Shown here: piece by piece, positions 1 to 64,000 of the stretch | Layout: the number at the start of each line of letters is the position of its first letter | Numbering within the stretch: the stretch's first letter is position 1 | Source: Bacilli bacterium | GTDB lineage: Bacteria; Bacillota_I; Bacilli_A; ML615J-28; CAG-313 | Length of the DNA: 64,000 nucleotides | NCBI GenBank assembly: GCA_017463365.1 | Contig: JAFTPH010000052.1 | Coordinates: forward strand, 3,276-67,275 | Direction: 5' to 3' | Position numbers and translations under genes: made by a program | Notes under the pieces: generated by a model | Told to the model about the DNA's origin: nothing | Database searches by the model: none | What the model saw: only the letters and a program-made list of their open reading frames with translations

Positions 1-184
1 GAAAACATAAACAAATTAACATTTTCTTAATATTCATAATTTTCACCTAGTATATTATATCATAGTTTTCATTATTTTTGGTGTTTTATGCATAAATAAA
101 AGTAAAATATCTTTTTCTTTACAGTATGATATTGATTAATGATAAAGAATAAAAAGGTTGAAAATTATTTTCAACCTATAATTA

Positions 185-1180
185 TTATTTTTCACTTCCT
201 ACAAGTAAAGAATCACCCATTTTAATCATTTCTAGTTTATCTAGTGAACTAGAAGCAATTGTATATTCCACGCCTTGTTCACCAAAAATAATAGTATGAC
301 TATTTATAACTGCGATTGTTCCACCCATAATATAGATATCTCCATCAACATAACTTGTGGTAACCGTACTTTGAGGCATCAAATATTGCTCAATAATGGT
401 AAAACTATTTTCTCCACTATAAGTCATAATTGCGGTCTTAATTAGTGAACCTTTAATTGATTCTTCTTTTAGGCTTGCTCCAACAGGATAATATGTCGGA
501 TAAGTTATAGCTCTGACATAGGTTTCAACGATATCCTGATAATACTCATTCATTGAAGTTAATACTTTTTCCGCATTAAACATTTCATCATCTAAGTCAA
601 CATCTACTTCAATTTTCTCATATACAAATCTTGTCACTAAATTATGATTTTCATCATAAACAAATACTTCTTTAGGATATCCTGTTTTATTATCAAAAAC
701 TATTTTTTGCGTGCTAGGAGCTGCATCTTCAAAAACTTTAGCTTTGATTTCTACACTTGAAGTCTCTTCTTCATGAACAGTTATCGGATTCTCATCACTT
801 AATAAATCTTTACTTAGAGATTGTAATAAATAAGGATATGATGAATTAAGTGGCCAACTACTCTTAACTTTAAAAGTTTTATTAACACTAGGAATTAATA
901 TTTGAACTCCATCACTATTTTTTAAAACAATTTGTTTATCACTTAACACTGAATTATCTACTTCGACACGGTAGTAATCCGGATTTTTATAATAAACCGT
1001 GATTAAACATTCTTTGGTTCCACTTGGAAACATTGAATAAAGTTTACCAGTAACTTTATATGATTCTAAACTACTAACTGCCGTTGGAAAATCTTTAACA
1101 ACTCTTTCACCTCTTTTACAAGAAGCAAGACTAAATAACATAATAAATGTCATACATATAATTAATATTTTTTTCTTCAT
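185..1180 (-). CDS. putative lipoprotein, function unknown
   Basis: 331-aa ORF. N-terminus MKKKILIICMTFIMLFSLASC is a signal peptide plus lipobox Cys. ATG start preceded by a GAAGGTGG RBS. Confidence 0.55.
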   Translation of the reverse strand: MKKKILIICMTFIMLFSLASCKRGERVVKDFPTAVSSLESYKVTGKLYSMFPSGTKECLITVYYKNPDYYRVEVDNSVLSDKQIVLKNSDGVQILIPSVNKTFKVKSSWPLNSSYPYLLQSLSKDLLSDENPITVHEEETSSVEIKAKVFEDAAPSTQKIVFDNKTGYPKEVFVYDENHNLVTRFVYEKIEVDVDLDDEMFNAEKVLTSMNEYYQDIVETYVRAITYPTYYPVGASLKEESIKGSLIKTAIMTYSGENSFTIIEQYLMPQSTVTTSYVDGDIYIMGGTIAVINSHTIIFGEQGVEYTIASSSLDKLEMIKMGDSLLVGSEK

Positions 1181-1292
1181 TAAAATACCACCTTCACAGT
1201 TAATAATATGTTTAACATATAAATCTTATGAATAGAAATATCATAATTGGTTAAAAATACTATTGTACTATATAACTTAGGAGGTTTTAAAA

Positions 1293-1496
1293 ATGGCTAT
1301 TGTAAAAAGAGTTGCCTATATATTAATGATAATTGGAGCTTTAGTTTGGGGAATGATTGGTTTATTCAACTTCAATCTTGTAGCTTTTATCTTTGATAAT
1401 ATTAGTGTTGTCATTTCTCGTATCATTTATACTTTAGTAGGTGTTGCGGGAATTGTTGGTATTATAGGTTTATTTATGCCCGATGATGAATATTAA
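1293..1496 (+). CDS. DUF378-family small membrane protein
   Basis: 67 aa with two TM helices (…ILMIIGALVWGMIGLFNFNLVAFIF…), typical of DUF378. AGGAGG RBS 8 nt upstream of the ATG. Confidence 0.65.
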   Translation: MAIVKRVAYILMIIGALVWGMIGLFNFNLVAFIFDNISVVISRIIYTLVGVAGIVGIIGLFMPDDEY

Positions 1497-1524
1497 AATG
1501 TGGTCTATAAAAAGACCACATTTT
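1495..1524. terminator. palindromic hairpin AAAATGTGGTCT-ATAAAA-AGACCACATTTT; bidirectional terminator-like, REP-like element copy 1
   Basis: 12-bp perfect stem with A/T-rich flanks, directly after the DUF378 stop codon. Confidence 0.6.
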
Positions 1525-1896
1525 AAATATATAATTACAATATACATTTATAAAAAATTACTATTTTTAATAAACATTATCATATATAATGGTAAAAATT
1601 TAATTTTTGGATTACAACAATTTACATTATTTAAAGAAAGAATAATACAATAATCAAGTTTTTCCTTCGACAATTGGAATATATGATGACAATTGAAATA
1701 ACAAACTTCTAATATCCAAATTGTTATCAAATAATTTTTTTGCATTAACATCAAATTCAAAATTAATATAATATAATATATAAAATCATAATTATTTTTT
1801 CCAAATTCTTCTATTAAATATGTTTTACCAACTTGTCTTGCACCATAAACTATTAAAAATATGCAATTTTTATTAAAATACTATAAATTTAATAAT

Positions 1897-1926
1897 AAAA
1901 TGTGGTCTTTAAAAAGACCACATTTT
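1897..1926. terminator. near-identical second copy of the same palindrome (one loop difference); terminator-like, downstream of the DUF1016 gene
   Basis: AAAATGTGGTCTTTAAAAAGACCACATTTT. The same 12-bp arms as at 1495-1524, 400 bp away. Confidence 0.6.
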
Positions 1927-1946
1927 CATTTCACCATTAACATCAG

Positions 1947-2972
1947 TTATTTATTATAAATTTTATATTCCTCAATTAATCTTTTTTCTTCAGTAATAAC
2001 TCTTTTAAGTTCTTCTTCAGTTGGCATATAGGTCATATATTTTGATACAAAAATATTTTGATCTTTATATATACTTGAATACTTTGCTACTAATGTATCT
2101 TGTTCAGTGACTAATAATAACCCAATAGTTGGATTGTCATCAGGCATTTTAACTTCTTGATCATAAAAATTTCTATACAAATCAATTTGACCTAATGCTT
2201 CATGAGATAATTTATCGGTTTTCAAATCGATTACAACATAACACTTTAAAATAGCATTATAAAATACTAAATCGATAAAATAATGTTCATTATCGAATGT
2301 GATTCTCTTTTGTCTTGCAACAAAACAAAAACCCCTGCCAAGCTCTAATAAAAACTTTTGTAAATGATTAATTAAAGCATCTTCTAATTCTTTTTCTAAA
2401 TAATTCACATTATTATCAAGACCTAAGAACTCAAGCATATACGGATCTTTAATAACTGTATTAGGTTCATATTTTACTAATGCTGTTGTTTCATCAACAT
2501 TATCAATCTTTTCTATTTCGCTATTATTAGCAATAACTCTACTATATGCACATGTAGAAATTTGTCTTTCCAGTTGTCTTACACTCCAGTTACCTTTAAT
2601 TGCTTCTTGCATATAAAAGTCTCTTATATGTTGTTCTTCTACTCTCATTAACGTTCTATAATGAGTCCAAGTCAATTCGGGCCTCACTGAGTCCCAAATT
2701 GGATATGTTAAATAAAATTGTCGAATTTTTCTTAAATTTCTTTCATCAAATCCTTTTCCAAAATCGAAAGTCATTTGTTTTGATAATTCAGCAATTAGTT
2801 TATCTCCATATTTAGCTTTAGAACTGCCACCTTGTTCTTCAACTATCATTTTTCCAATATTCCAATAGGTAAATAACATTGTTGTATTCACATAAGTTAC
2901 AACATGTTTTCTCGATTCATCAATTAATTTCTTAATATTTTCATAAAATTCCATACTAATCACTTCAAACAT
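1947..2972 (-). CDS. YhcG/DUF1016-family protein (predicted PDDEXK nuclease)
   Basis: 341 aa. The N-terminal region (MFEVISMEFYENIKKLIDESRKHV…YWNIGKMIVEEQ…KAKYGDKLI) is typical of the DUF1016 N-domain and the C-terminal part looks PD-(D/E)xK-like. ATG with an AAAGGGGG RBS. Confidence 0.6.
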   Translation of the reverse strand: MFEVISMEFYENIKKLIDESRKHVVTYVNTTMLFTYWNIGKMIVEEQGGSSKAKYGDKLIAELSKQMTFDFGKGFDERNLRKIRQFYLTYPIWDSVRPELTWTHYRTLMRVEEQHIRDFYMQEAIKGNWSVRQLERQISTCAYSRVIANNSEIEKIDNVDETTALVKYEPNTVIKDPYMLEFLGLDNNVNYLEKELEDALINHLQKFLLELGRGFCFVARQKRITFDNEHYFIDLVFYNAILKCYVVIDLKTDKLSHEALGQIDLYRNFYDQEVKMPDDNPTIGLLLVTEQDTLVAKYSSIYKDQNIFVSKYMTYMPTEEELKRVITEEKRLIEEYKIYNK

Positions 2973-3237
2973 TATTATACCCCCTTTTAATAACTTTATT
3001 ATAACATATATAAAAATAAAACTCTATTAAAATTATTATTTTATATATAATTTCTTTAATTAATTTGAAAGTGTTGCAAATTGGGTTTTTTAGTGGCAAG
3101 ATAATGAACCATTTTCAACTTCTTGTGACAAAAAAAGAGGTTCGACTTTAACTATTTTCCACTAAATATAAGAAAAGATGAAACTGCATTTCTACAATTT
3201 CATCCTTTATGTTAAATACTTTTAAAAGCTTATTATC

Positions 3238-3771
3238 TTAATAGTTTTCTTTTCTTACTTCAAAGAAACTTTGAGGGTGTGCACAAACTGGGCAAACACC
3301 TGGAGCTTTTTTACCCATAACTAAATGACCACAGTTACGGCATTCCCACATAGTTTGTTCACCTTTTTCAAATACTTGTTGCATTTGAACGTTATTTAAT
3401 AATGCACGATATCTTTCTTCATGAGCTTTTTCAATAGCTGCAACAGCTCTGAATTGATAAGCTAATGTTGTAAATCCTTCTTCTTCTGCAACTTTTGCGA
3501 AATTATAATACATATCAGTCCATTCATAGTTTTCACCTTCTGCAGCTGCAAGTAAATTTTGAGCTGTATCTCCAAGTTCACCTAATGCTTTGAACCACAT
3601 TTTAGCATGTTCTTTTTCGTTGTTTGCAGTTTGTTCAAAAATAGCAGCGATTTGTTCATATCCTTCTTTTCTTGCTACACTTGCGAAATAAGTGTATTTG
3701 TTTCTCGCTTGACTTTCTCCAGCAAATGCCGTCATTAAATTTTGTTCTGTTTTAGATCCTTTTAATTCCAT
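3238..3771 (-). CDS. rbr: rubrerythrin (ferritin-like diiron domain plus C-terminal rubredoxin-like CxxC…CxxC)
   Basis: 177 aa with ExxH diiron motifs and a C-terminal CRNCGH…CPVC. GAGGT RBS. Immediately downstream of the Fur-family regulator. Confidence 0.85.
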
Positions 3772-3792
3772 TATATTATACCTCTTTCTTAT

Positions 3793-4164
3793 TTATTGAC
3801 AATGAGAACATGTTCCAAATAATGAGACTTCGTATCTTTCAATATTAGCGTTTGTTTTATTAGACAATTCTTTGATAAAGTCACTTAAGCTATCTTCCAT
3901 AATGTCAATAACTTTACCACATTCTTTACATACAAAATGAGAATGTGTGATAACTGTTTTATCAAATCGTTCAATATCTCCAACAATTTTAAATTTCTTA
4001 ATGATTCCTTGTTCACTAAGTAAATTAAGATTTCGATAAACCGTACCCAAACTAATATTGTCTATTTCTTTTCTCGCTCGATTATAGACCATATCAGCAG
4101 TAGGGTGATCTGAACTATCTAATACAATTTTTAAAATAACGTCTCGCTGTTTACTGTTTCTCAT
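3793..4164 (-). CDS. perR: Fur-family peroxide-responsive repressor (PerR-like)
   Basis: 123 aa with an N-terminal wHTH and C-terminal HFVCKECGK…CSHC metal sites. Forms an operon with the rubrerythrin gene. Confidence 0.75.
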   Translation of the reverse strand: MRNSKQRDVILKIVLDSSDHPTADMVYNRARKEIDNISLGTVYRNLNLLSEQGIIKKFKIVGDIERFDKTVITHSHFVCKECGKVIDIMEDSLSDFIKELSNKTNANIERYEVSLFGTCSHCQ

Positions 4165-4175
4165 AAATCACCTTA

Positions 4176-4194
4176 AATAGTAATGATTACTATT
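4176..4194. promoter_or_regulatory. 19-bp perfect palindrome AATAGTAATGATTACTATT (7-1-7 Fur/PerR-box-like) between the promoter and RBS of perR
   Basis: Read directly from the sequence. Matches the TnnTAATnATTAnnA architecture of PerR/Fur boxes. Confidence 0.5.
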
Positions 4195-4238
4195 ACCGTT
4201 AATATTATATATTATTTAGAGTCTCTTGTCAACTATTT

Positions 4239-4253
4239 ATATAATTATTATAC
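4239..4253. promoter_or_regulatory. PerR-box-like site ATATAATTATTATAC (13/15 match to TTATAATnATTATAA) in the perR promoter region
   Basis: Palindrome TATAAT-T-ATTATA about 75-90 nt upstream of the perR ATG. Confidence 0.5.
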
Positions 4254-4335
4254 CAATATTTGTATATTTTATTCACTATCTAATATAGGTGATCCTAAAC
4301 CATATAATCACCTTGTAATTTCTAGACAAACTACA

Positions 4336-5775
4336 TTATTCAACAGTATAGATTTTTTGATTTTTACTTTTTGGTTTATTTGGAATAGTATAAGCAAGTA
4401 TTCCTTGTTCAATTAATGGCATCACGTGTGAATTTATAAAATAACTAGGATGTTTTTCGTTATATCCGAAGAATTTAGATAACGATTCTTTAGTTCTAGG
4501 CGTTTTACAGTATATTTTTATTTTCGAAATAAAATCATCATTAATAATATCTTCTTTTTTTGAATTATATAAAGTAACTTTAAATGTACCTCTTGAACTC
4601 TCGAATTTTGGCTCTAATAACCCTGCTTTTTTCATCTCTGCGTAAATTGTAGGTATTCCTGAATATCTATTTTCTGTAATTTCTAATATTTCTAAGACAG
4701 AAGCAATAAATGGATTTCTAATATCAGAATGCACTTTTCCCAAATCATCAAGAGAAAGTCTTCCATATAACCCACCGGGATTAGATATTTCAATTCTATC
4801 ATCAAAAATAGTTAATCTAATAGGTTCATTTTCAGTATGAATACTATAATCTCTATGAATTAATGCATTTAATATTATTTCTCTTATTGCTTTAATAGGA
4901 TATTCCAATATATCTTCTCTAATACCACTTTCATTAATTCTTGTAGCCTTTTTTATATTATTAACAACAAAAGAAATAGCCAATTTTAACATTTCGCTTA
5001 TTGTACCATCTAATCGTTTATTATCTAAGAATCTAATACCATTTTGATCTTCAATACCATAATCATCAGTTGAACATCTTACAGCAACAATATCTAAATT
5101 AGGAGAAAATATTTGGGGGTACTTGCCGAAATTCATAATACCACAAACTGTAGGATGATTATTTTTATCAATTATTCCATTTATTTTTAATATTGCATCC
5201 TTATCTAAATTAATTAAATTAGGTTTTAAAGATATAATCTTATTCAAATAATTATTTATTAATATATCATTAAGAATATCTGCTTCTATTCTTTCTTTAC
5301 TTCGAAGTTCATCTTCTGTCTTATATTTAAAAGCATCAAAACTATATATTTCATAATCTGTCATCGTATAATCAGCATCACCAACTCTTATATATGAACC
5401 TTTCATTTTACCTTTTCCAGAATAATAGCATGGTTTACTAAACACATCTAATTCAGGAATTTCAGCTGAAGCGATTATTTTCCCTTGATACTCACATATA
5501 GTAATTATTGGTCTAATTTTAGGTTCCATCATAAGTGATTGTTCTGCTATTTTCTTTTGTAAAATATCAGGATTACTTATACCACAAATTTCATAATTAT
5601 TTTTTTCATCAACACCAAATATTATTATACCTCCTGACGTATTAGAAAAACTAGAAAAAGTATCGTATAAATTTTCAGGTATCCCATCTTTAGATTTTTT
5701 AAATTCAATATTATTAGTTTCAGTTTTTAAAGATATTATATCTTCTATTAAATTAATCAATTCATTTTTTTGCAT
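4336..5775 (-). CDS. COG2865-type putative transcriptional regulator (N-terminal Schlafen/AlbA_2 domain, HATPase_c-like domain, C-terminal HTH)
   Basis: The ORF is 497 aa from the first in-frame Met. The likely start is Met19 (MQKNELINL…) at 5775 because of AAGGA RBS spacing. Domain order resembles the 'RecG C-terminal domain-like' regulators. Confidence 0.6.
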   Translation of the reverse strand: MQKNELINLIEDIISLKTETNNIEFKKSKDGIPENLYDTFSSFSNTSGGIIIFGVDEKNNYEICGISNPDILQKKIAEQSLMMEPKIRPIITICEYQGKIIASAEIPELDVFSKPCYYSGKGKMKGSYIRVGDADYTMTDYEIYSFDAFKYKTEDELRSKERIEADILNDILINNYLNKIISLKPNLINLDKDAILKINGIIDKNNHPTVCGIMNFGKYPQIFSPNLDIVAVRCSTDDYGIEDQNGIRFLDNKRLDGTISEMLKLAISFVVNNIKKATRINESGIREDILEYPIKAIREIILNALIHRDYSIHTENEPIRLTIFDDRIEISNPGGLYGRLSLDDLGKVHSDIRNPFIASVLEILEITENRYSGIPTIYAEMKKAGLLEPKFESSRGTFKVTLYNSKKEDIINDDFISKIKIYCKTPRTKESLSKFFGYNEKHPSYFINSHVMPLIEQGILAYTIPNKPKSKNQKIYTVE

Positions 5776-5964
5776 ATTCATCATATCCTTTTCTACTATT
5801 AGTATACTACAAAATTTATAAAATATCAATAAATTAGGAAAATAATTATTGATTTAGGAAAATTTTGCATAATTTTACGAAAATATTTTTCAAAAAACAA
5901 TTCATTTTTAATAATATTATTTTACTTATTCTTTAATTCGTATAAACACATTTTTTAATGGTAA

Positions 5965-5993
5965 AAGCAGCTCACTTTAAAAGTGAGCTGCTT
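5965..5993. terminator. 13-bp perfect hairpin AAGCAGCTCACTT-taa-AAGTGAGCTGCTT immediately 3' of the giant gene
   Basis: Inverted repeat read from the sequence. It sits between the giant gene stop (6009) and the next gene. Confidence 0.55.
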
Positions 5994-6008
5994 AAAAGCT
6001 TTTAAATG

Positions 6009-9000
6009 TTATTCTTTAGACTCTTCTTCTTCTCCAAAGTATAAATCATATAAATCATCTGTTGCTTGTTCTTTTGTTTCTTCATCATCAGGGTTTCCTG
6101 CAAGAGCATTAATAATATTATTTAATTTATTAAAGAATGAATTGAAGAAGTCGAATAATTTATCGAAGAAGTCTTCGAATACTTCAAAGATTGTCTTAGT
6201 AGGAGTTCTCTTAACACCAACGTGTCCACATACATCACAGTGACTTTCAGCTTTACCTGGTTCATCAGTTGTTGCTTCTACTGTGTCTTCCCAATGTGTA
6301 TATGTATGAGGGATAGTAGCGATATCACGTTGTCCAGCTTCTCCACAACGTTCACATGTACTTACTTCAATACCAACTTCATAACATTTTGGATTTTTTA
6401 CCTTATTCCATTCTACGAATAAGTGACCAGTTGCTTCAGTTGTACGAGTTTCGAAGTGATCACATCCTGAACAATATCTTGTTTCGATACCATCAGTTAT
6501 ACAAGTGTGAGCTTGTTCAACTTGCCAATCACCATAAGTATGTCCTGAGAAATCAGTGTAGTAATCACAAATTGTACATTCTTGCCAGTGGTAATTATCA
6601 GTTTGTTTTGCAACTAAATTGTGTTTTAAGTTAAGAACTGCTTCACCTGTGAATAAATCATAATTTTGTTTATAACCAATTACAATATATTCATATCTAC
6701 CAGCTTCTACTGGAGAATCACCATTAACAGCAATTGAGTTAAGTGGTAAGTCAGATAAGATTTCTTCTACTTTGTCAATTAATTCGTTATCCGCAAATAA
6801 TTGTAAAATATGAATTAATTTAACTAGTGGTGATAATTGACCTTGAATATCGAAGAATTCATCTTTAACTCCCCAACTTTCAGGTAAGATAACATTTACA
6901 GTATGAGTGTCATTACCTAATACTAAAATGATTTCTTCTAATCCGTATGGGTTGTTAATTACAACATTATGAGGTTCTCCATCATGGAATAATTCTACAT
7001 CTTCTAAAGACATACCATGTTCTTCAGCATAAATAGTCATTGTTCCAACTGCTAAACCATATTGTAATAATTCAGGGTTATTGTAGATTGCAGTAACAGT
7101 ATAGAATCCAACATTTGTAGGAAGTTCTGTACTACTATATACTTCACCATTACTCATTACACCATTGTAATAGCATGTTAAATATTCATTTGGTAAAATA
7201 TCTCCATTATCAGCATACGCTTCAGGAATTAAGCCTTGTGGCATACCATTATATTTAAATTCTGCATCATCATTTACAAATTCAACAGAAATTGTATCAA
7301 TAACAACTGTGTATACACGAACAATTGGAATTGCATATAACATTTCATTACCTAAATCACGAGTATAAGCAATTTGTGTATAAGCACCAAGTTCGCTAAT
7401 TGGTTGATCAGTTACATATTGTTCACCATTGATATCAATACCAATATATAATGTAGCAAGTTTAGAAGTTGCCGCTTCATATAATTCTTGAGATAATCCA
7501 TCTTTCTTAACGTGAGCACCTAAGATAGTTGGATCTTGCATGATTGATGCTTTTGTTACCATAAAGTTTTCAACTTCAACGTTGAATCCAAGTTCAACTT
7601 TTGTAGCATCAGGTATAATAGTGATATATCCTAAACCGAAGGCTGTTTCATAGTTTTGTGATGTTGTTACAGCACCAATTAAGTATAATCCAGCTTCTTC
7701 TAGATAAATATCTTTACCCATTGTTAACATAATTTCAATACCAGTTGTACTTGAAATTTTTTCTAATTGTTCAAGCAGTTTGATTGTACTATCTAATGCA
7801 TCACTACTTAAGCTAACACCAACTAAGTTTTCAAGCATTTCTAATGCATCTTTAATACCTTCGATAGCCGCTTTTAATTCAGAAATACTCATTTGTTCAT
7901 TGAATCCAAGGTTATCTAAGATTGTTTGAACATATGGACGAACTGATTCTGGAACAGAATCTAAATCGATTAAATTAGGAATATTTAAGTAACTCATCAT
8001 ACCGGCACTTGCGTTTAATCCAATAGCAAGTTCAATTACTTCTAATTCAGGTTCAGTTGTAATACGTTCAGAAATGTTAACACCAGTACCTTTAATATCT
8101 TTATAATTGAATGATCCAGATACAACATTTACTTTAGCAGGAGCTTTTTCAACTGTAATTGTACAAGTTAATGTAGCAGGTTGATAATCATATTCAGAAC
8201 CAGCATAAGATAATGTAATTGTATGATCTCCAGCATTTAAAGTTTCAATTTGAGCATCGCTTAATGAGAAGCGAATTTCAGCTTTATCGATAGCCACCTT
8301 AATACCATTTTCATTAATAATATAAGCACCTAAGTAACCATCTAATAATAAGTTATATACATCTTCAGCTGTATAGTTGTTATATACTACTGAGATAGAT
8401 GTTGCAGCATCGATATATGTCTTAGTACGACCATCGACAACTGTAAATTCTACACGTTTACTACATGGAGCATATTCATCATCTCCAGCATAGTTAACTA
8501 AAATTGTATAAGTTTGACCGAATGTTGTAATTGATGAAGCTTGGATTTCAGTTGTTCCACGATATAATGCATAAGTAAATTCTTTATTTAATACAACACC
8601 ATTTGTTTCATCATATAATCCAATACCTAAATCTTCAACAATTTGGTCAAGTGATAATACATCACCTTTTACGAATGGAATTTCAAGCACATCATTATTA
8701 GTTACTTTAGTAACATTACGTCCGTCACTAACCATGAATTCTACTGTTGCTTCACTTCCAAGATGTGTACTTGTTGCCGGGAATTTAACAGTAATAGTAT
8801 AAACACCAGCTTCAGTAATTTGTGTAATTTCTGTATTTGTCGCAGAACTTAAGCTATTTAATGTTACATTTGCAGAAACATAACCATAGTCTACGATAGA
8901 TGCAGTGTTACCTTTAATAGATACTGATTCAAACACTAAGTTGAATACTTCTTCTTTAGTAACATAGTCAGTAGGTAATACTTGAGTTACAACATCTGAT

Positions 9001-12000
9001 TTTAAGTTAACTTGTGTTTCAGGACGAGCATCAACAATAGTTAATTTAACTGTAACATCTGATGGTTGACTTGAATTATTACCTTTAAATTTAATAATAA
9101 CATTATATTCACCAACAGAATCAATTCCTTTATAATCAATAGTTTTACCTAAAATTGATTCCATATAATAAATATTATTACCTAAGTTAGCGAAGTCTAA
9201 GATACTTCCTTTATAGATAGCTGAAATATAGAATTCAGCATCATCAATTCTGTTGCCTTTTGCATCATATGCAACAGGGTTAAATGCTTTTAACACTTTT
9301 TCAAGTGTTTCAAAATCTGAACCAATTGTACTTAAATCGTCTTCATAAATAGTTACTTCTTCACATTCAGTCTCAGATTCACCACGCATATCTTTAATTT
9401 CAAATGTGATTGTTGTATCACATTTTTGATATTCTGCAGCACCTGGACAACTAATATGAATAGTGTATTTACCAACGTTGTCTAATGGTTCATATGCTTG
9501 AGCCCCATATTCTTTACCTAAAAGAGTTAATCCTTTAGAGTAATAAATTTCAGGATCAGCTAAATCAATTCTTACAATTAAATCAATTTCAAATGTACCT
9601 TGATATGAAACATTGATGCCTTCAAATGTTTCTACTTGTACAGTAGGATTTAAGTAAGCAAGTAATGATTCTAAACTATCAAATTTAACAGGAATTTGAC
9701 CGAAATTATATGCATCATAACTTAAGTTAGGAACATAAATTTCACCAGATGGACGACCATCACTTACTGTGAATGTCATTTCTGTTTCAAAACCTTTAAC
9801 TGTGTCAGTACCAGCATATACAAATGTGATTGTATAATCTGTGGCTTCATCTAATTCTTTATAAGAAACATTGATTGGAATATTATATCCACCAATTTCT
9901 ACTCCTTGTTGAATGTAGTAGAATCCAAGTTTCTTTAATCCTTCTTCTGTTAAATCACTTAAATTTAAATCTTCCCCTAAACTTCCTAAAATATCAGATA
10001 AGTCTAATCCTTTTCTAATACTTGTGATTGTAAGTTCAGAACTATAATATTCTCCGTTTCCAATTTTAACCATCGGATTAATGTATTGAGTTAAAATATC
10101 TAATGATGAGAATAAAGTTTCACTATCTGTTAACTTACTTTCAACATATGTATCATATTCCCATACAAGAGTTGCATCAACACGACCATCGACAACTGTT
10201 AACTTAGCAGTGTATTCACCAGGTTGATATGTATTATCTCCAGCAAAACTTACTGTAACAGTGTATTCACCAAATTGATCTAACCCATTAAAATCTATTA
10301 CTTTATTACTACCAATAATTGGAAGATCGTATCCATTAGGATTATAATAAGCTTTTGTTCCATTAAATACACTAACGATAGATAATCCAGATACACCATT
10401 TACACCATTAACATTAGGAGTTAAGGCAGCTAGTACTTTATCTAAAGTATCAAATCTAGTAGCAATATTTAATCTATTGTCAAATGAAATCATCGGATCA
10501 GTAAATGTTACTGTTGATTCTGCACGAGTATCAGTAACAGTAAATGTAGCTGTTGCTTTTGATCCTTGATGAGTTGCGGTTTCAATAAATTCTAATTCAA
10601 TTGTATATGTTCCAGCTTTATTTAGTGGCACATAATCTTTTACAGGAACAGACACATTACCTAATGTTGTACTAATTGTGTGTTTACCATTTGAGTAGTA
10701 AATATTATCTCTTGATAGAATAGTTCCAGTAAGTGATAATTCACCTTGATAAATAACATTAATAACAACATTACCATCTACACTAATATTATTTTGATTT
10801 TTAATAACACACTCTAAGGCTTCTAATACTTTATCAAGAGTATTGTATTTAGCTTCAAGTTCTAGGAAATTATTAGAGTCAACATTTGGATCTATCCAAT
10901 CAATTGATGTAGTCGGACGAGTATCTTTAATTTCAATTACGGCAGTACCAGTACATCCTAATGTTGTATCTGTTGCTTCATATTCGAATGTAACAGTGTA
11001 TAAACCAGGTTTAACAATAGGGTCTTTGTATGCCCCACCAGAAATAATTTCAGTAATATCATATTCTTCATAATATGACACTTCATTTTCGTCAACAATC
11101 GATTTAATCTTAACATTTGGTGAAGAAATTGTTTGATCACCTATAATTAACGAAATTGAGAATTTCTTTAATACATTGTCTTTTAATTTAAAATCATTTG
11201 CAAGTGTCGTATGATTACTATACTCTAATTCAACATCTGGAATAGATAATTTAGTTGTTGAACGACCATCTTGTAAACTTAAAATTGCTGTAACAGTTTG
11301 TGCAGGTTTATGAGTATTGTCACCTTCAAAGCTTAGGGTAATTACATAATTTCCTACAGCATTAACTGTCTTATCAGCTGTTGCTTTAATTACTAATCCA
11401 TCAGCTTTTGTAATTTGATTGTTAATTACATTTTCAATATAAGCATTAACAGCTGTAACTAATTTTTCTGATGAATTATATTTAATATTAATTGCACTAC
11501 TATTAATATTTGGTTCATTAACAACGATTGGTGTATTAGAAACATTGATTCTTGTATCAATACGATTATCGTTAATTGTTAATTGAATAGTATTTGTAAT
11601 ACCTTTATATGTTTCAGATTCTGTTAATCTATAAGTAATGTTATAAACACCATTTCCTTTATTAATTTTTGTAATTCCACTAATACTGAAATGTGAATCA
11701 TTAATTTCAGAAATAGATGTAATAGCACCACCATTTAATTCAATATTTGATTTAATAATTGCTTTTACTTTACTAATACTATCAACTATTGAGAAATCGT
11801 CTACTGTAAGTTCAATATCATCAATTGAAATTTCAGTACGAGTATCATCAATTGTAAAGCGAATTCGTTTTGTGCATTCTTTATATAGATCAGTTGCATT
11901 ATATTTAACATAAATATCATATGTTCCAGCTAATCTAACTTGTTCTACTGAACTATCATTTAATAAAATTTCAGTAATTTCTACAGTTGCACCAGCAACA

Positions 12001-15000
12001 TCTTTAACAGCAATATTTAATTCACTAATAATATTAAATACCTTATTAAAGTTATCAGTTGCTAAACCTTTTGGAGTATAAGTAATTTCAGTAGCAATAC
12101 GGTTGTCATTAACAACAACTTTTACTGTTGCATTACTTGTACCATAAGAACTAGTTGCTTCAACTGCGAAAGCAATAGTGTATGTTCCAGCAGCATTGAT
12201 TGTACAATCTGTACCATTAATGTATGAATTATTTTCAGCATCAACAATACTTTGAACAACGATTGTTGGATTTTCAACTACACTTTCACCAATTAAAACT
12301 TTAACATTTAATTGATTAATAATTTCAGCAAGTGTATCAATTGTACCAAAGTCAGTAACATTTAATGTAACTGTATTTGCTACATCAATTGTACATGGAG
12401 TACGTCCATCAGTAATAGTGATTGTCGCATGACTTGTACATTCATTATGAGTATCATCTTCAACATATTTAAATGTTACTTTGTATGTAGCAATATTTGA
12501 AATAAATGTGTTATAGTCCCCACCACTATAAATAACTTCTTTTACATTTCCATCTCTGTCTAGTTCTTCAATTCTTGTAATAACAACATTTGGTGAAACA
12601 ATTGTTTCAGTTCCATCGTTAACTACAACATTGAATTTAGCTAAAACACTTTCAAGAGTCTTGAAGTTTTCAGCAATTGTAGCTGAAGTGCTTGCGTCAA
12701 ATGGAACATTTTCAACAGTCATAGTTGTTGTTTTACGACCATTTGTTAATTCAATTTTTTTATAAACTTCAACTGATGGTTTATGTGTCATATCTCCATT
12801 GAATTTTAATTCAATGTAATAAGTTCCAATACTATTAATTGTTTCATATCTTGTAACAACAATGTTAGATGCATCTAAGGCTGTACCAGTTGTAACGATA
12901 GTTGCATTTAAAACATTTCTAATTTCTGAATCTTCATCATATTTACCAGCGATTGCTGAATAATCAGGTTCAGCGAATGAATAATCTTTTGCTTCAATGC
13001 TTGTTTCAGAACGGGTATCATTAACTGTTAATGTAACTTTAGCTGTTGTTGCTTTATAAGTTTCTGACTCAGCAACTGTAACTTTTAATTCATAAGTTCC
13101 ATCATATCCTACAGGAATACTTGTAATTCCATTACCTATTGTAACAGTAACTTTATTTGCATCAATAGTTACTTCTTGACCGTTTGCATTAGCAGTTAAA
13201 TTGTTTAATACAAGAGTTTTAATTTGAGCAATAATGTCTTTACCATAATCAGGGACATTAATACTTAATTCGCTAGGAATAGTTGGTTCAGGACGAGCAT
13301 CAACAAGTGTTAATGTCGCAGTTTGAGTACATGGTTTATGTGTATTATCTCCAGCAAATTTGAATGTAATTGTATGACTACCATAATCAGTAATCGCATC
13401 AATTAATTCACCATCGATATCAGAAACTGAAACAGTTCCAGCTACCATAGCATTTCCATTAACAACAATTCCAGCTTTAAATAAGTTTAGAATTGCAGCT
13501 TTATCAAAAGTTCTTCCAATACTTGCCCAATTTGTGTTGTAAATATCAACTGGTTCGATTGGAGCAACTGTCATTGTACTTGCTTGTCTTTGATCAGTTA
13601 ATTTAAGGTTAACTGTAACTTCTTTAACTGTAACTTTATAAGATTTTGTATCTTCTAAATGTAATCTGATTGTATATGTACTAATTTGATCAAACTTTAC
13701 AAATCCTTTTCCAGGAATATCAATTTTATAACTTCCTATTGGATAATAAGCATCACTATCTGCATAGTAAACACCTAAGTCATCAACATCATCTATGCTA
13801 TTTATTGTTCCAACATAGATTGCAGAAATTCTTGGTTTAATAGATAGATCTTTAACTCCACCTACACTTACGTATGCACCTAATTCTTCTAACACTTTAT
13901 CTAAGCTATTAATTGAATATAAATCTTCATTTAAATTATCAACACCAACGCTCGTATTAGGAACACTAATTACAGCAGTAGGACGTACATCTATAATAGT
14001 TAATGTTGTTTCTAATGTTTTTGCATTACATGTATCACTGTCTTCAACAAATACAGTAACTGTGTATTCACCAGCACTTGTAATACCATTATTTCCACCA
14101 TTTACTTTAATTGTATAAGTTTGTTTTGATAAATCAAGGATATTTCCTTTTTCATCTTTAATATAATTTTTTATTAACTCTAATACTTCAAGTGCAGTAT
14201 CAGTTGTATTGAAATCACTAACTTCTTTAGAGATATTTTCATCAATTACTGGATTGATACGTTTATCTTCTAAAGTTAATGTTACTGATTTAGGTTCTGA
14301 TTTATAATCATGAGTATCATCATCAATATATTCAATAGTTACTGTGTATACTCCAACTTTAGTTAATGCAGTTAATTCATTCTTACCTGCGTCAGTAATA
14401 GTTACTTTAACATTACCATTGTTAACTAATGTCATATAGTTTTGAGCAGTACCATCAAATTTAACACTTAAATTGATTGTTTTTAAGATTTCTTCTAAAG
14501 TGTCAAATTGACCTGGAATTTGTGATAAATCAGCAAATCCAATACCAGGATTAGACACATTATTTGCGTCAATCGTTACAACTGAACGCTTATCTTTAAT
14601 ATCGAATGAAACTACTAATTCAGCTTTGTGATTTGTATTTGACTCAGGATATGTTACTTTAATTGAATAGTTACCTACTTTTTCAATAACATTTCCAGTT
14701 TCATTATAATAATTTTTATCACCATCACTAACTGTATAAGTTAATTTACCTAATCTGTTAGCTTCATTACCATTTACTAATACTTTTAATCCAATGATTT
14801 TAAATAGATCATCAATAGTAGTAAATTTAGATGAAATTGCATCTTTACTAATATTTGAAACAGGATATTCATTTACTGTATTTTGAAGAACAATAACTTC
14901 ACGTCCATCAATAACATTAATTGTTACTTCTTTGTTTTCTGCAGCAAGATGAGTATCTGTTGCTGCGTAAGATAAAACAACTTTATAAGTTCCAACTTTA

Positions 15001-18000
15001 GTGAATGGAATAAATTCTTTACCAGCTTGGTAATATAATACAGTAGCTCTTGTATCAGCATTATCATCAAAATAGATATAACTGATTGTAGGTTTAAATT
15101 TACCATTTACATTTGCTTCTAATAAAGTGATAATAGCATCTAATGAACTAAATTTATCATCAATTAAATTTAAATCAGCAAATGTTTCTGTAATACTATT
15201 AGCATTAATTGTAGTTGCTGCACGATTATCAGTTACTTCAAAGTTAACTACACATTGATTTACAGGTTTATTTGTATCATCTGTTGGATATGTTAATGTA
15301 ATTGTATATACTCCAAGAGCATCAATTGTATTAACAATATTTCCTGCGTTATCTGTAATTTTAATTTCAACTTTTGCTAAACGAGTATTATCAGCATTTC
15401 CATTAACTTTTACACTTACACCTAATTGTGCTAATAAATCAGCTTCATTTGCTAAAGCAGCTTTAATTGCATCAGCACTAATATCTGTTGCTTCATATTC
15501 AGTATTTGTATATGTAATTTCAATTTCTTCACGTGCATCATTAACTACTAATGTAATTTCTTGACTACATGGAGCACTATCATTATCACCAGCGAAACTT
15601 AATACTACTGTATATTCTCCTGCTTTGTTAATTGTAACTCCATTTTTAACTGTTGCAGTAAGAGGACCAGCAGTAAATTTATATTCAACTTCATCATTAA
15701 TTGCATTAACAATTTCTTCACTAGTATCTAAACCAGTTTCTAAACCGCTTAATGTAGGCACATCAATAGTTACTCTTGTAGGGAAAGCAATTGAAGTTGC
15801 AGCACGCTCAATTTTGAATGTGAATGTTAATGCACTTGCTTGGTTAGTTTCACTACCTTGAATAGAAATAGTTACTGTATAAGTTCCGTCATTTACAAGG
15901 TTAAGTGTTGAATCATTATAATATTCATTACCTTCAGCATCTACGATACTTGAGATAGCAACTAAATTTGTATTTACAACATTTCCATCAGCATAAACTG
16001 CAGGAATAATTTCTTTAATTGCAGCTAATGTAGCATCATTTAATTTAGCATATACTTTTTCAGTATAAGTATCTAAAGTAACAACTGGACGGTTATCGAC
16101 AATTGTAAATGTTGCAATTGCAAATGATTGCTTAATAGTATTTGTTTCATATACAAAAGTAATTTGATAAATACCTACAGCATCAATTGCGTTCTTAGTT
16201 TGCCAATCATCACTTTTATTTACTTTAAATTTGATTTCACCAAATTTAATATTTGCATAATCAATAGAAGTAACTAATTGACCATTCACTGTTAATTCAA
16301 CATTTCCAATTATATCTAATACTTCTTTTGGAGTATCAAATAAATCATTAATAGTTGATGAACTAGTAGATGGAGTATTATATGAACCAGTACCATTCAT
16401 ACTTAAACTTGAAGATAAACGAGCATCAACAAGTTTAAATCCTAATGTTTGTGTTAATGGTTTATATGTATCGCTTCCTTCAATCTTGATTGTTACACTA
16501 TATGTAGTCTCAAATTCAACATTTTCAGGATCTGCATAAGTATCAACTGTTGCATTAGCTAAATTTACTTCTAATGTATTTAAGATATTATCTTTAGCTA
16601 ATAAAGTATCAATTGTGCTAATATCTGTAATATCAATTTCTGAATCATAAGTTACTGTATATACTGAACGAGTATCTTTAATCTTTAAAGTTACTGTTTG
16701 TTCAGGTAATCCGAAATATTTATCATTTTCGTTTACTTTAACTTTTACAGTATATGTAGCATCACCATAAGGAATCTTATCAGTGGCGTTATAATTTGTA
16801 ACCGATACAGTAATATCGCTATCTAATATAGTTACACCATTAGCAATTGTTAACTTATCAATTATTAATTTTCTGAATGTTAAATCAGCAAAATCACTAA
16901 CTTCAACTTCAATTGAAGAATTAATTGCAGGTCTTGGTCTAACATCTGAAATTTTTAATGTTATGGTAACTGGAGTTGCAGGTTTATGAGTTTCATCACC
17001 CTTACAACTTAATGCAATTGTATAAGTTCCTACAGCACCAATTCCTGTTTCAGTTTCTTCTGTTATTGTATTACCATTAACTGTAATTACTGAAGCTGCA
17101 CCATTTAATTTAAATTGCACTCCATTTGCTACAAGAAGATCAACTAATTCAGCTAATGTGTCATATGCAGAAGTACGTTCTAATTTAGAACTAAATTCTT
17201 TTGTAATTTCATTTGTTGGAACATAGAAACCAGTTTCAGTACGTCCATCATTAAGTGTGAATATTACAGTTGATTCTCCAGATCTATATTTACTATTACC
17301 ATCGTAATCAATTGTAATTTTATATTGCCCAGCTGAAGTTATTTTAGTTACTTCAGTAGTTTTTAAACTTGCATTTGAAATAGTTTCTAATGCTTCATAT
17401 TGTCCACTTGTTGAATTATATTTTTCAATAATTAATGAAAGTCCACCAATTGTTTCAGCAAGTAATCCGTATTTTGTATTTTGAATAGCACTTAATAATC
17501 CTGTTGCTCCAATAGTAGTTAATAAAGTTTCTAACTTACCATATCCAGCAAGCTCAGTTAAACTTATAAATGCACATGTTGTATCTTTAACATTAAAAAC
17601 ATAAACTTCACGAGCATCAACTACTTCAAATTGAATTGTTCCAGCAGTTGCTTTATAAGTTTCAGTATCTAAAACTACAAATGCAATATTATATATTCCA
17701 GTTGTAGTAATTGGTTTATAACTTACTGGATTTTCTGAATCAGTATTATATAAGCATTCATTATTAGAATTTGTAATACTTAAAATACTAAAAGTAGTTA
17801 CATGCATTTTATCATTTAAAAGCATCGTTTTAATTTCATCTAAAGTATCGATTTTACTGTAATCACTTACAATGTCATATAAATTAAATTTATAATTAGT
17901 AAAACTTAATTCTTCACGAGCATCAGTTACATTTAATGTAACTTCAGTTTCTGCCATTGCTTTATAAGTTTCATTTTCTGCAACTGTAACTTTAATAACA

Positions 18001-20315
18001 TAATTTTTAGTTCCATATGGAATTTTTCCATCTGTAACACCTGTAATTGTTACATCGCTTTCAGCAACTTTAACATCTAATTTGCTAATTAAATATTCTT
18101 TAAATGTAACAACACCTTTATAATCAGTAATTGTTTCATTAAATGTAGTAGCAGTAATATTTGGAGTTGTACGACTATCTGTTAATGTAGCAGATACATA
18201 ACAGTTAGAATAAACACCAGATAAGTATACTCTTACACTTTCAGAATATGTTTGATTTTTGCTCCAATCAGTACCGAATCTATCAAACGAACTTCCATCA
18301 GTTATTACAACCCATTTATCTTGACCAGCATGATTTTCTTCAAATTGGATTGTAACATTATTAATGTTAAATACATCTTTTGTAGAATCCTTTAATACAT
18401 CATAAATCTTTTGTTTTAATTTATCACCAGTAATACTTGTGATATTATAATAACTAATTTTTGTTGACGCAAAACCAAATCCAGCGTTTGCTATTGGTGT
18501 TGCTTCAACGCTTAAATTATATGTTGTTTTAGTACTAGCAGTAGTGAATGTTCCTGTCCATGTAGCACCATTCCAAGAACCGTTAATTGCTACACCATCT
18601 AATAATATTTTACTAGCTTCAAGATAGTATTGTGAAGAAGGAGTAATTGTAATTGTAACATCTTGACCAGCAGGCAATGTTGCTCCACTAGTCTCTTTAA
18701 CTTCTTCATTTACTGTAGCTGTAACAGTTGCATTAGATACAGTCCAATTTAATGTTGAATCAGTATCTTGTCTTATCACCAATGTAACTGTTTTACTTTC
18801 AGCTGCAAGATAATCAATATTTTCAGCATAATTAAATTTAATTGTGTAATCACCAAAATCAGAAATTGCAGCACCAGATAGATTTGTATATTCACTTCCA
18901 TTAATAGTTACACTACTAAAAGATTTTCCATTATCAATATTAGCATTAAACATATTAATAATATCTTGAAGTTTAAAATCTTGGCTTTCTTCAAATTCTT
19001 TTTCTATTTTATCTGGAGAAGCAGAAATTGTAGGTTTAGATCTTTTTTCAGTTAATTTTGTTTCAGGAATAACACATTTACCATATTTACCAGATAAATA
19101 CACCTTTACATTTTCATATGTTTGTATTTTATCTTCACCAACTACAGTATTAAGTAAGAATTTTGATTCATTTCCAGATAAATCAATCCATTGGTTTCCT
19201 AAATAATACTCCCAATAAATTTCTATTTTTCTATAATCTAACTTTTCATCTTTACCTTCATTTAGAGCATCCATTATTCTATTTGCAATTGGATATTCAG
19301 ATGAAGTAGGACTAAATAAACTAATTTGAGTAGTATCAAACTTAAACTCATGTTTAGTCGCATTAACCGTTAATATATAATCTGTAGCAGTTGAAGTAAT
19401 TGTATAAGATCCAGTCCATACACCTTCACTTGACCATCCGCCATCTTTATTATACGTTGCACCAGGTAAACTAATATTAGTTGATGGATCAACATAATAA
19501 TCAGTTGATGGTGTAAGTCTAATATAAATCTTTGTCCCTAAAGGTAAAGATGTAGTTGATGTTAAAGCAGAAAAACTTCCAGAATCACCAATTTTTATTT
19601 CAGCAGTAACATTATTGAGAGCTGGCTTAATAGTTGATTCTTGTGTATATGTAATATTTAATTCTACATTACTTTTTAAAGTATTCGAAATGCTATATAC
19701 ACCATTAACGGCTTCAACAGCAACTGTATTATTTTCAACAACTAATTTATGATTACTTAAAAGATTTGATGATGGAGTATAAGTAATAGTTGTTCCATTA
19801 ATTGAAAGCGAATCATAATTATCTGCTGTGTACTCTTTAACGGTATTTGAGTCAACATAAAGGGTTTCTAACAGAGCATTTTGACCACCAATTGAAATAG
19901 TAACATCTAATATATATTCATATACATCAATTGTAACACTTTTCCCTGACATAATTGAACATTTTGTAGGTGACCAACTTGTACCTAAACCACTAAAAGA
20001 ATATATTTGAATAACATCATTCTCATTGAAAGATAATGTATTTCCGGCCCCATTATTTAATGTGCTATAAGTGATTCGTTCAGGGGTCCCACCATTAACA
20101 GAATATCCATAACTACCAGTACTAGCCGAAGAATTACTAAATCCAAATATGCTAACTAAAAGTTCTTTTTCAGTAGTTATACCATTTTTCAAATGAACAA
20201 CTGATCCATCTATCACATACTCTGCCTCTACCTCTACATTAGTAGATGTGAAACCTAGGATAGATACTACAGCAATCATTGCTATAAATAATCTTAATAA
20301 AAATTTTCTATTCAT
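6009..20315 (-). CDS. giant (4768-aa) secreted, repeat-rich surface protein (putative adhesin)
   Basis: Single 14.3 kb ORF. ATG start with an AAGGAGGTG RBS. N-terminal signal peptide MNRKFLLRLFIAMIAVVSILGF. About 35-40 tandem ~100-aa repeats ending in a T-x-T-L-x-V-x-D-x-R hinge, consistent with Ig-like/beta-sandwich modules. An MBG-like segment (…FKYNGMPQG…NVGFYTVTAIYNN…). A C-terminal Cys-rich 39-aa repeat x3, then an F-rich segment, then an acidic tail. No LPXTG. Confidence 0.85.
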   Translation of the reverse strand: MNRKFLLRLFIAMIAVVSILGFTSTNVEVEAEYVIDGSVVHLKNGITTEKELLVSIFGFSNSSASTGSYGYSVNGGTPERITYSTLNNGAGNTLSFNENDVIQIYSFSGLGTSWSPTKCSIMSGKSVTIDVYEYILDVTISIGGQNALLETLYVDSNTVKEYTADNYDSLSINGTTITYTPSSNLLSNHKLVVENNTVAVEAVNGVYSISNTLKSNVELNITYTQESTIKPALNNVTAEIKIGDSGSFSALTSTTSLPLGTKIYIRLTPSTDYYVDPSTNISLPGATYNKDGGWSSEGVWTGSYTITSTATDYILTVNATKHEFKFDTTQISLFSPTSSEYPIANRIMDALNEGKDEKLDYRKIEIYWEYYLGNQWIDLSGNESKFLLNTVVGEDKIQTYENVKVYLSGKYGKCVIPETKLTEKRSKPTISASPDKIEKEFEESQDFKLQDIINMFNANIDNGKSFSSVTINGSEYTNLSGAAISDFGDYTIKFNYAENIDYLAAESKTVTLVIRQDTDSTLNWTVSNATVTATVNEEVKETSGATLPAGQDVTITITPSSQYYLEASKILLDGVAINGSWNGATWTGTFTTASTKTTYNLSVEATPIANAGFGFASTKISYYNITSITGDKLKQKIYDVLKDSTKDVFNINNVTIQFEENHAGQDKWVVITDGSSFDRFGTDWSKNQTYSESVRVYLSGVYSNCYVSATLTDSRTTPNITATTFNETITDYKGVVTFKEYLISKLDVKVAESDVTITGVTDGKIPYGTKNYVIKVTVAENETYKAMAETEVTLNVTDAREELSFTNYKFNLYDIVSDYSKIDTLDEIKTMLLNDKMHVTTFSILSITNSNNECLYNTDSENPVSYKPITTTGIYNIAFVVLDTETYKATAGTIQFEVVDAREVYVFNVKDTTCAFISLTELAGYGKLETLLTTIGATGLLSAIQNTKYGLLAETIGGLSLIIEKYNSTSGQYEALETISNASLKTTEVTKITSAGQYKITIDYDGNSKYRSGESTVIFTLNDGRTETGFYVPTNEITKEFSSKLERTSAYDTLAELVDLLVANGVQFKLNGAASVITVNGNTITEETETGIGAVGTYTIALSCKGDETHKPATPVTITLKISDVRPRPAINSSIEVEVSDFADLTFRKLIIDKLTIANGVTILDSDITVSVTNYNATDKIPYGDATYTVKVKVNENDKYFGLPEQTVTLKIKDTRSVYTVTYDSEIDITDISTIDTLLAKDNILNTLEVNLANATVDTYADPENVEFETTYSVTIKIEGSDTYKPLTQTLGFKLVDARLSSSLSMNGTGSYNTPSTSSSTINDLFDTPKEVLDIIGNVELTVNGQLVTSIDYANIKFGEIKFKVNKSDDWQTKNAIDAVGIYQITFVYETNTIKQSFAIATFTIVDNRPVVTLDTYTEKVYAKLNDATLAAIKEIIPAVYADGNVVNTNLVAISSIVDAEGNEYYNDSTLNLVNDGTYTVTISIQGSETNQASALTFTFKIERAATSIAFPTRVTIDVPTLSGLETGLDTSEEIVNAINDEVEYKFTAGPLTATVKNGVTINKAGEYTVVLSFAGDNDSAPCSQEITLVVNDAREEIEITYTNTEYEATDISADAIKAALANEADLLAQLGVSVKVNGNADNTRLAKVEIKITDNAGNIVNTIDALGVYTITLTYPTDDTNKPVNQCVVNFEVTDNRAATTINANSITETFADLNLIDDKFSSLDAIITLLEANVNGKFKPTISYIYFDDNADTRATVLYYQAGKEFIPFTKVGTYKVVLSYAATDTHLAAENKEVTINVIDGREVIVLQNTVNEYPVSNISKDAISSKFTTIDDLFKIIGLKVLVNGNEANRLGKLTYTVSDGDKNYYNETGNVIEKVGNYSIKVTYPESNTNHKAELVVSFDIKDKRSVVTIDANNVSNPGIGFADLSQIPGQFDTLEEILKTINLSVKFDGTAQNYMTLVNNGNVKVTITDAGKNELTALTKVGVYTVTIEYIDDDTHDYKSEPKSVTLTLEDKRINPVIDENISKEVSDFNTTDTALEVLELIKNYIKDEKGNILDLSKQTYTIKVNGGNNGITSAGEYTVTVFVEDSDTCNAKTLETTLTIIDVRPTAVISVPNTSVGVDNLNEDLYSINSLDKVLEELGAYVSVGGVKDLSIKPRISAIYVGTINSIDDVDDLGVYYADSDAYYPIGSYKIDIPGKGFVKFDQISTYTIRLHLEDTKSYKVTVKEVTVNLKLTDQRQASTMTVAPIEPVDIYNTNWASIGRTFDKAAILNLFKAGIVVNGNAMVAGTVSVSDIDGELIDAITDYGSHTITFKFAGDNTHKPCTQTATLTLVDARPEPTIPSELSINVPDYGKDIIAQIKTLVLNNLTANANGQEVTIDANKVTVTIGNGITSIPVGYDGTYELKVTVAESETYKATTAKVTLTVNDTRSETSIEAKDYSFAEPDYSAIAGKYDEDSEIRNVLNATIVTTGTALDASNIVVTRYETINSIGTYYIELKFNGDMTHKPSVEVYKKIELTNGRKTTTMTVENVPFDASTSATIAENFKTLESVLAKFNVVVNDGTETIVSPNVVITRIEELDRDGNVKEVIYSGGDYNTFISNIATYKVTFKYVEDDTHNECTSHATITITDGRTPCTIDVANTVTLNVTDFGTIDTLAEIINQLNVKVLIGESVVENPTIVVQSIVDAENNSYINGTDCTINAAGTYTIAFAVEATSSYGTSNATVKVVVNDNRIATEITYTPKGLATDNFNKVFNIISELNIAVKDVAGATVEITEILLNDSSVEQVRLAGTYDIYVKYNATDLYKECTKRIRFTIDDTRTEISIDDIELTVDDFSIVDSISKVKAIIKSNIELNGGAITSISEINDSHFSISGITKINKGNGVYNITYRLTESETYKGITNTIQLTINDNRIDTRINVSNTPIVVNEPNINSSAINIKYNSSEKLVTAVNAYIENVINNQITKADGLVIKATADKTVNAVGNYVITLSFEGDNTHKPAQTVTAILSLQDGRSTTKLSIPDVELEYSNHTTLANDFKLKDNVLKKFSISLIIGDQTISSPNVKIKSIVDENEVSYYEEYDITEIISGGAYKDPIVKPGLYTVTFEYEATDTTLGCTGTAVIEIKDTRPTTSIDWIDPNVDSNNFLELEAKYNTLDKVLEALECVIKNQNNISVDGNVVINVIYQGELSLTGTILSRDNIYYSNGKHTISTTLGNVSVPVKDYVPLNKAGTYTIELEFIETATHQGSKATATFTVTDTRAESTVTFTDPMISFDNRLNIATRFDTLDKVLAALTPNVNGVNGVSGLSIVSVFNGTKAYYNPNGYDLPIIGSNKVIDFNGLDQFGEYTVTVSFAGDNTYQPGEYTAKLTVVDGRVDATLVWEYDTYVESKLTDSETLFSSLDILTQYINPMVKIGNGEYYSSELTITSIRKGLDLSDILGSLGEDLNLSDLTEEGLKKLGFYYIQQGVEIGGYNIPINVSYKELDEATDYTITFVYAGTDTVKGFETEMTFTVSDGRPSGEIYVPNLSYDAYNFGQIPVKFDSLESLLAYLNPTVQVETFEGINVSYQGTFEIDLIVRIDLADPEIYYSKGLTLLGKEYGAQAYEPLDNVGKYTIHISCPGAAEYQKCDTTITFEIKDMRGESETECEEVTIYEDDLSTIGSDFETLEKVLKAFNPVAYDAKGNRIDDAEFYISAIYKGSILDFANLGNNIYYMESILGKTIDYKGIDSVGEYNVIIKFKGNNSSQPSDVTVKLTIVDARPETQVNLKSDVVTQVLPTDYVTKEEVFNLVFESVSIKGNTASIVDYGYVSANVTLNSLSSATNTEITQITEAGVYTITVKFPATSTHLGSEATVEFMVSDGRNVTKVTNNDVLEIPFVKGDVLSLDQIVEDLGIGLYDETNGVVLNKEFTYALYRGTTEIQASSITTFGQTYTILVNYAGDDEYAPCSKRVEFTVVDGRTKTYIDAATSISVVYNNYTAEDVYNLLLDGYLGAYIINENGIKVAIDKAEIRFSLSDAQIETLNAGDHTITLSYAGSEYDYQPATLTCTITVEKAPAKVNVVSGSFNYKDIKGTGVNISERITTEPELEVIELAIGLNASAGMMSYLNIPNLIDLDSVPESVRPYVQTILDNLGFNEQMSISELKAAIEGIKDALEMLENLVGVSLSSDALDSTIKLLEQLEKISSTTGIEIMLTMGKDIYLEEAGLYLIGAVTTSQNYETAFGLGYITIIPDATKVELGFNVEVENFMVTKASIMQDPTILGAHVKKDGLSQELYEAATSKLATLYIGIDINGEQYVTDQPISELGAYTQIAYTRDLGNEMLYAIPIVRVYTVVIDTISVEFVNDDAEFKYNGMPQGLIPEAYADNGDILPNEYLTCYYNGVMSNGEVYSSTELPTNVGFYTVTAIYNNPELLQYGLAVGTMTIYAEEHGMSLEDVELFHDGEPHNVVINNPYGLEEIILVLGNDTHTVNVILPESWGVKDEFFDIQGQLSPLVKLIHILQLFADNELIDKVEEILSDLPLNSIAVNGDSPVEAGRYEYIVIGYKQNYDLFTGEAVLNLKHNLVAKQTDNYHWQECTICDYYTDFSGHTYGDWQVEQAHTCITDGIETRYCSGCDHFETRTTEATGHLFVEWNKVKNPKCYEVGIEVSTCERCGEAGQRDIATIPHTYTHWEDTVEATTDEPGKAESHCDVCGHVGVKRTPTKTIFEVFEDFFDKLFDFFNSFFNKLNNIINALAGNPDDEETKEQATDDLYDLYFGEEEESKE

Positions 20316-20379
20316 TTTTAAACACCTCCTTGTTTTTTATTTTTTTGTTTGGTTTAAATTCTATGAGTTCTTCAATCAT
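20308..20379 (-). CDS. candidate 23-codon leader ORF (MIEELIEFKPNKKIKNKEVFKNE) overlapping the start of the giant gene
   Basis: ATG with a GGAGGT RBS 6 nt upstream. Its TAG stop overlaps codons 2-3 of the giant ORF. The RBS of the giant gene lies inside this ORF. Confidence 0.3.
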   Translation of the reverse strand: MIEELIEFKPNKKIKNKEVFKNE

Positions 20380-20821
20380 ATTTTTACCTCCATTTTCTAT
20401 AAAAGTATACTTTTATAAACACATAAAATATACTATTTTTATTTCGAAATACCTATAAAATATACTTCTTTTTGATATTTCAAAATAGTATACTTTTGTA
20501 TATCATACTTATTATATCATTTCAAGATTTTAGATGCAAATGTAAAACTCATCAAATTGCAAAAAATGTCGAAAAAGAAAATGTTAAATTTTATTTTAAT
20601 TAAAATTTAACATTAATTTTAGAAAATTTTTATATAGTTTTTTTGGCAATTTTTTCCTATTTATTTTTTAGTTTTATATAATAAATATTTAAAAATAATT
20701 AGATTGATTATTTTATGGGCAAAACTATAAAATTGCTTGTGATTTATATAATTTAAAAAAGATATTTTTAATTTTTTATGAATTTTATAATAGTACAATT
20801 ATTATTTAATATAGAAAATAA

Positions 20822-21835
20822 TTATTTTATTTTCCAATATCCAGTTTTATCTGAACCTACTCTTTCTATTAGTTTGTTTTCCGCTAAATATTTAATATTT
20901 CTTCTCACTGTCTCTTCTGATTTATTTATTTCTTTTGAAATTAATGCATATGTGATATTTGGATTTTTAACTATAATGTCATAAATTTGTTGTTGGGTTT
21001 TATTTAATTTTACACCCACATTTACACCCACATTTACACCCACATTTTCTTGTGAATTTTGTACTTCTTCTCCAATAATATATGCAAAAGGTATTTTTAC
21101 TTTAATAAAATTATCTAAGAATTCGAATACTTCTTTTCCATATTTATCTACTACTAATGAAACACCATGACCAGTTTGTTCAATAAGTCCAAGTTGAATA
21201 AAAATTCTTGTAAGAACCTCATTAACTGGTTTACTAACTCCACTAAAGAAATCTTGTTTTGTAATACCACTTGCTAATCCACCAGTTGAAACAATTTCTA
21301 GGTGATCATCAAATATATAAACAGCAGGTGGAGTTCCATCCATCCAATCATTATGTAAACAAGCATTATACCAACTTTCTCTAAAAGCATCTGTATCAAA
21401 TAATTTTATATCTTTTCTAATGCCATTTTCAAATATGGTTTTTGTTGTATTGATTACATCAACGCAATAAGCATATGCTTGTTTCATTGAAACAATTAAA
21501 CATTTATATCCATATTCATTTCGATATTTAATATTACTTGCTTTTGTATATCCATCAAATACAACAACTTTTATTGATATATCGTTATCATCTGCCAATA
21601 AATTTGCCTGTAAATTGTACTTATAATCTTTAGTTAATAGTTTTAAATTATTTTCAAATGTTTCATCATTTACTGATAACCCTTTTTCTGTATATAACAT
21701 TTTTAAATACTGAAACTTTAGATTTTGTTCTCTAGCTTCAATATCAATTATTTTAGAATTTCTAGTCATATATTTATTAAAGTAATTTACAATTTGTTCT
21801 TCAGTCATTGATTTAGCAGTTGTACCTATTCTCAT
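20822..21835 (-). CDS. C-terminal part (HATPase_c-like + wHTH) of a second COG2865-type regulator paralog; probably a frameshift-split gene
   Basis: 337 aa homologous to the C-terminal two thirds of the 4336-5775 product (…IVSTGGL…GHGVSLV…). The C-terminal wHTH is NITYALISKEINKSEETVRRNIKYL. It contains a (VGVN)3 insertion encoded by a 12-bp tandem repeat. Confidence 0.5.
   Translation of the reverse strand: MRIGTTAKSMTEEQIVNYFNKYMTRNSKIIDIEAREQNLKFQYLKMLYTEKGLSVNDETFENNLKLLTKDYKYNLQANLLADDNDISIKVVVFDGYTKASNIKYRNEYGYKCLIVSMKQAYAYCVDVINTTKTIFENGIRKDIKLFDTDAFRESWYNACLHNDWMDGTPPAVYIFDDHLEIVSTGGLASGITKQDFFSGVSKPVNEVLTRIFIQLGLIEQTGHGVSLVVDKYGKEVFEFLDNFIKVKIPFAYIIGEEVQNSQENVGVNVGVNVGVKLNKTQQQIYDIIVKNPNITYALISKEINKSEETVRRNIKYLAENKLIERVGSDKTGYWKIK
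21013..21048. repeat. 12-bp tandem repeat CACCCACATTTA x3 inside a coding region (encodes VGVNVGVNVGVK on the minus strand)
   Basis: Read directly. Three in-frame copies, the last with one substitution. Confidence 0.9.
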
Positions 21836-21874
21836 ATAACATCCTAATGCACTTCTGCCATATTTCTTAATATA

Positions 21875-22171
21875 TTATAATGCATTACCTTTTTGTACAT
21901 CTATCTTTATGATCCATTTACCCTCATCAATAAATGCAGATGTAGTTACAAACTCTTGAGGATTAGGAAGTATTTTATCTGTGATTATATCAGATATTTT
22001 CTTCATTGATTCATCTAATTTGTTTGTTACTATTCCTACAATATTTCCATTATTTTCTACACCAATATAAATTGTACCATTATTTGTATTTAAAAAAGCT
22101 ACAATTTCTTTTTCTACTTTCTCATTTAATGTACCTTTTAATTCAATATCATGTGTTTCAGAAAAATTCAT
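21875..22171 (-). CDS. N-terminal Schlafen/AlbA_2 domain fragment of the same split COG2865 paralog
   Basis: 98 aa (…NTNNGTIYIGVENNGNIVGI…) matching the AlbA_2 core. It is separated from the 337-aa ORF by 40 bp in a different frame. Confidence 0.5.
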   Translation of the reverse strand: MNFSETHDIELKGTLNEKVEKEIVAFLNTNNGTIYIGVENNGNIVGIVTNKLDESMKKISDIITDKILPNPQEFVTTSAFIDEGKWIIKIDVQKGNAL

Positions 22172-22679
22172 AGTACACCTTCTTTCCTTTAATACTTAAA
22201 CCGGAAAATAAAAAAACGGAAACTAACTTTATAAAAGTGGCAATTGTTTAAATTGCTTTATTCTTTTATAAAATCAATTTCCGCGTAAAGTCTTTTGCGC
22301 AATCCCGATACCGGTAATCCGGAGTAGCAAATCATCAATATATATATTATCCCAAAAGACTAGATAATATATTTTAAAACTTGACTTTTTACTCTTATAT
22401 TATACCATTTTTTATGTGTTTTGTCTATAGTTTTTTTAGAATTTTTGTTGAGAAAATAATAAGAAATGAACTTTACTTATAAATAAAAAACTGCAAAAAT
22501 GCAGTTTACAATAGAAATTAAACTTCCACGAAGTTTATCCGACATTTTATAAAAATATAAAATCGCTTATTCAAAGCTTTGTGTCTATTAACACACACAT
22601 ATTATAAATTATTTCTAATCATATTACAAATAAAAAGATTAAAATTTTTATAACTTTCTCTTTCTTAGAGCTAATTAAT

Positions 22680-23051
22680 TTGCATAATTGTTATATGATA
22701 AATAAATGTTATAAAGAGCAAAATATTTCAGTTAATGAAAACGATATATTAAAATGGTTTAATCATCCAACTTATAATAGTCGATTATGGATTAAAATTG
22801 AAAAATCAGGGTTAATAATTGCTAGTGGTATTGCTGAATATGATTCAAAAATAAATGAAGGAATTTTAGAATGGTTACAAGTATTATCTAAATATCAAAA
22901 TAAAGGATTTGGAAAAATAATCATAAATTCATTGCTTATAGAACTAAAAAATTTAGGTTCGAAATTTACTACAGTCTCAGGTGATTTAGATAATAACACT
23001 AAACCAGAAAAACTATATAGAAGTTGCGGCTTTTCGGGTGATGATATTTAG
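22680..23051 (+). CDS. GNAT-family N-acetyltransferase (small)
   Basis: 123 aa with motif A (QNKGFGKI) and motif B (…KPEKLYRSCGF). The annotated start is TTG with no clear RBS, so the true start is uncertain (possibly the ATG at 22695). Confidence 0.5.
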   Translation: MHNCYMINKCYKEQNISVNENDILKWFNHPTYNSRLWIKIEKSGLIIASGIAEYDSKINEGILEWLQVLSKYQNKGFGKIIINSLLIELKNLGSKFTTVSGDLDNNTKPEKLYRSCGFSGDDI

Positions 23052-23097
23052 TATATTTGTGCTGATGATTAAAAAACACAAATTTAATAAAAAACTA

Positions 23098-23166
23098 TCA
23101 CAAATCTCTTAAACAAAATGCCACAAATCTCTTAAACAAAATACCACAAATCTCTTAAACAAAATA
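23098..23166. repeat. three tandem 23-bp direct repeats (C)CACAAATCTCTTAAACAAAAT(G/A) abutting the -35 of the downstream ATPase gene
   Basis: Read directly. A degenerate fourth copy (CACAAATTT) lies just upstream. A TTTACA-17-TATAAT promoter follows at 23168-23196. Confidence 0.85.
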
Positions 23167-23217
23167 CTTTACATTTATTTTATTATAATGTATAATACTA
23201 TTAGAAGAGGTGTTTTT

Positions 23218-24498
23218 ATGGATTATAAGAAAAGAATTACTGATGAACTTTTGAAAATCAAATTAGAGGCTTTTGGTGCAGCTTTAATTGTTGGTCCAAA
23301 AGGTTGTGGAAAGACAACAACTGCAAAACAAATTGCAAATACTGTAATTGAATTCGAAGATGAAGACAATAGAGAATCCTTATTAAAAGTTGCAGAAACA
23401 ATGCCATCAAAACTTTTAAAAGGAGAAAAACCAATTTTGTTTGATGAATGGCAAGATGCACCTAAAATTTGGGGGGCTATTAGAAAATCAATTGATGATA
23501 CAGGTGAAGTAGGCATGTATATATTAACTGGATCATCTTCACAAGAAGTAGATACACCTCACACTGGTACTATGCGCATTTCAAGATTAACTATGCTACC
23601 GATGAGTCTTTATGAGTCTAATGAATCAAATGGAGAAGTTTCATTAATCGATTTATTTAACAATCCTAGTTCTTTTGAAGGATGTATTTCAAACTTAACA
23701 ATAGATGATTTGATATTTGCAATATGCAGAGGTGGTTGGCCACGTTCGTTAAATTTGAAAAATGATAAAGCCAAATTAGAAATAGCTAAAGATTTATTTG
23801 TACAAACATATTCAGTTGATATAAACAAGATTTCTAATATAAAAAGAAATCCTCAAATTGCTCAAGCTATCCTAAGATCTTATGCTAGAAATATTTGTAC
23901 ACTTGCTGAAACAAAAACAATACATGGAGATGTGGCTGCTAATTATGATTTATCAGAACCTACTTATTATTCGTATTTAGAAGATTTAAGTAAATTATAT
24001 ATAATTGATGATATCGAACCATGGTGTCCTGCCATTAGATCAAAAACTGCTATTCGTTCATCGAAAAAAAGAAATATAATAGATCCATCTATTGCTGTTG
24101 CCGCAATGGGGATTTCACCAGAGTATTTTGATAGAGATTTTAAAACATTGGGTTTTTTATTTGAATCATTGTGTATAAGAGATTTAAAAATTTACTCTCA
24201 ATCATTTGACGGACGTGTCTCATATTATAGAGATAGATACGGATTAGAAGCAGATTGCGTATTGCATTTAAATGATGGTAGATATGCCTTAATTGAGTTT
24301 AAATTAGGAGAACATGAGATTGAAGTTGGGGCTAAACATCTTTGTGAAATTGAAACATTAATAACTCAATATAACGAATCTGAAAAACAGTGCAAATTAA
24401 GATTGCCAGATTTAAAAATAGTTATAACAGGAACTAAGTACGGATATAGAAGAGATGATGGCGTTTTAGTGATTCCCATCGGATGCTTGAAAAATTAA
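23218..24498 (+). CDS. AAA+ ATPase with DUF4143 domain (COG1373 family)
   Basis: Walker A GPKGCGKTT and Walker B ILFDEW. ~427 aa from the Met at 23218, which has a GAGGTG RBS. The upstream in-frame ATG at 23188 lacks an RBS. Confidence 0.75.
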   Translation: MDYKKRITDELLKIKLEAFGAALIVGPKGCGKTTTAKQIANTVIEFEDEDNRESLLKVAETMPSKLLKGEKPILFDEWQDAPKIWGAIRKSIDDTGEVGMYILTGSSSQEVDTPHTGTMRISRLTMLPMSLYESNESNGEVSLIDLFNNPSSFEGCISNLTIDDLIFAICRGGWPRSLNLKNDKAKLEIAKDLFVQTYSVDINKISNIKRNPQIAQAILRSYARNICTLAETKTIHGDVAANYDLSEPTYYSYLEDLSKLYIIDDIEPWCPAIRSKTAIRSSKKRNIIDPSIAVAAMGISPEYFDRDFKTLGFLFESLCIRDLKIYSQSFDGRVSYYRDRYGLEADCVLHLNDGRYALIEFKLGEHEIEVGAKHLCEIETLITQYNESEKQCKLRLPDLKIVITGTKYGYRRDDGVLVIPIGCLKN

Positions 24499-24852
24499 AT
24501 ATACTTTTAGTTGTATATGTTACATTAGGTTATTAAAACAAAAAGTTTAATTAATAGAAATAAGCATACAATACTATTGCATAACATTATTTTGTTTAAT
24601 TATCGACAAACGCTTATTAAAGTAATAAAATGATTATGTAAATATCTATGCTATTCATTTCTCGCAGACAGTATTGTAATAAGTAGCCGTGAATAACGGC
24701 TCTTTTTTCATAATTTGGGGGATTTATATGAAATTTTTAAGTAATAAGCACTATGGTGGTAATGTTGGACCTAAACGTGGAGTTATAATTGATGATAAAA
24801 ACTGACTTTTAAAGTTCCCACAAGAAACACCAACATTTGATAATGTTATTAT

Positions 24853-24884
24853 TGTCCGTGTACAATAGATAGTGTACACGGACA
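24853..24884. repeat. perfect 12-8-12 inverted repeat TGTCCGTGTACA-atagatag-TGTACACGGACA
   Basis: Read directly. About 27 nt upstream of a consensus -35. Candidate operator or hairpin terminator. Confidence 0.8.
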
Positions 24885-24910
24885 TATTTTCACATGTATA
24901 TTTTTTTTAC

Positions 24911-24939
24911 TTGAATTATTAAAAAAATCGTCGTATAAT
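24911..24939 (+). promoter_or_regulatory. consensus sigma-A promoter TTGAAT-17 nt-TATAAT for the 92-aa ORF
   Basis: Spacing and hexamers read directly. An AAAGGAG RBS follows. Confidence 0.5.
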
Positions 24940-24982
24940 ATACATGAGTTAAAAATAATATTATTTCGAAAGGAGCAATACG

Positions 24983-25261
24983 ATGGCTGAACAAACAAAA
25001 GCATATTTAAGCAATAACGGCGAGTACACTACTTTTACCTTCGGCGGGCGTACTCTCACTTTCCTTACAAGTAAAAGTCTTGAACGCTACACAAGTATTA
25101 AAAAATGGGATAATGGATTCCTTGTCGTTATGGCGAAATATTCAACTCGAGCAACAGAGGAAGAGGAATATATTGACCTCATTCCAATCCTTGAAAACCT
25201 TTATATGGACGCTGAATCGTTCTTAACTCCTATTAAACAGGTGGAGATACGTTATGTCTGA
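24983..25261 (+). CDS. hypothetical 92-aa protein with atypically high GC and codon usage (probable horizontally acquired gene)
   Basis: AAAGGAG RBS and ATG start. Codons such as GGC GGG CGT ACT CTC are rare elsewhere in the window. No family recognised. Confidence 0.5.
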   Translation: MAEQTKAYLSNNGEYTTFTFGGRTLTFLTSKSLERYTSIKKWDNGFLVVMAKYSTRATEEEEYIDLIPILENLYMDAESFLTPIKQVEIRYV

Positions 25262-25374
25262 AATCGAAATCAAGATTCAAAAGTTTATTAAGATCAATTA
25301 TCTTGAAATGTTTGAATAATGGTCAATGGATAGCAGCAAAGGTTTCTTCGATCAACAATAATTATATTTTTAAT

Positions 25375-25403
25375 GGTGGTTCAAATTTGAACCACCATTT
25401 TTA
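25375..25403 (+). terminator. rho-independent terminator GGTGGTTCAAATTTGAACCACC followed by ATTTTT
   Basis: Perfect 11-bp palindrome followed by a T-run, downstream of the 92-aa and 21-aa ORFs. Confidence 0.6.
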
Positions 25404-25506
25404 TAATTTGTGATAAATAAAAAAAGGAAGGGCCCCGAGGGACCCAAAAAGGAAATAGTTGAAAAATAGCACTCCTTACCTATATTATACTTTTTTATCT
25501 AGCAAT

Positions 25507-27252
25507 TTATTCTTTAAATTGATATTGGTATAGATTTGCGTATATACCATTTTGTTTAATTAGTTCTTCATGGTTACCTTTTTCAATGATTCCTTCATGA
25601 TTAATAACCATTATGATATCCGCATTTTTTACAGTTGATAAACGGTGAGCAACCACAATTGTTGTACGTCCAACACTTAGTTTTTCTAAAGCTGCTTGAA
25701 TTTGCATTTCCGTCATATTATCTAAAGCAGATGTTGCTTCATCTAAAATTAAGATTGGTGGATTTTTTAAGAAGGCTCTAGCTATAGAAATTCTTTGTTT
25801 TTGTCCTCCTGATAGTTTTACTCCTCGTTCTCCAACGTAGGTATCATAGCCATCTTCTAAGCTCATGATAAATTCATGAATATTGGCTTTTTTACAAGCT
25901 TCGATGATTTCATCATCTGTTGCTTCAAAATTACCATAAGCAATATTATCTTTAATTGTTCCCCCAAATAAGAATACATCTTGGGCCACCATACCAATTA
26001 GTTTTCTTAATGAGCTTCTTGTTAAGTTTTTAATGTCTACATCATCAATCGTAATTGAACCATTTAATACTTCATAGAATCTTGGAATTAAGTGACAAAT
26101 AGTTGTTTTACCACCACCTGATGGACCAACTAAAGCGACTGTTTTACCTTTTTCGATTTCAAATGAGATATTTGATAATACTAACTTTTCAGGATCAAAG
26201 TTTTTATATTCTGATGTTTTTACATCATATTTAAAATCAACATTGTTGAATTTAATGTTTTTATTAAATTCTTTAATTTCAATTGCATCTTCAATTTCTG
26301 CTTCAGCCGGTGTATTAATAATTTCTTGGAATCTTGAAAAACCAGTCATCCCGTTTTGAATTTGTTCGTATATTGCGACCAAAGTTCTGATTGGAGAAAT
26401 AATCATTGTTACATATAGAATATACGCTGTAAAATCCCCAATGTTAATTCGTTCATAGAAATAGAATAATCCTCCGGCAACTAACGCAACAAGATATAAG
26501 AAATCCATAAAGAATTGCATACCAGAACCAAATAGTCCCATTTCCTTATAAGCTTTACCTCTTGCTGTTTTGAATTCTTCATTACGTTTTTCAAATAAAC
26601 CAATTTCATGATCAGAGGCTGTATATGCTTTAGCAACTCTAATTCCTGAAACACTACTTTCAACTTGGGAGTTGATTTTTCCCGTTTCTTCTCTCATTTG
26701 TTTGAAAGCTGAACGCATCTTCTTTCTTCTAAACATTGCGTACACTACCACAAATGGAATAATCGCAAAAATAATTAAAGTTAACCATGGATCAATGGAT
26801 ATAGCCATTAATACCCCTGAACCAATCAAGGTAATTAAAGATAAGAATATATCTTCTGGTCCATGATGAGCAAGTTCAGCAATATCCATTAAGTCATTAA
26901 TTAATCTTGACATAATGGTTCCAGTTTTATTTTCATCAAAATAGCTAAATGGTAGTTTTTCTAGATGTGCAAATAATTCTTTACGCATATCTCCTTGAAT
27001 ATATACTCCCACCATATGTCCCCAATATTGAATAATAAAGTTTAAAATACATTTAAGAATATATATCGCAAGTAGTGCTACTGCTGCAATAATTAAAGCT
27101 TGTAAATTTTTATTTGGTACAAAATCGTTAATAATACTTCTTGTAAGCGTCGGATATACTAAATTACATATTGCTACAAGAAGGGCACAAAACATATCTA
27201 AAATAAATAATTTCATATGTGGTTTATAATAAGAACAAAACTTTTTAAACAT
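25507..27252 (-). CDS. ABC transporter, fused permease/ATP-binding protein (MsbA-like exporter)
   Basis: N-terminal 6-TM domain. C-terminal NBD with Walker A GPSGGGKTT, signature LSGGQKQR and Walker B ILILDEATSALD. The ATG at 27252 (MFKKF…) has a GAGGTG RBS. The track start at 27261 is a GTG. Confidence 0.85.
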   Translation of the reverse strand: MFKKFCSYYKPHMKLFILDMFCALLVAICNLVYPTLTRSIINDFVPNKNLQALIIAAVALLAIYILKCILNFIIQYWGHMVGVYIQGDMRKELFAHLEKLPFSYFDENKTGTIMSRLINDLMDIAELAHHGPEDIFLSLITLIGSGVLMAISIDPWLTLIIFAIIPFVVVYAMFRRKKMRSAFKQMREETGKINSQVESSVSGIRVAKAYTASDHEIGLFEKRNEEFKTARGKAYKEMGLFGSGMQFFMDFLYLVALVAGGLFYFYERINIGDFTAYILYVTMIISPIRTLVAIYEQIQNGMTGFSRFQEIINTPAEAEIEDAIEIKEFNKNIKFNNVDFKYDVKTSEYKNFDPEKLVLSNISFEIEKGKTVALVGPSGGGKTTICHLIPRFYEVLNGSITIDDVDIKNLTRSSLRKLIGMVAQDVFLFGGTIKDNIAYGNFEATDDEIIEACKKANIHEFIMSLEDGYDTYVGERGVKLSGGQKQRISIARAFLKNPPILILDEATSALDNMTEMQIQAALEKLSVGRTTIVVAHRLSTVKNADIIMVINHEGIIEKGNHEELIKQNGIYANLYQYQFKE

Positions 27253-27559
27253 CTTTTTCACCTCATGAATATAATTATACCAAAATTAAGCAGTTTTTTA
27301 TATTTTTTTGCATTTTAATATTTTTTAAATGTACAAATAGTTTTTTATTTTTCAGTTATAAAATTATGTTGAAAAAAGTGTATTTTATTGTTGATAAAAT
27401 ACACTTTTTCTAACATATTATTTATGTTTTTTATATTTAAAATAATTACAAAAATTTTTCGGTACTTAAATTAACGTCATTTTTTATAATATAAATTATT
27501 AAGAAAAGCAATATAGACTTTTTGTCTATATTGCTTTTTATTACTTGTTTTTATATTTA

Positions 27560-28120
27560 TTAGAATACCCCATATGCTATGATACCAAGTACTGCTGATA
27601 CTAATATTAGGATAATTGGATTTAGTTTCTTTTTGAAGATTAGTTTTAATCCTACAAGAATTACTAAAATTATTAATGCTTTATAATCAAATACAATGTT
27701 TGTATCGACTGTTTTAAATAATTCTTTTAGTAATAATTCAATAGCTATAAAGAAAATCATCCCACAAACTACAGCTTTGATACCATTCATTGCTGCTTGA
27801 ACATATTTGTTTGAAATAAATTTTTCATATATTTTGAAAATAGCAATAATTATAACAATTGATGGGGTAATTACTCCAAGAGTTGTAAAAATACCACCAA
27901 TAATTCCCGCTTGTGATACTCCTACAAAGGTTGCCATGTTTATCGCAAATGGTCCAGGTGTTGATTCACTAATGGCTAAAAAGTTTACAAGTTCTGTTTC
28001 TGTTAACCAGCCTCTTGAAATTACTTCACTTTCAATCATTGGGATCATAGCGTATCCCCCACCAATAGTGAATAAACCAATTTTTAAGAAAGTCCAGAAA
28101 AGTTCTAATAGTTTAAGCAT
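27560..28120 (-). CDS. chromate transporter (ChrA) family protein, second half-size gene of a pair
   Basis: About 186 aa, polytopic membrane protein with a …GGGYAMIPMI… motif. The ATG at 28120 overlaps the upstream gene stop by 8 nt. Confidence 0.7.
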   Translation of the reverse strand: MLKLLELFWTFLKIGLFTIGGGYAMIPMIESEVISRGWLTETELVNFLAISESTPGPFAINMATFVGVSQAGIIGGIFTTLGVITPSIVIIIAIFKIYEKFISNKYVQAAMNGIKAVVCGMIFFIAIELLLKELFKTVDTNIVFDYKALIILVILVGLKLIFKKKLNPIILILVSAVLGIIAYGVF

Positions 28121-28688
28121 TATTATCACCTTCTACTTTCTTATTTGTTTTGAAACTAATTAGATTAATGATTAATCCAACTACTCCTCCACCAATAATA
28201 ATATATATTGTTGATAAATTTGGTAAAAGCAACATTATTAACATTGCTAAAGCAAGTAAGACATATGTATACCAGTATTTTTTATTACCTTTAAAGATTT
28301 TAACAGCAGCTAAAAATATTAATAATCCTACTGCACATCTTATTCCCATAAATGCATAGTTAACATATTCTAAGGCTAAAAACTCATCAACAAAGAAAGA
28401 AATTACCGTAATAATAACTAAAGATGGAAAAACTAAAGAAAGGGTTGACATAATAGCTCCTGCGAATTTTCCAACTTTATATCCAACAAAGGTTGCCGTG
28501 TTTACCGCAATTGGTCCTGGTGTAGATTCTGCAATCGCAATCAAATCAGTCATTTCTTCTGGTTTTAACCAACCATATTTTTCTACTACTTCTCTTTCAA
28601 TAATTGGAAGCATTGCTAGTCCCCCACCAAAGGTAAATAGACCAACTTTAAAGAATGTTTTCATTAAAATCCATATATTTTTCATCAT
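28113..28688 (-). CDS. chromate transporter (ChrA) family protein, first half-size gene of a pair
   Basis: 191 aa with a …GGGLAMLPII… motif, paralogous to the adjacent half. Confidence 0.7.
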   Translation of the reverse strand: MMKNIWILMKTFFKVGLFTFGGGLAMLPIIEREVVEKYGWLKPEEMTDLIAIAESTPGPIAVNTATFVGYKVGKFAGAIMSTLSLVFPSLVIITVISFFVDEFLALEYVNYAFMGIRCAVGLLIFLAAVKIFKGNKKYWYTYVLLALAMLIMLLLPNLSTIYIIIGGGVVGLIINLISFKTNKKVEGDNNA

Positions 28689-28694
28689 AATTCT

Positions 28695-29633
28695 TTAATC
28701 ATCTTTCTTTTTATAATATTCATATACTTTCATTATTTCTCGCATACAATGACTAATCCCTGATTTTGACATTTCTTTACCTAAAACATTAGATGAAAAT
28801 TCACTAAGTTCTGCTAAACTTGAATCAGGATATTCTTTTCTTAAGTTGATTGCATCTTGCAATCTACTACTAAGTTTAGGAACAATATTGTGTTTTTCTA
28901 AAAATTCAATAGCCTCTTTTTGTCGATTACAATACTGCATAGAACGATTCCCGTTCGCAATATCACAGTTAATTGTTCGATTAACGTTATTGTAATAATC
29001 TCTTAAAATACGTAGATTTTCAAATTCAAATACCCCTTCACTAGCCCCAACATAGGCAAGAAACTTACTGATTTCTTCTGATTTTTTGATGTATAGTAAG
29101 TATTGATTCTTTTTATTTGTAATACTTGCATATACATCATTTTCTTTTAAAATGTTTAAAACAAGGGATGCTGTTTCAATTTTCTTAAACATTATCTCTA
29201 AATGATAATTACTTTTCTTGGGATCATTGATTGATCCTTTCGCGATAAAACATCCTCTAACAAAGGCATTTTTACAACATTCATTATCAAATAATTCATC
29301 AGTAACCATAAAACTATCAAGAGGTAATAAGTGGTAAGATGAAACTAGATTATTTATTTCTCCTTGATATTTTAAGTAATAATATTTTTGTTTTTTTAAT
29401 CCATTTTCTAAAGCGTAACTAAGTTCTCCTTCTAAACCATACTTACGTTTAATAAAAGGGATTACATGTCTAATAATACTATTGATTGGGCTCTTTAAAG
29501 TAATACTCATTCCTTTAAGCGATATCCCAACCTCAGCTAGAGAGTGGAATATTCCAGCTATTTGAGCTTCAGCACAACAAGGTAAATTATCTACCCCTAA
29601 TAGTTCTTTTTTTACTTCTCTAGCAAAAGACAT
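28695..29633 (-). CDS. whiA: DNA-binding protein WhiA
   Basis: 312 aa with a LAGLIDADG-like N-terminal domain and a C-terminal HTH. Starts MSFAREVKKEL…, characteristic of WhiA. Confidence 0.85.
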   Translation of the reverse strand: MSFAREVKKELLGVDNLPCCAEAQIAGIFHSLAEVGISLKGMSITLKSPINSIIRHVIPFIKRKYGLEGELSYALENGLKKQKYYYLKYQGEINNLVSSYHLLPLDSFMVTDELFDNECCKNAFVRGCFIAKGSINDPKKSNYHLEIMFKKIETASLVLNILKENDVYASITNKKNQYLLYIKKSEEISKFLAYVGASEGVFEFENLRILRDYYNNVNRTINCDIANGNRSMQYCNRQKEAIEFLEKHNIVPKLSSRLQDAINLRKEYPDSSLAELSEFSSNVLGKEMSKSGISHCMREIMKVYEYYKKKDD

Positions 29634-29641
29634 AACTCCTC

Positions 29642-30544
29642 CTATAATTTTTTAATAATTATATTTGTCGCACAAACCGCGTCCCCCACAGCGGTCGCAA
29701 TTTGTTTAACAGGATGATTAATACAATCTCCTACCCCATATAATCCTTCTACTTTTGTTTGATAGTTACCATCAACTTCAATAAATCCTGCTTCATTTAA
29801 AACATTAAGGTCTTTTAAGAAAGCAGTAGCAGGAAGATACCCAATATAGATAAATGCTCCATCGACTTTTAATTCACGCGTTTCTTCATTTGTTTTTAAG
29901 TTAACACTTTCTAAACGATTAGTCCCATTAAATGATGTAACAGTTGTATGCGGAATAAGTTCAATGTTAGGAGTATTTTTTACTTTTTCGACTAAAATGC
30001 TTTGTGCACGGTATTGATCAGTTCGATGAATTAAGGTTACTTTTTTACAAAGTTTAGCAAGATATAAACTTTCTTCAAACGCACTATTTCCTCCACCGAT
30101 TACAAGTACTTCTTTATTCTCATAAAGTTTCCCATCACAAATTGCACAATAACTAATTCCACGACTCATGAATTTCATTTCTCCTGGAACATTTAAAGTT
30201 CTGTTGATGGTTCCTGTAGCTGATAAAACAAATTTCGCAGTTAATTCTTCTGATGCAGTTTTAACAATGAAATAATCATCATTTTTTATTACTTCTAAAA
30301 CTTCAGTATAATATGTTGGAATTTTAAATTCTTTGATTTGTTGTAACATCACAAGAGCAAGATCAGCTCCCGTTGTTTTTAAAACTCCCGGATAATTTTC
30401 AACTACTGATGTCGTAATTACTTTACCACCTGGTGCACTTTTTTCAATTAAAGCAACATTTACTTTAGCTCTCCCAAAATAAAGAGCACTGCTAAGTCCC
30501 GCAGGACCAGCTCCAATTATTACGCAATCATACATTGGATTCAT
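29642..30544 (-). CDS. trxB: thioredoxin-disulfide reductase
   Basis: 300 aa with an FAD site GAGPAG, redox-active CAICDG, and an NAD(P) site GGGNSA. Confidence 0.85.
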   Translation of the reverse strand: MNPMYDCVIIGAGPAGLSSALYFGRAKVNVALIEKSAPGGKVITTSVVENYPGVLKTTGADLALVMLQQIKEFKIPTYYTEVLEVIKNDDYFIVKTASEELTAKFVLSATGTINRTLNVPGEMKFMSRGISYCAICDGKLYENKEVLVIGGGNSAFEESLYLAKLCKKVTLIHRTDQYRAQSILVEKVKNTPNIELIPHTTVTSFNGTNRLESVNLKTNEETRELKVDGAFIYIGYLPATAFLKDLNVLNEAGFIEVDGNYQTKVEGLYGVGDCINHPVKQIATAVGDAVCATNIIIKKL

Positions 30545-31670
30545 TTTTTTCTTCCTCTTTCTTTAATTTGTTTCTCAAATTCTTTTCTTCCATTTCTTTA
30601 AATGGATCTTTATTTTCATCTAACCATAAAGTACCATTTTCAAAGAAAACTTTCGCTGGTTCTAATTTATATTTAAATACACGTCTTAAAACTAACATTA
30701 AAACACCTAAGACAAAGAAAATAACAGAAGTTAATAAAGCAACTCTAATATTACCAATCATTAATGGATCGGTACGCATTGATTCAATTATAAAACGAAC
30801 AATACCATACCATGTTAAATAGAATCCTACCGCATCCCCAATGTAAATCTTCTTCCATTTGCGTCTAAGTACAAGGTAAGTTGCAGCTCCCACAAAGTTT
30901 AAGACACTTTCAAAATAGAATGTTGGGTAATAATATCCTGTAACTCTTGGAATTCCAAGGGAAGCATCTGGTGTTAAATACATATTATCAATTACAAAAT
31001 TAGGAACAAGTAAATGTCTTAATGTTAAACGTTGTTCTAATAATTGCTCTTCTGTTAATACTAAATCTTCATACCCATTAACAAGTGGTCCAAACGCTTC
31101 TTGATTAAAGAAATTCCCCCAACGTCCTACTGCTTGAGCAATCATAAAACATGGTAAAACAATTTCAATTAAATGTAACATTTTTAACTTTTTAACTTTA
31201 CAGAAGATAAAAAGGAAAATAATTGTTGCGTAAATACCACCATGAATCGCAAGACCTGATAACCCATTAGGTCCAAGGCCAATAATCTCTAAAAAAGCGT
31301 CCCACACATTACTTGGTAAATGATCATGTTCAAATAAAACATAATATAGTCTTGCCCCTAATACTCCACTAAATAATCCCCAAATTAAGCCCGTTAATAA
31401 ATTATCAGAGTCAAAACGAATATGTCTAAAGATTCGATAATATGCATATACGGCCACACTTACCGCCCCTGTTAAAATACATACCGCATACCATCTAACT
31501 TTAATCGTTTTTGTTATTTCTAAGAAATAGGGATCTAAGGCCTCAGGTACAATATGAGTTGCATCTTTTTTTGCGAATAAACTAGTAAATATATATATAA
31601 CTGCTAAACAAGCTAAAAGTATTAAACATGAATTTATAATTAGCTTTTTATTTTTTTTAATTTTATCCAT
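30528..31670 (-). CDS. lgt: prolipoprotein diacylglyceryl transferase with N- and C-terminal extensions
   Basis: Lgt signature GRWGNFFNQEAFG and a G-rich loop GLGPNGLSGLAIHGG. 380 aa versus about 270 typical. K/E-rich C-terminal tail. Confidence 0.8.
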   Translation of the reverse strand: MDKIKKNKKLIINSCLILLACLAVIYIFTSLFAKKDATHIVPEALDPYFLEITKTIKVRWYAVCILTGAVSVAVYAYYRIFRHIRFDSDNLLTGLIWGLFSGVLGARLYYVLFEHDHLPSNVWDAFLEIIGLGPNGLSGLAIHGGIYATIIFLFIFCKVKKLKMLHLIEIVLPCFMIAQAVGRWGNFFNQEAFGPLVNGYEDLVLTEEQLLEQRLTLRHLLVPNFVIDNMYLTPDASLGIPRVTGYYYPTFYFESVLNFVGAATYLVLRRKWKKIYIGDAVGFYLTWYGIVRFIIESMRTDPLMIGNIRVALLTSVIFFVLGVLMLVLRRVFKYKLEPAKVFFENGTLWLDENKDPFKEMEEKNLRNKLKKEEEKNESNV

Positions 31671-31679
31671 AATATACTC

Positions 31680-32231
31680 CTACTTCTTTTTCTTAAACAT
31701 TCTTTTTCTTACAATTTTTGATAAATAATTTGTTACAATTGTTTTAAATAACATAACAATAACTAAATAAACTAAAAATATACCAAAGTTTCTTACATCT
31801 AATCCAGGAATTAAATATGCAGGTATAATCGCAGATACAAAAGTTACAAGTAGCAACGCGAGTCCAAAAGTAGTTATCACCACAAATGGTAATTTTGAAT
31901 ACAATAAATCACGTACTAAAGTATCAATAACCGAAAAAATAAGACTAAAGATGATTAGCTTGTATAGAGAATCATATTCAAAAACATTAAACAATCCTTC
32001 ACATGCAATTGTGAGTATAAGAATGAAAACCACATAAAATAGCAAATTAACAAAAATATTAGGGAATAGACGATTGATAATCGCAATTTTCTTCACATTA
32101 TTACTTCCCGAACCAGCTAAGCTATCTAATAGTTTTTGAAGATCTTCCGGCGATTCAACTTTAGAATTTTTTAATTCATCTAACGTCTTTTTTTCTTCAA
32201 CTGGTTCTTTTTGTTTATTATCATCACTCAT
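31680..32231 (-). CDS. hypothetical membrane protein (4 TM, acidic N-terminus)
   Basis: 183 aa. Overlaps the upstream VanZ gene by 8 nt. Sits in the position of yvoD-like genes next to lgt. Confidence 0.45.
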   Translation of the reverse strand: MSDDNKQKEPVEEKKTLDELKNSKVESPEDLQKLLDSLAGSGSNNVKKIAIINRLFPNIFVNLLFYVVFILILTIACEGLFNVFEYDSLYKLIIFSLIFSVIDTLVRDLLYSKLPFVVITTFGLALLLVTFVSAIIPAYLIPGLDVRNFGIFLVYLVIVMLFKTIVTNYLSKIVRKRMFKKKK

Positions 32232-32790
32232 ATTTTTTCTCCTTTCTTGATATTACCAAAATACTTATTATTAAGCCAATACTATTTAGTAAAATATCTA
32301 CTAAATCCAGCACTCCCCTTTTAGTAATAAATTGTAGAATTTCTAAAACAATAATAATTAATAATCCACTTATTATGTTTATTAATTTATATTTCGATAT
32401 TTTATTTAAAATAAAACCTAAAGGCATAAATAAAACTAAATTACCGACAATATTAATGAACACTACTTTATTATTAAAAATATTTTTAAACCAATCTACT
32501 AGATAAAATTTACCAATATATTGGTATTCTAAATACTTTTCTCTAAAAAATAATGTTAAAACAATTAATACTAAATATGTAATAATTAATCCAATAAAAT
32601 TTGTTCTTTGATAATTAATTAAATTCTTCCCCATTAGTAAAATAAACGAAAACAATACAAACAAATATAAATATCGATTTACATTTGGTAAAAAAGTATA
32701 AAGCATTTTACTTATAAAAGGAATACTAGCAAATATTATCGTAATTATCCCGATGATAACTAGTTCTATTAAAAGATTTTTATATTTCAA
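32224..32790 (-). CDS. VanZ-family membrane protein
   Basis: 188 aa. C-terminal …IVLEILQFITKRGVLDLVDILLNSIGL… matches the VanZ E..Q…D..D…N..G motif. TTG start with an AAAGGTG RBS. Confidence 0.55.
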   Translation of the reverse strand: MKYKNLLIELVIIGIITIIFASIPFISKMLYTFLPNVNRYLYLFVLFSFILLMGKNLINYQRTNFIGLIITYLVLIVLTLFFREKYLEYQYIGKFYLVDWFKNIFNNKVVFINIVGNLVLFMPLGFILNKISKYKLINIISGLLIIIVLEILQFITKRGVLDLVDILLNSIGLIISILVISRKEKKYE

Positions 32791-32819
32791 TTATACCACA
32801 CCTTTTAAGTTTTCTTCCC

Positions 32820-35666
32820 TTATTCTAAAACTTTTTTCAAATATGCTCCCGTATACGATTCTTTAACCTTTACAATTTCTTCTGGAGTACCACTTGCTAC
32901 AACAGTTCCACCATTATCTCCTCCATCAGGTCCTAAATCGATAATATGGTCAGCAACCTTGATTACATCTAAATTATGTTCAATAACTACTACTGTAGCT
33001 TTTAAATCCACCATTGTTTGAATAATATGAATTAATTTTTTAATATCATCTGTATGCAAACCAGTTGTTGGTTCATCTAAGAAAATAATTGTATTTTCAG
33101 TAATCTTTTTATGAAGTTCAGAAGCAAGTTTAACACGTTGCGCTTCTCCTCCTGATAAAGTAGTAGCTGGTTGACCAAGTTTAACATATCCTAGTCCTAC
33201 ATCCAATAATGTTTTTAATTTAGGATAAATTGTAGGAATGTTTTCAAAGAAGTTAGTTGCTTCTTCAATTGTCATATCCAACACATCAGCAATACTTTTT
33301 TCTTTATATTTTACTTCTAAAGTTTCACGGTTATATCTTGTTCCATGACATGCCTCACACGGAATATAAACATCCGGTAAGAAATGCATACTAATTTTAA
33401 TTACCCCATCACCGGAACATTTTTCACAACGTCCACCTTTAACATTAAAACTAAATCGGCTTTTTGAATAACCACGTTTTTTGGCTTCTAATGTTTCAGC
33501 AAATAAATCACGGATATTATCAAATACTCCCGTATATGTTGCTGGATTACTACGAGGAGTTCTACCAATTGGTGATTGGTCAATTACAATTACTTTATCA
33601 ATATTTTCTAATCCCTCAATAGTATTATATTTACCTACTGGATTTTTACTACGATATAATTTACGTTGTAAACTAGCAGCTAAAATATCATTTACTAAAG
33701 TACTCTTTCCAGATCCTGATACCCCCGTTACAATTGACAAAGTACCTAAAGGAATTGTAACATCAATATTTTTTAAATTATTTTCTCTACATCCAGTTAC
33801 AGTCAAGAACTTACCAGTACCACTTCTACGATTTCTTGGCACTTCTATTTTCTTTCTTCCAGCTAAATAATCAGCTGTTAAAGTACGAGCGTTTTTAATA
33901 AAATATTCAGGTTCTGCGCATGCAACTAATTCTCCCCCATGAACTCCTGCTCCTGGACCAATATCAACAATATAATCACATTCACGCATAATTTCTTCAT
34001 CATGTTCAACAACAACTAAAGTATTCCCTAAATCACGCATTTCTTTTAAGGATTTAATTAACTTGTCATTATCTCTTTGATGTAAACCAATTGATGGTTC
34101 ATCTAAGACATATAATACCCCAGTAAGTTTTGAACCAATTTGAGTAGCGAGTCTAATACGTTGAGCTTCTCCTCCAGATAACGTTCCTGCTTTTCTTGAA
34201 AGTGTTAAGTATTCTAGTCCGACATTTTTTAAGAATAACAAACGTTCTTTGATTTCTTTTAAAATCATTTCTGCTATTTTTTCTTCAACCTTAGTAATAG
34301 TTAAACCATTAATAAAGTCTAGTGCTTCCATAATACTCATTTCCGTAAACTCATGAATATTCTTTCCACCTACTCTTACCGCAAGCACATAACTAGCTAG
34401 ACGCTTACCGCCACAATCAGGGCAAGTTTTATCATTCATGTATGAACCATAATACTCTCTTTGGAAGCTTGATGATGTTTCTTGATAACGTCTTAAAATT
34501 AAGTCCGCAACCCCTTCAATAATCTTATTCTTCACCATACTGATTCCTCCAGTACTATGAAGTTCATATCTAATTGGCTCTTTTGACCCATGCATAATAA
34601 TTTCTTTTTGTTCATCAGTTAAATCTTTGTATGGTTTAAATAAATCAATATGATAATACTCAAAAAGCTTTTTATACATTTGCCATTCAATATTTTCCGT
34701 AAAAATAGTATTTTTTAAATATCTAATCGCTCCATCAGCAATCGATAAATTTTCATCGGTTATTAATAAATCTGGATCAATTACCGAAATTGATCCAATC
34801 CCTTTACATGTTGGACATGCTCCAAGGGGTGAGTTAAACGAAAAGAGCGATGGTTCTAACTTTCCAACAGTAAATCCACATTCTGGACAACAATAATGTT
34901 CACTAAAGAAATGTTTTTCTCCGTTAATTTCAATATATAATTTACCATCAGATAGACTAGCTGCCGCCTCTACTGCCTCATATAATCTTGAACGATTTTC
35001 TACTCTTAATTTTAAACGATCAACAACTACTAAAATATTATGTTTTTTATTTTTTTCTAATTTAATCTCTTCATCAAGTTCAAGCATATCCCCATCTACT
35101 ACAACTTTTGAATATCCATCTTTTCTTAATGTTTCAAATGTTCCCTCAAATGTCCCTTTTCGTTCTTCAACGATCGGAGCAAGTACAATGATTGTACTAC
35201 CATCTTCATAAGTAAACACTTTATCAACCATTTCTTCATATGTTTGACTACTAATTTCAATGTGATGAGTTGGACATGTTGGGTGACCAATTCTCGCATA
35301 TAATAGACGTAAATAATCATAAATTTCTGTTACAGTTCCGACTGTTGAACGAGGATTTCTACTTGTTGTTTTTTGATCAATCGAAATAGCTGGTGATAAA
35401 CCTTCAATTGAATCTACATCAGGTTTATCAACATTCCCTAAAAACTGACGAGCATATGCTGATAAACTTTCAACATATCTACGTTGACCTTCTGCATAAA
35501 TCGTTTCAAAAGCCAGTGATGACTTACCAGAACCAGATACTCCCGTCATAACCGTCATTTTTCCACGAGGAATAACTACATCAATACTTTTTAAATTATT
35601 TTCGCGTGCTCCACGAACAATTATTAACTCATTTTTATTGCCTTTCGGAAATTTGATTTGTTCCAT
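32820..35666 (-). CDS. uvrA: excinuclease ABC subunit A
   Basis: 948 aa with two ABC NBDs (GVSGSGKSSLA… and GVSGSGKSTLV…), zinc-finger CxxC pairs and LSGGEAQR signatures. Confidence 0.95.
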   Translation of the reverse strand: MEQIKFPKGNKNELIIVRGARENNLKSIDVVIPRGKMTVMTGVSGSGKSSLAFETIYAEGQRRYVESLSAYARQFLGNVDKPDVDSIEGLSPAISIDQKTTSRNPRSTVGTVTEIYDYLRLLYARIGHPTCPTHHIEISSQTYEEMVDKVFTYEDGSTIIVLAPIVEERKGTFEGTFETLRKDGYSKVVVDGDMLELDEEIKLEKNKKHNILVVVDRLKLRVENRSRLYEAVEAAASLSDGKLYIEINGEKHFFSEHYCCPECGFTVGKLEPSLFSFNSPLGACPTCKGIGSISVIDPDLLITDENLSIADGAIRYLKNTIFTENIEWQMYKKLFEYYHIDLFKPYKDLTDEQKEIIMHGSKEPIRYELHSTGGISMVKNKIIEGVADLILRRYQETSSSFQREYYGSYMNDKTCPDCGGKRLASYVLAVRVGGKNIHEFTEMSIMEALDFINGLTITKVEEKIAEMILKEIKERLLFLKNVGLEYLTLSRKAGTLSGGEAQRIRLATQIGSKLTGVLYVLDEPSIGLHQRDNDKLIKSLKEMRDLGNTLVVVEHDEEIMRECDYIVDIGPGAGVHGGELVACAEPEYFIKNARTLTADYLAGRKKIEVPRNRRSGTGKFLTVTGCRENNLKNIDVTIPLGTLSIVTGVSGSGKSTLVNDILAASLQRKLYRSKNPVGKYNTIEGLENIDKVIVIDQSPIGRTPRSNPATYTGVFDNIRDLFAETLEAKKRGYSKSRFSFNVKGGRCEKCSGDGVIKISMHFLPDVYIPCEACHGTRYNRETLEVKYKEKSIADVLDMTIEEATNFFENIPTIYPKLKTLLDVGLGYVKLGQPATTLSGGEAQRVKLASELHKKITENTIIFLDEPTTGLHTDDIKKLIHIIQTMVDLKATVVVIEHNLDVIKVADHIIDLGPDGGDNGGTVVASGTPEEIVKVKESYTGAYLKKVLE

Positions 35667-35767
35667 AATAAATCACCTCTAATATCCTATTATACCATAA
35701 TTTAACATTTTATAAATTAAAATAGATTTATTTTTTACAGTATATAAATAAAAGGAGGTCTAACCTC

Positions 35768-36586
35768 CTATTTAATAGCCTCGTATGCTTTTTTAACCAA
35801 ATCATAATAATCTTGATAAGCCATAAAAGTAGCACTTGTTACTACATCTCCTACTTTCACAAAACCATCTTCCATACTAACACCATCAGTCATTTTCGTA
35901 CCAATTAAAGCATTAGTAAAATACTGAATATTTTTTGCCCAACCTGTTTCTCCTGTTGTCCAGTACAGACTATTACTCTTAAACAATGCTCCTTGTAAAT
36001 TTACATCCGTCGTCTCTACTCTTTTTCCATCTTTATCACAAACATAAGCATTACCTTTTAATATCTCTTCGATATACCATTTAGCATTTTCTTCTTTTAA
36101 TAAATGTTTATGTAAGTCAGCAATTTTTTCACTAGAATATTTAATTAACTGCTTGGTAGAAGTAACATCTTTTAACTCTTCATCAGTATAAGGAACCCCA
36201 GTAAAAACAGTATCTCCAATCTTAATGTATTTCGCATAACGCAATTCATTATTTGTCGTAAACGCTGATCCATCTTCTTTAGTTACTACATCCGTTAAAG
36301 TTCCAGCTTTTGTTTCTTGGGCCCATACAATAGGCATAAAAGCTTCATCAATATCAATATGAACAATTATGTCATTCGCCGTAATAACTCTTGCCATTCC
36401 CACATAATCTTTATACACAATACCATACGCAGTTGCCTCTTTAAAAGGGCTTGTTACCTCATCAATTACATCATCCAAATCATCTTTGATATCATCTTTT
36501 ACCTCATCACATGACGTTATTAAAAATAAACTTAATATTAGACCAATCAAAACAAATATTCGACCTTTTTTATTCATTTTTATCAT
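35768..36586 (-). CDS. putative lipoprotein, function unknown
   Basis: 272 aa with signal peptide plus lipobox …LILSLFLITSCDE. Confidence 0.5.
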   Translation of the reverse strand: MIKMNKKGRIFVLIGLILSLFLITSCDEVKDDIKDDLDDVIDEVTSPFKEATAYGIVYKDYVGMARVITANDIIVHIDIDEAFMPIVWAQETKAGTLTDVVTKEDGSAFTTNNELRYAKYIKIGDTVFTGVPYTDEELKDVTSTKQLIKYSSEKIADLHKHLLKEENAKWYIEEILKGNAYVCDKDGKRVETTDVNLQGALFKSNSLYWTTGETGWAKNIQYFTNALIGTKMTDGVSMEDGFVKVGDVVTSATFMAYQDYYDLVKKAYEAIK

Positions 36587-36659
36587 TTCTCCTTTTATAT
36601 TAATATTATTACCAAGTTAAAATTTGATATACAAAAAAACATTAGGAAAAACCTAATGT

Positions 36660-37472
36660 TTACTTTTCAAATAAATATAAATGAACAAATGCTTTTTTAT
36701 GTTGATTATAAATATCATTTAATTCTTCAAGAGAAATTAAATTATTTTCAAAAACATAACTTAAATCAAAAAACTCTCCATCTTTATATAATTTTAAAAC
36801 ATATCCAGGAGATGTAATAAATTTCAAATCATTAACTTTTTCAGTAGTTAACGATTCCCCTGTAAATAACTTACTATACATCACCACTACTTGATAATCA
36901 TTATATTTACCATAATAATTGCTGATGCTGTTTTTATAATAAACATCTTGAGGATCAGTAGATACATATTTTTCAACATACTTACTTGTTATTTGATGAG
37001 CACTTAAAGCTCCTAATTCTTTATCTGTATCAGCATATATTCCCGCATGATTAACAATAAAATGTTGTTGAATATTTTCAAAATATTTTTCATCAATCCA
37101 ATCTTTTTCCAAAGAACCTACTTTTTTACTAGAAAAATAATTATTAAAAGACATAACCTTATTTTGTTTTTTATCAAATAATACCATTTTTATATTTTTA
37201 TCTGAATAATCAAATATATATTGATTATAAACAACAACTGATTCACTAGTTGATGAAAAACTATAATTAGTATATCCAATAACTAAAACTTCATCATATT
37301 GTCCGTAAAAATATATTTTCGCATTTTTATTATCATCTGATAATACTTTTTCACGAACAATTTTTTCATTTTTTTCACTTAACGTATCAACATAACCTTG
37401 ATTTGTGTCACAACCAAAAAGGCTAAAAATCAAGACTAAAAATAGCGAAAAAATCAATCCTTTTTTAAACAT
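36660..37472 (-). CDS. putative lipoprotein, function unknown
   Basis: The Met at 37472 (MFKKGLIFSLFLVLIFSLFGCD) has an AAAGGAG RBS. The upstream GTG at 37499 is unlikely to be the start. Confidence 0.5.
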   Translation of the reverse strand: MFKKGLIFSLFLVLIFSLFGCDTNQGYVDTLSEKNEKIVREKVLSDDNKNAKIYFYGQYDEVLVIGYTNYSFSSTSESVVVYNQYIFDYSDKNIKMVLFDKKQNKVMSFNNYFSSKKVGSLEKDWIDEKYFENIQQHFIVNHAGIYADTDKELGALSAHQITSKYVEKYVSTDPQDVYYKNSISNYYGKYNDYQVVVMYSKLFTGESLTTEKVNDLKFITSPGYVLKLYKDGEFFDLSYVFENNLISLEELNDIYNQHKKAFVHLYLFEK

Positions 37473-37489
37473 TTCATTCTCCTTTAAAT

Positions 37490-38593
37490 CTATTCCCACT
37501 TACGATTACCTTTAAACCAATCGCTTTCTTTTAAAATAGTATTATTATTCGAGCAATTTACAGTTACCCCTTCAGCACTAGATAAAATTACAATATTACC
37601 ATTTAAAGAAGTATAACCTGCTTCACTATCATCAGCAACACTTGTTACATAGATTTGATCAGTGTAATGACATACTCTTGATACAAATGCTTGAGCAGGG
37701 AACATATTATCTGGATTTGAGGTATACTCATCACTTCCCGCACAACAACAAACACAAATAATTTTTGGTTTAATAACCTCAAGCAAAGCAGTTGAAGTTG
37801 CTGTATAAGAACCATGATGTCCGGCTTTAAAAACCTCTACTTCCGGTAAATCATTGTACTCAATAAGTTTTTCTTCCCCTTCTGCTTCCAAATCTCCCGT
37901 AAACAAGAAATGTTTACTACCTTGATTAATCATTAAGCATACTGAATAATCATTTTCATTACTAGTTTTATTTTCATAATAATAGTTATAAAGAATTTCT
38001 AATTCAATACCATCACTTAATTCATAAGTGCGTGAGGCTCCATTTTCATTATTATAACATTCTAAAGCTGTATAATGTGTAGCCCCTTCTTCGATTTCAG
38101 CATCACGTTTTAAAACATAATTTTGATAAACCTTACTTGTCGCATTAGTCATCGGAAAATCAATAATAACTTCACATTCAAATTGTTCAAAAATACCAGG
38201 AATACTAGATGTTCCCACAAAACCTGAAATGTGATCTTGATGGGCATGCGTAACAATAACATATTCTAAAGTATTATCTGTCATATACTCATTTAAATAC
38301 CCCGCAATATCATCAGCACTATTGCCTCTTGAACCAGCATCAATTAAAATATCAACATCTCCTGCTTTAATATACACCGAATCGCCAGTATATTTATTAC
38401 CTAATTCTAGAAAATGAATACTTAATTCTCCACTTACAACTTTTTCATGATCATCATCATGATTATCTTCTAAATATTCACTAATATATGGTTTCCCAAA
38501 ATAAGCAACTAATACAATTAATAAGAGTATTAATAAACTAAAAATTACTTTCCCAAGCGTTAATTTCGGTTGTTTCTTTTTTCTTCTTGCCAT
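37490..38593 (-). CDS. membrane-anchored MBL-fold metallo-hydrolase (ComEC C-terminal-like beta-lactamase domain)
   Basis: HAHQDHISG motif. N-terminal TM after MARRKKK. The ATG at 38593 has a GAGGAAAGG RBS. Confidence 0.65.
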   Translation of the reverse strand: MARRKKKQPKLTLGKVIFSLLILLLIVLVAYFGKPYISEYLEDNHDDDHEKVVSGELSIHFLELGNKYTGDSVYIKAGDVDILIDAGSRGNSADDIAGYLNEYMTDNTLEYVIVTHAHQDHISGFVGTSSIPGIFEQFECEVIIDFPMTNATSKVYQNYVLKRDAEIEEGATHYTALECYNNENGASRTYELSDGIELEILYNYYYENKTSNENDYSVCLMINQGSKHFLFTGDLEAEGEEKLIEYNDLPEVEVFKAGHHGSYTATSTALLEVIKPKIICVCCCAGSDEYTSNPDNMFPAQAFVSRVCHYTDQIYVTSVADDSEAGYTSLNGNIVILSSAEGVTVNCSNNNTILKESDWFKGNRKWE

Positions 38594-38597
38594 AATA

Positions 38598-39293
38598 TTA
38601 CCTTTCCTCAAATACATTAGTGGTTACAAAATCAACCCCACACTCTATTACTCTTTCTAATTCTTCAACTACATCAACAGTCCAACAATTAACAACTAAT
38701 CCATGGCTGTGAAATAAGTCTACAAGTTCTTTTGTTACAAAATCACTTCTAACATCTAAATCAATTTTATTTTGAAGACATATTTCGACATTTTTTTCAT
38801 TAAATAACATTCCTGCTAAAAATTGAACCTTAAAATCAGGATAAGTTTTTTTAATATATAAAACAATATCCATAGTATAACAAATAATTATACTTTTATC
38901 ATACATTTCCTCTTTTTTTAAGATATCAATAAGTTCATCAATTTTATCAATCGTAAATCCCCATTTAATATCAATTACCGGAACTTTATTATAATGTTTA
39001 CAAACCTTTATATATTCCAAAGGCGTTGTAATTTTATAATCATATGTATGATAAGTAGGTCGATTGTTCAAAACAACTCCTCTTGCTTCTGCAAGCGTTA
39101 AATCACGAATGTTACGATTGATCCCCGCAAGTCTATTTAAATCATCATCATGATAAATAATCATATTACCATCTTTTAATAAAGTGATATCTGATTCTAT
39201 TCCATAATATTTTCCACATCCAGCCACAATAAAACTTTCAACCGTATTTTCTAATTCTTTTTTAGGACATCCGCGATGAGCGATGAATCTCAT
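38598..39293 (-). CDS. glycerophosphodiester phosphodiesterase family protein
   Basis: 231 aa with HRG…E.D motifs (MRFIAHRGCPKKELENTVESF…ESDITLLKDG). Confidence 0.75.
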   Translation of the reverse strand: MRFIAHRGCPKKELENTVESFIVAGCGKYYGIESDITLLKDGNMIIYHDDDLNRLAGINRNIRDLTLAEARGVVLNNRPTYHTYDYKITTPLEYIKVCKHYNKVPVIDIKWGFTIDKIDELIDILKKEEMYDKSIIICYTMDIVLYIKKTYPDFKVQFLAGMLFNEKNVEICLQNKIDLDVRSDFVTKELVDLFHSHGLVVNCWTVDVVEELERVIECGVDFVTTNVFEER

Positions 39294-39411
39294 ATTATCA
39301 CCTTTCTTTGTTTAAATGTATATTAATATTATATCAAAAAATGCATTTTATTTATACTATTTTAATAGTATTTTTTAAATTAAAAAGGATTTACAAGCTA
39401 TTTGTAAATCC

Positions 39412-39756
39412 TTAAATTCTCAGTATCATAATATCTTCTATATCATTAATATTTACTACCGTATCAAAACCATTTTGCTTAATAACCAAATTGTCATTCT
39501 CTTTCTGAAATGGTATTCCTTCATAACTAGAAGATGATGTAACTATTTTACACACAACTGGTTTTGAGATATGATATAAATCTAAAATACTATCTAACTT
39601 ATCTAAATTTTCTTTGCTTATTTCTTTTGGTTCAGATAATATTTCTTCCTCTTTCTTTTTCGGTAAATCATACCTACTATCAAAAACAGTCTTACTTTTT
39701 GACGATACATTCACATGAGCACTCTCAATAAACATTAACGGATCTGAATTTAACAT
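39412..39756 (-). CDS. hypothetical protein
   Basis: 114 aa from the ATG at 39756, which has an AGGTGA RBS. A terminator hairpin (39385-39413) overlaps the stop. Confidence 0.4.
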   Translation of the reverse strand: MLNSDPLMFIESAHVNVSSKSKTVFDSRYDLPKKKEEEILSEPKEISKENLDKLDSILDLYHISKPVVCKIVTSSSSYEGIPFQKENDNLVIKQNGFDTVVNINDIEDIMILRI

Positions 39757-39785
39757 TTTAATCACCTATCAAATTATATGATAGA

Positions 39786-40547
39786 TTATTTATTTTTATT
39801 ATAAAGAATTATTAACCCCTCTATTAATAAATTAGGAATGTATTCATATTCCAAATTTAAAACATCTTTTATCACTTCTGATAACCCACCAGTTAAGATA
39901 ACTTTAGCATCTCCTAACTCTTTTTTAATTCTTTCTACCATTCCTTCAACCATTGATACCGCCCCATATACTGTTCCACTTTGAATACAAGTTGTAGTAT
40001 CACGTCCAATAACATTTTTTGGCACTTCCAAATTAACTTGTGATAACTTCGCCGCTGAAGCAAAAAGACTATTTAAAGAGCTTTGAATCCCTGGTGCAAT
40101 CGCCCCACCTAAAATTTCGCCTTTACCATTAACAACCACAAATTTAGTTGCTGTACCAAGATCAACAACAATTAAATTCTCTGGAAATTTTGTGTACGAA
40201 GCAACAGCACCAACTAACAAATCAGCTCCAAGTTGTTTCGGATTTTCAATTTTAATATTCATTCCACTCTTAATACCTTGACCAACGAATAATGGTTTTA
40301 CATGGAAATACTTTTTAAATGCTCCATAAATAACTTTATCAAGTCCTGGAACAACTGAAGAAATAATTACTCCATCGACGTCTTTAGGATTATAACCACT
40401 GCCTTTAATAACTTCTAAGAACTTAACTGCATATTCATCTTCAGTAATCGTTACATTAGTTGCGAAACGATAAATATCTTTTATCTTATTATTATCAGTA
40501 ATCCCCATTACAATATGAGTATTACCAATATCTAAACAAAGTAACAT
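39786..40547 (-). CDS. coaX: type III pantothenate kinase
   Basis: 253 aa. N-terminal MLLCLDIGNTHIVMG and an ASKHA fold (…VVDLGTATKF…). Confidence 0.85.
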   Translation of the reverse strand: MLLCLDIGNTHIVMGITDNNKIKDIYRFATNVTITEDEYAVKFLEVIKGSGYNPKDVDGVIISSVVPGLDKVIYGAFKKYFHVKPLFVGQGIKSGMNIKIENPKQLGADLLVGAVASYTKFPENLIVVDLGTATKFVVVNGKGEILGGAIAPGIQSSLNSLFASAAKLSQVNLEVPKNVIGRDTTTCIQSGTVYGAVSMVEGMVERIKKELGDAKVILTGGLSEVIKDVLNLEYEYIPNLLIEGLIILYNKNK

Positions 40548-40555
40548 AATAACTC

Positions 40556-41434
40556 CTATTTATTTTTAATATGAACATCTAATTGTTTATAAGGGATTTC
40601 AATATTGGCACTATCAAAGTTTTTCTTAATAGCTTCCATCATATCAAAGTATACATCCCAATAATGTTCATTCTTAGTCCATACTTTAGCTGATATATCA
40701 ATTGTACTTTCACCATGACTAACAACACGTACGAATGGTTGAGGATCAAGCAATGCGTTTTGCGTATTCTCGATCACACTATAGATAACTTGTTTCGCTC
40801 TTTCAAAATCTTCTTCATAACTAATTGAGAAAGTAAAATCAACACGACGTAAATCTTTCTTAGAATAGTTAACCATTGAACCATTAGATAAAGAACCATT
40901 TGGAATATATACTACCTTATTATCAGGAGTTACAAGTTCTGTATAGAAAATACCAATTTCTTCAACCGTTCCACCTTCACCTTGAGCTTCAATATAATCA
41001 CCAATACCAAATGGACGCATAATTAAAATAACAATTCCACCGGCTAAATTACTTAAAGTCCCATTAACAGCCAGTCCAACACCAACTCCAAGTGAACCAA
41101 TTACACTACCAATACCAGCTGTATCAATTCCAACAAACCCTAAAAAGCAAAGAACAGCAAGAGCTTTTAACCCGTAACGAATTGCTTTGTATCCTAAAAC
41201 AGTAATTGTTTTATCGCGCCCTTTCTTTTCCATGCGTTTTTTGAAACGTTTTGCAATACCATTAATAATTTTACATACAATAAATAAAACAATTAATCCG
41301 AAAACTAATTTTAATCCTTCCGTTGAAAGCCACGCTGCAACCTCTTGAATTAACTCTGTAAATGAAAACACTTCATTAGTTGCTTCAGCACCATCTACTA
41401 CTGCATCTGCTAAAAATAAACCTTTAAATAACAT
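40556..41434 (-). CDS. mechanosensitive ion channel family protein (MscS-like)
   Basis: 292 aa with 3 TM plus the MscS beta-domain (…IGDYIEAQGEGGTVEEIGIFYTEL…). Confidence 0.8.
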   Translation of the reverse strand: MLFKGLFLADAVVDGAEATNEVFSFTELIQEVAAWLSTEGLKLVFGLIVLFIVCKIINGIAKRFKKRMEKKGRDKTITVLGYKAIRYGLKALAVLCFLGFVGIDTAGIGSVIGSLGVGVGLAVNGTLSNLAGGIVILIMRPFGIGDYIEAQGEGGTVEEIGIFYTELVTPDNKVVYIPNGSLSNGSMVNYSKKDLRRVDFTFSISYEEDFERAKQVIYSVIENTQNALLDPQPFVRVVSHGESTIDISAKVWTKNEHYWDVYFDMMEAIKKNFDSANIEIPYKQLDVHIKNK

Positions 41435-41511
41435 TTATTTACACCTACCTTTATAATATTATAACATTTTTTCTTATTTTTGTCATTAACTTTGAATTTT
41501 ATACGAATTTA

Positions 41512-42561
41512 CTAAGATAATAAATCCTTAAATAATTCATAATATTCCATAAGCGACTTATACTTAACACCATTATAACTTACTTTTTCTTTTGCGTACA
41601 ACATTGAATTCAGCACCGCTTCTTCTGTAGCCTCAACTGTAGCTTTAAACAGTTGATTAATATAATTATCCGAAAAGCGAACAATATTATCAATAGCGCA
41701 AGAAGAATCATGAGTAACTTTATTTTCAGTTGAAAAAGCCAACATTATATCTCCGCTACCATTTCCTGCGTATGATCCCGTTCTTGCGATTCCAAGTTCT
41801 GCTCTTTTAGCAATTCGCTTAAGTTGTCTTGCGTCAAGTGGAGCATTTGTTGCGAGAACAACAATGATACTTCCCTTATCTTCTTCTTGTTTTAGATCAT
41901 AATCTTTAATTAGTGACCCAAGTGCACGACCTTTAAATATTAAATCTGCTCCATTAGAACTACCAAAATTTGAATTAACTAATACTCCAACAGTATAATC
42001 CTTTCCATCAATTGACACAATTCTTGAAGAAGATCCAATTCCACCTTTAAAACCATGACACTTCATTCCACATCCTGCACCAACATCACCCTGTTTAAAA
42101 TTAACCCCCGCATCATTAATTGCTTCATATACATTTGTTTCATTTAATATACGGTCTTGAATTTTATTTATCTTTCCATCATTACATTCCATAACCAGTG
42201 GATTAACTGTGGAAGTTGTCACACCAATTTCTGGATTATCTTTAATCATATAACTAATTAATCCGTCACTTACATTACCAATAGCTAAAGTGTTCGTTAA
42301 CAAAATCGGAGTTTCAACTGTCCCTAATTCTTCAACTTGTACAAGCCCCATTGATTTACCAAAACCGTTGTATGCATATCCTGCAGCAACAACCTTATTT
42401 TTAAATAAATTACCATTATGAGGTAGAATTGCTGTTACACCGGTATGATTATTCCCACAATCTACAGTTGAATGCCCTACTAACACTCCATCAACATCAC
42501 ATATATTATTATTTTTACCTGTTGGAAAATCTCCAATCTTGACCATTCTATTTTTTTTCAT
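41512..42561 (-). CDS. P1-family (S58, DmpA/OAT-type) self-processing aminopeptidase
   Basis: 349 aa with the DmpA-like GGIGSSS autoprocessing site region. Confidence 0.7.
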   Translation of the reverse strand: MKKNRMVKIGDFPTGKNNNICDVDGVLVGHSTVDCGNNHTGVTAILPHNGNLFKNKVVAAGYAYNGFGKSMGLVQVEELGTVETPILLTNTLAIGNVSDGLISYMIKDNPEIGVTTSTVNPLVMECNDGKINKIQDRILNETNVYEAINDAGVNFKQGDVGAGCGMKCHGFKGGIGSSSRIVSIDGKDYTVGVLVNSNFGSSNGADLIFKGRALGSLIKDYDLKQEEDKGSIIVVLATNAPLDARQLKRIAKRAELGIARTGSYAGNGSGDIMLAFSTENKVTHDSSCAIDNIVRFSDNYINQLFKATVEATEEAVLNSMLYAKEKVSYNGVKYKSLMEYYELFKDLLS

Positions 42562-42669
42562 TTCATACCTCCATATATTTGTTATATCATATTATTAATA
42601 AAAAATCAATTATTTTATCGAAAAATGAAATAAAAAAAGAGCCTTTTTCTCAAGACCTTAATTTTTAAA

Positions 42670-42743
42670 TGGAGCGGGTGATGGGAATCGAACCCACGTA
42701 GTCAGCTTGGAAGGCTGAAGTTCTGCCGTTGAACTACACCCGC
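42670..42743 (-). tRNA. tRNA-Gly (anticodon UCC)
   Basis: Manual fold: acceptor GCGGGTG/CACCCGC, anticodon loop CTTCCAA, T-loop TTCGATT, 3' CCA encoded. Confidence 0.85.
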
Positions 42744-42762
42744 ATATATTAAATTTTATAAA

Positions 42763-42839
42763 TGGTCGGGACTGCAGGATTCGAACCTGTGACCCTCTGG
42801 TCCCAAACCAGATGCTCTACCAAGCTGAGCTAAGTCCCG
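42763..42839 (-). tRNA. tRNA-Pro (anticodon UGG)
   Basis: Manual fold: acceptor CGGGACT/AGTCCCG, anticodon loop TTTGGGA, CCA encoded. Confidence 0.85.
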
Positions 42840-42926
42840 AACTCAATCCTAAACCTCAAATATTATAACACAACTTAATATTATTTGTCAAGGAATATGA
42901 TTATTTTTTAAAACTTTTTTAAAAAA

Positions 42927-43003
42927 TGGCGCGCCCGAGAGGATTCGAACCCCTAACCCCTTGATCCGTAGTCAAGTATTCTATCCAATTGAACTACGAG
43001 CGC
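42927..43003 (-). tRNA. tRNA-Arg (anticodon ACG)
   Basis: Manual fold: anticodon stem CTTGA/TCAAG, loop CTACGGA, CCA encoded. Confidence 0.8.
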
Positions 43004-43014
43004 AGGTTTTAAAA

Positions 43015-43090
43015 TGGCGGTCCCAACGAGACTTGAACTCGCGATCTCCAGTGTGACAGACTGGCATGTTAACCACTACACCATGGGACC
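43015..43090 (-). tRNA. tRNA-Asp (anticodon GUC)
   Basis: Manual fold: acceptor GGTCCCA/TGGGACC, anticodon loop CTGTCAC, CCA encoded. Confidence 0.85.
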
Positions 43091-43108
43091 CTCTTTAATT
43101 GCCTTATT

Positions 43109-43137
43109 ATTATATCACAATTAGAGTCCCATTGCAA
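43109..43137 (-). promoter_or_regulatory. sigma-A promoter TTGCAA-17-TATAAT driving the Asp-Arg-Pro-Gly tRNA cluster
   Basis: Hexamers read on the minus strand. The TSS would fall about 10 nt upstream of the tRNA-Asp 5' end. Confidence 0.5.
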
Positions 43138-43156
43138 GCGATATTATAAATGTTTT

Positions 43157-43966
43157 TTATTTAATTATTTCAAACAACACAATAATTAACCCCATAACCA
43201 TACAATAATAACCAAAATACTTAATCTTCCCCCTCTTAATAAAACTAAGTAGAATATTTAATGATAAATAAGTAACAACACTTGTTACCACAAATACCAC
43301 TAAATACATCCACAAATCATTCCCAAAAATCACTTGTGATAAATTATCAAATTCTAAAACCATTGCCCCAACTGCCGCAGGAATAAATAATAAAAATGCA
43401 TAATCTGCCATTTCTTCTCGACTTAACTTTCTTAACTTCCCACCACATAAACAACTTCCACTTCTGGATATTCCAGGGAAAACCCCCATACACTCAAACA
43501 CTCCTACCACTAGTGCATCTTTATAACTCAAGGCTCTTTTTCTATTTTCATCATTAAAATTCATAAAATAAAGCAATAAAGCGCCATTAATCAACAGTAA
43601 TAATCCAATTGAAAAGATGTTACCACTAATTACATCAATTTGACTTTTAAATAAAAGCGTAAATATAACTACAGGAAGTGTTGAAACAATCAAACAAATC
43701 ATCATTTTAAATTCTTTGTAGTCTTCTTCTTTTTTATATAATATATACTTAATACTTCCCCAAACCAATTTACAAAGCCTTTTTCTTAAGAAAAAGACAA
43801 TTGCCACTAAGGAAGCCATATGTAAAAATACCTCTAAAGATAAATCATCACTTTTTATTCCCATTATATTTTGAACCAAAATCAAATGAGCAGATGAAGA
43901 AATAGGTAAAACTTCACTAATCCCTTGAACAATACCCAAAAGTAAATATTTCCAAAAATCACTCAT
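43157..43966 (-). CDS. uppP: undecaprenyl-diphosphate phosphatase
   Basis: 269 aa with the BacA/UppP motif …GIVQGISEVLPISSSAHLIL…. Confidence 0.85.
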   Translation of the reverse strand: MSDFWKYLLLGIVQGISEVLPISSSAHLILVQNIMGIKSDDLSLEVFLHMASLVAIVFFLRKRLCKLVWGSIKYILYKKEEDYKEFKMMICLIVSTLPVVIFTLLFKSQIDVISGNIFSIGLLLLINGALLLYFMNFNDENRKRALSYKDALVVGVFECMGVFPGISRSGSCLCGGKLRKLSREEMADYAFLLFIPAAVGAMVLEFDNLSQVIFGNDLWMYLVVFVVTSVVTYLSLNILLSFIKRGKIKYFGYYCMVMGLIIVLFEIIK

Positions 43967-44680
43967 TTAAATTGCCCACTCCCCTAATTTCTTTAAAGTT
44001 TCAAGATCATTTACCCCAGTCAATTGATAATGATATTTCACACTCATAGTCTTAACCCTATAATCTTTTGCCAATATTTCAACTAAATCAGTTAAATAAT
44101 ACTCTTGTTTATTATTGAAATTATGTAGTTTATCAATATTTTTAAATAACACTTGATTATTAACACAATAAATCCCGGTATTAACTTCTAAAATAACCCT
44201 ATCCTCATCATCTAAATCTTTTTCTTCCACAATTTTTGACACCTCAAAATTATTATCCCGTACGATTCGTCCATATCCAAAAGGATTATCCGTTATCATT
44301 GTTAGAATAGTCATATCATTTTCTTCTTTTTGATGCTTATTGATTAAATCTTTCAACATATATTCTCCTATTAAAGGCACATCACCAGGCAAAATCAAAG
44401 TATCTCCCTTTAAATCTTTCATTACATCTTTACAACTTTTAACCGCATCCCCTGTTCCAAGCTGTTCTTTTTGGGTTATACACAAAATACCTTTAGGTAT
44501 AATTTTTATAATTTCTTCTTTTTTATATCCCACAACAACATATATATTTTCGATTTCTATCTTTTTTAAAGTTTCTATTATATGATTAAGCATTGGTTTA
44601 CCATTAAGCAAAACCGCACATTTTGGTAAAGCACTTTTCATCCTTACCCCTCTACCCGCCGCAAGAATAACAGCATTCAC
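43967..44680 (-). CDS. sugar-phosphate nucleotidyltransferase family protein (GlmU N-terminal-like)
   Basis: N-terminal …AVILAAGRGVRM… The likely start is the GTG at 44680 (GAAGGAG RBS with correct spacing). The track start at 44689 sits on the RBS. Abuts uppP. Confidence 0.6.
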   Translation of the reverse strand: MNAVILAAGRGVRMKSALPKCAVLLNGKPMLNHIIETLKKIEIENIYVVVGYKKEEIIKIIPKGILCITQKEQLGTGDAVKSCKDVMKDLKGDTLILPGDVPLIGEYMLKDLINKHQKEENDMTILTMITDNPFGYGRIVRDNNFEVSKIVEEKDLDDEDRVILEVNTGIYCVNNQVLFKNIDKLHNFNNKQEYYLTDLVEILAKDYRVKTMSVKYHYQLTGVNDLETLKKLGEWAI

Positions 44681-44810
44681 AAATATCACTCCTTCTATAC
44701 ATTATAGATATTTTAAATTTAAATATTCTATCTTATTATATATAAAAAATTGCTTAAAAAATTAATTTGTGATATACTAAAAGTATAAAATAAAAGTAAA
44801 GGTGATAAAT

Positions 44811-45758
44811 ATGAAATATTATGTTGGTATTGATGTTGGTGGAACATCTGTAAAAATGGGTCTTTTTAACGATAAAGATGAATTACTTGAAAGAATATCT
44901 TTTAATACAAGAACCGTTGAATATATTGTTGATGATATATATGAAAATATCAATAAATTATTCGCTTCAAAAAATTTATTACTTGATGATTTAAAAGGGA
45001 TTGGAATTGGTTTTCCAGGACATGTTGACGGATCAACGGGGACAGTTGTTTATTCTAACAATCTAGTTGCGCATAATTTTGAAATTGTAAAACTACTGAA
45101 ACAAAAGATTGATACTTTCATTAGAATATCAAATGATGCTAATGTAGCAGCTCTTGGTGAATATCACTTTGGTAGAGGAAAAGAATTTAAAAATATTGTT
45201 TTCGTAACTTTAGGAACAGGTATTGGGGGCGGAATAATCATTGACGGACATATGCTTGAAGGTAAAAATGGAGCAGGTGCCGAAATCGGTCATATGGTTA
45301 TTTCTACAAATGGCCAACTTTGTAGCTGTGGTAGACGTGGTTGTTTCGAAACATACGCCTCAGCAACTGCACTTATCCGCAACGCAAGAGTCGCCATGAT
45401 TAATAACCCAACAAGCCTTCTTTGGAAATATGCTAAAAAACCAGAAGACCTAGATGGTATGGGATTCTTCGATGCCCTTGCTGAAAACGATAAAGTTGCA
45501 ACCATTGTCTTTGAACAATATATAGAAGATTTAGCTGACGGACTAACAAATCTTGCGAACATCTTTAGACCAGATGCCATCATTTTAGGCGGAGGAATTA
45601 GTTATCGCGGAGACTCTTTAATGGAACCACTCCAAAATAGACTGGCTAAGATGATTTATGGTGGTCAATGGAATGCACGTGTTGAATTAATGGTATCTAC
45701 TCTTAAAAATGATGCAGGTATCTATGGCGCATACGCAATGTGCACTAAATTAAAATAA
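44811..45758 (+). CDS. glcK: ROK-family glucokinase
   Basis: MKYYVGIDVGGTSVKMG… and the ROK Cys motif CSCGRRGC. The ATG at 44811 has an AAAGGTGA RBS. Confidence 0.8.
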   Translation: MKYYVGIDVGGTSVKMGLFNDKDELLERISFNTRTVEYIVDDIYENINKLFASKNLLLDDLKGIGIGFPGHVDGSTGTVVYSNNLVAHNFEIVKLLKQKIDTFIRISNDANVAALGEYHFGRGKEFKNIVFVTLGTGIGGGIIIDGHMLEGKNGAGAEIGHMVISTNGQLCSCGRRGCFETYASATALIRNARVAMINNPTSLLWKYAKKPEDLDGMGFFDALAENDKVATIVFEQYIEDLADGLTNLANIFRPDAIILGGGISYRGDSLMEPLQNRLAKMIYGGQWNARVELMVSTLKNDAGIYGAYAMCTKLK

Positions 45759-45785
45759 TAAAAGGAGCTTAAAGCTCCTTTTTTA
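45759..45785. terminator. bidirectional terminator AAAAGGAGC-ttaaa-GCTCCTTTTTT between convergent genes
   Basis: Hairpin with T-runs on both strands. Confidence 0.65.
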
Positions 45786-45786
45786 A

Positions 45787-46884
45787 TTACTCATAACGAT
45801 GTTCTTTTTTTACTCCAGTCACTACCAATTCATCATTTTGATAAATAGATATCAGTGTACTAGTAACTTTACCGAAATAACTTTCCTCATCCCACTCATC
45901 TATAATATAACTTAATCCACACTTATCACAAACTCCTGAAGTAATTGTATGAGAGATATTATTGGCATCTTCTTTCTTAACTACTGTAACATCACTTATA
46001 ACACAATTGATCTTAATTTCTTGTATTTCATCAATTGACCCACACACTTTACATTTATAACATTCAATGTTTCCACCACATGATGAATATTTAGATAAAT
46101 CAATTATATTTCCACTGGTAATAATATGTCCTGAACTTTTTGATTTAGCAACTTGATCACATTTTTTACATGTTTCAATAATTTCATAACCATTTAAACA
46201 ATCTTCACCACTTAAAATATAGGAAATATCATTATCATGATCATAATAAACTCTTTGATCATAAAATTCACCAATTATTTCATCACCTAAAATAAAGGAA
46301 GAAACAATATAATTTAATACTCCACAATTATCAAAATATTTAGTCCACATCTTTTGTTCATAATTTAATCCACAAGTTTTACACTCTAAAACCGATACTT
46401 CATATTTGTACCCATTAGCATCTTGTTGAATAACAATTTCTTTTTCTTTATTTGGTACAAAATTACAATTACCATTAATAACCATTCTCGTACCAGATGA
46501 ACCACACACCAAACATTCACCTTTAGTAGCCGAATTCATACATACATCATAATTTTCGAAATTAATTGAGACATCCTCAAACTTATGTTTTTCACAACTC
46601 TCAATTGAACCACACTTATAGCATTCACCTTTTTCATACTCATGGCTGCATATGATACTACATTCCTTACACATACCTCTATTCCACTTATGTTCAATTG
46701 GAAGATCATTTTGTTTAGTTATCCCACACAAGTTACACTTACATTCTTCAAGTCCTTCACTTGTACATGTCGCTGAAACTAATTCATACCATTCACCAAA
46801 TTCATGGTTACATTCTTTATCACAGCCAACCAGACATGTTATTAATAAAAACAAAACTATAGAACTTAAAATTACTTTCTTCAA
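45787..46884 (-). CDS. Cys-rich lipoprotein built from W/Cys/His repeat units (putative multi-zinc-ribbon surface protein)
   Basis: 365 aa with lipobox …LLITCLVGCDKE. About 36 Cys in repeated H..GEW…TC…G…C.C..C units. TTG start with an AAGGAG RBS. Confidence 0.6.
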   Translation of the reverse strand: MKKVILSSIVLFLLITCLVGCDKECNHEFGEWYELVSATCTSEGLEECKCNLCGITKQNDLPIEHKWNRGMCKECSIICSHEYEKGECYKCGSIESCEKHKFEDVSINFENYDVCMNSATKGECLVCGSSGTRMVINGNCNFVPNKEKEIVIQQDANGYKYEVSVLECKTCGLNYEQKMWTKYFDNCGVLNYIVSSFILGDEIIGEFYDQRVYYDHDNDISYILSGEDCLNGYEIIETCKKCDQVAKSKSSGHIITSGNIIDLSKYSSCGGNIECYKCKVCGSIDEIQEIKINCVISDVTVVKKEDANNISHTITSGVCDKCGLSYIIDEWDEESYFGKVTSTLISIYQNDELVVTGVKKEHRYE

Positions 46885-47020
46885 AATCTAAATCTCCTTA
46901 TTTTGTTGTTTTTTTAGTTACTTATATTATACAATTAAATTTTATTTATTTCAAATCTTAAATCTTTTATAATTCAGCTTTTATTACAACGCCGATCCCT
47001 ACTTCCCTTAATGAATGAAA

Positions 47021-47046
47021 AAATAGGTCTTATAAAGACCTATAAA
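47021..47046 (-). terminator. rho-independent terminator (ATAGGTCTT-ata-AAGACCTAT followed by a T-run on the minus strand)
   Basis: 9-bp perfect stem followed by TTTTTT on the minus strand. Related to the GGTCT…AGACC hairpins at 1495 and 1897. Confidence 0.6.
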
Positions 47047-47083
47047 TTTTAGTTATGGCAAACATTACCTATTTTAATACAAT

Positions 47084-47155
47084 TTCGTACCCCTACTATA
47101 AAAGTTCGTACCCTAGCAGTATTTTTCCGTACCCTTGTATTAAAAATCTGTACCT
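47084..47155. repeat. four direct repeats T(T/C)CGTACC(C/T) spaced exactly 21 bp apart
   Basis: Copies start at 47084, 47105, 47126 and 47147 (read directly). Confidence 0.85.
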
Positions 47156-47179
47156 TATATCTGATCGATAAATAATAAA

Positions 47180-47275
47180 TTATTGAATATTTTCAATAAA
47201 ATCATCAATCAATTTAATATATCCGTCAGGATTAAACATAATAGCAAGATGGTCTCCAGCTATCGTAGATATTGT
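47180..47275 (-). pseudogene. short relic resembling the C-terminus of an alpha/beta-hydrolase (…TIAGDHLAIMFNPDGYIKLIDDFIENIQ*)
   Basis: Translation of the minus strand gives a ~31-aa stop-to-stop fragment with a G-D-H catalytic-His-like motif near a C-terminus. No upstream ORF remains. Confidence 0.25.
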
Positions 47276-47329
47276 TCAAATGATAAGCAAGCTTGTTCTA
47301 TTTTGTCAACACAATCATTTCATCAAATT

Positions 47330-47908
47330 CTAATTTCTTCTTCCTATATAACGAAACACTTTATTTTTATATGTGATATATGTTTCTCCAAAAGTTTTCT
47401 CTAAATACTTTTCTTCTTGAAGAATTTGAAAATGTAACATAACAATAGCAAATAATGAAAAAATTATCGTTAAAACATTACAATACAATAAACAAATTCC
47501 GATGTACATTAAATCAAAACCTAAAAATGCTGGATTCCTACTTATTTTATAAATTCCATTAGAAATAAATTCTGTATTATCTTCACTTGGGATTCCTGCT
47601 CTCCAGCTGTTCTTCATAGTTATTATAGATATTAAAAATAATATATTCCCTATTATCCCAACTGCAAAACCAATAAATCTAATGTTATCATTTAAAATAG
47701 TTAAATCAAATATTATCGAAATTAGTTGTATTGGAACAATTACAAGTGTTGCAATGGATAGTAAAATTTCTACGCTTCTAATATTTAGATTTTTCCCTTT
47801 TCCGAGCTGTCTCGTTTTAATTCCTTGTTTTTTTTGAACAATCATTTTTCCATAATAAATACCATAAAATATTATCATTATTGATAATGCCAAAATTTTA
47901 TAAACCAT
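47330..47908 (-). CDS. isoprenylcysteine carboxyl methyltransferase (ICMT/PEMT) family membrane protein
   Basis: 192 aa with 4-5 TM and a C-terminal …ISRNPAF…EEKYLEKTFGETYITYKNKV… family signature. Confidence 0.6.
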   Translation of the reverse strand: MVYKILALSIMIIFYGIYYGKMIVQKKQGIKTRQLGKGKNLNIRSVEILLSIATLVIVPIQLISIIFDLTILNDNIRFIGFAVGIIGNILFLISIITMKNSWRAGIPSEDNTEFISNGIYKISRNPAFLGFDLMYIGICLLYCNVLTIIFSLFAIVMLHFQILQEEKYLEKTFGETYITYKNKVFRYIGRRN

Positions 47909-47935
47909 TTTCTTCCTCCGTGTGTGCGATAACTT

Positions 47936-48268
47936 CTACTTTATCAATGCGTCTATGAACACTTTCTTTAATATCTCAAAAGGTAATTCTTGATTTACAA
48001 ATACTTGTAACATACCTTTAGGTGTAATTTTAAAACCAGAAAGTTCATCTTTATAATTAATAATTGCTTTTGCTTCAACGTTAATATGGTCTTTAAATGG
48101 AATTAATCTTACGAATGATTCACAAACATAATAAGTTGGTAGCTTAGCCCACATTTTTTCCTCAATATCTACTGACACACTATTATATATTAATTTACGA
48201 AGCTCTTGAAATAAATCAATAATTTCTGTTGGATATTTCTCAATATATATTTTAATTTCTTCATTCAT
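47936..48268 (-). CDS. DUF1801 (YdhG-like) domain protein
   Basis: 110 aa. Pattern …MWAKLPTYYV…GMLQVF… typical of DUF1801. Confidence 0.5.
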   Translation of the reverse strand: MNEEIKIYIEKYPTEIIDLFQELRKLIYNSVSVDIEEKMWAKLPTYYVCESFVRLIPFKDHINVEAKAIINYKDELSGFKITPKGMLQVFVNQELPFEILKKVFIDALIK

Positions 48269-48286
48269 AACCTACACCACCAAATT

Positions 48287-49012
48287 CTATTTGTATTCAT
48301 TATATAAAACCGGCAATATTTCTACTAGATTTCTATATTCTATGCAACAATGTATCGCCATATCTATTGCCATTTTTTTATTAATAATTAGCTTTTTTAA
48401 TAATTTATTATTCATAAATTTACCTAGCCAAAATCTACTTATTAGAAACAACCCATTTTCTGTTTGCTTGAAAATATGAGTCATTTCAGTATGTTTAATT
48501 ATGTTATTAAATACACCTACGTGACCACATACAATTTTATGGATATTATTATCATTCATAATTTTACTATCAAAACCGAACTCTTCAGGAGTTTTGAAAT
48601 CAATTCTCAAAGGCATTTTCATTCTTCCAATTTTTTCAGTTGGATATTGTGTGTTAGGCACAAAATTTTGATAATCTTTGCATTTAAAATAACTCTTATC
48701 TTTCTTATGAAACTTGATTTTAATATGACTATTAGGATACCATACTTGATATCTAATACTTTCTTGAGCATGCCACCAAAACCACCAAGAAATCATATCA
48801 GCAGTAATATTGGGCATCGGACATACCATAGATACAAGATATGTTCCGTCTTCAAACTTAGCGATACCAACTTCGTTTTGCAAATCAACATTATATAATA
48901 TTTCATTTTTATTTTCAAATGAAGTCAACGTAATATTTGCTTTATGAATCTTATATTTTATATCATCTGGTATAACTGGTAATGTTTTAATTAAAAGCTG
49001 TTTTATGTCCAT
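48287..49012 (-). CDS. hypothetical protein (Trp/His-rich)
   Basis: The ATG at 49012 has an AGGTGG RBS. The GTG at 49024 is unlikely to be the start. Contains …ISWWFWWHAQESIRYQVWYP…. No confident family. Confidence 0.45.
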   Translation of the reverse strand: MDIKQLLIKTLPVIPDDIKYKIHKANITLTSFENKNEILYNVDLQNEVGIAKFEDGTYLVSMVCPMPNITADMISWWFWWHAQESIRYQVWYPNSHIKIKFHKKDKSYFKCKDYQNFVPNTQYPTEKIGRMKMPLRIDFKTPEEFGFDSKIMNDNNIHKIVCGHVGVFNNIIKHTEMTHIFKQTENGLFLISRFWLGKFMNNKLLKKLIINKKMAIDMAIHCCIEYRNLVEILPVLYNEYK

Positions 49013-49298
49013 ATATTTTACCACCTATCAATTGGTAATTACTAATTTATCTGTCAACTAATTATACCACAAAAACTTGATTTATACTATTAATATGTAA
49101 ATCGTTAAAAGGTTCGTAATCGTTAAATTGTAAAACTTCGCACGTGTTCGCTTTTTATTTTTTGCTCGAAAAAGTGTCCATTAAAAAAAAAAAAAAAATA
49201 CACAAGTGGCAAATAAAAGACATAACAGTAGGACTTGAACCCCTATAAAAATAAAAAATCTCGATACGTTAAATTGTATCAAGATTAGTAATCTAATA

Positions 49299-49375
49299 TG
49301 GGGCGAATGATGGGATTCGAACCCACGCGTGACGGAGCCACAATCCGCTGTGTTAACCACTTCACCACATTCGCC
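49299..49375 (-). tRNA. tRNA-His (anticodon GUG) with encoded G-1
   Basis: Manual fold: G-1 plus GCGAATG/CATTCGC acceptor, C73, anticodon loop TTGTGGC, CCA encoded. Confidence 0.85.
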
Positions 49376-49376
49376 A

Positions 49377-49450
49377 TGGCAGGGGCAGTAGGAATCGAAC
49401 CCACATTGACGGTTTTGGAGACCGGTGTACTACCGTTGTACGATGCCCCT
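49377..49450 (-). tRNA. tRNA-Trp (anticodon CCA)
   Basis: Manual fold: acceptor AGGGGCA/TGCCCCT, anticodon loop CTCCAAA, CCA encoded. 1-nt spacer to tRNA-His. Confidence 0.85.
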
Positions 49451-49473
49451 AGATAATTATCTCTAGCCAATAT

Positions 49474-49502
49474 ATTATATCAAAATTGTTATTTTATTGC
49501 AA
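49474..49502 (-). promoter_or_regulatory. sigma-A promoter TTGCAA-17-TATAAT for the Trp-His tRNA operon
   Basis: Read on the minus strand. Same architecture as the promoter at 43109-43137. Confidence 0.5.
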
Positions 49503-50072
49503 GTGTTTTACAAATAAATTACTTTTAAATCTATTTAAAATACCTATCAACTATATTCTTATCAACTAAAATTACAAAATATCTTTTAAAAAAGAAAAAA
49601 ACAAAGATATTTTAGATTTTTTTATTTATTTTTTATCTAATTTTAATATTTTTCGAAAGAGTAAAATTTTCACTTTTTGCGTATTATATAGGTGTAGAGG
49701 CAAAAATCATTATTATTCCCTTTCCAAATTTCTTGCCTCTACCTAATCAATCATTCCTATTATATATTTTATATGTAAACCCAAAGGAAATAATACTATT
49801 TCTTAGGCATTAGAGGGACAGGCAGCCCCATCAAGACAATTATCTATAGAACAGATTGTTGCTTCTTGAAAAAAAGTTAATATAGATTTTATTTTAACCT
49901 CTGCCCAGGGATTTGAACTCGCGTTTTATACATCTTTTATAAAAATACTGTAATTTAATTTTAAAAATAATCTTAAACAATATATTTAGGAATGATTATT
50001 ATATGTCAATATTTTTCTAGTTTTATATTGACATTTAAAAGCAACCCCTTTTTTAAAGAGGTTGCTTTTCTT

Positions 50073-51503
50073 TTAATGTCTAATATGTAAACGTCTATTT
50101 CTTTGCTTAATAGCTGATCTAATCATCACTACAGCAGTTATTAGAGCTAATACGATTACTGATGCCCAAGTAAGAGGAGTAAGTTCGTTGGCTTTGAAAT
50201 TTGCCCACATTTCTAGTACCGCATCATTTTTATCACCAAAGTCTTCCATTACCCCGCATCTAATAATTGTTTCATAATCTGGGTATTGAGCACTAAATTG
50301 ACGTCCAATATAATGCTCATCAATTGACACAAGGACTTTCCCATTTTCATCTTGATCAACTGTATTTCCAAAGAAATATGTTAAATCCATTTCTACTGCT
50401 GATTCTTCGCTTTCAGCTCCATACCAATCTACAATCATATCTAATACTTCTTGTCCTGCGATGGCACTAGTGTAACCAATTTTATTCATATTTAATACTG
50501 CAATCTCTGGACGAGATAAGAAATCTACAAAATCAGTTGCTAAAGCAATATTCGCACCTTTAGGCATAACCCATCCATCATACCACACATTGCTCCCTTC
50601 TTCAGGAACCGCATAAGCTAAAAGTTTGTCGTCTTCTTCTTCAGCTAAATCCATTGAGTATACCGCATCTCCACTCCAAGCAAGATTCATTGAAATCTTA
50701 CCAGAAACGATATCACTTTTACCACTATCCACTTCTAGCCCAAATAAATTTTCTTTTAATAATTTTAAATCAGTTTCCACTTTAGCAAGAGTATCATCAT
50801 CAGTACGATTCATAATAACATTAACTTGTTTATTATAATCTTCTTGAGAAATCTCCCCATTTAAATAAGCACTTCTTAAAGTATGGAGTTCTTCTTGATA
50901 AACATGCATTACCCCAACAAAATATGTATCACGTACACTATCTTTTGTTGTGGCCATATTTTGATATTTACTATCCCACATTACATTCCAAGTACTTACA
51001 TCTTTTTCATCTATCGCTTCTGGATTATATAATAACCCAACAGTTCCCCACATATATGGAACCGCATATTCTGTCCATCCATTTTTATCAAATAAATCTT
51101 TCAAATATGGAGAAGCATATTGATTATAGTAAGTTAGTTTAGATGTATCAAACTTTTCAAGCATTCCTTCCTTAATCATTTTTTGAATAGTATAATCAGA
51201 AGGACACGCTAAATCATACTGACTCTTACCAGTTTTTAACGTATTAAGCATTGTCTCTGGAGTTTCAAAAGTATCATATACTACTTCAACACTAACTCCT
51301 GTTCTCTTTTTGTAATCCGCAATCCATAAATCAATTACTGGTGTAGATATTTGATCCCCATTATCATCTAATCCATCATCAATGTAGTCTTGCCAGTTAT
51401 AAACTCTTAAAACAACTGATTCTGCTGCTGATACATAAAAAACATTTGTCCAAACAATTATCGAACTAATTAAAGTAAGCAAAACAAATAATAATTTTTT
51501 CAT
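50073..51503 (-). CDS. potD: spermidine/putrescine ABC transporter substrate-binding protein with a C-terminal TM anchor
   Basis: 476 aa with an N-terminal signal peptide, a PotD/PotF SBP fold and a C-terminal hydrophobic helix …LTWASVIVLALITAVVMI…. Confidence 0.8.
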   Translation of the reverse strand: MKKLLFVLLTLISSIIVWTNVFYVSAAESVVLRVYNWQDYIDDGLDDNGDQISTPVIDLWIADYKKRTGVSVEVVYDTFETPETMLNTLKTGKSQYDLACPSDYTIQKMIKEGMLEKFDTSKLTYYNQYASPYLKDLFDKNGWTEYAVPYMWGTVGLLYNPEAIDEKDVSTWNVMWDSKYQNMATTKDSVRDTYFVGVMHVYQEELHTLRSAYLNGEISQEDYNKQVNVIMNRTDDDTLAKVETDLKLLKENLFGLEVDSGKSDIVSGKISMNLAWSGDAVYSMDLAEEEDDKLLAYAVPEEGSNVWYDGWVMPKGANIALATDFVDFLSRPEIAVLNMNKIGYTSAIAGQEVLDMIVDWYGAESEESAVEMDLTYFFGNTVDQDENGKVLVSIDEHYIGRQFSAQYPDYETIIRCGVMEDFGDKNDAVLEMWANFKANELTPLTWASVIVLALITAVVMIRSAIKQRNRRLHIRH

Positions 51504-52285
51504 CGTCTTACCTCCTTTTTCTTACCCTTTAAATTTAAGAGAATCAATAATACAAGGGTTACAATAAAGATAATTGTTGTTAAAGCTCTTAAAGTTGGCG
51601 GCAATGCTCCTTTTTTAGCAGTTACCCCATATACATATGTACTGATAGTTTGAAAAGAATTGTTTCTTGTAAACGCAGTAATAATATAATCATCTAAAGA
51701 TAAAGTAACAGCTAAAATGAATCCAGATAAAATTCCCGGAATAATTTCAGGAATAACTACTTTTCTTAGAGCTGTTGAAGGCTTAGCACCTAAATCTAAA
51801 GCCGCTTCATACACATTAGAATCCATTTGTTTAAGTTTTGGCGTAATACTTAGCACAACAAACGGAATTGTTAAAATAATGTGTCCTATCATTAATGTAA
51901 TAAAATTAAATTTAATTCCTAAAAATACAAAAAGAATTGTAAGTGACAACGCTGTAACGATTTCAGGATTTAAAATAGGAATTTGACCAATAAATTCAAA
52001 AGTACGACGCACTTTTTTCTTACAATAAAAAATTCCAATCGCTCCTAACGTTCCAAGAATTGTCGAAACAACCGCTGAAGATAACGCAATTAATACAGTA
52101 TTCTTCAAAGCTTCCATTATTTCCTTATTCTTAAATAGACTTGTATACAACTCTAAACTAAATCCACTCCAATCTCCAATTAACGTAGAAGTTGTAAAAC
52201 TAAACGCAATTAGAACAAAAATAGGAGCATACATCAAACACAAAATTAACGCAACATAACTTTTTGCAAAAATCTTTTTTACCAT
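51500..52285 (-). CDS. potC: spermidine/putrescine ABC transporter permease
   Basis: 261 aa, 6 TM, with the EAA-loop region (…EAALDLGAKPSTALRKV…). Confidence 0.85.
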   Translation of the reverse strand: MVKKIFAKSYVALILCLMYAPIFVLIAFSFTTSTLIGDWSGFSLELYTSLFKNKEIMEALKNTVLIALSSAVVSTILGTLGAIGIFYCKKKVRRTFEFIGQIPILNPEIVTALSLTILFVFLGIKFNFITLMIGHIILTIPFVVLSITPKLKQMDSNVYEAALDLGAKPSTALRKVVIPEIIPGILSGFILAVTLSLDDYIITAFTRNNSFQTISTYVYGVTAKKGALPPTLRALTTIIFIVTLVLLILLNLKGKKKEVRR

Positions 52286-53076
52286 AAGCTACCTCTTGCA
52301 TCTTCTTGTTTTTCAACGTTTCTAGTCATAAAACTTGTAATTAAAATAATGATCATCATCACTAACGCGATAAAGCTTCCCATATTCCATAAACTCTTGT
52401 CAAAATAAGTTTGAATAGTATTACCGATTAATGATATTTGACGTTCACCCATAACGTCACTAATAACATATGATGACATTGTTGGCATAAATACCATTGA
52501 AGCAGCCGAAACAATTCCCGGCATCGTCATCGGAATAATTGTTTTAACGAAAGTTTGGACTTTATTACAACCTAAATCCATTGAAGCCTCTATTAACGAA
52601 CGATCCATTTTTAACATTGTCGTATATAATGGTAGAATGACAAATGGTAAATAGTTATAAACCATTCCAATCATTGTTGCTGAATATGGTTGTTCTCCCC
52701 CACTAATTCCAAGCCAAAATAGTAAGTCACGGGTTGCGGCTGTACGTAAAACAAAGTTTATCCACATTGGCATAACAAAAAGCATTACAAATACGCCACC
52801 AAACTTATATTCTTTTTTAGCTAAAATCATTGCTACTGGATATCCAATTAATAAACATAAAGCAGTAGTCGCTACCCCAATTAGAATACTTATAACAAAG
52901 GTATTTAAATTTGTTGAATTTGAAAAGAAAGTAACAACATTCCCTAAAGAGAAATTTCCTTCTGCGTCCGTAAAAGCATAAAAGACAACTAGAAGTAGCG
53001 GTATAACTACAAATAGAATCATAAATACCGCATAAGGTATTGATAACATTTTACGAGTGAATTTAATCTTTGACAT
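52279..53076 (-). CDS. potB: spermidine/putrescine ABC transporter permease
   Basis: 265 aa with an EAA motif (…EASMDLGCNKVQTFVK…). Confidence 0.85.
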   Translation of the reverse strand: MSKIKFTRKMLSIPYAVFMILFVVIPLLLVVFYAFTDAEGNFSLGNVVTFFSNSTNLNTFVISILIGVATTALCLLIGYPVAMILAKKEYKFGGVFVMLFVMPMWINFVLRTAATRDLLFWLGISGGEQPYSATMIGMVYNYLPFVILPLYTTMLKMDRSLIEASMDLGCNKVQTFVKTIIPMTMPGIVSAASMVFMPTMSSYVISDVMGERQISLIGNTIQTYFDKSLWNMGSFIALVMMIIILITSFMTRNVEKQEDARGSLW

Positions 53077-54586
53077 AATTCTTCGCCTCTTGTTTTAATG
53101 TCATCTTTATCTTTTCTTTAGCAATCTTAACTGATACTCTATCTAGTTCATTCCATGTATATTCTGTATCAACTACAAAGTCTTCATCTTCTTCAGTTCT
53201 AACAATTACTTGGTAATGGTCTCCTTTATAAATAATAGAAACTATTTCACCTGTAATATTACCTTCTTCTTCATCATCAGCAATTTCGATATCTTTTAAT
53301 CCAACTTCAACTTTAACATCTGCATCAGTTAGATCATAACGTTTTCCATCTTTATCTACTAAATATCCATCTTCATCTAAAACAGTTCCAGGAATAAGTT
53401 GAGTAACATCACACTCAAATGGTTCTTCTGAAATAACAACTTTATTATTTTTATCAATATAAGCGTCATACATATTACTAACAAATTCTTTTTTCATGAT
53501 ATGAATGTCAAAAGGAACAACCGAAATACTAGCCTCACAATTAATATCTAAATTACGAGTATCTTGAATTACTACTTCACTTCTACCAACCATCATTACA
53601 TATTCGTAATGAACCCCTTTAAACACTTTACTAGTCAATTTCCCATTAACCATTCCTTGATTAACCGGTGCAAGTTTAATATCTTCTGGACGAAGAACAA
53701 CGTCAACTTTTTCATGAATTGGGAATTCATCAACACAATCAAAAACATGATTTAAGAAACGAATCTTCTTATCCCCAACCATTGTACCTTCATATATATT
53801 ACTTTCCCCAATAAAGTCAGCAACAAAGGCATTTTCTGGTTCATTATATATGTCTTCTGGCGTACCAATTTGTTGAATCATACCATCTTTCATAATAACA
53901 ATTGTATCAGACATTGTTAGGGCTTCCTCTTGGTCATGTGTTACATAAATAAATGTAATTCCTAATTTACGATGCATTTCTTTTAATTCAAGTTGCATTT
54001 CTTTACGCATCTTTAAGTCTAAAGCTCCAAGCGGTTCATCAAGCAATAAAATTTCTGGTTCATTAACAATCGCACGTGCAATCGCAATACGCTGTTGTTG
54101 TCCACCAGATAAAGTTGAGATATCACGCCATTCAAGTTCTTCTAAGTCAACAATACGTAGAGCTTTACGAACCTTTTCATCTATTTCTTCTCTTGTTAAT
54201 TTTCGCTCTATTTCCTTAACATTACCTTTTTTGTCAGTAACTGTAGCTTTAATTTTTTTAAGTTTTAATCCGAAGGCAACATTTTCATAAACATCTAAAT
54301 GAGGAAAAAGTGCATAACGTTGGAAAACCGTGTTAACTGGACGTTTATATGGTGGAAGATTAGTAATATCTTCGCCATTTAATAATATCTTCCCTGATGT
54401 GGGCATTTCGAATCCCGCAATCATTCTAAGCGTTGTTGTTTTCCCACATCCTGATGGACCTAAGAAAGTAACAAATTCACCCTTTTTAATATATAAATTA
54501 AAATCATCAACAACTAAAACATCATCAAATTCTTTTGATACATTTTGAATGCTAATAATAATATCGTCTTTTTTTGCCATAATCAT
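53063..54586 (-). CDS. potA: spermidine/putrescine ABC transporter ATP-binding protein with an extended C-terminus
   Basis: Walker A GPSGCGKTT, signature LSGGQQQR and Walker B LLLDEPLGALD. 507 aa versus about 370 typical (extra acidic TOBE-like region). Confidence 0.85.
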   Translation of the reverse strand: MIMAKKDDIIISIQNVSKEFDDVLVVDDFNLYIKKGEFVTFLGPSGCGKTTTLRMIAGFEMPTSGKILLNGEDITNLPPYKRPVNTVFQRYALFPHLDVYENVAFGLKLKKIKATVTDKKGNVKEIERKLTREEIDEKVRKALRIVDLEELEWRDISTLSGGQQQRIAIARAIVNEPEILLLDEPLGALDLKMRKEMQLELKEMHRKLGITFIYVTHDQEEALTMSDTIVIMKDGMIQQIGTPEDIYNEPENAFVADFIGESNIYEGTMVGDKKIRFLNHVFDCVDEFPIHEKVDVVLRPEDIKLAPVNQGMVNGKLTSKVFKGVHYEYVMMVGRSEVVIQDTRNLDINCEASISVVPFDIHIMKKEFVSNMYDAYIDKNNKVVISEEPFECDVTQLIPGTVLDEDGYLVDKDGKRYDLTDADVKVEVGLKDIEIADDEEEGNITGEIVSIIYKGDHYQVIVRTEEDEDFVVDTEYTWNELDRVSVKIAKEKIKMTLKQEAKNYVKD

Positions 54587-54596
54587 TTACCTCGTC

Positions 54597-55130
54597 TTAA
54601 AAATTAGGTGGGCTGCTTACCCATATTAATTTTACCGGTTTATTGGTATTGTTCTTCAAATAATGATCTTTGCTTGTAGCAAAATAGAAAGATTCACCCT
54701 TTTGACAAACAACTGTTTTATTACCATAAACAACTGTTACTTTTCCTTCTAAAACATATCCAAATTCTTCACCCTCATGTGGCATATCTTTATCACTTAA
54801 CGCGTGAGGCGCAAGTTCAAATAAGATAGGCTCCATTTCATTTTTTTGGCTATTAGGAACAAGCCAAGTTATTTTATAATGATCTTCTTCTTTAACAAAA
54901 TAATCTTCTTCAGTAAAAACAATATCATCCTCATCTTCATCACTAAAGAAAGTTTTAAGGTTTGTTCCTAGGGCCGATAAAATGTCCGTCAGTGTACTAA
55001 TAGAAGGACTGGTTAAATCATTTTCTAATTGAGAAATATATCCCTTTGTTAAGTCACATCTATTGGCTAGTTCTTCTTGTGTAAAACCACACAAACTCCT
55101 CAACCCTTTAATTTTAGTACCTATAGTCAT
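54597..55130 (-). CDS. XRE-family HTH plus cupin-domain transcriptional regulator (PuuR-like), upstream of potABCD
   Basis: The ATG at 55130 (MTIGTKIKGLRS…) has a GGGAGGTG RBS. N-terminal HTH_3 and C-terminal cupin (…GEEFGYVLEGKV…). Confidence 0.7.
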   Translation of the reverse strand: MTIGTKIKGLRSLCGFTQEELANRCDLTKGYISQLENDLTSPSISTLTDILSALGTNLKTFFSDEDEDDIVFTEEDYFVKEEDHYKITWLVPNSQKNEMEPILFELAPHALSDKDMPHEGEEFGYVLEGKVTVVYGNKTVVCQKGESFYFATSKDHYLKNNTNKPVKLIWVSSPPNF

Positions 55131-55299
55131 TTCATCACACCTCCCAAAAACAAAAAAATTGTAAAAAATTATAAGCAAACATCTTATAACAGTTTTACAA
55201 TATTAAACCAAAAGTTTAGTAATATTAAACTAGTAATATTATATATTATTGTCTATAAATAATCAACTAAAAATATAAAAAAAATAGAAGAAAACTCTT

Positions 55300-55671
55300 C
55301 TATTCTTTACTTTCAAATGTTTTACACATTGTTGTGGCATTTTTCCAATATCCTTCATGATATTTAGATTCTGTATCTTGATATTTTTGATTAACAGTAT
55401 CCACATTTTTGATTTCAATTTTGTCCGCTTGACATACAGAGTCATGTTCAAAAACACAGTTTGTGGCATCACAATATACAAAGGTATTTGCAGGAGCTTC
55501 AATTTTTGAAGCTTCAACATTATAATTAATATTCCCCCTTTGAACATAACTTAAACAAGCGGTTTCTTTTTTACTTCTAGCCATTGGTCCTTCTACATCA
55601 ATTGAACCACGATGACAGCAATGATTTCCGTTATAAGCACATTGTCCTACTTCACATTTTAATTTTGGCAT
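55300..55671 (-). CDS. DUF1540 domain protein (Cys/His-rich, two copies of the domain)
   Basis: MPKLKCEVGQCAYNGNHCC… and a second CDATNCVFEHDSVC copy. The ATG at 55671 has an AAAGGAAG RBS. Confidence 0.55.
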   Translation of the reverse strand: MPKLKCEVGQCAYNGNHCCHRGSIDVEGPMARSKKETACLSYVQRGNINYNVEASKIEAPANTFVYCDATNCVFEHDSVCQADKIEIKNVDTVNQKYQDTESKYHEGYWKNATTMCKTFESKE

Positions 55672-55733
55672 AAAAAAAACTTCCTTTCTTTTCAATATTT
55701 TTTACCTTTTAAAAATAATTATACATATATTAG

Positions 55734-55762
55734 TTGACAATTTTAATTTTTTTTAGTATAAT
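55734..55762 (+). promoter_or_regulatory. consensus sigma-A promoter TTGACA-17-TATAAT for the tRNA-Ser/tRNA-Glu operon
   Basis: Perfect hexamers with 17-nt spacing. The tRNA-Ser 5' end lies 13 nt downstream of the -10. Confidence 0.6.
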
Positions 55763-55774
55763 AATATGGCAAAT

Positions 55775-55865
55775 GGAGTAGTACTCAAGAGGCTGAAGAG
55801 GCGCCCCTGCTAAGGGTGTAGGTCGGGAAACTGGCGCAAGGGTTCAAATCCCTTCTACTCCGCCA
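55775..55865 (+). tRNA. tRNA-Ser (anticodon GCU), class II with a long variable arm
   Basis: Manual fold: acceptor GGAGTAG/CTACTCC, 3-bp D-stem, anticodon loop CTGCTAA, T-arm AAGGG-TTCAAAT-CCCTT, CCA encoded. Confidence 0.85.
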
Positions 55866-55874
55866 TTCATAATT

Positions 55875-55951
55875 GGTCCGTTGGAGAAGCGGCTTAACTC
55901 ACATGCCTTTCACGCATGCATTCACGGGTTCGAATCCCGTACGGACTACCA
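55875..55951 (+). tRNA. tRNA-Glu (anticodon UUC)
   Basis: Manual fold: anticodon stem CATGC/GCATG, loop CTTTCAC, T-arm ACGGG-TTCGAAT-CCCGT, CCA encoded. Confidence 0.85.
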
Positions 55952-55963
55952 TTTAGAATTTAA

Positions 55964-55992
55964 AGTCACTTGTAAAAGTGGCTTTTTTATTT
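55964..55992 (+). terminator. terminator hairpin (AAGTCACTT-gtaa-AAGTGGCTT followed by TTTTTTATTTT) after tRNA-Glu
   Basis: Stem with one wobble pair followed by a T-run. Confidence 0.5.
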
Positions 55993-56012
55993 TGAGAACC
56001 CGTGAAAAACCC

Positions 56013-56036
56013 TTGCGCCGTCATTTGCGCCGTCAT
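56013..56036. repeat. two perfect tandem copies of the GC-rich 12-mer TTGCGCCGTCAT
   Basis: Read directly. Unusual GC-rich motif in an AT-rich intergenic region upstream of the XRE gene. Confidence 0.85.
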
Positions 56037-56122
56037 TTTAATCACATCAAAAATTCAATTGACAATTGAATACTTTCTAAATTCTAGTTATTGATTAATT
56101 CAATTAAATATTATATAATTTT

Positions 56123-56142
56123 AATAGAAACTAGTTTCTATT
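56123..56142. promoter_or_regulatory. perfect 20-bp palindrome AATAGAAACTAGTTTCTATT at the predicted TSS of the XRE regulator gene (candidate auto-operator)
   Basis: 10+10 perfect inverted repeat. A TTGATT-17-TATAAT promoter at 56091-56119 places the TSS inside it. A second palindrome ATTCAATTG-a-CAATTGAAT lies at 56053-56071. Confidence 0.5.
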
Positions 56143-56175
56143 GTAGCTACACAACATTTTATAGGAGGAAAAATT

Positions 56176-56673
56176 ATGAACGAGATTGGTCAATTTATTA
56201 AAAAATTAAGAAAAGAAAAAGGTATGACACAAACACAACTTGCTGAAAAACTAAATATATCTTTTCAATCAGTATCAAAGTGGGAAATCGGTGAAACATT
56301 ACCCGATACAAATATTCTTTTATCATTATGTGATGTATTAAATACAACAGTCGATACTTTATTAAATGGTGGTAATTTAATAAATAAACAAAGAAAAATA
56401 ATTAAAGTAGAAGCGATAGTTGAAGGATTTAAACATTTAGAAAAAGTTAAAAATTCTTTTGGTGAAGATAGCTATTTTTATAAAGGCATTGTTGAAGGAA
56501 TTAGCAAAAAAATGAATTTTAATTTTGAAGAGACATTAAATACAAATCCTGAAGTTTTATATACAGAAGTTGTTTTAGGATATTTAACTAACGGATATAC
56601 TGTTGATATGGAAGAAGTAAAAGTATGGATACATAATGATAAATATATTAAAGAAATTAAAAAACGAATGTAA
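56176..56673 (+). CDS. XRE-family HTH transcriptional regulator with an uncharacterised C-terminal domain
   Basis: N-terminal HTH_3 (…LRKEKGMTQTQLAEKLNISFQSVSKWE…). TAGGAGGAA RBS. Confidence 0.65.
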   Translation: MNEIGQFIKKLRKEKGMTQTQLAEKLNISFQSVSKWEIGETLPDTNILLSLCDVLNTTVDTLLNGGNLINKQRKIIKVEAIVEGFKHLEKVKNSFGEDSYFYKGIVEGISKKMNFNFEETLNTNPEVLYTEVVLGYLTNGYTVDMEEVKVWIHNDKYIKEIKKRM

Positions 56674-56840
56674 TACTATATAGTTAGATAATTACCAAAT
56701 AGCTATAAAGATAAAATAATAATTGGGAAAGATAATTTAGGCTAATATATAAGTGTCCTTTTTACGAAATATACAAAGTTTCAATTTTTATAAAAAACAA
56801 AAAACTGAGATACTTTTGAAAATTCTCAGTTTTTATTATT

Positions 56841-57620
56841 TTATCCAAGTATAATATCTAAAATCATCATTAATGAAAATCCTATTGCGAAAAAGATCGT
56901 ACCAATATGTGAATGTTTTCCTTTTGACATTTCTGGAATTAATTCTTCTACAACAACATATATCATTGCTCCAGCAGCAAAACTTAACATATATGGTAAA
57001 ATCGGAGTGATAAAACTCGCTAGCAATAAAGTTAAAACTGCTCCTAGTGGTTCAACAATACCTGATAAAACCCCCAACAAGAAAGTTTTACTCCTTTTTA
57101 TTCCACAATCGTGAAGTGGCAAAGAGATAATTGCCCCTTCTGGAAAATTTTGAATTGCAATACCGATAGCTAAAGCAATCGCCATTGAAAGTGGAACAAC
57201 ACTAGTTTCATCCTGAGCCGAAGCCAAAACAATTCCTACTGCCATTCCCTCAGGTAGATTATGTAACGCTACTGCTAAAGCAGTCATTGTTGATTTTTTA
57301 AAATTACATTTAGGTCCTTCTGTTTCATCTGAATCAATATGAACATGTGGAACGACTTTATCTAAAATCATTAAGAATAAAAATCCTAGCCATAATCCGA
57401 TAATAACTGGAATAAATGATAGTTTCCCCATATCAGCTGATGCATCAAATGAAGGTAAAATTAAACTCCAAATTGCTGCAGCAACCATCACACCAGCAGC
57501 AAAACCAGAAAAAGCTCTTTGTACATTATCGCTCAATCTTTTGCGAACAAAGAAAACAGTCGCAGCACCTAAAACGGTTCCAATAAAAGGAATAATAACA
57601 CTAAATATTGTTTCAAACAT
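56841..57620 (-). CDS. ZIP-family metal (zinc) transporter
   Basis: 259 aa with 8 TM and the ZIP signature HNLPEGMAVG. Confidence 0.8.
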   Translation of the reverse strand: MFETIFSVIIPFIGTVLGAATVFFVRKRLSDNVQRAFSGFAAGVMVAAAIWSLILPSFDASADMGKLSFIPVIIGLWLGFLFLMILDKVVPHVHIDSDETEGPKCNFKKSTMTALAVALHNLPEGMAVGIVLASAQDETSVVPLSMAIALAIGIAIQNFPEGAIISLPLHDCGIKRSKTFLLGVLSGIVEPLGAVLTLLLASFITPILPYMLSFAAGAMIYVVVEELIPEMSKGKHSHIGTIFFAIGFSLMMILDIILG

Positions 57621-57628
57621 AATAACAC

Positions 57629-58096
57629 CTATTCTGGATAAACAAATCGCTTGTTTTCCTTTAAATCTTGTTTATATTTTTTTATATAGTACTTAGCCAT
57701 ATCTAAATTTTGTTCAGAATAATTCCCGCATTCAATTGGTGTTGCTCCAGGAATACTTCCTACAAAATTAATAATAAAATCACACATTTCGATAACTAAA
57801 TCAAAAATATCAGCAGGATTTTTATCACCAAACATAACAATATAACATCCAGTTCTGCACCCCATTGGTCCAAAGTAAACGACGTCTTCTTTTTGTTTAG
57901 AGTTTCTAAGAAAGGTTGCTGCTAAATGTTCAATAGTATGTAAAGCTGGTGTATCAATTACTGGTTCTATATTTGGAGCAGTAATCCGCATATCGAAAGT
58001 AGTAACAAAACAACCTTCTTTTGCATCTTTTCTTGATACATATAAGCCAGGTAATAACCTTAAATGATTAATTGTAAAACTTGTTATTTTTTCCAT
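57629..58096 (-). CDS. luxS: S-ribosylhomocysteine lyase
   Basis: 155 aa with the HTIEHL metal site motif and …GPMGCRTGCY…. Confidence 0.9.
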   Translation of the reverse strand: MEKITSFTINHLRLLPGLYVSRKDAKEGCFVTTFDMRITAPNIEPVIDTPALHTIEHLAATFLRNSKQKEDVVYFGPMGCRTGCYIVMFGDKNPADIFDLVIEMCDFIINFVGSIPGATPIECGNYSEQNLDMAKYYIKKYKQDLKENKRFVYPE

Positions 58097-58131
58097 TACG
58101 TTCTCCTTATTATAAAAAGATTAACTCATCA

Positions 58132-58491
58132 TCAATCTTTAATAAATGCCTTAAAATAAGCCAATAATTCCTCATTTACGACATGTTCTATTCGACATGC
58201 ATTTTCCTCAGCTAAATCTCCTGGTACCCCTATTTTTGTTAACACATGAGTTATAACATTATGGCGTTCATATATTTCTTTTGCTCTTGCAAGACCTTTA
58301 TCAGTGAAATCTATTAATCCCTTTGTAATAGTAATATATTCTCTAGTTTTTAATAAATTGATAGCCCTTGAAACACTTGCACGAGAATAATTAAGCGTAT
58401 TAGCAACATCAATCGAACGAACATTATTATATTGTTCTTTTAATAATAAAATTGTTTCAAGATACATTTCTTCTGATTCACGATACTTCAT
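58132..58491 (-). CDS. DtxR/MntR-family metal-dependent transcriptional repressor
   Basis: The Met at 58491 (MKYRESEEMYLETILLL…) is the likely start. wHTH …VANTLNYSRASVSRAINLL…. The track GTG start at 58524 lacks an RBS. Confidence 0.7.
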   Translation of the reverse strand: MKYRESEEMYLETILLLKEQYNNVRSIDVANTLNYSRASVSRAINLLKTREYITITKGLIDFTDKGLARAKEIYERHNVITHVLTKIGVPGDLAEENACRIEHVVNEELLAYFKAFIKD

Positions 58492-58564
58492 ATAATACAC
58501 ATCCTTGTATTTTAATTTTATCACATTTATATTAATTTTTCAATTGAATTAAATATCTTAAAAG

Positions 58565-58589
58565 AAAAAAGCCCTAAAGGGCTTTTTTT
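58565..58589. terminator. bidirectional terminator AAGCCC-taaa-GGGCTT with T/A runs
   Basis: Hairpin read directly, 3' of the LRR protein gene. Confidence 0.6.
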
Positions 58590-61371
58590 ATCCAAAAATG
58601 TATTCGTATAATGATTCTTTTTGTTCTTCTTCATCATCCATTGCGAAAATAGATTGAATGAATGAAGAAAATGATTTAGCAACTTGATCTAAATTTAAAG
58701 CATCACTAACTGAACCAGCCATATCTGATGTAGAACCAAAAATATTACCGATACTATCAAAGATATTTCCAATTGCAGTCATACCTCTTTCTATTAAGTC
58801 AGCGAAAGTAACTTTTCTAATTGCTTCTGTTTCAAAATGATCACAGTTAGCACAATCTTTTTGTTTTAATCCTTCTACTTGTGTAGAAGCTTCTTTTACT
58901 ACATACCATTCACCCATAGCATGTCCTGTTGCTGCAATAGGTTGTGTTTCAAAATGATCACAATTAGCACAATCTTTTTGTTCTAATCCTTCTGCTTCAC
59001 ATTTTGCAGGTTCAACTACATACCATTCACCCATAACATGTCCTGTTGCTGCGATAGGTTGTGTTTCAAAATGATCACAATTAGCACAATCTCTTCTTTC
59101 TAATCCTTCTGCTTCACATTTTGCAGCATCAACTACAGTCCATTCATCATAAGTGTGACCTGTTGCAGGAATTTCTTTATATGTTGTATAATCACATTTT
59201 GAACATGTAACATACGCTTCCCAACCAATATTTTCACAATCTTCTACCTTTCCAGCATGTTCTTCTAGTTTATGAATACAGTATCCCCATACTACAGGGC
59301 ATATACCATTCCAGTTATCTGCCCATGTATCAGGTTTAGCTTCAGCTTCACAGTAGATTGTTAGGTTAGGACACACACTAAATACTGACTGATCTAATCT
59401 TGCATCACTAACGCTTAATGGAATATAAACACTCTTTAAATTAGCACAAACTGAGAATGCATTTAAATAAAGTGAAGTTAAACTTTCAGGTAATGTAATT
59501 GTTTCTAAACTTGTACATCTAGAAAAAGCAGATTGTTCAATATAACTTAGAACACTTCCTTCTTCAAAATTAACATTTTTTAAACTTGTACAATTACTAA
59601 ATGCAGAAATAGAAATACCTTTAACTGATTTAGGAATAGTAATTTCTTTTAAATTTATACATCCTTTAAAAGCAGATCCATATATATATTCAATGCCTTC
59701 GGCCAATATAACTTCTTCTAAATTAACACATCCTTCGAACATATAATTGTAAACATACTTAGTTTTTGTATTTTCTTCATATGTTACTTTCGTTAATCCT
59801 TCATAACCATAGAATTTATAATAACCGCTATACCAACTAATACCACTTGGAATAACTACTTCTGTTAAGTAATAATATTCATTATTTTCATCTAATAAAT
59901 AGAATTTTTTAGCTACTGAAATAGGATTACGAGTTTTCTCATTAGTATTTGTTGTTAAAAATCTAGCTAATGTTTTTGCATAATACACATCTTTTATTTC
60001 TGGACATCCATTAAACGCATATTGATTAAAATTACTCAATGTACTTGGTAAAGATAAAGTTTCTAAATTTTCACATCCACTAAATGCAAAAGCACCTAAA
60101 CTTTTAACACCTTCAGATAATGTAATTGATTTAAGATTTTTGCAACTATTAAATGCATTATTGTTAATACTTGTAACACCTTCGGGAGTAACAAAGCTTT
60201 CAGCTTTCTTACCAGCAGGATATGCTAATAATGTTTTACCATCAACAGAATATAATACACCATCAACACTCTTATATGTTTCATTTTTAACATCTACATT
60301 AATTGCTTCTAAACTTGTACATCCTAAAAATTCATTAGCATCAATACTTGTAATTCCACTAGCAATAGTTACACTTGTGATATCAGTGTTTCCAGCAAAT
60401 GTACCAGGTAAAATTTCTGTTACAACTAATCCTTTATATTCCTTTTGAATAATAACATCTTTATCTGTACATGTTCCCATACCAGACAATACAGCTTTTT
60501 TAGGAATATTATAATACTCATCTACAATTGCCCAGTTTACTCCATTTCTAATTCTTTGTGCCAAAAATTCACGAACATATATTTTCCACATAAAAGGACT
60601 ACTAGGCATTTTATTAACCATATCAAAATAATAATTCATTTTCAATGATATGTATTCAAATAACCAACTCCATTTAGCCCACATTGCTTCATCATTTACA
60701 AATGAATCACTATTAGCATTATACATATGGTTGCCAAATTTTGAAGTAAAAGTATTTAAATTAAAATCACCTTCTGTTCCACAATGAGTATTTAAGTCTT
60801 TCATAAAGTCAGCCACTAATGCTTCATGACTTTCATAGTTGTTAGTTGAAACAATTACTTTACCATCTACTGAGATAATACCCTCAACAATTTCATATTT
60901 TAAACCAGCACTTACTTTTTCTCCACAGTTTAAGCATGCACTACCTTCATAGTTATGTCTTAATTCAGGGATTTCTACATATGTTGTATAACAACATTTT
61001 TCACATGTTTGGTAAGCTTGCCAACCAATTTCTTCACATTTTGCTTCTTTTCCAGCATGGTCTACTAGTTTATGATCTCCACAATCTAAAACTAACCATT
61101 TAGCAACATAAGTCCCTGTTGCGTTAACAGCAACAACTTTTTGTTCAGCTAAGTACCATCCTTGGAATACGTAACCATCTCTAGTTGGTACAGGTAAAAT
61201 ATAACCCGTTTCAACAGTAGTTTCAGGTTCACTTGCGAATTCACCACCATTTAAAATGTAAGTAACTTCGTATTTTTGTACTTCACTACTTTCTTCTGCT
61301 TTAATATTGATATTAAATAAACATACTAATACCACTATTAATAAAGAAGTAATTTTTAAAATCTTTCTCAT
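58588..61371 (-). CDS. secreted BspA-type leucine-rich-repeat surface protein with Listeria-Bacteroides repeat, Cys/His/Trp repeats and an acidic C-terminal tail
   Basis: 927 aa with a signal peptide MRKILKITSLLIVVLVCLFNINIKA. Flg_new-like GYVFQGWY. Multiple LRR_5-type repeats (…AFxxCxxLxxIxIP…). A C-terminal triplicated GHxxxEW…C…CANCDHFET…ATGH unit, then an I/F-rich segment, then DDEEEQKESLYEYIFG. Confidence 0.8.
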   Translation of the reverse strand: MRKILKITSLLIVVLVCLFNINIKAEESSEVQKYEVTYILNGGEFASEPETTVETGYILPVPTRDGYVFQGWYLAEQKVVAVNATGTYVAKWLVLDCGDHKLVDHAGKEAKCEEIGWQAYQTCEKCCYTTYVEIPELRHNYEGSACLNCGEKVSAGLKYEIVEGIISVDGKVIVSTNNYESHEALVADFMKDLNTHCGTEGDFNLNTFTSKFGNHMYNANSDSFVNDEAMWAKWSWLFEYISLKMNYYFDMVNKMPSSPFMWKIYVREFLAQRIRNGVNWAIVDEYYNIPKKAVLSGMGTCTDKDVIIQKEYKGLVVTEILPGTFAGNTDITSVTIASGITSIDANEFLGCTSLEAINVDVKNETYKSVDGVLYSVDGKTLLAYPAGKKAESFVTPEGVTSINNNAFNSCKNLKSITLSEGVKSLGAFAFSGCENLETLSLPSTLSNFNQYAFNGCPEIKDVYYAKTLARFLTTNTNEKTRNPISVAKKFYLLDENNEYYYLTEVVIPSGISWYSGYYKFYGYEGLTKVTYEENTKTKYVYNYMFEGCVNLEEVILAEGIEYIYGSAFKGCINLKEITIPKSVKGISISAFSNCTSLKNVNFEEGSVLSYIEQSAFSRCTSLETITLPESLTSLYLNAFSVCANLKSVYIPLSVSDARLDQSVFSVCPNLTIYCEAEAKPDTWADNWNGICPVVWGYCIHKLEEHAGKVEDCENIGWEAYVTCSKCDYTTYKEIPATGHTYDEWTVVDAAKCEAEGLERRDCANCDHFETQPIAATGHVMGEWYVVEPAKCEAEGLEQKDCANCDHFETQPIAATGHAMGEWYVVKEASTQVEGLKQKDCANCDHFETEAIRKVTFADLIERGMTAIGNIFDSIGNIFGSTSDMAGSVSDALNLDQVAKSFSSFIQSIFAMDDEEEQKESLYEYIFG

Positions 61372-61596
61372 AGTTTAATCTCCTTTCATTATACAAAAGT
61401 GTACTTTTGTAATATAGTTAAATTGTATCATAAATAATGTTTATTTTCAATATATTTGTCAATAAATATTTGCTTTTTTAACTATTTAAATCAATTTATA
61501 AAAGTACACTTTTATAGAATAATTAATATTTATATTCATTTTGCGTTCTAAATAAAAATATGGTATAATATGACTATATTTGATGAGGTGATAAAC

Positions 61597-61815
61597 ATGA
61601 AAAAAGCAAAAAAGGGTGAATCTATTATTTTATTATGTACATCAATTTTTGCCATTGTACTTAGTTCACTGGTGTTATTTGGCGATTTAGAAATAGATGA
61701 AAAAATCATTAAAAATGGAGATTTATTTGGTTGGATACTATTCGGAATAGGTGTTTTTTCTGCGATATATGCAAGTGCATGTTTATATTTTATAGCCAAA
61801 AGAAAGAATCAATAA
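61597..61815 (+). CDS. small hypothetical membrane protein
   Basis: About 72 aa from the ATG at 61597, which has a GAGGTG RBS. Two TM helices. Followed by a strong terminator. Confidence 0.4.
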   Translation: MKKAKKGESIILLCTSIFAIVLSSLVLFGDLEIDEKIIKNGDLFGWILFGIGVFSAIYASACLYFIAKRKNQ

Positions 61816-61817
61816 TT

Positions 61818-61857
61818 AAAAGCCTTTAATAGAGATATTCTATTAAAGGCTTTTTTT
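61818..61857. terminator. bidirectional terminator AAAGCCTTTAATAG…CTATTAAAGGCTTTTTTT
   Basis: 14-bp stem plus T-run, between convergent genes. Confidence 0.65.
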
Positions 61858-62056
61858 AGTCTTTTTTATGACAACAACATTCACTTGTTTTGCTGCTTTT
61901 ACTACAACAGCTATGAACATTACTGTTTTTTGAACTACACGTTTTAGCATATGGACAACCAATACATTTTTGTCCTCTTCTTTTGGCTTTAATTAAATAG
62001 AATGATGCTGCTCCAATTATTAATACAATAATTATAATAGGAATTAAATCATCCAT
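61856..62056 (-). CDS. FeoB-associated Cys-rich membrane protein
   Basis: 66 aa with an N-terminal TM followed by CIGCPYAKTC…CC…CCC. Immediately downstream of feoB. Confidence 0.55.
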   Translation of the reverse strand: MDDLIPIIIIVLIIGAASFYLIKAKRRGQKCIGCPYAKTCSSKNSNVHSCCSKSSKTSECCCHKKD

Positions 62057-62057
62057 A

Positions 62058-64000
62058 TTATTTACCTAATGCATATTCTTTTGAAATTTGTTGTTTTTTA
62101 CGAATAATTAAAATTGTAATAATAATTACGAAAACAGCAATTAGTACCCATCCAAGAATTGGCATCCAAATAGCACCAAGTGAACCACCTGTAATTAAAG
62201 TACCAAAGAAGAATACTAAGAATGCACTTGTAAATCCAACTGCAAATTGTAATCCAATACCAGCGAATAACCATTTTTTACTCTTTAATTCGGCATTCAT
62301 TGCTCCGATAGCTGCAAAACATGGTGGAGTAAATAAGTTAAATACTAGATATGCTAAAGCTCCAACAGATGTAATTCCAAAAGCATCAACAACTTGAGAT
62401 GCTGATCCTTCAATCATTACAAGTTCATCTAAATCAAATAAATTAGAGATTGCAAAACATACAGCTAGTGTTCCAACAACATTTTCTTTAGCGATAAATC
62501 CTGTTACTGCTGCTGCTGCAAGTTGCCAAGCAACTACACCAATGACAGGTGCAATAACATATGCAAATGGAGATGCGATTGAAGCAAGAATTGAAGTGTG
62601 TTCCATGCCTTCTGCTACAACCTCAAAGTTCCAATTAAAGTTTTGCATTACATGAACTACAAAGTTACATACTAAAATAATAGTTCCTGCTTTAACAATA
62701 TATGCCCATCCACGATTTAACATTGACCCAGCTGCTCTTAAAATACTTGGAAGTTTGTATTCAGGAAGTTCAATAATAAAGAATGATTTTCTAGCTTTAT
62801 GACCTGTTACTGCATTAATTAATAATGCACATAAGAAAATGATAACCAATCCAGCAAAATACATTGCAGGTCCAACCCATGGAGAGTCTTTAAAGAATGC
62901 TCCTGCAAATAACGCAATAACTGGAAGTTTGGCACCACATGGCATAAATGGTGCAAGTAAGGCTGTTGCACGGCGTTCTCTTTCGTTACGAATTGTACGA
63001 CAAGCCATTACCCCTGGAATTGCACATCCTGTTCCAATAACAAATGGAATAACTGATTTACCAGATAAACCAACCTTTTTGAAAATTGGATCTAATACTA
63101 CACTTACACGGGCCATATATCCACAATCTTCTAATAAAGCAATTAAGAAATACATTACCATTACAAGTGGTAAGAATCCGATAATAGCAATAAATCCACC
63201 AATAATACCATCAACTAAGATTGATGTCCAAATAGAATCACTATTTAAAAGTCCTGCAATCCATTCTTGTCCGGCTTCTAACCAACCAACAAGTAAATCG
63301 GCAATCCAAACTCCTGGACCAACTTGTGAAATCCAGAATACCGCAAACATTATTACCGCAAAAATTGGAATTCCTAACCATTTGTTAGTTAATACCGCAT
63401 CAATTTTATCTTGATAGTTTTTATCTTTTGTTAAAACTTTACGAGTTTCAACTTTTGATACAACATCATTAACGAATTCAAAACGTTTTTTATCAGCTTC
63501 AGTTACTTCTTCTTTATTTGTTAAATCAATATCACCTTGAACGTATGGTGCTTTTTGATAAGTTCCAATAAGTGTCGTTGCCTTTTCAATTAATTCTTTT
63601 AATCCTTTTCCAGATGTTGAAATTGTTTCTACTACTGGACATCCAAGTAATTCTGATAATTTTGAAACTTCAATTTCTGTTTCTTTTTTATCATTAATAT
63701 CCGCTTTATTTAAAGCCACAACAACTGGAATACCAAGTTCTAAAAGTTGTGTTGTAAAGAATAAACTTCTACTTAAGTTAGTCGCATCAACAATATTAAT
63801 AATCGCATCTGGTTTACTTTCTTTAACATATGCACTAGTAATACTTTCTTCTGATGTAAATGGCGACATTGAATATGCCCCTGGTAAGTCAACAATTAAT
63901 AGTTCATTTTCACTATAATATGTTTTCTTAATTAAATGTTCTTTTTTATCTACTGTAACCCCTGCCCAGTTTCCTACTTTTTCATTACTACCTGTTAAGG
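62058..64000 (-). CDS. feoB: ferrous iron transporter B (5' end beyond the window)
   Basis: G-domain motifs (NKADI), a gate region and polytopic permease domains. The ORF continues past position 64000. Confidence 0.85.
   Translation of the reverse strand, partial: LTGSNEKVGNWAGVTVDKKEHLIKKTYYSENELLIVDLPGAYSMSPFTSEESITSAYVKESKPDAIINIVDATNLSRSLFFTTQLLELGIPVVVALNKADINDKKETEIEVSKLSELLGCPVVETISTSGKGLKELIEKATTLIGTYQKAPYVQGDIDLTNKEEVTEADKKRFEFVNDVVSKVETRKVLTKDKNYQDKIDAVLTNKWLGIPIFAVIMFAVFWISQVGPGVWIADLLVGWLEAGQEWIAGLLNSDSIWTSILVDGIIGGFIAIIGFLPLVMVMYFLIALLEDCGYMARVSVVLDPIFKKVGLSGKSVIPFVIGTGCAIPGVMACRTIRNERERRATALLAPFMPCGAKLPVIALFAGAFFKDSPWVGPAMYFAGLVIIFLCALLINAVTGHKARKSFFIIELPEYKLPSILRAAGSMLNRGWAYIVKAGTIILVCNFVVHVMQNFNWNFEVVAEGMEHTSILASIASPFAYVIAPVIGVVAWQLAAAAVTGFIAKENVVGTLAVCFAISNLFDLDELVMIEGSASQVVDAFGITSVGALAYLVFNLFTPPCFAAIGAMNAELKSKKWLFAGIGLQFAVGFTSAFLVFFFGTLITGGSLGAIWMPILGWVLIAVFVIIITILIIRKKQQISKEYALGK

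What the first reader, a model, noticed from the sequence alone, without database searches (positions are those of the whole stretch)
4336..22171. The giant adhesin gene is bracketed by two paralogous COG2865 (Schlafen/AlbA_2 + HATPase-like + HTH) regulators, one of which is split and carries a 12-bp in-frame tandem repeat
The intact paralog at 4336-5775 and the pair 20822-21835 plus 21875-22171 share the same domain order. The second copy is broken into two ORFs 40 bp apart in different frames, with the AlbA_2 part separate from the HATPase/HTH part. The split copy carries CACCCACATTTA x3 (21013-21048), encoding (VGVN)3 between the HATPase-like and HTH domains. Flanking paralogs suggest either a local duplication around the adhesin gene or dedicated regulators. 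The 12-bp repeat is a candidate for length variation by slippage.
Basis: partly seen in the sequence, partly recalled or inferred. Interest (0 to 1): 0.5.

Follow-up and report, generated by a model that had tools for sequence, protein, structure and literature searches.

The report
Two unrelated Schlafen-ATPase genes, one broken
The two genes either side of the giant surface-protein gene are distant members of a very common bacterial Schlafen-nuclease/ATPase/DNA-binding family, one killed by a single stop codon, and related genomes show that neither is tied to the giant gene, so the finding is ordinary.

Summary
Two ORFs with AlbA_2 (Schlafen) + HATPase_c_4 + winged-helix order flank a 4768-aa ORF, one copy is split, and it carries a perfect 12-bp x3 repeat.

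Three points fail. The split is not a frameshift. Both pieces are in one frame, separated by a single TAA where eight orthologues have TAT or TAC (Tyr). The two copies share only about 30% identity over 115 residues, so they did not arise by local duplication. Orthologues of both copies, at 72-90% identity, sit in many different contexts, never beside a giant gene.

Papers from 2025-26 reclassify this architecture as prokaryotic Schlafen tRNase fused to a GHKL ATPase and an HTH ("Schlatpase"), a defence-island family. Both copies keep the catalytic Ex4ExK motif. Their neighbours match the PADLOC candidates PDC-S01 and PDC-S02.

The 12-bp repeat encodes a disordered tether. It is a trait of this subfamily: 55 of 114 homologues have period-4 or period-7 repeats at that site. 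Orthologues carry 2-4 copies. Because it is in-frame, it cannot switch expression on and off.

In passing I found a conserved, Rfam-negative promoter-leader-terminator RNA upstream of the split gene. In relatives it sits in front of other cargo genes.

The parts
4336..5775 (-). Intact Schlafen(AlbA_2)-GHKL ATPase(HATPase_c_4)-wHTH gene ('copy A', 479 aa, NCBI MBQ8293330.1). Catalytic-type motif ETNNIEFK.
   Evidence: Pfam. Exact protein found in the collection with start at 5775. More than 100 clusters at 88-90% identity, all 479 aa. Ex4(E/D)xK motif in 112 of 119 homologues.
5801..5829 (-). Promoter-like site for copy A (TTGATA-17-TATACT).
   Evidence: Consensus match only.
5965..5993 (-). 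Terminator hairpin of the giant gene (AAGCAGCTCAC-TTTTAAA-GTGAGCTGCTT, then TTTT). It separates the giant gene from copy A.
   Evidence: Read directly from the sequence. The scan tool missed it because the T-tract is short.
6009..20315 (-). Giant ORF, 4768 aa (MBQ8293331.1). It has a signal-peptide-like N-terminus, about 30 tandem repeats of about 100 aa (aa ~800-3963), and a Cys/His-rich C-terminal part.
20511..20540 (-). Promoter-like site (TTTGCA-18-TG-TATAAT) in the 506-bp spacer ahead of the giant gene.
   Evidence: Consensus match only.
20822..21835 (-). C-terminal 337-codon remainder of the split gene ('copy B'): middle region, HATPase_c_4, linker, HTH_24.
   Evidence: AF2 pLDDT 87.8. 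Best PDB match 3lmm, E 2.4e-14.
21009..21047 (-). 12-bp tandem repeat (AATGTGGGTGTA x3 on the coding strand), encoding VGVN-VGVN-VGVK in the ATPase-HTH tether.
   Evidence: Model residues 258-274 have pLDDT below 50. Orthologues carry 2-4 units.
21836..21874 (-). 13 in-frame codons between the stop and the next ATG. They still encode the conserved YIKKYGRSALGCY.
21875..21877 (-). In-frame TAA nonsense codon at codon 99. Orthologues have TAT or TAC (Tyr) here.
   Evidence: 8 orthologous loci. (all intact homologues have Tyr).
21878..22171 (-). N-terminal 98 codons of copy B (MBQ8293333.1): Schlafen/AlbA_2 domain truncated at profile position 94 of 118. Catalytic-type motif ETHDIELK.
22202..22392 (-). 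Conserved structured 5' leader ending in an intrinsic terminator, directly upstream of copy B.
   Evidence: 80-84% nt identity to loci L003, L009, L015 and L017. Alignments. RNAalifold. MFE z-score -5.0. Covariance-model score 163.8 bits. 96.6% of cells paired, 6 pairs with compensatory changes. No Rfam match.
22399..22427 (-). Promoter-like site (TAGACA-17-TG-TATAAT) driving the leader and copy B. The -10 region is conserved in all copies of the leader.

Best explanation
The interval holds three independent transcription units sitting in a strain-variable stretch of an uncultured gut Bacilli genome.

1. Copy A is an intact prokaryotic Schlafen protein of the commonest architecture: an AlbA_2/Schlafen nuclease, a GHKL-type ATPase (PF13749) and a C-terminal winged helix ('pSlfn-HisKinase-HTH', 'Schlatpase-HTH', old COG2865).
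2. The giant gene encodes a secreted protein built of Ig-like repeats. It has its own promoter-like site and its own terminator.
3. Copy B belongs to a different, anciently diverged subfamily of the same architecture. One TAY-to-TAA substitution at codon 99 has inactivated it. This cuts off the Schlafen domain before it is complete and leaves the ATPase-HTH part as a leftover ORF.

Shown here: domain content, catalytic-type motifs, the nonsense codon, the divergence of the two copies, the lack of conserved linkage to the giant gene, and repeat copy-number variation.

Inferred from published work on relatives: such proteins are phage-defence-type, Mn-dependent tRNases. ATP binding by the GHKL module drives the oligomerisation that assembles the nuclease. 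The HTH end acts as a sensor or DNA tether. They are not operon-specific transcription factors.

The 12-bp repeat encodes a disordered tether between the ATPase and the HTH. Tandem tetrapeptides at this site are a hallmark of copy B's subfamily. Replication slippage or gene conversion keeps them homogeneous at the DNA level, and the number stays near three units.

The two copies lie near each other because this family clusters with other accessory and defence-type genes in variable islands. Duplication and joint control of the giant gene are not needed to explain it.
For: Domains.

Catalytic motif: Ex4ExK is present in both copies (ETHDIELK, ETNNIEFK) and in 111 of 114 and 112 of 119 homologues. 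The motif, the architecture frequencies (HisKinase 34%, HisKinase-HTH 19.2%) and the 69.6% defence-gene proximity come from PMC13056530. The SLFN+GHKL 'Schlatpase' unit, its C-terminal HTH in more than 90% of cases, and ATP-driven tetramerisation come from bioRxiv 10.64898/2026.05.29.728809.

Nonsense codon: same frame, with TAA where 8 orthologues have TAT or TAC. It is reproduced on 4 contigs. TAA is the normal stop here, 27 of 40 ORFs, and there is no suppressor tRNA in the window.

Divergence: 30% identity between the copies. Repeats occur in 55 of 114 homologues of copy B and 0 of 119 of copy A.

No linkage to the giant gene.

Variable region: a close relative, L026 (WhiA 95% and ChrA 92-96% aa identity), has different genes after ChrA.

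Defence-type neighbours: YhcG matches PDC-S02 (2.7e-133). The AAA_14/DUF4143 protein matches PDC-S01 (4.2e-51). Copy A matches the N-terminal part of a pAgo model (5e-17).

Repeated decay of copy B's orthogroup by different lesions: L023, L020, L035 and P0119.

Linker: disordered in the model. Repeat units are identical at the codon level, with 2, 3 or 4 copies among orthologues.

Separate transcription units.
Against: - No member of the Schlafen-GHKL-HTH architecture has been shown experimentally to defend against phage. The HisKinase-type constructs tested in E. coli gave no protection against the phage panel used (PMC13056530).
- PDC-S01 and PDC-S02 are only candidate defence families, and no validated defence system lies within the window stretch I scanned.
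- 30% of pSlfn genes are not near defence genes, so a regulatory or housekeeping role is not excluded.
- I could not test DNA binding by the HTH domains.
- No intact allele of copy B from the same species was found. The age of the stop codon and its polymorphism are therefore unknown.
- The 337-codon ORF has no further lesions and has an AGGA 6 nt before its ATG, so residual function is possible.
Confidence: 0.75

Rival explanations
1. Dedicated regulators: the two HTH proteins are transcription factors that jointly control the giant surface-protein gene they bracket.
For: All three genes are on the same strand and adjacent. Both flanking proteins end in winged-helix domains. The old COG2865 label reads 'predicted transcriptional regulator'.
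Against: No conserved linkage exists in any related locus. The giant gene's only relative with context lacks such neighbours. One 'regulator' is a pseudogene. The units appear to be transcribed separately. Current literature treats the family as nuclease effectors.
Confidence: 0.06
2. Local duplication: the two copies arose by duplication around the giant gene.
For: Same domain order, same strand, 15 kb apart.
Against: Identity is only 30% over 115 aa. The HTH types differ. Each copy has its own large set of orthologues at 72-90% identity elsewhere. The repeat-linker trait is present in one lineage only.
Confidence: 0.02
3. Functional split: the stop creates a two-protein system, or a deliberately disarmed one. 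The ATPase-HTH part would be re-initiated at ATG 21835 and kept for a function such as a regulator or dominant-negative partner, while the nuclease is lost.
For: The 337-codon ORF is free of further lesions in a 27% GC gene. An AGGA lies 6 nt upstream of the ATG. In L023, L020 and L035 the lesions also hit mainly the N-terminal third.
Against: The lesions are all different (nonsense, deletions, frameshifts), so nothing looks programmed. L035 also has a stop near the C-terminus, and P0119 is frameshifted at about residue 250. There is strong ascertainment bias, because long C-terminal ORFs are the ones a protein search recovers. The ATG codes for a conserved internal Met, not a new start.
Confidence: 0.12
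4. Artefact or recoding: the TAA is a sequencing or assembly error, or is read through.
For: It is a single-base change. The source is a metagenome-assembled genome.
Against: Identical split products are found on 4 contigs from at least 3 samples. TAA is the main stop codon here, and no suppressor tRNA is seen in the window. Other members of the orthogroup are also decayed.
Confidence: 0.04

Closest known systems
Prokaryotic Schlafen proteins of the HisKinase-HTH type (pSlfn; 'Schlatpase'-HTH; COG2865)
   Same: The domain order is AlbA_2 (PF04326) + GHKL ATPase (PF13749) + C-terminal HTH. The Ex4(E/D)xK motif sits near the N-terminus. They occur among accessory and defence-type genes.
   Different: Copy B is a nonsense pseudogene. 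Copy B's subfamily carries a homogenised tetrapeptide-repeat tether, which I did not find described in the papers read. Function is untested for this architecture.
DIP2311 of Corynebacterium diphtheriae (PDB 3LMM) and the RecG-related AlbA_2 domain protein (PDB 2KYY)
   Same: They are the only solved relatives. 3lmm matches by sequence (E 2.4e-4 and 7.4e-8) and by fold (Foldseek E 2.4e-14) over the ATPase part. 2kyy matches copy A's AlbA_2 domain (5.7e-10).
   Different: Both are structural-genomics entries without a known function. Identity is about 16%.
SLFN-pAgo (RzAgo) and the tested defence Schlafens RorSlfn5 and EcoSlfn7
   Same: They share the Schlafen nuclease. For SLFN-pAgo, they also share the SLFN+GHKL unit. 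Copy A hits the N-terminal 400 positions of a PADLOC pAgo model.
   Different: The window proteins have no Argonaute, Ig-like or DUF262 sensor. They end in a small HTH instead.
Simple-sequence contingency loci (phase variation by slipped-strand mispairing)
   Same: A perfect short tandem repeat lies inside a coding region, and its copy number differs between lineages.
   Different: The unit is 12 bp, so changes keep the reading frame. The number stays within 2-4. No exact run exceeds 11 aa in 114 homologues. It tunes linker length at most and is not an on/off switch.
Giant Ig-like-repeat surface proteins of Firmicutes (internalin K, the S-layer proteins Sap and SbsC; MBG/Big-domain proteins)
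   Different: No Pfam domain, no LPXTG or other recognised anchor, and no adhesin domain are present. Binding function is untested.

Membership tests
Prokaryotic Schlafen / 'Schlatpase'-HTH (COG2865) | Schlafen AlbA_2 domain (PF04326) | tested here: met
   Copy A E 2.6e-16. Copy B N-terminal ORF E 2.6e-15, truncated at profile position 94 of 118.
Prokaryotic Schlafen / 'Schlatpase'-HTH (COG2865) | Catalytic Ex4(E/D)xK motif in the Schlafen domain | tested here: met
   ETNNIEFK in A and ETHDIELK in B. Found in 112 of 119 and 111 of 114 homologues. The motif definition is from PMC13056530.
Prokaryotic Schlafen / 'Schlatpase'-HTH (COG2865) | GHKL-type ATPase domain PF13749 following the Schlafen domain | tested here: met
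   A 1.6e-25, B 5.1e-15. The fold matches 3lmm.
Prokaryotic Schlafen / 'Schlatpase'-HTH (COG2865) | C-terminal helix-turn-helix | tested here: met
   B has HTH_24 at 1.6e-7, and its model resembles MarR/ArsR winged helices. A has only a sub-threshold Fic-like_C wHTH match (2.1e-4, 21.6 bits against a cut-off of 27).
Prokaryotic Schlafen / 'Schlatpase'-HTH (COG2865) | Location near defence genes (within 10 kb) | tested here: inconclusive
   The only PADLOC hits nearby are the candidate families PDC-S02 (YhcG, 1947-2972) and PDC-S01 (23188-24498). No validated system was found.
Prokaryotic Schlafen / 'Schlatpase'-HTH (COG2865) | Mn-dependent tRNA cleavage and protection against phage | not testable with these tools
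   This needs biochemistry and phage assays. The published tests of HisKinase-type pSlfn in E. coli were negative.
Operon-specific transcriptional regulator of the giant gene | Conserved genomic linkage of regulator and target | tested here: not met
   None of the loci holding orthologues of B or A has a giant ORF or any shared neighbour.
Recent tandem or segmental duplicate | High sequence identity between the two copies | tested here: not met
   30% over 115 aa and 37% over 49 aa.
Phase-variable contingency locus | A change in repeat number shifts the reading frame or promoter spacing | tested here: not met
   The unit is 12 bp, lies inside the ORF, and stays in frame.
Phase-variable contingency locus | Copy-number polymorphism within a species or population | tested here: inconclusive
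   The four contigs of this species all encode the same product. Orthologues at about 80% identity have 2-4 units. No read data were available.
Bacterial adhesin | Recognised adhesin or binding domain and a cell-wall anchor | tested here: not met
   There is no Pfam or NCBIfam hit. No LPXTG is visible in the translation. Fold similarity to Ig-like surface-protein domains is generic only.
Riboswitch or attenuator leader (for the element at 22202-22392) | Intrinsic terminator preceded by a conserved structured region, with covariation | tested here: inconclusive
   The terminator shows compensatory changes (CGGAAA/TTTCCG against GCGGAG/CTCCGC). 96.6% of cells are paired and 6 pairs are compensatory. 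However, there are only 6 sequences from about 4 lineages.
Riboswitch or attenuator leader (for the element at 22202-22392) | Match to a described RNA family | tested here: not met
   No Rfam 15 match at gathering threshold or at E <= 1.

The most novel reading that the evidence does not exclude
The ~190-nt promoter-leader-terminator element upstream of the split gene may be an undescribed cis-regulatory RNA. It would gate expression of interchangeable defence-type cargo at a chromosomal hotspot in uncultured gut Bacilli. The cargo is a Schlafen-ATPase gene here, a YhcG/PDC-S02 nuclease in four related loci, and a RhuM-like gene in a close relative.

Alongside this, the homogenised (4 aa) x ~3 repeat may be a length-tuned tether specific to one Schlafen-ATPase-HTH subfamily. 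The repeated loss of the nuclease end of that subfamily may reflect selection against a self-toxic effector.
Probability: 0.2. Interest if true: 0.55.

Novelty: new member of a known kind. Interest (0 to 1): 0.22.

Why it matters
As stated, the finding matters little. The supposed regulatory bracket around a giant surface-protein gene is coincidental. It reflects accessory genes sitting together in a variable region.

The practical value is corrective, in three ways:
- These 'COG2865 regulators' should now be read as Schlafen-type nuclease/ATPase proteins of the defence-island kind.
- The split is a plain nonsense pseudogene.
- The in-frame repeat is a family-wide tether, not a phase switch.

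Two side observations could be worth a small follow-up. One is the family-wide, DNA-homogenised tetrapeptide tether. The other is the Rfam-negative leader shared by different defence-type genes.

Tried and rejected
- Searching species-representative genomes with the giant protein found nothing.
- A whole-protein homologue search of the giant protein timed out. Its C-terminal 819 aa gave only 13 weak relatives.
- Foldseek of the repeat model against the PDB gave no hit below E 0.06. The afdb50 library was unavailable.
- Rfam found nothing for the leader.
- The covariance model found only its six training copies in all held loci.
- Exact-pattern scans for the leader gave one metagenome hit (L026). 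They gave none in viral contigs except a chance 20-mer. BLAST found nothing in plasmids or phages.
- I considered 6S RNA and a leader peptide for the leader. I rejected 6S because the RNA ends do not pair. I rejected a leader peptide because the short ORF is not conserved: L017 has a stop at the 4th codon.
- I considered that the 12-mer might be an operator reused elsewhere. It occurs only in the repeat.
- I considered that lesions cluster in the nuclease end by selection. The data are too biased by how the loci were found, and L035 and P0119 carry lesions elsewhere.
- I did not attempt a dN/dS test of the leftover ORF. At about 80% protein identity in a 27% GC genome, synonymous sites are saturated.
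Full report
WHAT IS THERE

The interval holds four ORFs, all on the minus strand: 4336-5829, 6009-20315, 20822-21835 and 21875-22171.

Pfam assigns the following:
- The first ORF has AlbA_2/Schlafen (2.6e-16), HATPase_c_4 (1.6e-25) and a sub-threshold Fic-like_C winged helix.
- The 98-aa ORF has AlbA_2 only (2.6e-15).
- The 337-aa ORF has HATPase_c_4 (5.1e-15) and HTH_24 (1.6e-7).

An exact look-up shows the source is an NCBI MAG labelled 'Bacilli bacterium'. There the genes are MBQ8293330.1 (479 aa, start 5775), MBQ8293331.1 (hypothetical, 4768 aa) and MBQ8293333.1 (98 aa).

THE SPLIT IS A NONSENSE CODON, NOT A FRAMESHIFT

Translating 22171-20822 in one frame gives a single protein interrupted once...KGNAL*YIKKYGRSALGCYMRIGTT.... 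The two ORFs are 336 nt apart, which is 3 x 112. The 13 codons between the stop and the next ATG still encode residues that are nearly invariant in the family.

At the stop position the window and an independent metagenome contig both read TAA. Eight orthologous loci read TAT or TAC.

The same two products are called on four contigs from at least three samples. TAA is the main stop codon in the window (27 of 40 ORFs), and none of the eight tRNAs in the window is a suppressor. An error or a recoding event is therefore unlikely.

No intact allele above 83% identity exists in the 5.8-billion-cluster collection. Whether the stop is polymorphic within the species remains open.

THE TWO COPIES ARE OLD PARALOGUES

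BLASTP gives 30% identity over 115 residues of the ATPase part and 37% over 49 residues of the Schlafen part. The C-terminal HTH types differ.

Each copy has its own large orthologous set:
- Copy B has intact proteins of 443-450 aa at 74-83% identity in Bacilli, Erysipelotrichaceae and Mollicutes MAGs.
- Copy A has more than 100 clusters at 88-90% identity, all 479 aa.

A profile search of all six frames finds no third copy in the 64-kb window.

NEITHER COPY IS LINKED TO THE GIANT GENE

Orthologues of copy B sit after DUF975 and before HTH_3/ECF-sigma genes (L003-L008, L013, L017). Others sit directly before a YhcG nuclease (L009-L011, L015), or in yet other settings (L016, L018-L020). None has a giant ORF within 10 kb.

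tblastn of all window genes against these loci recovers only copy B and a 40%-identical YhcG.

Homologues of copy A lie in three contexts:
- next to RNase J and a DUF4368 fragment;
- next to a sigma/RsgI pair and thioredoxin genes;
- next to serine recombinases and an RHS protein.

None of these shares a neighbour with the window.

The giant protein has no relative among 185,579 species-representative genomes. Its only relatives match the C-terminal part at 31-34% identity. The one with context follows UvrB-UvrA and has no Schlafen neighbour.

Inside the window the units look separately transcribed:
- The giant gene is followed by an 11-bp-stem hairpin with a T-tract at 5993-5963.
- Copy A has its own promoter-like site.
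- A 506-bp spacer containing an extended -10 site precedes the giant gene.

WHAT THE FLANKING GENES ARE

The COG label 'regulator' is out of date. Three papers from 2025-26 bear on this:
- PMC13056530 identifies 5,930 prokaryotic Schlafen proteins with a conserved Ex4(E/D)xK active-site motif. Fusions to a histidine-kinase-like ATPase make up 34.0%, and fusions to ATPase plus HTH make up 19.2%. 69.6% lie within 10 kb of a defence gene. Two tested members (fused to DUF262 and to an Ig-like domain) protect E. coli by cleaving tRNA. The HisKinase-type constructs gave no protection against the phage panel used.
- A 2026 preprint names the SLFN + PF13749 unit 'Schlatpase'. It is found in 58.6% of prokaryotic SLFN proteins, and more than 90% of those carry a C-terminal HTH. 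In a Schlafen-Argonaute fusion, ATP binding by the GHKL part drives the tetramerisation that builds the nuclease.
- A Nature Communications paper reports many Schlafen-ATPase-DNA-binding proteins next to BREX, restriction-modification and type I CRISPR loci.

Both window copies carry the motif (ETNNIEFK and ETHDIELK), as do 112 of 119 and 111 of 114 homologues.

PADLOC results fit this picture:
- Copy A matches the N-terminal 400 positions of a pAgo model (5e-17).
- The nearby YhcG matches PDC-S02 (2.7e-133).
- The AAA_14/DUF4143 protein at 23188-24498 matches PDC-S01 (4.2e-51).

These are candidate families, not validated ones. The next 10 kb to the right is housekeeping: chromate transporters, WhiA, TrxB, Lgt and UvrA.

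The only solved relatives are uncharacterised structural-genomics entries, 3LMM and 2KYY.

The mechanism I give is therefore inferred from relatives and not shown here. In that reading the proteins are ATP-gated Schlafen tRNases with an HTH sensor or tether.

THE REGION IS STRAIN-VARIABLE

Contig L026 comes from a close relative, with WhiA 95% and the two ChrA proteins 96% and 92% identical. After ChrA it carries only Schlafen-domain remnants, the leader RNA described below, and a different gene.

In the window the same position is followed by an ABC transporter, three plus-strand genes, the leader, copy B, the giant gene, copy A, Fur and rubrerythrin.

Two Schlafen genes lying together is thus what a variable accessory region would produce.

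COPY B'S ORTHOGROUP DECAYS OFTEN

Besides the window, four other members are broken:
- L023 has a 23-codon deletion in the Schlafen domain plus a frameshift near codon 93.
- L020 lacks codons of about 90-126.
- L035 and L036 have stops at about codons 39, 139 and 444, plus a frameshift near codon 84.
- P0119 is frameshifted near residue 250.

All these lesions differ from one another, so nothing is programmed.

Most lesions hit the nuclease end. That is suggestive, but the way these loci were found favours long C-terminal ORFs, so I do not build on it.

THE 12-BP REPEAT

TRF reports 21009-21047, period 12, 3.2 copies, 100% match. On the coding strand it is AATGTGGGTGTA x3, encoding VGVN-VGVN-VGVK.

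An AlphaFold model of the 337-aa ORF, built with 72 homologues, has mean pLDDT 87.8. Residues 258-274, which hold the repeat, fall below 50. The well-folded ATPase core lies before them and a winged helix after them. The repeat is therefore a disordered tether.

The repeat is not peculiar to this gene. 55 of 114 full-length homologues of copy B have exact period-4 (62 cases) or period-7 (8 cases) peptide repeats. All lie at relative position 0.67-0.89. Their unit sequences differ (VGVN, NVPQ, KVTD, VPEN, DTVN, QDGT, LPRE, DPIN and others). None of 119 homologues of copy A has one.

Units within a gene are identical codon for codon. Close orthologues differ in number:
- VGVN type: 2 units (L023, L009), 3 units (window, L013, L015), 4 units (L017).
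- NVPQ type: 3 units (L016, L018-L020) against 2 units (P0004).

No exact run exceeds 11 residues.

But the number is held near three, the changes stay in frame, and this copy is already inactive. The four contigs of this species show no variation.

THE GIANT GENE

The protein has a signal-peptide-like start and about 30 repeats of about 100 aa, each ending in ...G-YTIT...D.R.

The repeat profile finds 597 representative proteins among 1.84 billion, nearly all large multi-repeat proteins.

'Surface repeat protein' is a fair label. 'Adhesin' is a guess.

SEEN IN PASSING: A CONSERVED LEADER

Directly upstream of copy B lies a promoter-like site (TAGACA-17-TG-TATAAT, 22427-22399). It is followed by about 190 nt that fold into three elements:
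- a hairpin with an invariant loop;
- a small variable hairpin;
- a long terminator hairpin (MFE z-score -5.0).

The element is 80-84% identical to segments of L003, L009, L015 and L017. There it stands in front of the YhcG gene, not the Schlafen gene. In L026 it precedes a gene whose N-terminus looks RhuM-like. That label rests on my memory only, because the 58 residues held give no Pfam hit.

On six sequences, 96.6% of cells pair and six pairs show compensatory changes. These include the terminator (CGGAAA/TTTCCG against GCGGAG/CTCCGC). Controls with slid partners pair at about 45%.

Rfam has no match, even at E <= 1. I could not find further copies.

Six sequences from about four lineages are too few to call it a riboswitch. 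A conserved attenuator shared by different accessory genes is the most that can be said.

VERDICT

The interpretation (duplication or dedicated regulators) is not supported. Only the repeat-variation guess holds, and in a weak, evolutionary sense.

The genes are new members of a known and very common family. One of them is an ordinary nonsense pseudogene. Interest is low.

Noticed in passing
window 22202-22430 (- strand); also L003:17103-17303, L009:3716-3915, L015:3349-3548, L017:17402-17602, L026:193-385(-): A conserved promoter + ~190-nt structured leader + intrinsic terminator. It has no Rfam match. It stands in front of different accessory genes in different genomes: the split Schlafen gene here, YhcG/DUF1016 in four relatives, and a RhuM-like gene in L026. 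The terminator and P1 stems show compensatory changes.
   Followed up: partly
window ~22200-27300 compared with L026: A close relative (WhiA 95%, ChrA 92-96% aa identity) has quite different content right after the two ChrA genes. The stretch holding the ABC transporter, DUF7724, PDC-S01, GNAT, both Schlafen genes and the giant gene therefore behaves as a strain-variable hotspot.
   Followed up: partly
[not shown]
   Followed up: partly
window ~6200-6640 (giant ORF aa ~4560-4700): Four Cys/His-rich units of the form H-x-W...C...C-x2-C (for example HTYGDWQVEQAHTCITDGIETRYCSGCDH) lie near the C-terminus. They are followed by a Phe-rich amphipathic stretch and an acidic tail. No recognisable cell-wall anchor is present.
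   Followed up: no
L023:357-1615, L020:10001-11196, L035:2537-3855, protein P0119: Orthologues of the split gene are independently broken in at least four other lineages by different lesions (deletions, frameshifts, stops). This suggests frequent loss of this Schlafen subfamily.
   Followed up: yes
window 23188-25261 (+ strand): An AAA_14/DUF4143 ATPase (PADLOC candidate PDC-S01, 4.2e-51) is followed by a small DUF7724 protein (5.2e-39). They may form a two-gene accessory module next to the Schlafen genes.
   Followed up: no
L003:17322-18388 and L005:8292-9358: In these relatives the YhcG/DUF1016 nuclease downstream of the leader is itself split into DUF1016_N and YhcG_C ORFs. This is another broken accessory gene at the same site.
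   Followed up: no
window ~22485-22630 (- strand): A promoter-like site (22629-22601) is followed about 90 nt later by a terminator-like hairpin (22507-22488). No ORF lies between them, and the segment sits just upstream of the leader's promoter. It could be a small transcript or chance matches.
   Followed up: no

Follow-up and report, generated by a model that had tools for sequence, protein, structure and literature searches.

Two genes with a common ending

The window (the whole 64-kb stretch of DNA that was analysed) comes from an uncultured low-GC gut bacterium. Two of its genes encode large secreted proteins that end in the same way, with tandem Cys/His units of about 39 amino acids, an amphipathic Phe/Ile helix, an acidic run, and the motif LY[DE]x[YI]FG:

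6009..20315, minus strand: giant protein gene, encoding a secreted protein of 4768 aa (MBQ8293331.1) with an N-terminal signal peptide and the C-terminal module
58588..61371, minus strand: LRR protein gene, encoding a secreted protein of 927 aa (MBQ8293371.1)

The giant protein contains zero Pfam domains. The LRR protein is composed, in this order, of a signal peptide, Flg_new, ZBD-like units, BspA-type LRR_5, and the C-terminal module. A preliminary description of this DNA had proposed a three-part C-terminal module common to both proteins, and translation of the open reading frames, which stop at 6009 (giant) and 58588 (LRR), reproduces the C-terminal sequences quoted there. RNA folding places a stable hairpin directly 3' of each stop codon (-19.9 kcal/mol for the giant gene and -12.2 kcal/mol for the LRR gene), and a consensus terminator scanner called no terminator after either gene. 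Both gene ends are true C-termini. The contigs that encode the module proteins are the same contig or identical strain fragments only, such as L038, which is identical to the window.

The Sec signal peptides that had been assigned to both proteins are typical by eye, with a basic n-region, an h-region with a KD value of 2.2-2.4, and plausible AxA-type cleavage sites (VEA or IKA, followed by E). Beyond the signal peptide, no TM helix was found in either protein, and LPXTG is absent from both, as previously stated. Two other export or attachment routes were considered and dropped: a T7SS YxxxD/E-type signal, because both proteins carry Sec signal peptides, and lipoprotein anchoring, because the signal peptide of the giant protein has no Cys and the lipobox of the LRR protein is poor (VLVC).

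Zinc-binding stalk units

The Cys/His part of the module is present in both proteins, and related units lie elsewhere in the window:

6201..6626, minus strand: giant protein Cys/His array, ZBD-type stalk, aa 4564-4705, with an HxxxH...CxxC starter unit and three units of about 39 aa
58813..59280, minus strand: LRR protein stalk, ZBD-type, aa 698-853, with a type-B unit and three 39-aa W-type units
60913..61083, minus strand: extra ZBD-like Cys/His units in the N-terminal part of the LRR protein, aa 97-153 (weak HMM match)
46684..46824, minus strand: ZBD-type unit of a Cys-rich lipoprotein (ORF 45787-46884), directly C-terminal to the lipobox Cys; hmmsearch E=4.5e-6

The three tandem units first described were recovered by the unit HMM in both proteins, with scores of 45, 17, and 8.5 bits for the three units of the giant protein and 77-84 bits for the three C-terminal units of the LRR protein, but each array begins one unit earlier, with an extra type-B unit (HxxxxH...C...CxxC). 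Every unit has the ligand pattern GH...C...CxxC(x)H, in which the H, C, and C columns are invariant in a 21-sequence alignment, and Thr replaces the first Cys in the final unit of both arrays. The linker between units reads IPATGH and is a source of false LPXTG-like matches. The ZBD-like units at aa 97-153 of the LRR protein show that such units also occur outside the C-terminal module. In the lipoprotein at 45787-46884, the stalk unit adjoins an N-terminal lipid anchor.

A phmmer search matched the Cys/His units to the ZBD1 and ZBD2 regions of IgA protease chain 9qa6_A (E=0.0034), and the unit profile found three stretches inside the same two domains of 9qa6 (E=2.6e-5). On the evidence of these matches, the units are homologous to ZBD1/ZBD2 (also named CTD2/CTD4) of the Thomasclavelia ramosa IgA protease. 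The ZBD subdomains of that enzyme are three-stranded antiparallel sheets of about 34-40 residues with interfacial sites of 2His+2Cys or 3Cys+1His, and ZBD2 lies just upstream of a sortase motif and a TM segment (PMC12237041). SAXS showed the stalk domain to be an extended rod, which was named the periscope domain (PMC12415215). The Cys/His zinc sites of ZBD1/ZBD2 are themselves predictions in the two 2025 papers (PMC12237041, PMC12415215). By this homology, zinc binding by the units of the window proteins is very likely, as a prediction of the same standing as that for the IgA protease. The AF2 models have three strands per 39-aa unit in both arrays, at a pLDDT above 95 (array values 95-97 in the giant protein and 91-98 in the LRR protein). 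Each unit is a predicted three-stranded beta-sheet, and the units would stack end to end as a rod. The zinc-ribbon-like fold suggested earlier survives in its zinc sites, predicted by homology, but not in its architecture, since three-stranded beta units are not classic ribbons. No PDB fold match was found for the stalk units, and the papers on the IgA protease report likewise.

The window stalks resemble the IgA protease stalk in the Cys/His ligand pattern, in the terminal W...A-T-x-T...CxxC unit type, in their extracellular location, and in their position just before a C-terminal anchoring segment (a candidate one in the window proteins). They differ in what comes next: downstream of its stalk, the IgA protease has a sortase motif (SPQTG), then a TM helix and a charged tail, and the window proteins have a helical tail that is amphipathic and acidic. 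Stalk units are common in gut Firmicutes, with 32 protein matches and 35 genome loci. Judged from these matches, the stalk is a widespread and recently described ("periscope") module that has no Pfam or NCBIfam model. The preliminary description had called the whole module a candidate undescribed signal and had proposed a check against named Pfam/TIGR domains. Pfam and NCBIfam scans of both C-terminal modules returned only noise (Antiterm, YheV), and to this extent the claim stands, but the Cys/His repeats match the described ZBDs of the IgA protease stalk and also occur away from C-termini.

The helical acidic tail

Behind the last stalk unit, each protein continues into a tail with the following parts:

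6102..6200, minus strand: giant protein helix TKTIFEVFEDFFDKLFDFFNSFFNKLNNIINAL, perfectly amphipathic, aa 4706-4738, with a Phe/Ile/Leu face against a D/E/N/K/S face
6012..6101, minus strand: giant protein acidic end, aa 4739-4768, with AGNPDDEETKEQATDD, LYDLYFG (6033-6053), and then EEEESKE; a predicted second helix
58732..58812, minus strand: LRR protein amphipathic helix 1 VTFADLIERGMTAIGNIFDSIGNIFGS, aa 854-880; AF2 helix at model residues 152-173
58642..58692, minus strand: LRR protein amphipathic helix 2 LDQVAKSFSSFIQSIFA, aa 894-910; hydrophobic moment (muH) 0.53; AF2 helix at 190-206, pLDDT about 55-70
58591..58641, minus strand: LRR protein acidic run MDDEEEQKES and terminal motif LYEYIFG, aa 911-927

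The Phe/Ile-rich amphipathic stretch of about 25 aa that had been noted is borne out by the hydrophobic moment, which reaches 0.65 in the giant helix and 0.62 in LRR helix 1. Both values are the maximum of the whole protein, against a background with a mean of 0.19 (sd 0.10) for the two proteins. The giant helix spans residues 164-195 of its AF2 model with a pLDDT of about 90-97, and the AF2 confidence for the LRR tail is 53-86. The helical wheel splits cleanly into IFFFFLFFFFFLIIL versus TEVEDDKDNSNKNNNA, with a heptad pattern of hydrophobic-hydrophobic-x-x-hydrophobic-(hydrophobic)-x. The net charge is -9 to -13 for the tail overall and -2 to -5 for helix 1. P0018, another ZBD protein, ends in an amphipathic helix of its own (...NAIINAIMEFIRNLIQQIMGIFGDKE, muH 0.64).

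The acidic tail with an end of the LYxLYFG type is likewise as first described. Across all six frames of the window, LY[DE]..FG has only two occurrences, namely at the C-termini of the giant and LRR proteins. Its distance to the C-terminus differs (0 versus 7 residues), and recognition of the beta-signal or PDZ type was dropped because the motif of the giant protein is not strictly terminal.

Kinship and rarity of the tail

The kinship of the two window tails is distant. A phmmer comparison of the giant tail with the LRR tail gave nothing significant, and BLASTP gave 17 bits (pairwise E=0.01). The two tails are approximately 30% identical. Their Smith-Waterman score lies above that expected from composition (z=4.2), with 9 of 2000 shuffles reaching it, and the comparison with the tail of a third carrier, L039, gave z=7.1 with none of 2000 shuffles reaching the score. 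L039 was the sole relative in a scan of JGI metagenomes. Its tail is 59% identical to the LRR tail over 75 aa, while the adjoining stalk unit is only 46% identical. The acidic run and motif form the best-conserved segment between the two, with 14 of 17 residues identical (binomial p about 0.006 relative to the remainder of the compared region, a post hoc value). The codons of the two tails differ by many amino-acid changes and few synonymous ones; therefore, constraint appears weak outside the conserved islands. L039 is a different passenger protein, and its upstream unit arrangement and downstream genes differ from those of the LRR locus. Its occurrence on another protein at another locus indicates that the tail is a real, transferable, and conserved element, and an extremely rare one.

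So far the tail is known from three proteins, which belong to a single uncultured organism or to two close relatives. Protein searches covering 5.8 billion and 1.84 billion proteins found no tail relative. The word-indexed one returned 0 matches for the giant module and 0 for the tail alignment, the latter with only four word-sharing candidates. Five matches of the LRR tail in the exhaustive phmmer search of the 1.84 billion representatives were rejected as spurious; they are internal tandem repeats of unrelated proteins, namely GLIFDSLGNLYGTT-type, trimeric-autotransporter, and RTX-like repeats. Among 185,579 species genomes, which do not include the source MAG, no tail carrier was detected; that scan used the unit motif CxNCDHFE as query, since the broad alignment had no conserved stretch. 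Viral contigs contained no tail relative, and a PDB sequence search with the tail returned nothing.

Position of the tail and comparison with known anchors

The ends of stalk homologues were read from the 32 protein matches and 35 genome loci. In C-terminal stalks with a readable end, what usually comes after the last unit is a TM helix with KKK/RRK, a dockerin, SLH, SH3, or cell-wall-binding repeats; at other stalk loci, LRR or other large domains follow. Among the Clostridia homologues, dockerins are the commonest element at the position of the tail (L003, L005, L006, L008, L019, L021, L023, and L028). The other five secreted proteins in the window have lipoboxes or a C-terminal TM helix and do not carry this tail. 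As read from these protein ends, the tail sits at the anchor position of related proteins, which suggests that it is probably a lineage-specific attachment device and not a general sorting signal. The tail shares its position after the last stalk unit with the classical Gram-positive retention devices (LPXTG/sortase, TM helix with basic tail, dockerin, SLH, SH3b, and choline- or cell-wall-binding repeats). In contrast, it has no sequence or profile similarity to them, it has no LPXTG or TM helix, and its end is acidic instead of basic.

The closest physical likeness considered is to E. coli PBP5 and PBP6 (DacA/DacC), which are Sec-exported proteins with a C-terminal amphipathic helix; AF2 helices and signal peptides are found here in the same way. 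In PBP5, an 18-residue C-terminal amphipathic helix tethers the protein to the inner membrane, on its outer side (PMC2909392). The likeness extends loosely to the ends (...WFG* in PBP5 against GNIFDSIGNIF...YIFG* in the LRR tail), and the mean hydrophobicity is comparable. In contrast, the PBP5 anchor is about 18-20 residues long, lacks an acidic extension, and carries a net charge of about 0 to +1, whereas the tails have 63-75 residues, two to three helices, and a net charge of -9 to -13, and their hydrophobic moment is higher (0.62-0.65 against 0.41-0.50). The tails are thus not short (about 18-20 aa), non-acidic, protein-ending helices of the PBP5 type. The likeness is a loose one that carries no sign of common descent, and membrane binding by the tail is a candidate property only. 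A literature search on amphipathic C-terminal anchors of Gram-positive surface proteins yielded nothing relevant. Bacterial membranes are anionic, and PBP5-type anchors are neutral or basic. Since the tails are strongly acidic, simple electrostatically assisted binding to such a membrane is not expected.

Proposed mechanism and alternatives

The best reading of the module, held tentatively and at slightly below an even chance, is a zinc-stabilised stalk followed by a tail for non-covalent surface retention, a function suggested by the position and physical chemistry of the tail. The stalk would be a row of three-stranded units of about 39 aa, held together by Cys/His zinc sites, and would act as a rigid spacer that sets the functional part, the LRR adhesin domains or the giant ectodomain, at a distance from the cell. 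The tail, with 60-75 aa and confined to this lineage, would consist of a long, perfectly amphipathic helix with an aromatic/aliphatic face and an acidic stretch that closes with LY[DE]x[YI]FG. After Sec export and cleavage of the signal peptide, it would retain the protein on the surface without a covalent bond, most likely because the hydrophobic face of the helix would be embedded in the outer leaflet of the cytoplasmic membrane in the manner of PBP5, or alternatively by docking onto a surface partner. The acidic charge would fit full translocation better than a stop-transfer role, and the acidic aromatic end may mask the hydrophobic face during export or make a specific contact.

Four other explanations compete with surface retention by the tail. 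It is unlikely, but conceivable, that the tail is an oligomerisation element, with the helices of several copies bundling or coiling into multivalent fibrils and the protein kept on the cell by other means, such as an uncleaved signal anchor. Hydrophobic residues do recur at a regular heptad spacing (IFDSxxx three times; FFxxLFx), and the acidic polar face speaks against lipid binding; however, the helix has a very wide hydrophobic face, with 3-4 residues in each heptad and a predominance of Phe, which is unusual for coiled coils, anchors hold the position of the tail in homologues, and the plausible AxA-type cleavage sites argue against an uncleaved signal. A docking peptide for a surface receptor, comparable to dockerin and cohesin, with the acidic-aromatic end as epitope and the helix as part of the interface, seems rather improbable. 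The frequency of dockerins at this position in Clostridia homologues agrees with it, as do the acidity of the tail, which suits protein or cation-mediated binding more than lipid binding, and the conservation of the acidic-aromatic end, the most conserved segment. Against it, the tail has neither calcium-binding loops nor dockerin homology, no candidate partner was identified, and the Phe face, which is exposed and very large, would have to be buried.

The preliminary description had drawn a parallel with LPXTG, GlyGly-CTERM, and T9SS CTDs. On such a reading, the tail would be a genuine sorting signal, and a dedicated enzyme or transporter would recognise it through LY[DE]x[YI]FG and probably cleave it. 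Its tripartite layout, its short conserved terminal motif, which is the best-conserved part of the LRR and L039 tails, and its presence on three different passenger proteins would suit such a role. Known sorting signals, however, are numerous per genome and phylogenetically broad, whereas all scans yielded a single relative, from the metagenomes, and none came from the protein, 185,579-genome, and viral searches. The expected enrichment at other secreted C-termini did not appear in the window, with two carriers in 64 kb and the tail missing from all five other secreted proteins, and the 64-kb window contains no candidate processing enzyme, be it a sortase-, rhomboid-, or exosortase-like gene. 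The order hydrophobic-acidic-motif also reverses the known order of motif, TM helix, and basic tail, and the motif stands at no fixed distance from the C-terminus (0 versus 7 residues). Having no C-terminal TM helix and being acidic, and helical instead of a beta-sandwich, the tail differs from LPXTG, GlyGly-CTERM, PEP-CTERM, and T9SS CTD signals. These results do not support a signal in general use that has its own enzyme, and a sorting function is very improbable. Equally improbable is a tail that has no specific function and is a fast-evolving low-complexity remnant copied with the C-terminal cassette between paralogous surface-protein genes. Surface-protein genes often recombine, the tail is extremely rare, and the LRR and L039 tails have a high nonsynonymous-to-synonymous difference ratio, all of which would suit a remnant. 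Nevertheless, the periodicity, acidic run, and motif persist at approximately 30% identity between the giant and LRR tails, the tail is conserved above the adjoining folded unit (59% versus 46%), conservation of its last 17 residues significantly exceeds that of the remainder, and AF2 predicts ordered helices.

Biological implications

A bolder form of the surface-retention reading, possible but doubtful, is that the tail represents a new class of non-covalent C-terminal surface anchor in uncultured low-GC Bacilli of the animal gut, where it would replace sortase, TM, and dockerin attachment. Such an anchor might suit an unusual envelope (glycolipid-rich or wall-less), and the acidic-aromatic end might act as a cation-bridged or partner-specific latch.

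The general importance of the tail is limited by the three known proteins, unless full genomes reveal more carriers. If the tail is an anchor, uncultured Bacilli would have a novel means of retaining their Sec-exported proteins at the cell; it would help to predict which giant proteins are surface-exposed adhesins and could serve in surface display as a compact, transferable tag. To date, the ZBD/periscope module has been described in one IgA protease only, and its homologues indicate that it is a common part of gut Firmicute surface proteins. A profile for this module would annotate many large "hypothetical" adhesins and remove false LPXTG-like matches.

Two secreted proteins with a shared C-terminal module

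The metagenome-assembled 'Bacilli bacterium' that is the source of the window (GC 29%) encodes two secreted proteins, each the sole member of its own 90% cluster.

6009-20315, minus: giant protein MBQ8293331.1, 4768 aa
6201-6626, minus: Cys/His stalk of the giant, including its starter unit
58588-61371, minus: LRR protein MBQ8293371.1, 927 aa
58813-59280, minus: Cys/His stalk of the LRR protein, including its starter unit

Both N-termini are basic and strongly hydrophobic with an AxA-like site. A hydrophobicity scan revealed no TM-helix-grade segment beyond the N-terminus of either protein, and LPXTG is absent from both. Stable RNA hairpins lie 3' of both stop codons, which marks the protein ends as genuine. 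The giant has zero Pfam matches at E<=0.01; its richness in Thr, Ile, Val, and Asn points to a probable beta-rich adhesin whose domains no model covers.

The preliminary description reported a C-terminal module common to the two proteins, and translation recovered all of its quoted sequences at both C-termini. The Cys/His units were found as claimed, except that each array begins one unit earlier, with a starter unit of the form H...H...C...CxxC. All three LRR units score 77-84 bits with the unit HMM, and the giant units score 45, 17, and 8.5. In the last stalk unit of both proteins, Thr replaces the first Cys.

The tail follows, comprising an amphipathic helix, an acidic run, and an LY[DE]x[YI]FG motif. 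The top hydrophobic-moment window of each whole protein lies directly after the last unit (0.65 and 0.62 vs 0.19 +/- 0.10), and the helical wheel splits completely, IFFFFLFFFFFLIIL versus TEVEDDKDNSNKNNNA. AF2 predicts helical tails in both proteins, with a pLDDT of about 90 or more for the giant and of 53-86 for the LRR protein; the first helix is exceptionally amphipathic. In six-frame translation of the window, LY[DE]..FG occurs only at these two C-termini. Comparison of the two tails showed no significant similarity by phmmer and marginal similarity by BLASTP. Smith-Waterman scores exceeded composition-preserving shuffles (z=4.2 for the direct comparison and z=7.1 by way of a third tail, that of locus L039).

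Identity of the Cys/His units

No Pfam or NCBIfam model matches the units. When the LRR module served as query, a protein search returned 32 proteins whose common part is the units only, accompanied by SLH, SH3, dockerin, LRR_5, and FN3 domains or placed before C-terminal TM helices. The only PDB entry matched in a sequence search was 9qa6_A, an IgA protease construct from Thomasclavelia ramosa (E=0.0034); the unit profile matched it at E=2.6e-5, in both ZBD regions. These regions were described in two 2025 papers. One names them ZBD1 and ZBD2, with subdomains of ~34-40 residues each forming a three-stranded antiparallel sheet and zinc sites predicted at subdomain interfaces (2His+2Cys or 3Cys+1His); ZBD2 is directly followed by a sortase motif, a TM helix, and a charged tail (PMC12237041). 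The other names them CTD2 and CTD4, finds an extended rod by SAXS, and proposes a 'periscope' spacer role (PMC12415215). Because of these matches, the Cys/His units are assigned by homology to a recently described, still unnamed stalk module rather than to part of a sorting signal. Units also occur away from C-termini:

60913-61083, minus: extra ZBD-like units near the LRR protein N-terminus (aa 97-153), after Flg_new and ahead of the LRR region
45787-46884, minus: 365-aa Cys-rich lipoprotein with a ZBD-type unit immediately after the lipobox Cys

This lipoprotein lacks a Pfam match; CxxC pairs recur about ten more times along it. The linker between units, EIPATGH / IPALGH, is present at LRR aa 734 (window about 59170-59184) as well as in many homologues. 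It resembles the LPXTG sortase motif, and false sortase-substrate calls are possible for proteins with these repeats.

Elements following the stalk in homologues

Scanning a set of genomes, one for each species, for the unit motif CxNCDHFE returned 35 loci, almost all in Clostridia MAGs from animal guts. The elements after the last CxxC were tabulated.

Elements after the last unit at homologous loci
Dockerin: L003, L005, L006, L008, L012, L019, L021, L023, L028
TM helix and basic tail: L015, L016, L024, L026, L027, L029, L030, L031
SH3 repeats: L013, L014
SLH: L018
Cell-wall-binding repeats: L022, L032

At several other loci (e.g. L002, L010, L011), the units precede large LRR or other domains or the contig end. 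By comparison with these loci, the tail of the window proteins occupies a slot filled in homologues by a surface-retention device. None of the 35 loci carries a tail like that of the window proteins. P0018, from the protein search, ends after its last unit in a different amphipathic helix, NAIINAIMEFIRNLIQQIMGIFGDKE (muH 0.64). Another conserved tail, the C-terminal about 110 aa, follows the stalk in the Clostridia proteins P0006, P0033, L024, and L031; its helical part (ALGYLxxFIxAV...YSELYxAxxLYxKLTxxEK...) is followed by a TM helix with the terminus LLKKKFW[FIM]K.

Rarity of the tail

Word-indexed searches of 5.8 billion clusters gave zero matches with either the giant module or the tail alignment, and no tail was found in the viral contigs scanned. 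When the LRR tail was compared exhaustively by phmmer with 1.84 billion representatives, only five matches came back, all spurious internal repeats. The metagenome scan gave one match, L039 (JAEIGA010128970.1, 28% GC), whose protein ends ...CKHCNHFETRVVDKLTVEEVVDKGATSVGNIFDSIGKIFDSVSSIFDSISDALNLDKVVKSFAEFLSDLFSMDDEEEQKEALYDYYFG*. Its tail is 59% identical to the LRR tail, ungapped (44/75); for the stalk unit next to it, identity is 46% (17/37). The upstream units are of another type, and two unidentified ORFs followed by groES-groEL-like ORFs lie downstream, where the LRR gene has a DtxR-like repressor and luxS; the two carriers are different genes. The best-conserved segment is the acidic run and motif (14/17 residues; p about 0.006 in a post hoc test against the remainder of the compared region). 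Relative to amino-acid changes, there are few synonymous differences; much of the compared region is thus evolving fast, and the conserved islands stand out.

Genomic neighborhood

HATPase_c_4 genes flank the giant gene on both sides (4336-5829 and 20822-21835, both minus), with AlbA_2/HATPase_c_4/Fic-like_C domains in one flanking gene and HATPase_c_4/HTH_24 in the other; the two may have arisen by duplication and been separated by the giant gene. Fur and rubrerythrin are encoded nearby. The LRR gene sits amid metal-homeostasis genes (56841-63869), with luxS also among its neighbors:

56841-57620: ZIP transporter
about 58132-58491: DtxR-family repressor
62058-63869: FeoB

The other secreted proteins in the window have lipoboxes or a C-terminal TM helix. 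An ABC solute-binding protein (50073-51503, minus) carries a signal peptide of non-lipoprotein type; in place of a lipobox it has a C-terminal TM helix with a basic tail (...LTWASVIVLALITAVVMIRSAIKQRNRRLHIRH). No candidate processing enzyme was found within the 64-kb window; an ICMT/PEMT-family membrane methyltransferase is encoded at 47330-47908 (minus) and showed no connection with the tail.

Possible role of the tail

The earlier interpretation is supported in part: the analysis favors probable zinc-binding repeats and an anchor-like position, and gives no support to the likeness to general sorting signals. The tail would keep the protein on the cell. Its closest precedent is PBP5 of E. coli, whose last 18 residues, as an amphipathic helix, hold the protein on the outer side of the inner membrane (PMC2909392). 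The PBP5 end, read from MG1655, resembles GNIFDSIGNIF...YIFG of the LRR tail over a short stretch, perhaps by convergence. The main difficulty is tail charge: tails with a net charge of -9 to -13 would not be expected simply to bind an anionic membrane. The tail might act instead through cation bridging, through neutral glycolipids, by way of a protein partner, or by self-association. The stalk adds a new member to a module described only recently and is probably rigid and zinc-linked. The tail appears to be a rare variant, restricted to this lineage, of a C-terminal element with a putative retention function.

Follow-up and report, generated by a model that had tools for sequence, protein, structure and literature searches.

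A candidate coupled upstream open reading frame follows a recombination-type palindrome in front of a giant gene of a Bacilli bacterium

Cistrons that overlap and are coupled in translation include those of the -4 (ATGA), -1 (TAATG) and -8 (ATGNNTGA) classes. Stop-to-start distances between -8 and +6 nt are associated with coupling by termination and reinitiation, and -8 is the third most common overlap class (PMC10666635; see also PMC6728339). In a second group of described systems, the attenuators and arrest peptides (ermC, cat, trpL, secM/mifM), a short open reading frame (ORF) with its own ribosome-binding site (RBS) stands directly 5' of the regulated gene, whose RBS lies inside or adjoins the short ORF. 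A third group comprises the 5' stabilisers of Firmicutes (the hbs Shine-Dalgarno (SD), the cry3A STAB-SD and the ermC and aprE leaders), which carry a strong SD far upstream of the main start and rely on ribosomes bound there or stalled and on hairpins near the 5' end. The cry3A, ermC and aprE leaders serve as parallels for mRNA stabilisation from the 5' end. One study in B. subtilis reports that RNase J1 is blocked by ribosomes that are starting translation at a strong SD (PMC5737220).

Invertons of gut Bacteroidota and Firmicutes, on which small serine invertases of the Hin/hix type act, have inverted repeats with asymmetric centres around a promoter 5' of a surface gene. A hix-like site is built from an A-tract, two bases and a central dinucleotide. 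The nearest analogue of an inverton that lies in a leader and does not invert a promoter is the cwpV leader switch of C. difficile, which uses a tyrosine recombinase and a terminator, unlike the locus described here. One survey reports that invertons often lie near cell-surface genes and that they seldom occur in Bacillus-like Firmicutes, where the median count per genome is 0 (PMC11892184).

We analysed a window of 64,000 nt from a Bacilli bacterium (contig JAFTPH010000052.1), in which the ORF listing and the sequence place a minus-strand ORF of 23 codons plus TAG at 20379..20308, directly 5' of a giant gene. This leader ORF encodes MIEELIEFKPNKKIKNKEVFKNE, as stated in a preliminary description of the locus, and its own start signal is strong: GGAGG-N7-ATG, with the SD at 20387..20391 (minus strand; 72-76 nt 5' of the giant ATG) and the ATG at 20379..20377. 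The sequence here reads AAAATGGAGGTAAAAATATG ATT GAA and, at its other end, GTG TTT AAA AAT GAA TAG. The TAG, at 20310..20308, straddles giant codons 2 and 3, taking the last base of the former and the first two of the latter, and with the giant ATG at 20315..20313 the stop/start overlap amounts to 8 nt (ATGAATAG). The SD of the giant gene, AAGGAGGTG (20323..20331, minus strand), lies inside the leader ORF, 7 nt before the ATG at 20315. Both the overlap with codons 2-3 and the nesting of the giant RBS, also claimed earlier, are borne out.

GGAGG followed after 4-9 nt by ATG is nearly diagnostic of gene starts in this window. Only 11 such sites occur on its two strands: 8 are gene starts, 2 lie inside uvrA and the remaining one opens the leader ORF. 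A 67-aa ORF at 1293, which bears on this count, is a DUF378 gene. When the 506-nt intergenic region upstream of the leader (15.8% G+C) was shuffled with dinucleotide composition preserved, any GGAGG-N4-9-ATG appeared in 41 of 20,000 shuffles (0.2%) and one followed by 20 or more open codons in 7 of 20,000, frequencies that need a discount for about 50 intergenic regions because the leader ORF was chosen after a scan of the whole window. Because these sites are few in the window and rare in shuffles, the leader ORF exceeds chance expectation.

The same intergenic region had been described as about 500 bp of untranslated sequence, which is wrong in detail. At 20570..20614 (minus strand; repeat I11), an A+T-rich hairpin followed by a U-rich run is predicted by folding (z = -3.1); it is terminator-like and may end the upstream gene of 337 aa. 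The best promoter candidate, P1 (TTTGCA-18-TGaTATAAT, 20511..20540, minus strand), scores 10/12 with an extended -10 in a consensus scan in which promoter-like matches as a whole are at chance level, no commoner than in shuffles. The 5' end predicted from it, near 20504, precedes the leader ATG by about 125 nt. The layout of P1, a -10 box, 10 nt and then TACAAAAGTAYACT, is duplicated at the promoter of a second large surface-protein gene, which encodes a leucine-rich repeat (LRR) protein; this duplication supports P1 as a real promoter. From P1, the whole predicted 5' leader folds at -34.6 kcal/mol (z = -2.9).

Promoter placement also bears on whether the ORF is expressed at all, since the mRNA might begin downstream of 20379, or the frame might be open by chance in A-rich DNA. 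A weak match, TTTATA-17-TATGAT (20403..20375), overlaps the leader start and would initiate transcription inside the leader ORF; in addition to the chance-level frequency of promoter-like matches, the ORF was picked post hoc. The best promoter nevertheless lies upstream and is backed by the paralogous layout, any other intergenic GGAGG-N7-ATG in the window is a gene start, and the shuffle frequency is low. We therefore give little credence to an unexpressed ORF.

The giant gene itself (6009..20315, minus strand) encodes 4768 aa identical to MBQ8293331.1 from a Bacilli bacterium metagenome-assembled genome (MAG). The protein begins with a signal peptide, continues with 33 tandem repeats, each about 95 aa long (aa 425-4058), and then has a Cys-rich C-terminal region. 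It had been called an adhesin, a label that is an assumption: Pfam and NCBIfam gave no match and no family assignment, and there was no orthologue among 1.84 billion representative proteins, nor did the public data searched yield an orthologous locus in which the leader ORF could be compared. The gene is known from one organism, in four assemblies that are all identical.

How does the leader ORF relate to this gene? The 8-nt overlap belongs to the -8 class (ATGNNTAG) and falls inside the -8..+6 termination-reinitiation window, which makes translational coupling plausible on geometry. The upstream cistron has its own start signals, and by consensus prediction the best promoter lies upstream of both ORFs, with no terminator between them. 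The locus differs from typical coupled pairs in that its upstream cistron has 23 codons, lacks a Pfam match and does not encode a partner subunit, and in that the giant gene possesses a very strong, accessible SD of its own. Folding of 20400..20290 gave z = +0.45 (129 of 200 shuffles folded just as well), and the giant SD was mostly unpaired (predicted unpaired probability about 0.7). Because this SD is perfect over 9 nt and predicted to be unstructured, coupling cannot be obligatory if the folding holds, and any dependence of the giant gene on upstream translation would not be structural. Given so strong an RBS at the giant gene, coupling may contribute nothing.

The preliminary description had proposed translational coupling or a leader-peptide regulatory device; coupling stands as plausible, and the regulatory peptide is left without support. 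A sensing peptide would act as in erm, cat or trp, controlling the giant gene through ribosome stalling or attenuation within the leader ORF. What the locus shares with such systems is its overall geometry, in that the short ORF brings its own RBS and encloses that of the next gene. The mutually exclusive RNA structures of an attenuator were absent: no alternative hairpins were predicted over the leader ORF or giant RBS, and a terminator scan found no terminator-like site in 20000..21000. Rfam gave no match at the leader region. Inspection of MIEELIEFKPNKKIKNKEVFKNE revealed neither a run of regulatory codons nor a known arrest motif such as those of the ErmCL, SecM, MifM, TnaC or RAPP kinds. 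Nothing supports a sensing leader peptide, and we regard it as highly improbable.

The locus also resembles the 5' stabilisers. An SD-like GGAGG lies in the 5' leader at a distance from the main start codon, and predicted 5'-proximal hairpins precede it on a very long mRNA. Classical STAB-SDs lack a start codon, whereas here an ATG and a full ORF follow the SD; the hairpins differ too, since DNA palindromes account for them, and these palindromes are found again as recombination-type sites.

Two copies of this palindrome sit between P1 and the leader SD. Site e (TATAAAAGTATACTTTTATA, 20398..20417) is a perfect 20-bp palindrome with core AAAAGTATACTTTT, and the leader SD follows after 6 nt. In RNA, site e is predicted to form a 9-bp hairpin. 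Site b (TACAAAAGTATACTaTTTTG, 20481..20500), a near copy with a 1-nt insertion, begins 10 nt after the P1 -10 box and pairs with an AGTATAT repeat in a long predicted 5'-proximal RNA hairpin (20420..20501, minus strand). With at most one mismatch allowed, the window contains 4 copies of the core where 0.17 would be expected, all of them 5' of the two large surface-protein genes. The core (AAAAGT-AT-ACTTTT) has a hix-like build, and like inverton sites it is paired 5' of surface-protein genes.

At the LRR gene the arrangement is that of an inverton. This sister switch (61392..61516, minus strand) consists of IR-L (TATAAAAGTGTACTTTTATA, 61516..61497) and IR-R (TACAAAAGTACACTTTTGTA, 61411..61392), and the pair AAAAGTGTACTTTT / AAAAGTACACTTTT forms true inverted repeats whose GT/AC centres are asymmetric and lie 105 bp apart. 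It flanks a promoter, TTGAAA-17-TGaTACAAT (61450..61422), directly 5' of the gene for a BspA-type LRR surface protein of 927 aa (58588..61371, minus strand), whose ATG follows IR-R by 20-21 nt. In Clostridia MAGs, the core flanks promoter modules of 108-109 bp that adjoin Resolvase-domain genes (serine recombinases) and genes for signal-peptide proteins of 1300-1950 aa, and these modules are flipped between orthologous loci.

These counterparts speak for a DNA-rearrangement switch, in which a serine recombinase acting at b and e would invert or excise the 83-bp segment between their centres; the change in leader RNA structure would alter expression of the upstream ORF and giant gene, giving phase variation of the giant protein. 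After in silico inversion of b-e, the leader SD was predicted to be unpaired with a probability of 0.25, down from 0.54. Unlike in invertons, however, the promoter lies outside the pair, and no promoter-like match occurs inside b-e in either orientation, nor is a terminator formed with it in either. Site b is imperfect; both sites have symmetric AT centres, with flanks that give no polarity. A six-frame search for catalytic motifs and Pfam annotation of window genes found no recombinase in the 64-kb window, and all four assemblies share one orientation at b and e. We consider such a switch distinctly unlikely at the giant gene.

A further explanation is that the leader SD and ATG are by-products without selected function. 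They would have arrived with a switch cassette, as part of its site-plus-RBS module, or through local duplication of an RBS; the 23 codons would be a stretch that chances to be open, and their translation, if any, would be immaterial. Between site e and the leader ATG lie 18-21 nt, the same spacing as at the true LRR-gene start; the giant gene owns a complete RBS, and the leader peptide lacks a family match. Large genes behind the related Clostridia switches have no consistent upstream ORF, and once an ATG is given, about one sixth of shuffles (7 of 41) open at least 20 codons. Against this, the stop lands precisely in the -8 coupling class and not elsewhere, and apart from layout no sequence homology joins the regions after the sites, in a comparison that covered promoter and site. 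A by-product is rather unlikely, though the likeliest of the rival readings.

With slightly less than even confidence, we favour a real upstream ORF that lies in the 5' leader of the giant-gene mRNA, is translated and coupled, and has no sensing role. The geometry, its non-random character, the lack of attenuator structure and the shared site are results from the sequence, while transcript start, translation, coupling and any stabilisation are inferred. Transcription would most likely start at P1, and the RNA would first fold the hairpins formed by the palindromic sites. Within an open, A-rich stretch, the GGAGG-N7-AUG would then be available for binding by 30S subunits, and the 23 codons would be translated. 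Ribosomes stopping at the UAG that overlaps the giant AUG by 8 nt would be released on a second, very strong RBS, where they could reinitiate. Constitutive effects are likely: coupling that is not obligatory would load ribosomes, and ribosomes would cover the 5' leader of the 14.3-kb mRNA. Nothing ties leader translation to a signal.

Because the leader SD and ATG follow the palindrome at the position of the LRR-gene start, the upstream ORF may represent the output end of a switch cassette of the recombinase type, placed before a gene that already had an RBS. More interesting than the ORF itself is where it starts: right after a palindrome that elsewhere marks invertible promoters of large surface-protein genes.

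The leader ORF, a 23-codon ORF on the minus strand (20308..20379), lies just 5' of the giant gene, which encodes a 4768-aa surface protein. It opens with ATG, encodes the peptide MIEELIEFKPNKKIKNKEVFKNE and is preceded at 7 nt by a GGAGG Shine-Dalgarno (SD) sequence (20391..20387, minus). The giant ORF (20315..6009, 4768 codons) begins 64 nt past the leader ATG, and its own SD, the 9-nt perfect AAGGAGGTG (20331..20323, minus), is within the leader ORF. The leader TAG (20310..20308, minus) overlaps giant codons 2-3, and the two ORFs share 8 nt (ATGAATAG; overlap motif ATGNNTAG). The preliminary description had reported a small ORF with a strong RBS of its own, an enclosed giant-gene RBS and an overlapping stop codon, and all of these are present in the sequence. 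Across both strands of the 64-kb window there are 11 GGAGG-N4-9-ATG sites; eight are gene starts, two fall within uvrA and one is the leader ORF. A 67-aa ORF at 1293 that has one such start is a DUF378 gene. Among 20000 dinucleotide-shuffled versions of the 506-nt intergenic sequence, 41 contained a site of this kind, and in 7 of the 20000 it opened a reading frame of 20 codons or more. The leader start signal is unlikely to be due to chance: with about 50 intergenic regions inspected its occurrence is still improbable, if short of overwhelmingly so.

The giant frame contains a TAA stop eight codons 5' of its ATG, and the protein opens with a canonical signal peptide; therefore the leader ORF is not a missed or mis-split N-terminus of the giant protein, and we rejected both an N-terminal extension and a frameshift fusion. 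A fossil AlbA_2 N-terminus, considered for the likeness of IEFK and EELIE to the paralogues that flank the giant gene, was rejected by a family profile built on the 119 N-terminal sequences that the alignment retained. The leader peptide scored 1.2 bits, which was equalled or beaten by 36% of shuffled sequences and by 6% of random small ORFs. The paralogues themselves are co-oriented AlbA_2/HATPase_c_4/HTH regulators bracketing the giant gene at 20822-22171 and 4336-5829 (both minus); the upstream one is split into ORFs of 98 aa and 337 aa, and the downstream one is intact (479 aa).

The spacer upstream of the leader ORF is 506 nt long with 15.8% G+C. This agrees with the AT-rich region of about 500 bp described previously, but not with its description as a single long untranslated region, since it holds a putative terminator, a candidate promoter, a predicted leader of about 125 nt and the leader SD. 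At 20614..20570 (minus; z = -3.1), an A+T-rich hairpin runs into a U-rich tail and is read as the probable terminator of the upstream 337-aa gene. P1, the best promoter match, is TTTGCA-18-TGaTATAAT (20540..20511, minus; 10/12, extended -10). The predicted leader of ~125 nt folds into a long hairpin (20501..20420, minus) and a short hairpin (20419..20398, minus), with -34.6 kcal/mol for the whole fold (z = -2.9). From the leader SD past the giant start the RNA is predicted to be unstructured (z = +0.45), and the giant SD is predicted to be ~0.7 unpaired.

Rfam searches over 20100..21000 at E-values up to 10 returned sub-threshold chance matches only, and at gathering score the whole window yielded tRNAs only. 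Having no above-threshold match in 20100..21000, we rejected a riboswitch or other known cis-RNA; an attenuator was rejected because the leader ORF has neither structure nor a terminator-like site. Because the RNA between leader SD and giant start is unstructured, with no terminator-like site and no Rfam family, an attenuator or RBS-unmasking device is left without structural basis. The regulatory leader peptide proposed in the preliminary description is unsupported for these same reasons, and a sensing leader peptide, for which we found no structural or motif support, is extremely improbable.

Translational coupling, the other half of that proposal, is reasonable. The leader/giant overlap is of the -8 class, and termination-reinitiation works within a -8 to +6 window and collapses outside it (PMC10666635; PMC6728339). 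Our preferred reading, to which we give slightly less than an even chance, is that the leader ORF is a translated, coupled uORF that acts constitutively and has no sensing role. Transcription from P1 would give a leader with a hairpinned 5' part; 30S subunits would bind the exposed GGAGG-N7-AUG, the 23 codons would be translated and ribosomes would terminate 5 nt beyond the A of the giant AUG. Coupling would supplement direct initiation at the giant gene rather than gate it, because the giant gene has a perfect 9-nt SD in open RNA. A second plausible benefit is that a ribosome-occupied SD behind 5' hairpins would protect the 5' end of the 14.3-kb mRNA. The cry3A STAB-SD, ermC and aprE leaders are 5' stabilizers, and the giant-gene leader may parallel them in such protection. 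For hbs of B. subtilis, 5' protection of the message by a ribosome-occupied SD has been shown (PMC5737220). That the leader ORF is not expressed, which we regard as quite improbable, would fit with a weak promoter-like match overlapping its start.

The hairpins of the leader RNA arise from two DNA palindromes between P1 and the leader SD. Site e, TATAAAAGTATACTTTTATA (20417..20398), is a perfect 20-mer palindrome that ends 6 nt 5' of the leader SD, and site b, TACAAAAGTATACTaTTTTG (20500..20481), has a 1-nt insertion and starts 10 nt past the -10 box. Their centres, both symmetric, are 83 bp apart. With at most one mismatch allowed, the window contains four copies of the 14-nt core AAAAGTATACTTTT, where 0.17 would be expected, and at least four copies were found in none of 100 shuffles. 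Both pairs of AAAAGTRTACTTTT in the window sit 5' of its two large surface-protein genes. At the second of these, the LRR gene (58588-61371, minus), the core copies AAAAGTGTACTTTT (61513..61500, minus) and AAAAGTACACTTTT (61408..61395, minus), each the exact reverse complement of the other, have an asymmetric GT/AC centre. The 20-nt inverted repeats TATAAAAGTGTACTTTTATA and TACAAAAGTACACTTTTGTA (61392-61516, minus), with centres 105 bp apart, flank a promoter, TTGAAA-17-TGaTACAAT, directly 5' of this gene for a 927-aa BspA-type LRR surface protein. Judged from its sequence, 61392-61516 is a compact putative invertible promoter, in the ON orientation in the assembly. Elsewhere in the window, two inverted repeats with half-site-like arms, TATAAAAG-N24-ACTTTTATA (22228-22272, minus) and AAAAAGTGTATTTTAT-N5-ATAAAATACACTTTTT (27373-27409, minus), may be ordinary hairpins or related sites.

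The giant and LRR genes have in common the layout of -10 box, 10 nt and TACAAAAGTAYACT, and at both an ATG begins 21 nt past the end of the downstream site; at the LRR gene this ATG is the gene start and at the giant gene it starts the leader ORF. The equal site-to-ATG distance matches what a site-plus-RBS cassette would leave behind if the leader ORF were its functionless by-product, an explanation that we consider possible if somewhat unlikely.

When 185,579 species genomes were scanned for paired core copies 60-85 nt apart, 65 loci were identified. About 50 of them are 108-109-bp modules in MAGs of Christensenellales and other Clostridia (for example, L027 3836-3944, L018 7400-7508, L051 7658-7766 and L017 3022-3130), and some Christensenellales MAGs have 15 copies or more. 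These modules are built in the order inverted repeat, TTGCAA-17-TATAAT, small hairpin, inverted repeat, and the repeats at their ends run over ~25 nt, extending past the palindromic core. Lachnospiraceae and Roseburia carry single copies with the same 109-bp span and unrelated interiors, and in all three such cases examined a Resolvase-domain gene (196-213 aa) directly adjoins the copy. At orthologous loci the module is found in opposite orientations between unchanged flanks; for L018 and L051, whose left flank is conserved, interior identity is 0.75 when reverse-complemented and 0.60 in the forward comparison. Most neighbours of the Clostridia modules are signal-peptide proteins of 1300-1950 aa with few domains, and in most assembled copies the promoter is directed away from the neighbouring large gene (OFF).

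Module layout, Resolvase neighbours, flipped orthologous copies and large signal-peptide neighbours together mark the Clostridia modules as probable invertible promoters serving genes for large surface proteins; the LRR-gene element in the window has the same build. The motif string of the core was in no paper of the literature searched. Inverton surveys report an association with surface genes, and for Bacillus-like Firmicutes the median number of invertons is given as zero (PMC11892184). The Lactobacillaceae loci L031, L032, L037, L050, L057 and L059 contain a conserved 91-107-nt stretch dense with AGTATACT repeats in both orientations (AAAAGTATACTAATGTAAAAGTATACTAATATACTCTTATACTTTTACATTAGTATACT...), which resembles iterons or the end of a mobile element and is unrelated in build to the Clostridia modules.

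The inverton model covers the giant gene only partly. Unlike in invertible promoters, the giant-gene promoter lies outside the b-e pair; a promoter inside b-e was rejected, as a consensus match is absent both ways round, and no third site was found upstream of the giant-gene promoter. A recombinase was looked for in the 64-kb window and rejected, none being encoded there. A 25-nt inverted repeat (I2; 20286-20310 / 20620-20644) was considered as switch boundaries and set aside as chance, because it is one of 56 A+T-rich pairs within 650 nt. Inverting b-e in silico reduced the unpaired value of the leader SD from 0.54 to 0.25 and altered the predicted fold, with no terminator formed. No recurring uORF was seen behind the related Clostridia switches. 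Sites b and e could represent a switch that has been rearranged or has decayed, or one of the leader type. Sharing of a recombinase-type site speaks for the leader ORF being a component of a live b-e DNA switch, but with no promoter inside b-e we find this distinctly unlikely. We also entertain, as a rather unlikely proposal, a 5'-leader switch operated by a recombinase, with the uORF as its output end. The hix-like sites b and e would then be live, and a small serine recombinase acting in trans would invert or excise the 83-bp leader segment, making the 4768-aa orphan surface protein of this uncultured rumen Bacilli phase-variable, and AAAAGTATACTTTT would denote one inverton family across Clostridia (Christensenellales, Lachnospiraceae) and Bacilli that is dedicated to very large surface proteins.

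The giant protein had previously been called an adhesin. Its signal peptide and 33 tandem repeats of ~95 aa each (aa 425-4058) bear out a secreted repeat protein; the adhesin role itself we only infer. The protein has no Pfam or NCBIfam match, and a model of the repeat (pLDDT 86) bears a weak likeness to bacterial Ig-like, Rib and internalin domains, with a best Foldseek E-value of 0.024 and nothing at <=0.001. The C-terminal 700 aa include repeated Cys/His motifs. An exhaustive HMMER search of 1.84 billion cluster representatives with aa 1-1200 returned only the giant protein itself and a weak match to P0002, a distant relative of 2717 aa, 29% identical within the repeats, from a high-G+C organism; sequence upstream of the P0002 gene is high-G+C and uninformative. 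The 90% cluster of the giant protein is a singleton (MBQ8293331.1, 'Bacilli bacterium' MAG). Homology searches with aa 1-500 and aa 4040-4560 gave zero matches, negatives that are weak because the search missed even the giant protein itself, which is in the collection. N-terminal peptide scans of GTDB genomes and JGI metagenomes found no relative, and a degenerate pattern of leader SD plus MIEELIEF had 0 matches in metagenomes. None of these searches yielded a locus with which the leader ORF could be compared, and by them the giant protein appears to be essentially an orphan.

Four public assemblies contain the giant gene; they are identical across the region and all have one orientation. The sole differences between assemblies are at window positions 22305..22350 (L003, another copy of the locus, versus the window), where four substitutions and one indel, five positions in all, fall together in a patch of locally high G+C content upstream of the 98-aa AlbA_2 ORF. 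At L072, a locus of a relative in another sample, an AlbA_2 gene 81% identical to the downstream paralogue is not accompanied by a giant gene, a sign that the latter may be an insertion specific to its lineage.

Taken alone, the leader ORF is another candidate uORF of bacteria, of a known kind and modest interest; its -8 overlap is of the textbook type, and it would serve chiefly as a test case for ribosome loading and 5' protection of a 14-kb mRNA. The recombinase-type palindromes around it are a lead worth following. In the window, each of the two large surface-protein genes has the 14-bp palindrome in its 5' region, and the palindrome also marks ~50 Clostridia MAG promoter modules adjoining giant secreted proteins or serine recombinases. 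If the sites are live, they would provide a signature that is compact and simple to search for, marking phase-variable giant surface proteins of gut and rumen Firmicutes, and this signature would extend to a Bacilli lineage, in which invertons have been reported as rare.

Follow-up and report, generated by a model that had tools for sequence, protein, structure and literature searches.

Apparent remnant of a mobile three-gene cassette, DUF7724-DUF7723-DUF4160, predicted to be toxin-antitoxin-like when intact

The DNA at 24893..25403 (+ strand) of the window, by which we mean the whole 64-kb stretch analysed, is identified by comparison with relatives as a self-contained three-gene cassette that arrived by horizontal transfer and has since partly decayed. 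What remains is a promoter, an intact DUF7724 gene, a deletion scar and a terminator. The limits were set by blastn to the related loci L003, L004 and L007: the shared DNA begins at 24893-24897 and, in the case of L004, stops at 25378. We give roughly three chances in four to the joint explanation of a decayed mobile cassette with its deletion scar, preceded by a terminator-like palindrome, in which the intact cassette would be toxin-antitoxin-like. What looks like a tidy two-gene mini-operon with an operator is thus a decayed mobile cassette, and its 21-aa ORF should not be annotated as a gene.

The cassette remnant in the window

A 92-aa ORF at 24983..25261 (+) was singled out as compositionally foreign in a preliminary description of this locus, and comparison with other ORFs of the window bears this out. 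Its GC content is 0.387 and its GC3 0.355 (z = 5.5 relative to the 43 window ORFs of at least 120 aa, for which GC3 has a mean of 0.171, an sd of 0.034 and a maximum of 0.256), a GC3 reached by 0 of 1439 in-frame 279-nt coding windows. A profile search, which the same description had proposed, identifies the product as DUF7724 (Pfam PF24849; E 5.2e-39, 132.6 bits against a cut-off of 27), the first gene product of the ancestral cassette. The match is full-length, with residues 6-91 aligned to profile positions 2-87 of 88. NCBIfam, PHROGs and PADLOC returned nothing significant for the 92-aa, 21-aa and upstream 38-aa ORFs, and an Rfam scan of 22000-28000 at E <= 1 found no known riboswitch or sRNA; a match to the snR44 snoRNA (24.6 bits versus a gathering score of 33) was sub-threshold and taken as chance. 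An identical 1021 bp (100%) with the same flanking genes was found in contigs L001 and L002 from other samples (sources ENA ERZ27256818 and Logan SRR12529365), which rules out an assembly chimera. An empty site was not definable when relatives were sought via the adjacent ABC transporter in a metagenome collection (0/80 loci with the cassette), and the best relative of this transporter (L083, 84% aa identity) has no tested window neighbour gene adjoining it.

The DUF7724 gene is preceded by a sigma-70-type promoter, TTGAAT-17-TATAAT, at 24911..24939 (+; 10/12 match to the consensus) and by the RBS AAAGGAG at 24969..24975 (+), 7 nt before the ATG at 24983; both had been reported, and both are present. 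The promoter forms part of the cassette, its hexamers and spacing being identical in L004, L005 and L007, and sites matching at least 10/12 positions occur upstream of the DUF7724 gene in 18/77 loci versus 2% of random segments. The RBS is kept as GAAAGGAG or GGAAGGAG in the alignment with L003-L006. At the distal end, an intrinsic terminator occupies 25372..25403 (+), with a 12-bp stem (25372-25399), a 4-nt loop and a T-run; this is essentially the same feature as the terminator previously placed at 25375-25403. It folds at -18.1 kcal/mol (z -5.1). A hairpin terminator is also found directly 3' of the DUF4160 stop in L004 and L005, although its sequence differs from that of the window. As promoter, RBS, gene and terminator are all intact, the DUF7724 gene of the window is most likely still expressed.

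Overlapping the DUF7724 stop is a 21-codon ORF (25254-25319, +), the coordinates of which, together with the stop/start overlap (ATGTCTGA) and the preceding GGTGGAG RBS, are as first described. Alignment, translation and HMM searches nevertheless place this ORF within a deletion scar at 25254..25361 (+), in which the DUF7723 start is fused in frame to the last ~35 DUF4160 codons, and argue that it is not a gene. In alignment, the 21 aa match DUF4160 residues 58-80, and the ORF is ended by a premature TAA at 25317..25319 (+), where relatives have AAG (Lys). The frame beyond the TAA stays open as WSMDSSKGFFDQQ, followed by a stop, up to 25361, and these 13 codons correspond to residues 81-93 in the same frame. 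The scar translation is identical to residues 58-93 of the L006 DUF4160 protein at 31/36 positions, and a DUF4160-subfamily HMM finds it at i-E 4e-8. At the nucleotide level, window 25259-25364 matches the 3' end of the DUF4160 gene in L004, L005 and L006, where it lies ~390 bp further downstream; the extra ~390 bp encodes DUF7723 and the rest of DUF4160. The 21-codon ORF itself is present in 0/80 genome loci, and its RBS and stop/start overlap are inherited from the DUF7723 start.

A ~390-bp deletion between short similar sequences took out the DUF7723 gene and the first ~58-65 codons of the DUF4160 gene, joining the RBS and ATG of the former in frame to the tail of the latter. A later AAA to TAA change then shortened this fusion to 21 codons. 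The breakpoint lies within 25250-25277, where two microhomologies fit, CGTT..TC.GA or AAATCAA(G). Of DUF7723, the window retains the RBS, the ATG and at most ~7 codons; of DUF4160, it retains residues ~58-93 only, interrupted by the TAA. The deleted part of DUF4160 holds 23 of the 28 subfamily-invariant residues, including H26, H28 and the E-x2-H-x-H-x-S-D motif. A DUF7723 HMM gave no significant match to the six-frame-translated window (best i-E 0.18), and no DUF4160 or DUF7723 copy is present elsewhere in the 64 kb. As the toxin-like partner is gone, no addiction or defence unit can operate at this locus. The toxin-antitoxin resemblance noted at the outset therefore points in the right direction for the ancestor, which has a DUF4160 gene and occurs in toxin-antitoxin islands, but does not extend to the window.

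Pairwise dN/dS values of 0.03-0.11 relative to relatives indicate that the DUF7724 gene is under purifying selection. Its nearest relatives have a GC3 of 0.46-0.50, and the window-specific substitutions comprise 16 G/C to A/T changes versus 6 A/T to G/C changes, an excess that indicates partial amelioration. The AlphaFold2 model of DUF7724 has a pLDDT of 87.7, and the predicted folds of DUF7724 and DUF7723 have no confident solved analogues. PDB sequence-profile searches with all three cassette proteins gave a best E not below 0.08, and profile-profile comparison found DUF7724 and DUF7723 to be unrelated (probability 0.7%).

The intact cassette, its spread and its decay

Downstream of the DUF7724 gene, relatives encode DUF7723 (PF24848, E 4e-25) and then DUF4160 (PF13711); the ancestral unit thus has three genes, DUF7724-DUF7723-DUF4160, in place of the two-gene small-protein unit first proposed. 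The match of the relatives' third protein to PF13711 is modest (E 1.3e-7, 32.1 bits against a cut-off of 23) and is flagged as weak in some precomputed matches. The cassette consists of promoter, DUF7724, DUF7723, DUF4160 and terminator within ~0.9 kb. In intact copies, the DUF7724 stop overlaps the DUF7723 start or precedes it by a few nt, and the DUF7723 stop overlaps or abuts the DUF4160 start. All three genes are intact in 47 of the 72 loci that were ascertained via DUF7724 and have at least 620 bp downstream (from 80 genome loci). Conversely, for loci ascertained via DUF4160, both DUF7724 and DUF7723 are present in 31/31 with room upstream. The DUF4160 protein stands alone, with ~93 aa and a conserved H-x-H core.

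Median pI values are 5.0, 4.5 and 7.8 for DUF7724, DUF7723 and DUF4160, respectively. Across the same 42 loci, mean pairwise identity is highest for DUF4160 (65%), followed by DUF7724 (56%) and DUF7723 (48%), and the identity matrices of the three correlate with r about 0.7. One DUF7723 subfamily ends 3-4 residues earlier than the others. Domain searches found no DNA-binding domain in DUF7724 or DUF7723 and, with no conserved operator either, type II-style autoregulation is unsupported. Natural fusion proteins join DUF7724 to DUF7723 (P0158, P0126 and P0261), and other DUF7724 fusions involve an Xre-type HTH_3 (P0191), UPF0175 (P0171), LPD3 (P0139) and YjbR (L052). Two rare types among these, HTH_3-DUF7724 and DUF7724-YjbR, may point to a DNA-binding connection. 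Neither DUF7723 nor DUF7724 is mentioned in the literature searched, and their Pfam entries are without function; their obligate linkage to a DUF4160 gene, and the decay pattern set out below, are described here.

DUF7724 relatives with 55-90% aa identity occur in Clostridia, Treponema, Bacteroidota, Desulfovibrionaceae, Coriobacteriaceae, Melainabacteria, Chloroflexota and Riflebacteria. The cassette is found in at least eight phyla and its flanking genes are not conserved, in keeping with the horizontal acquisition that had been suggested from composition. In Faecalibacterium-like contigs it occupies the same site in both orientations. Settings include toxin-antitoxin islands, where it lies among Phd/ParE, RelB/ParE, MNT/HepT, PIN and MazE modules, as well as prophage tail modules, where it lies between tape-measure and tail-assembly-chaperone genes. 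Sequence searches returned thousands of 90%-identity protein clusters for DUF7723 and DUF4160. Plasmids and phages are not its main carriers: searches of vector collections gave no plasmid (0), 2 faecal contigs labelled as phage but unannotated, and 8 contigs among the 2.9 million of IMG/VR.

An intact DUF4160 gene without an intact DUF7723 gene was seen in 0/72 loci. The DUF4160 gene alone is broken or lost in 10 loci and is damaged together with DUF7723 in 9 more, counts that were settled by inspecting translations and may include frameshifts or nonsense codons that are assembly errors, as most loci are MAGs. DUF7724 is found alone or beside broken partners in 25/72 loci, a persistence that is partly built in because the 80 genome loci were ascertained via DUF7724, so that only the asymmetry between DUF7723 and DUF4160 is unbiased. 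The window's clade contains five different DUF4160 lesions (window, L003, L004, L005 and L008), and decayed loci often have an intact nearest neighbour (L073/L056 at 99%, L031/L034 at 99%). Inactivation of the DUF4160 gene has occurred many times independently, and DUF7724 has persisted under purifying selection.

When intact, the cassette would serve addiction or defence in a toxin-antitoxin-like manner. Its DUF4160 protein would be the growth-inhibiting effector, by analogy with the Dickeya toxin DhiT and the PEM pair of Thermus, and the acidic, fast-evolving DUF7723 would neutralise it directly. DUF7724 may bind DUF7723 as a third component, in the role of co-antitoxin, adaptor or regulator. 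Each of these roles (toxin, neutraliser and third partner) is testable. Loss of the DUF4160 gene would have relieved a cost, and the surviving DUF7724 would be either a slowly decaying orphan or a protein with a toxin-independent or anti-addiction role. More tentatively, at somewhat below even odds, we propose a putative undescribed tripartite toxin-antitoxin/defence module of gut and rumen anaerobes, mobile from promoter to terminator across phyla, in which DUF7724 keeps a selectable function after toxin loss.

Another reading, which we regard as possible but rather doubtful, is that the DUF7724 gene surviving in the window is not a neutral relic on its way out but has been domesticated, or persists as an orphan, because it is useful in itself, for example as anti-addiction against incoming DUF4160 cassettes or as a regulator. 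Its intact promoter, RBS, ORF and terminator would fit this, as would an estimate that ~8/23 window-lineage changes fall at codon positions 1/2, versus ~75% for neutral change (rough omega 0.17). The pairwise dN/dS of 0.03-0.11 points the same way, but stems mostly from the time before the deletion. Likewise, the 25/72 loci in which DUF7724 stands solo or with broken partners were themselves ascertained via this gene. The HTH_3, UPF0175 and YjbR fusions suggest a regulatory or antitoxin-type module. The window protein, however, carries Y46F where the other 24 aligned sequences have Tyr, and no DUF4160 or DUF7723 target exists elsewhere in the 64-kb window. Furthermore, if DUF7723 is the actual neutraliser, DUF7724 alone would confer no immunity.

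It is unlikely that the cassette is instead some other three-subunit accessory system (a phage moron, anti-defence system or abortive-infection sensor-effector) with DUF7724 as the principal functional protein. Such a role would accommodate the insertions in prophage tail modules, the fusion of DUF7724 to LPD3 (which is found in the polyvalent proteins that mobile elements encode), the greater conservation of DUF7724 relative to DUF7723 and its solitary occurrence in many loci, as well as the use of DUF4160 as the effector domain of Menshen (PMC12065111). However, the same cassette, with an identical DUF4160 protein, is also present on chromosomes, both within toxin-antitoxin islands and at ordinary sites, and it is rare in phage and plasmid collections. 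The order of loss, with DUF4160 going first and never intact without DUF7723, is the pattern that a toxin and its neutraliser would give. An accessory role of this kind overlaps a toxin-antitoxin-type defence role rather than excluding it.

The palindrome upstream of the cassette

A perfect 12-8-12 palindrome, TGTCCGTGTACA-N8-TGTACACGGACA, is present at 24853..24884 (+), exactly where the preliminary description had located it, 9-13 bp short of the cassette's left edge. It is most likely an intrinsic terminator like this genome's usual ones. Folded as RNA, it reaches -19.6 kcal/mol (z -4.5 versus shuffles), with a 12-bp perfect stem containing 6 G-C pairs, and is followed by the tail TATTTTC...TTTTTTTT. 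While the tail UAUUUUCACAUGUAUAUUUUUUUU has at least 5 T in 8, as a simple terminator scan requires, its U-tract is interrupted (UAUUUUCACAUG...), which makes the termination efficiency uncertain. Perfect inverted repeats of at least 12 nt with loops of 3-20 nt give 27 overlapping matches (~10 sites) in the window versus 0.5 matches expected from dinucleotide shuffles; the palindrome is therefore not due to chance, but is one of a class. A terminator at this position would insulate the cassette promoter from upstream transcription. The cassettes in L005 and L181 also begin right after the terminator hairpin of the upstream gene, the sequences being unrelated.

The palindrome had been called operator-like, and we consider it quite improbable that it represents a protein-binding operator, or a recombination site at the insertion point, rather than a terminator. 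Its geometry would suit either role (a perfect inverted repeat whose 12-bp arms flank an 8-bp spacer, lying 27 bp before the -35 hexamer and abutting the left edge of the acquired DNA), and wHTH-containing genes lie in its neighbourhood. It nonetheless shares its form with the ~10 intergenic hairpin sites of the window. The sequence is absent from the DNA common to the window and L003/L004/L007, and occurs in L001 and L002 only among 202 fetched loci. Allowing up to 2 mismatches, no copies beyond chance were found in the window, and none in IMG/VR, so that the palindrome is unique to this locus and belongs to no regulon or repeat family. Upstream of the DUF7724 family more generally, neither strong hairpins nor a conserved operator are enriched versus control segments (Mann-Whitney p = 0.96). 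A 13-nt direct repeat, TTTT[C/T]ATAATTTG, follows the hairpins on either side (24705-24717 and 25398-25410) and could speak for recombination, but repeats of this length are at chance level in AT-rich DNA; a target-site duplication was rejected on the same grounds.

An intact two-gene mini-operon, in which the 92-aa protein and a coupled 21-aa peptide form a toxin-antitoxin pair with the palindrome as operator, is scarcely credible: the ATGTCTGA overlap, the GGTGGAG RBS and the common terminator are all real, but overlap and RBS come from the DUF7723 start, the 21-aa ORF and the next 13 codons are DUF4160 residues 58-93, relatives carry ~390 bp more (DUF7723 and the rest of DUF4160), 0/80 loci have the ORF, and the palindrome lies unconserved outside the shared DNA.

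Relation to known toxin-antitoxin systems

Through this cassette, DUF7723 and DUF7724, two Pfam families of no assigned function, become linked to the toxin family of DhiT (DUF4160) in an obligate three-gene unit, which gut microbiomes contain in abundance. It also shows a clear natural-history signature, the toxin gene being repeatedly and independently inactivated and the first gene surviving. Confirmation would establish a new tripartite architecture for the toxin-antitoxin superfamily examined experimentally in PMC8198452 and PMC12724237.

Toxicity of a DUF4160 protein and its neutralisation have been shown for DhiT/DhiA of Dickeya dadantii 3937 (PMC8198452) and for the DUF4160/DUF2442 'persistence enhancing module' of Thermus thermophilus plasmids, a plasmid-stabilising pair (PMC12724237). 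Both pairs resemble the cassette in having a DUF4160 gene and small overlapping genes, and in being autonomous, mobile and found in toxin-antitoxin islands. Their partner is DUF2442, whereas the cassette has two unrelated proteins, DUF7724 and DUF7723; a DUF2442-family antitoxin next to the toxin, by which DhiTA is defined, is not found here. DhiTA moreover has two genes with the toxin gene first, in contrast to three genes with the toxin-like gene last, and has a DUF4160 toxin where the window has a non-functional 35-codon relic. In the Menshen antiphage system, DUF4160 is the effector domain of NsnC, interpreted as toxic by the authors (PMC12065111). It forms the C-terminal domain of a large defence protein there, as opposed to a stand-alone 93-aa protein with two small partners in the cassette.

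Tripartite toxin-antitoxin modules include omega-epsilon-zeta, PaaR-PaaA-ParE and the toxin-antitoxin-chaperone systems. These resemble the cassette in comprising three small genes transcribed together, the toxin gene coming after two partners, of which one evolves fast in the manner of an antitoxin; unlike them, DUF7724 and DUF7723 are without an RHH, HTH or SecB-like domain. Orphan antitoxins and decayed chromosomal toxin-antitoxin loci, such as the chromosomal ccd of Erwinia, underlie the 'anti-addiction' idea. While the window differs from such loci in having also lost its putative direct antitoxin, DUF7723, it resembles them in that the toxin gene is destroyed and the upstream partner intact, with many independent toxin lesions in relatives.

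Anatomy of the locus

The locus had been presented in a preliminary description as a two-gene mini-operon, in which a 92-aa and a 21-aa ORF are preceded by an operator-like palindrome. Every element listed there was found: the perfect palindrome TGTCCGTGTACA-N8-TGTACACGGACA (24853-24884), a TTGAAT-17-TATAAT promoter (24911-24939), an AAAGGAG ribosome binding site (24969-24975), the 92-codon ORF (24983-25261), the 21-codon ORF (25254-25319), which overlaps the upstream stop (ATGTCTGA), and a terminator with a 12-bp stem (25372-25399). The reading as a two-gene unit with an operator does not match what the locus contains. We put at about 0.95 the probability that it is the relic of a three-gene cassette.

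When the region was compared by blastn with 80 genome loci from relatives, three loci (L004, L005 and L006) matched 24897-25275 and then 25259-25364, with the second match displaced about 390 bp downstream. The extra DNA in these nearest relatives encodes a 78-aa DUF7723 protein (Pfam E 4e-25) and a 93-aa DUF4160 protein (Pfam E 1e-7, exceeding the gathering score). Alignment with L003-L006 shows that homology spans the promoter, the DUF7724 gene (g1, the 92-codon ORF) and the junction of its stop with the start of the DUF7723 gene (g2), then skips to the last third of the DUF4160 gene (g3). The window translates here as MSEIEIKIQKFIKINYLEMFE, a stop, WSMDSSKGFFDQQ and a second stop; with the internal stop read as Lys, as in the relatives, 31/36 positions are identical to residues 58-93 of the L006 DUF4160 protein. 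The jump in the alignment and this identity show that a deletion of about 390 bp removed g2 and, from g3, the first 58-65 codons. Its breakpoint falls somewhere in 25250-25277, and either of two short similarities could have mediated the event: CGTT..TC.GA, present at the g1 end and again at g3 codon 58, or AAATCAA(G), shared by g2 codons 5-7 and g3 codons 63-65.

The 21-codon ORF therefore fuses the start of g2 to the tail of g3 and ends prematurely, its TAA at 25317-25319 standing where relatives conserve a codon for Lys. Of the 28 residues invariant in the g3 subfamily, 23 were encoded in the lost stretch, including E23, H26, H28, S30 and D31, and no further copy of g2 or g3 occurs elsewhere within the 64-kb window. 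Given the relic alignment and the lost invariant residues, the ORF is a scar rather than the second gene that had been proposed. Its GGTGGAG "RBS" and ATGxxTGA overlap are genuine translational-coupling signals of g2.

The three-gene cassette and its decay in relatives

The profile search proposed for the 92-aa protein identified it as a full-length member of Pfam DUF7724 (PF24849; E 5e-39), with no significant match in NCBIfam, PHROGs or PADLOC. The family is compact, with 556 clusters at 50% identity in a profile search of 1.84 billion representatives. Relatives of the window protein at 55-90% identity are encoded by more than 540 species genomes, nearly all from gut or rumen samples, among them Clostridia, Lachnospiraceae, Faecalibacterium, Erysipelotrichaceae, Selenomonadales, Treponema, Prevotella, Barnesiella, Desulfovibrionaceae, Duodenibacillus, Coriobacteriaceae, Melainabacteria, Leptolinea and Riflebacteria. 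Sequences this similar in different phyla point to horizontal spread of the family. Pairwise dN/dS for g1 is 0.03-0.11, and the gene is under purifying selection.

Across all loci, tblastn and HMM searches define a typical unit g1-g2-g3, with stops and starts overlapping or abutting. All three genes are intact in 47 of the 72 loci with sufficient downstream DNA; conversely, in a sample ascertained through five g3 proteins (about five distinct genomic contexts), g1 and g2 lie upstream in 31/31 places with room for them. All-against-all clustering of flanking ORFs yielded no other conserved neighbour. The pairwise-identity matrices of the three genes correlate (r about 0.7), showing that they travel together, and strong sigma-70-like sites are enriched 5' of g1 (18/77 loci, against 2% of random segments). 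Median pI and mean pairwise identity are 5.0 and 56% for g1, 4.5 and 48% for g2, and 7.8 and 65% for g3. The predicted structure of g1 is a seven-stranded beta-meander with two short helices (pLDDT 87.7), and that of g2 is a helix, five strands and a helix (pLDDT 90.5).

Decay of the cassette is frequent and asymmetric. Among the 72 loci, which were ascertained via g1 and are mostly from MAGs, so that assembly errors are possible among the lesions, g3 alone is broken or lost in 10, both g2 and g3 are damaged in 9, and g1 stands alone in 6; an intact g3 beside a broken g2 was found in none. Several of the double lesions are internal g2-g3 deletions like that of the window (L008, L030, L045, L073). 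The window's own clade carries five distinct g3 lesions: besides the deletion in the window itself, L003 has lost g3, L004 has TAT→TAA at its codon 4, L005 is frameshifted and L008 has an internal deletion, leaving L006 as the sole intact copy. The nearest neighbours of decayed loci are often intact at 87-99% identity, so the decay events are many, independent and recent. A Treponema MAG (L026) carries tandem cassettes (4088-4839 and 5001-5484), the second without a DUF4160 gene.

Left edge, surroundings and acquisition

The palindrome is best read as an intrinsic terminator or insulator at the left edge of the cassette, and we consider it probable that it is a terminator. It folds at -19.6 kcal/mol, passes a terminator scan, and has the same form as about 10 perfect stems of at least 12 nt in the window, all intergenic, where 0.5 hits would be expected by chance. 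In L005, L057 and L181 the hairpins 5' of g1 are terminators of the upstream gene, unrelated in sequence, and the cassette starts directly after them. A role as operator, as had been suggested, or as recombination site is less likely, and nothing supports it: DNA common to relatives begins only at 24893-24897, 9-13 bp past the palindrome; its sequence recurs, among 202 fetched loci, only in L001 and L002, both identical to the window here; IMG/VR gave no match and the window no second copy beyond chance; and strong hairpins 5' of g1 are no more frequent across the family than in control segments. The 5'UTR contains a separate perfect palindrome of 12 nt, AATAATATTATT, at 24954-24965, immediately 5' of the g1 ribosome binding site, where close relatives have AATA[A/G]TATCATT; it could be an operator or merely AT-rich UTR.

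Upstream, a promoter-like TCGACA-17-TAAAAT (24603-24631) is followed by a hairpin and T-run (24685-24701), a GGGGGA ribosome binding site and a 25-codon ORF (ATG at 24729, MKFLSNKHYGGNVGPKRGVIIDDKN, stop at 24805) that terminates 5' of the 24853-24884 palindrome. This ORF could be a leader, a small gene or chance; the 38-aa ORF enclosing it had no family match. A hairpin precedes each copy of a 13-nt direct repeat, TTTT[C/T]ATAATTTG, at 24705-24717 and 25398-25410. The two copies bracket a 693-bp segment that contains the cassette, the palindrome and the small ORF; the repeat is reminiscent of a target-site duplication, yet is at chance level for AT-rich DNA.

Directly 5' of the cassette lies an AAA_14/DUF4143 ATPase gene (23188-24498, + strand), which matches the PADLOC candidate defence family PDC-S01 (E 4e-51); similar AAA ATPases also lie beside the cassette in L011, L026 and L041. 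On the - strand, a 98-aa ORF with an AlbA_2 (Schlafen-type) domain match (21875-22171) precedes a separate ORF of 337 aa with HATPase_c_4 and wHTH (20822-21835). Together they resemble a pseudogenised copy, broken in two, of the 497-aa AlbA_2-HATPase_c_4 gene that is intact at 4336-5829, and this suggests that the cassette sits within a decaying variable region. The stretch 6009-20315 (- strand) is taken up by one giant ORF of 4768 aa, whose GC3 is very low (0.10).

The compositional outlier status claimed for the 92-aa ORF was confirmed in this AT-rich window (GC 0.29). Its GC3 of 0.355 gives z = 5.5 against 43 window ORFs of at least 120 aa (mean 0.171, sd 0.034, maximum 0.256), and 0/1439 in-frame 279-nt coding windows are as high. 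The mosaic is not an assembly chimera, because two contigs from other samples, L001 and L002, match it over 1021 bp at 100% identity and have the same genes on either side. The window genes match a MAG annotated "Bacilli bacterium" (locus tag IJX78_06005; protein P0001, 100% identical). The closest g1 relatives come from Clostridia/Eubacteriales MAGs (g1 GC3 0.46-0.50; locus GC 0.39-0.53), and window-specific substitutions run 16 G/C to A/T against 6 in reverse, as would be expected if amelioration in a 29%-GC host were partial. With a dS of at least 0.54 to even the nearest of them, none of the sampled relatives is the immediate donor.

In two Faecalibacterium-like lineages the cassette occupies one PFOR-MgtE intergenic site in opposite orientations (L181 1436-2294, L191 911-1839). 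Identity is 88-97% in the flanks but just 76% in the cassettes, suggesting a hotspot of repeated replacement or inversion; the swapped unit of ~0.9 kb, which has no obvious repeats at its ends, begins directly after the PFOR terminator. Transposase sequences flank two other cassettes, a fragment upstream in L004 (29-322; IS110-like as judged from translated sequence alone) and a Y1_Tnp (IS200/IS605) gene downstream in L198 (1091-1552).

Proposed function and known systems

The cassette parts are catalogued as DUFs only, and a literature search found no paper naming DUF7723 or DUF7724; the window has a degenerate copy of this cassette. In some genomes copies lie amid arrays of Phd/ParE, RelB/ParE, MNT/HepT, PIN and MazE modules; in others the cassette, with an identical g3 protein, lies in prophages between tape-measure and tail-chaperone (Phage_TAC_19) genes. 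This identical protein, P0346, and its two partners occur in both chromosomal toxin-antitoxin islands and prophage tail modules (L171-L180, L199-L202). Natural g1-g2 fusions occur (P0158 and others), and g1 is also fused to Xre-type HTH_3 (P0191), UPF0175 (P0171), LPD3 (a polyvalent-protein domain; P0139) and YjbR (L052 4968-5639). Each fusion type was seen once or a few times, and gene-calling artefacts are possible for some.

Together with the DUF4160 precedents, the islands and prophages, pI values, conservation and fusions point to a tripartite toxin-antitoxin-like module, and on balance we favour a function of this type for the intact cassette. In such a module g3 would be the toxin, g2 its direct neutraliser, and g1 a third partner associated with g2, as co-antitoxin, adaptor or regulator. 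The window has lost the putative toxin and retains an orphan g1, which is probably still transcribed.

In the Menshen antiphage system DUF4160 has been described as an effector domain (PMC12065111), and in two systems studied by experiment it is the toxin. One, a Thermus plasmid pair, raises plasmid persistence, deletion of its second ORF not being possible (PMC12724237). In the other, DhiT/DhiA of Dickeya dadantii, overexpression of the DUF4160 toxin DhiT inhibits growth, DhiA (DUF2442) restores it, and the complex of the two represses its own promoter (PMC8198452). Neither g1 nor g2 resembled DUF2442 or any solved fold when compared. The DUF4160 toxin family is common to DhiTA and the intact cassette, whereas the partner families, the number of partners and the gene order differ.
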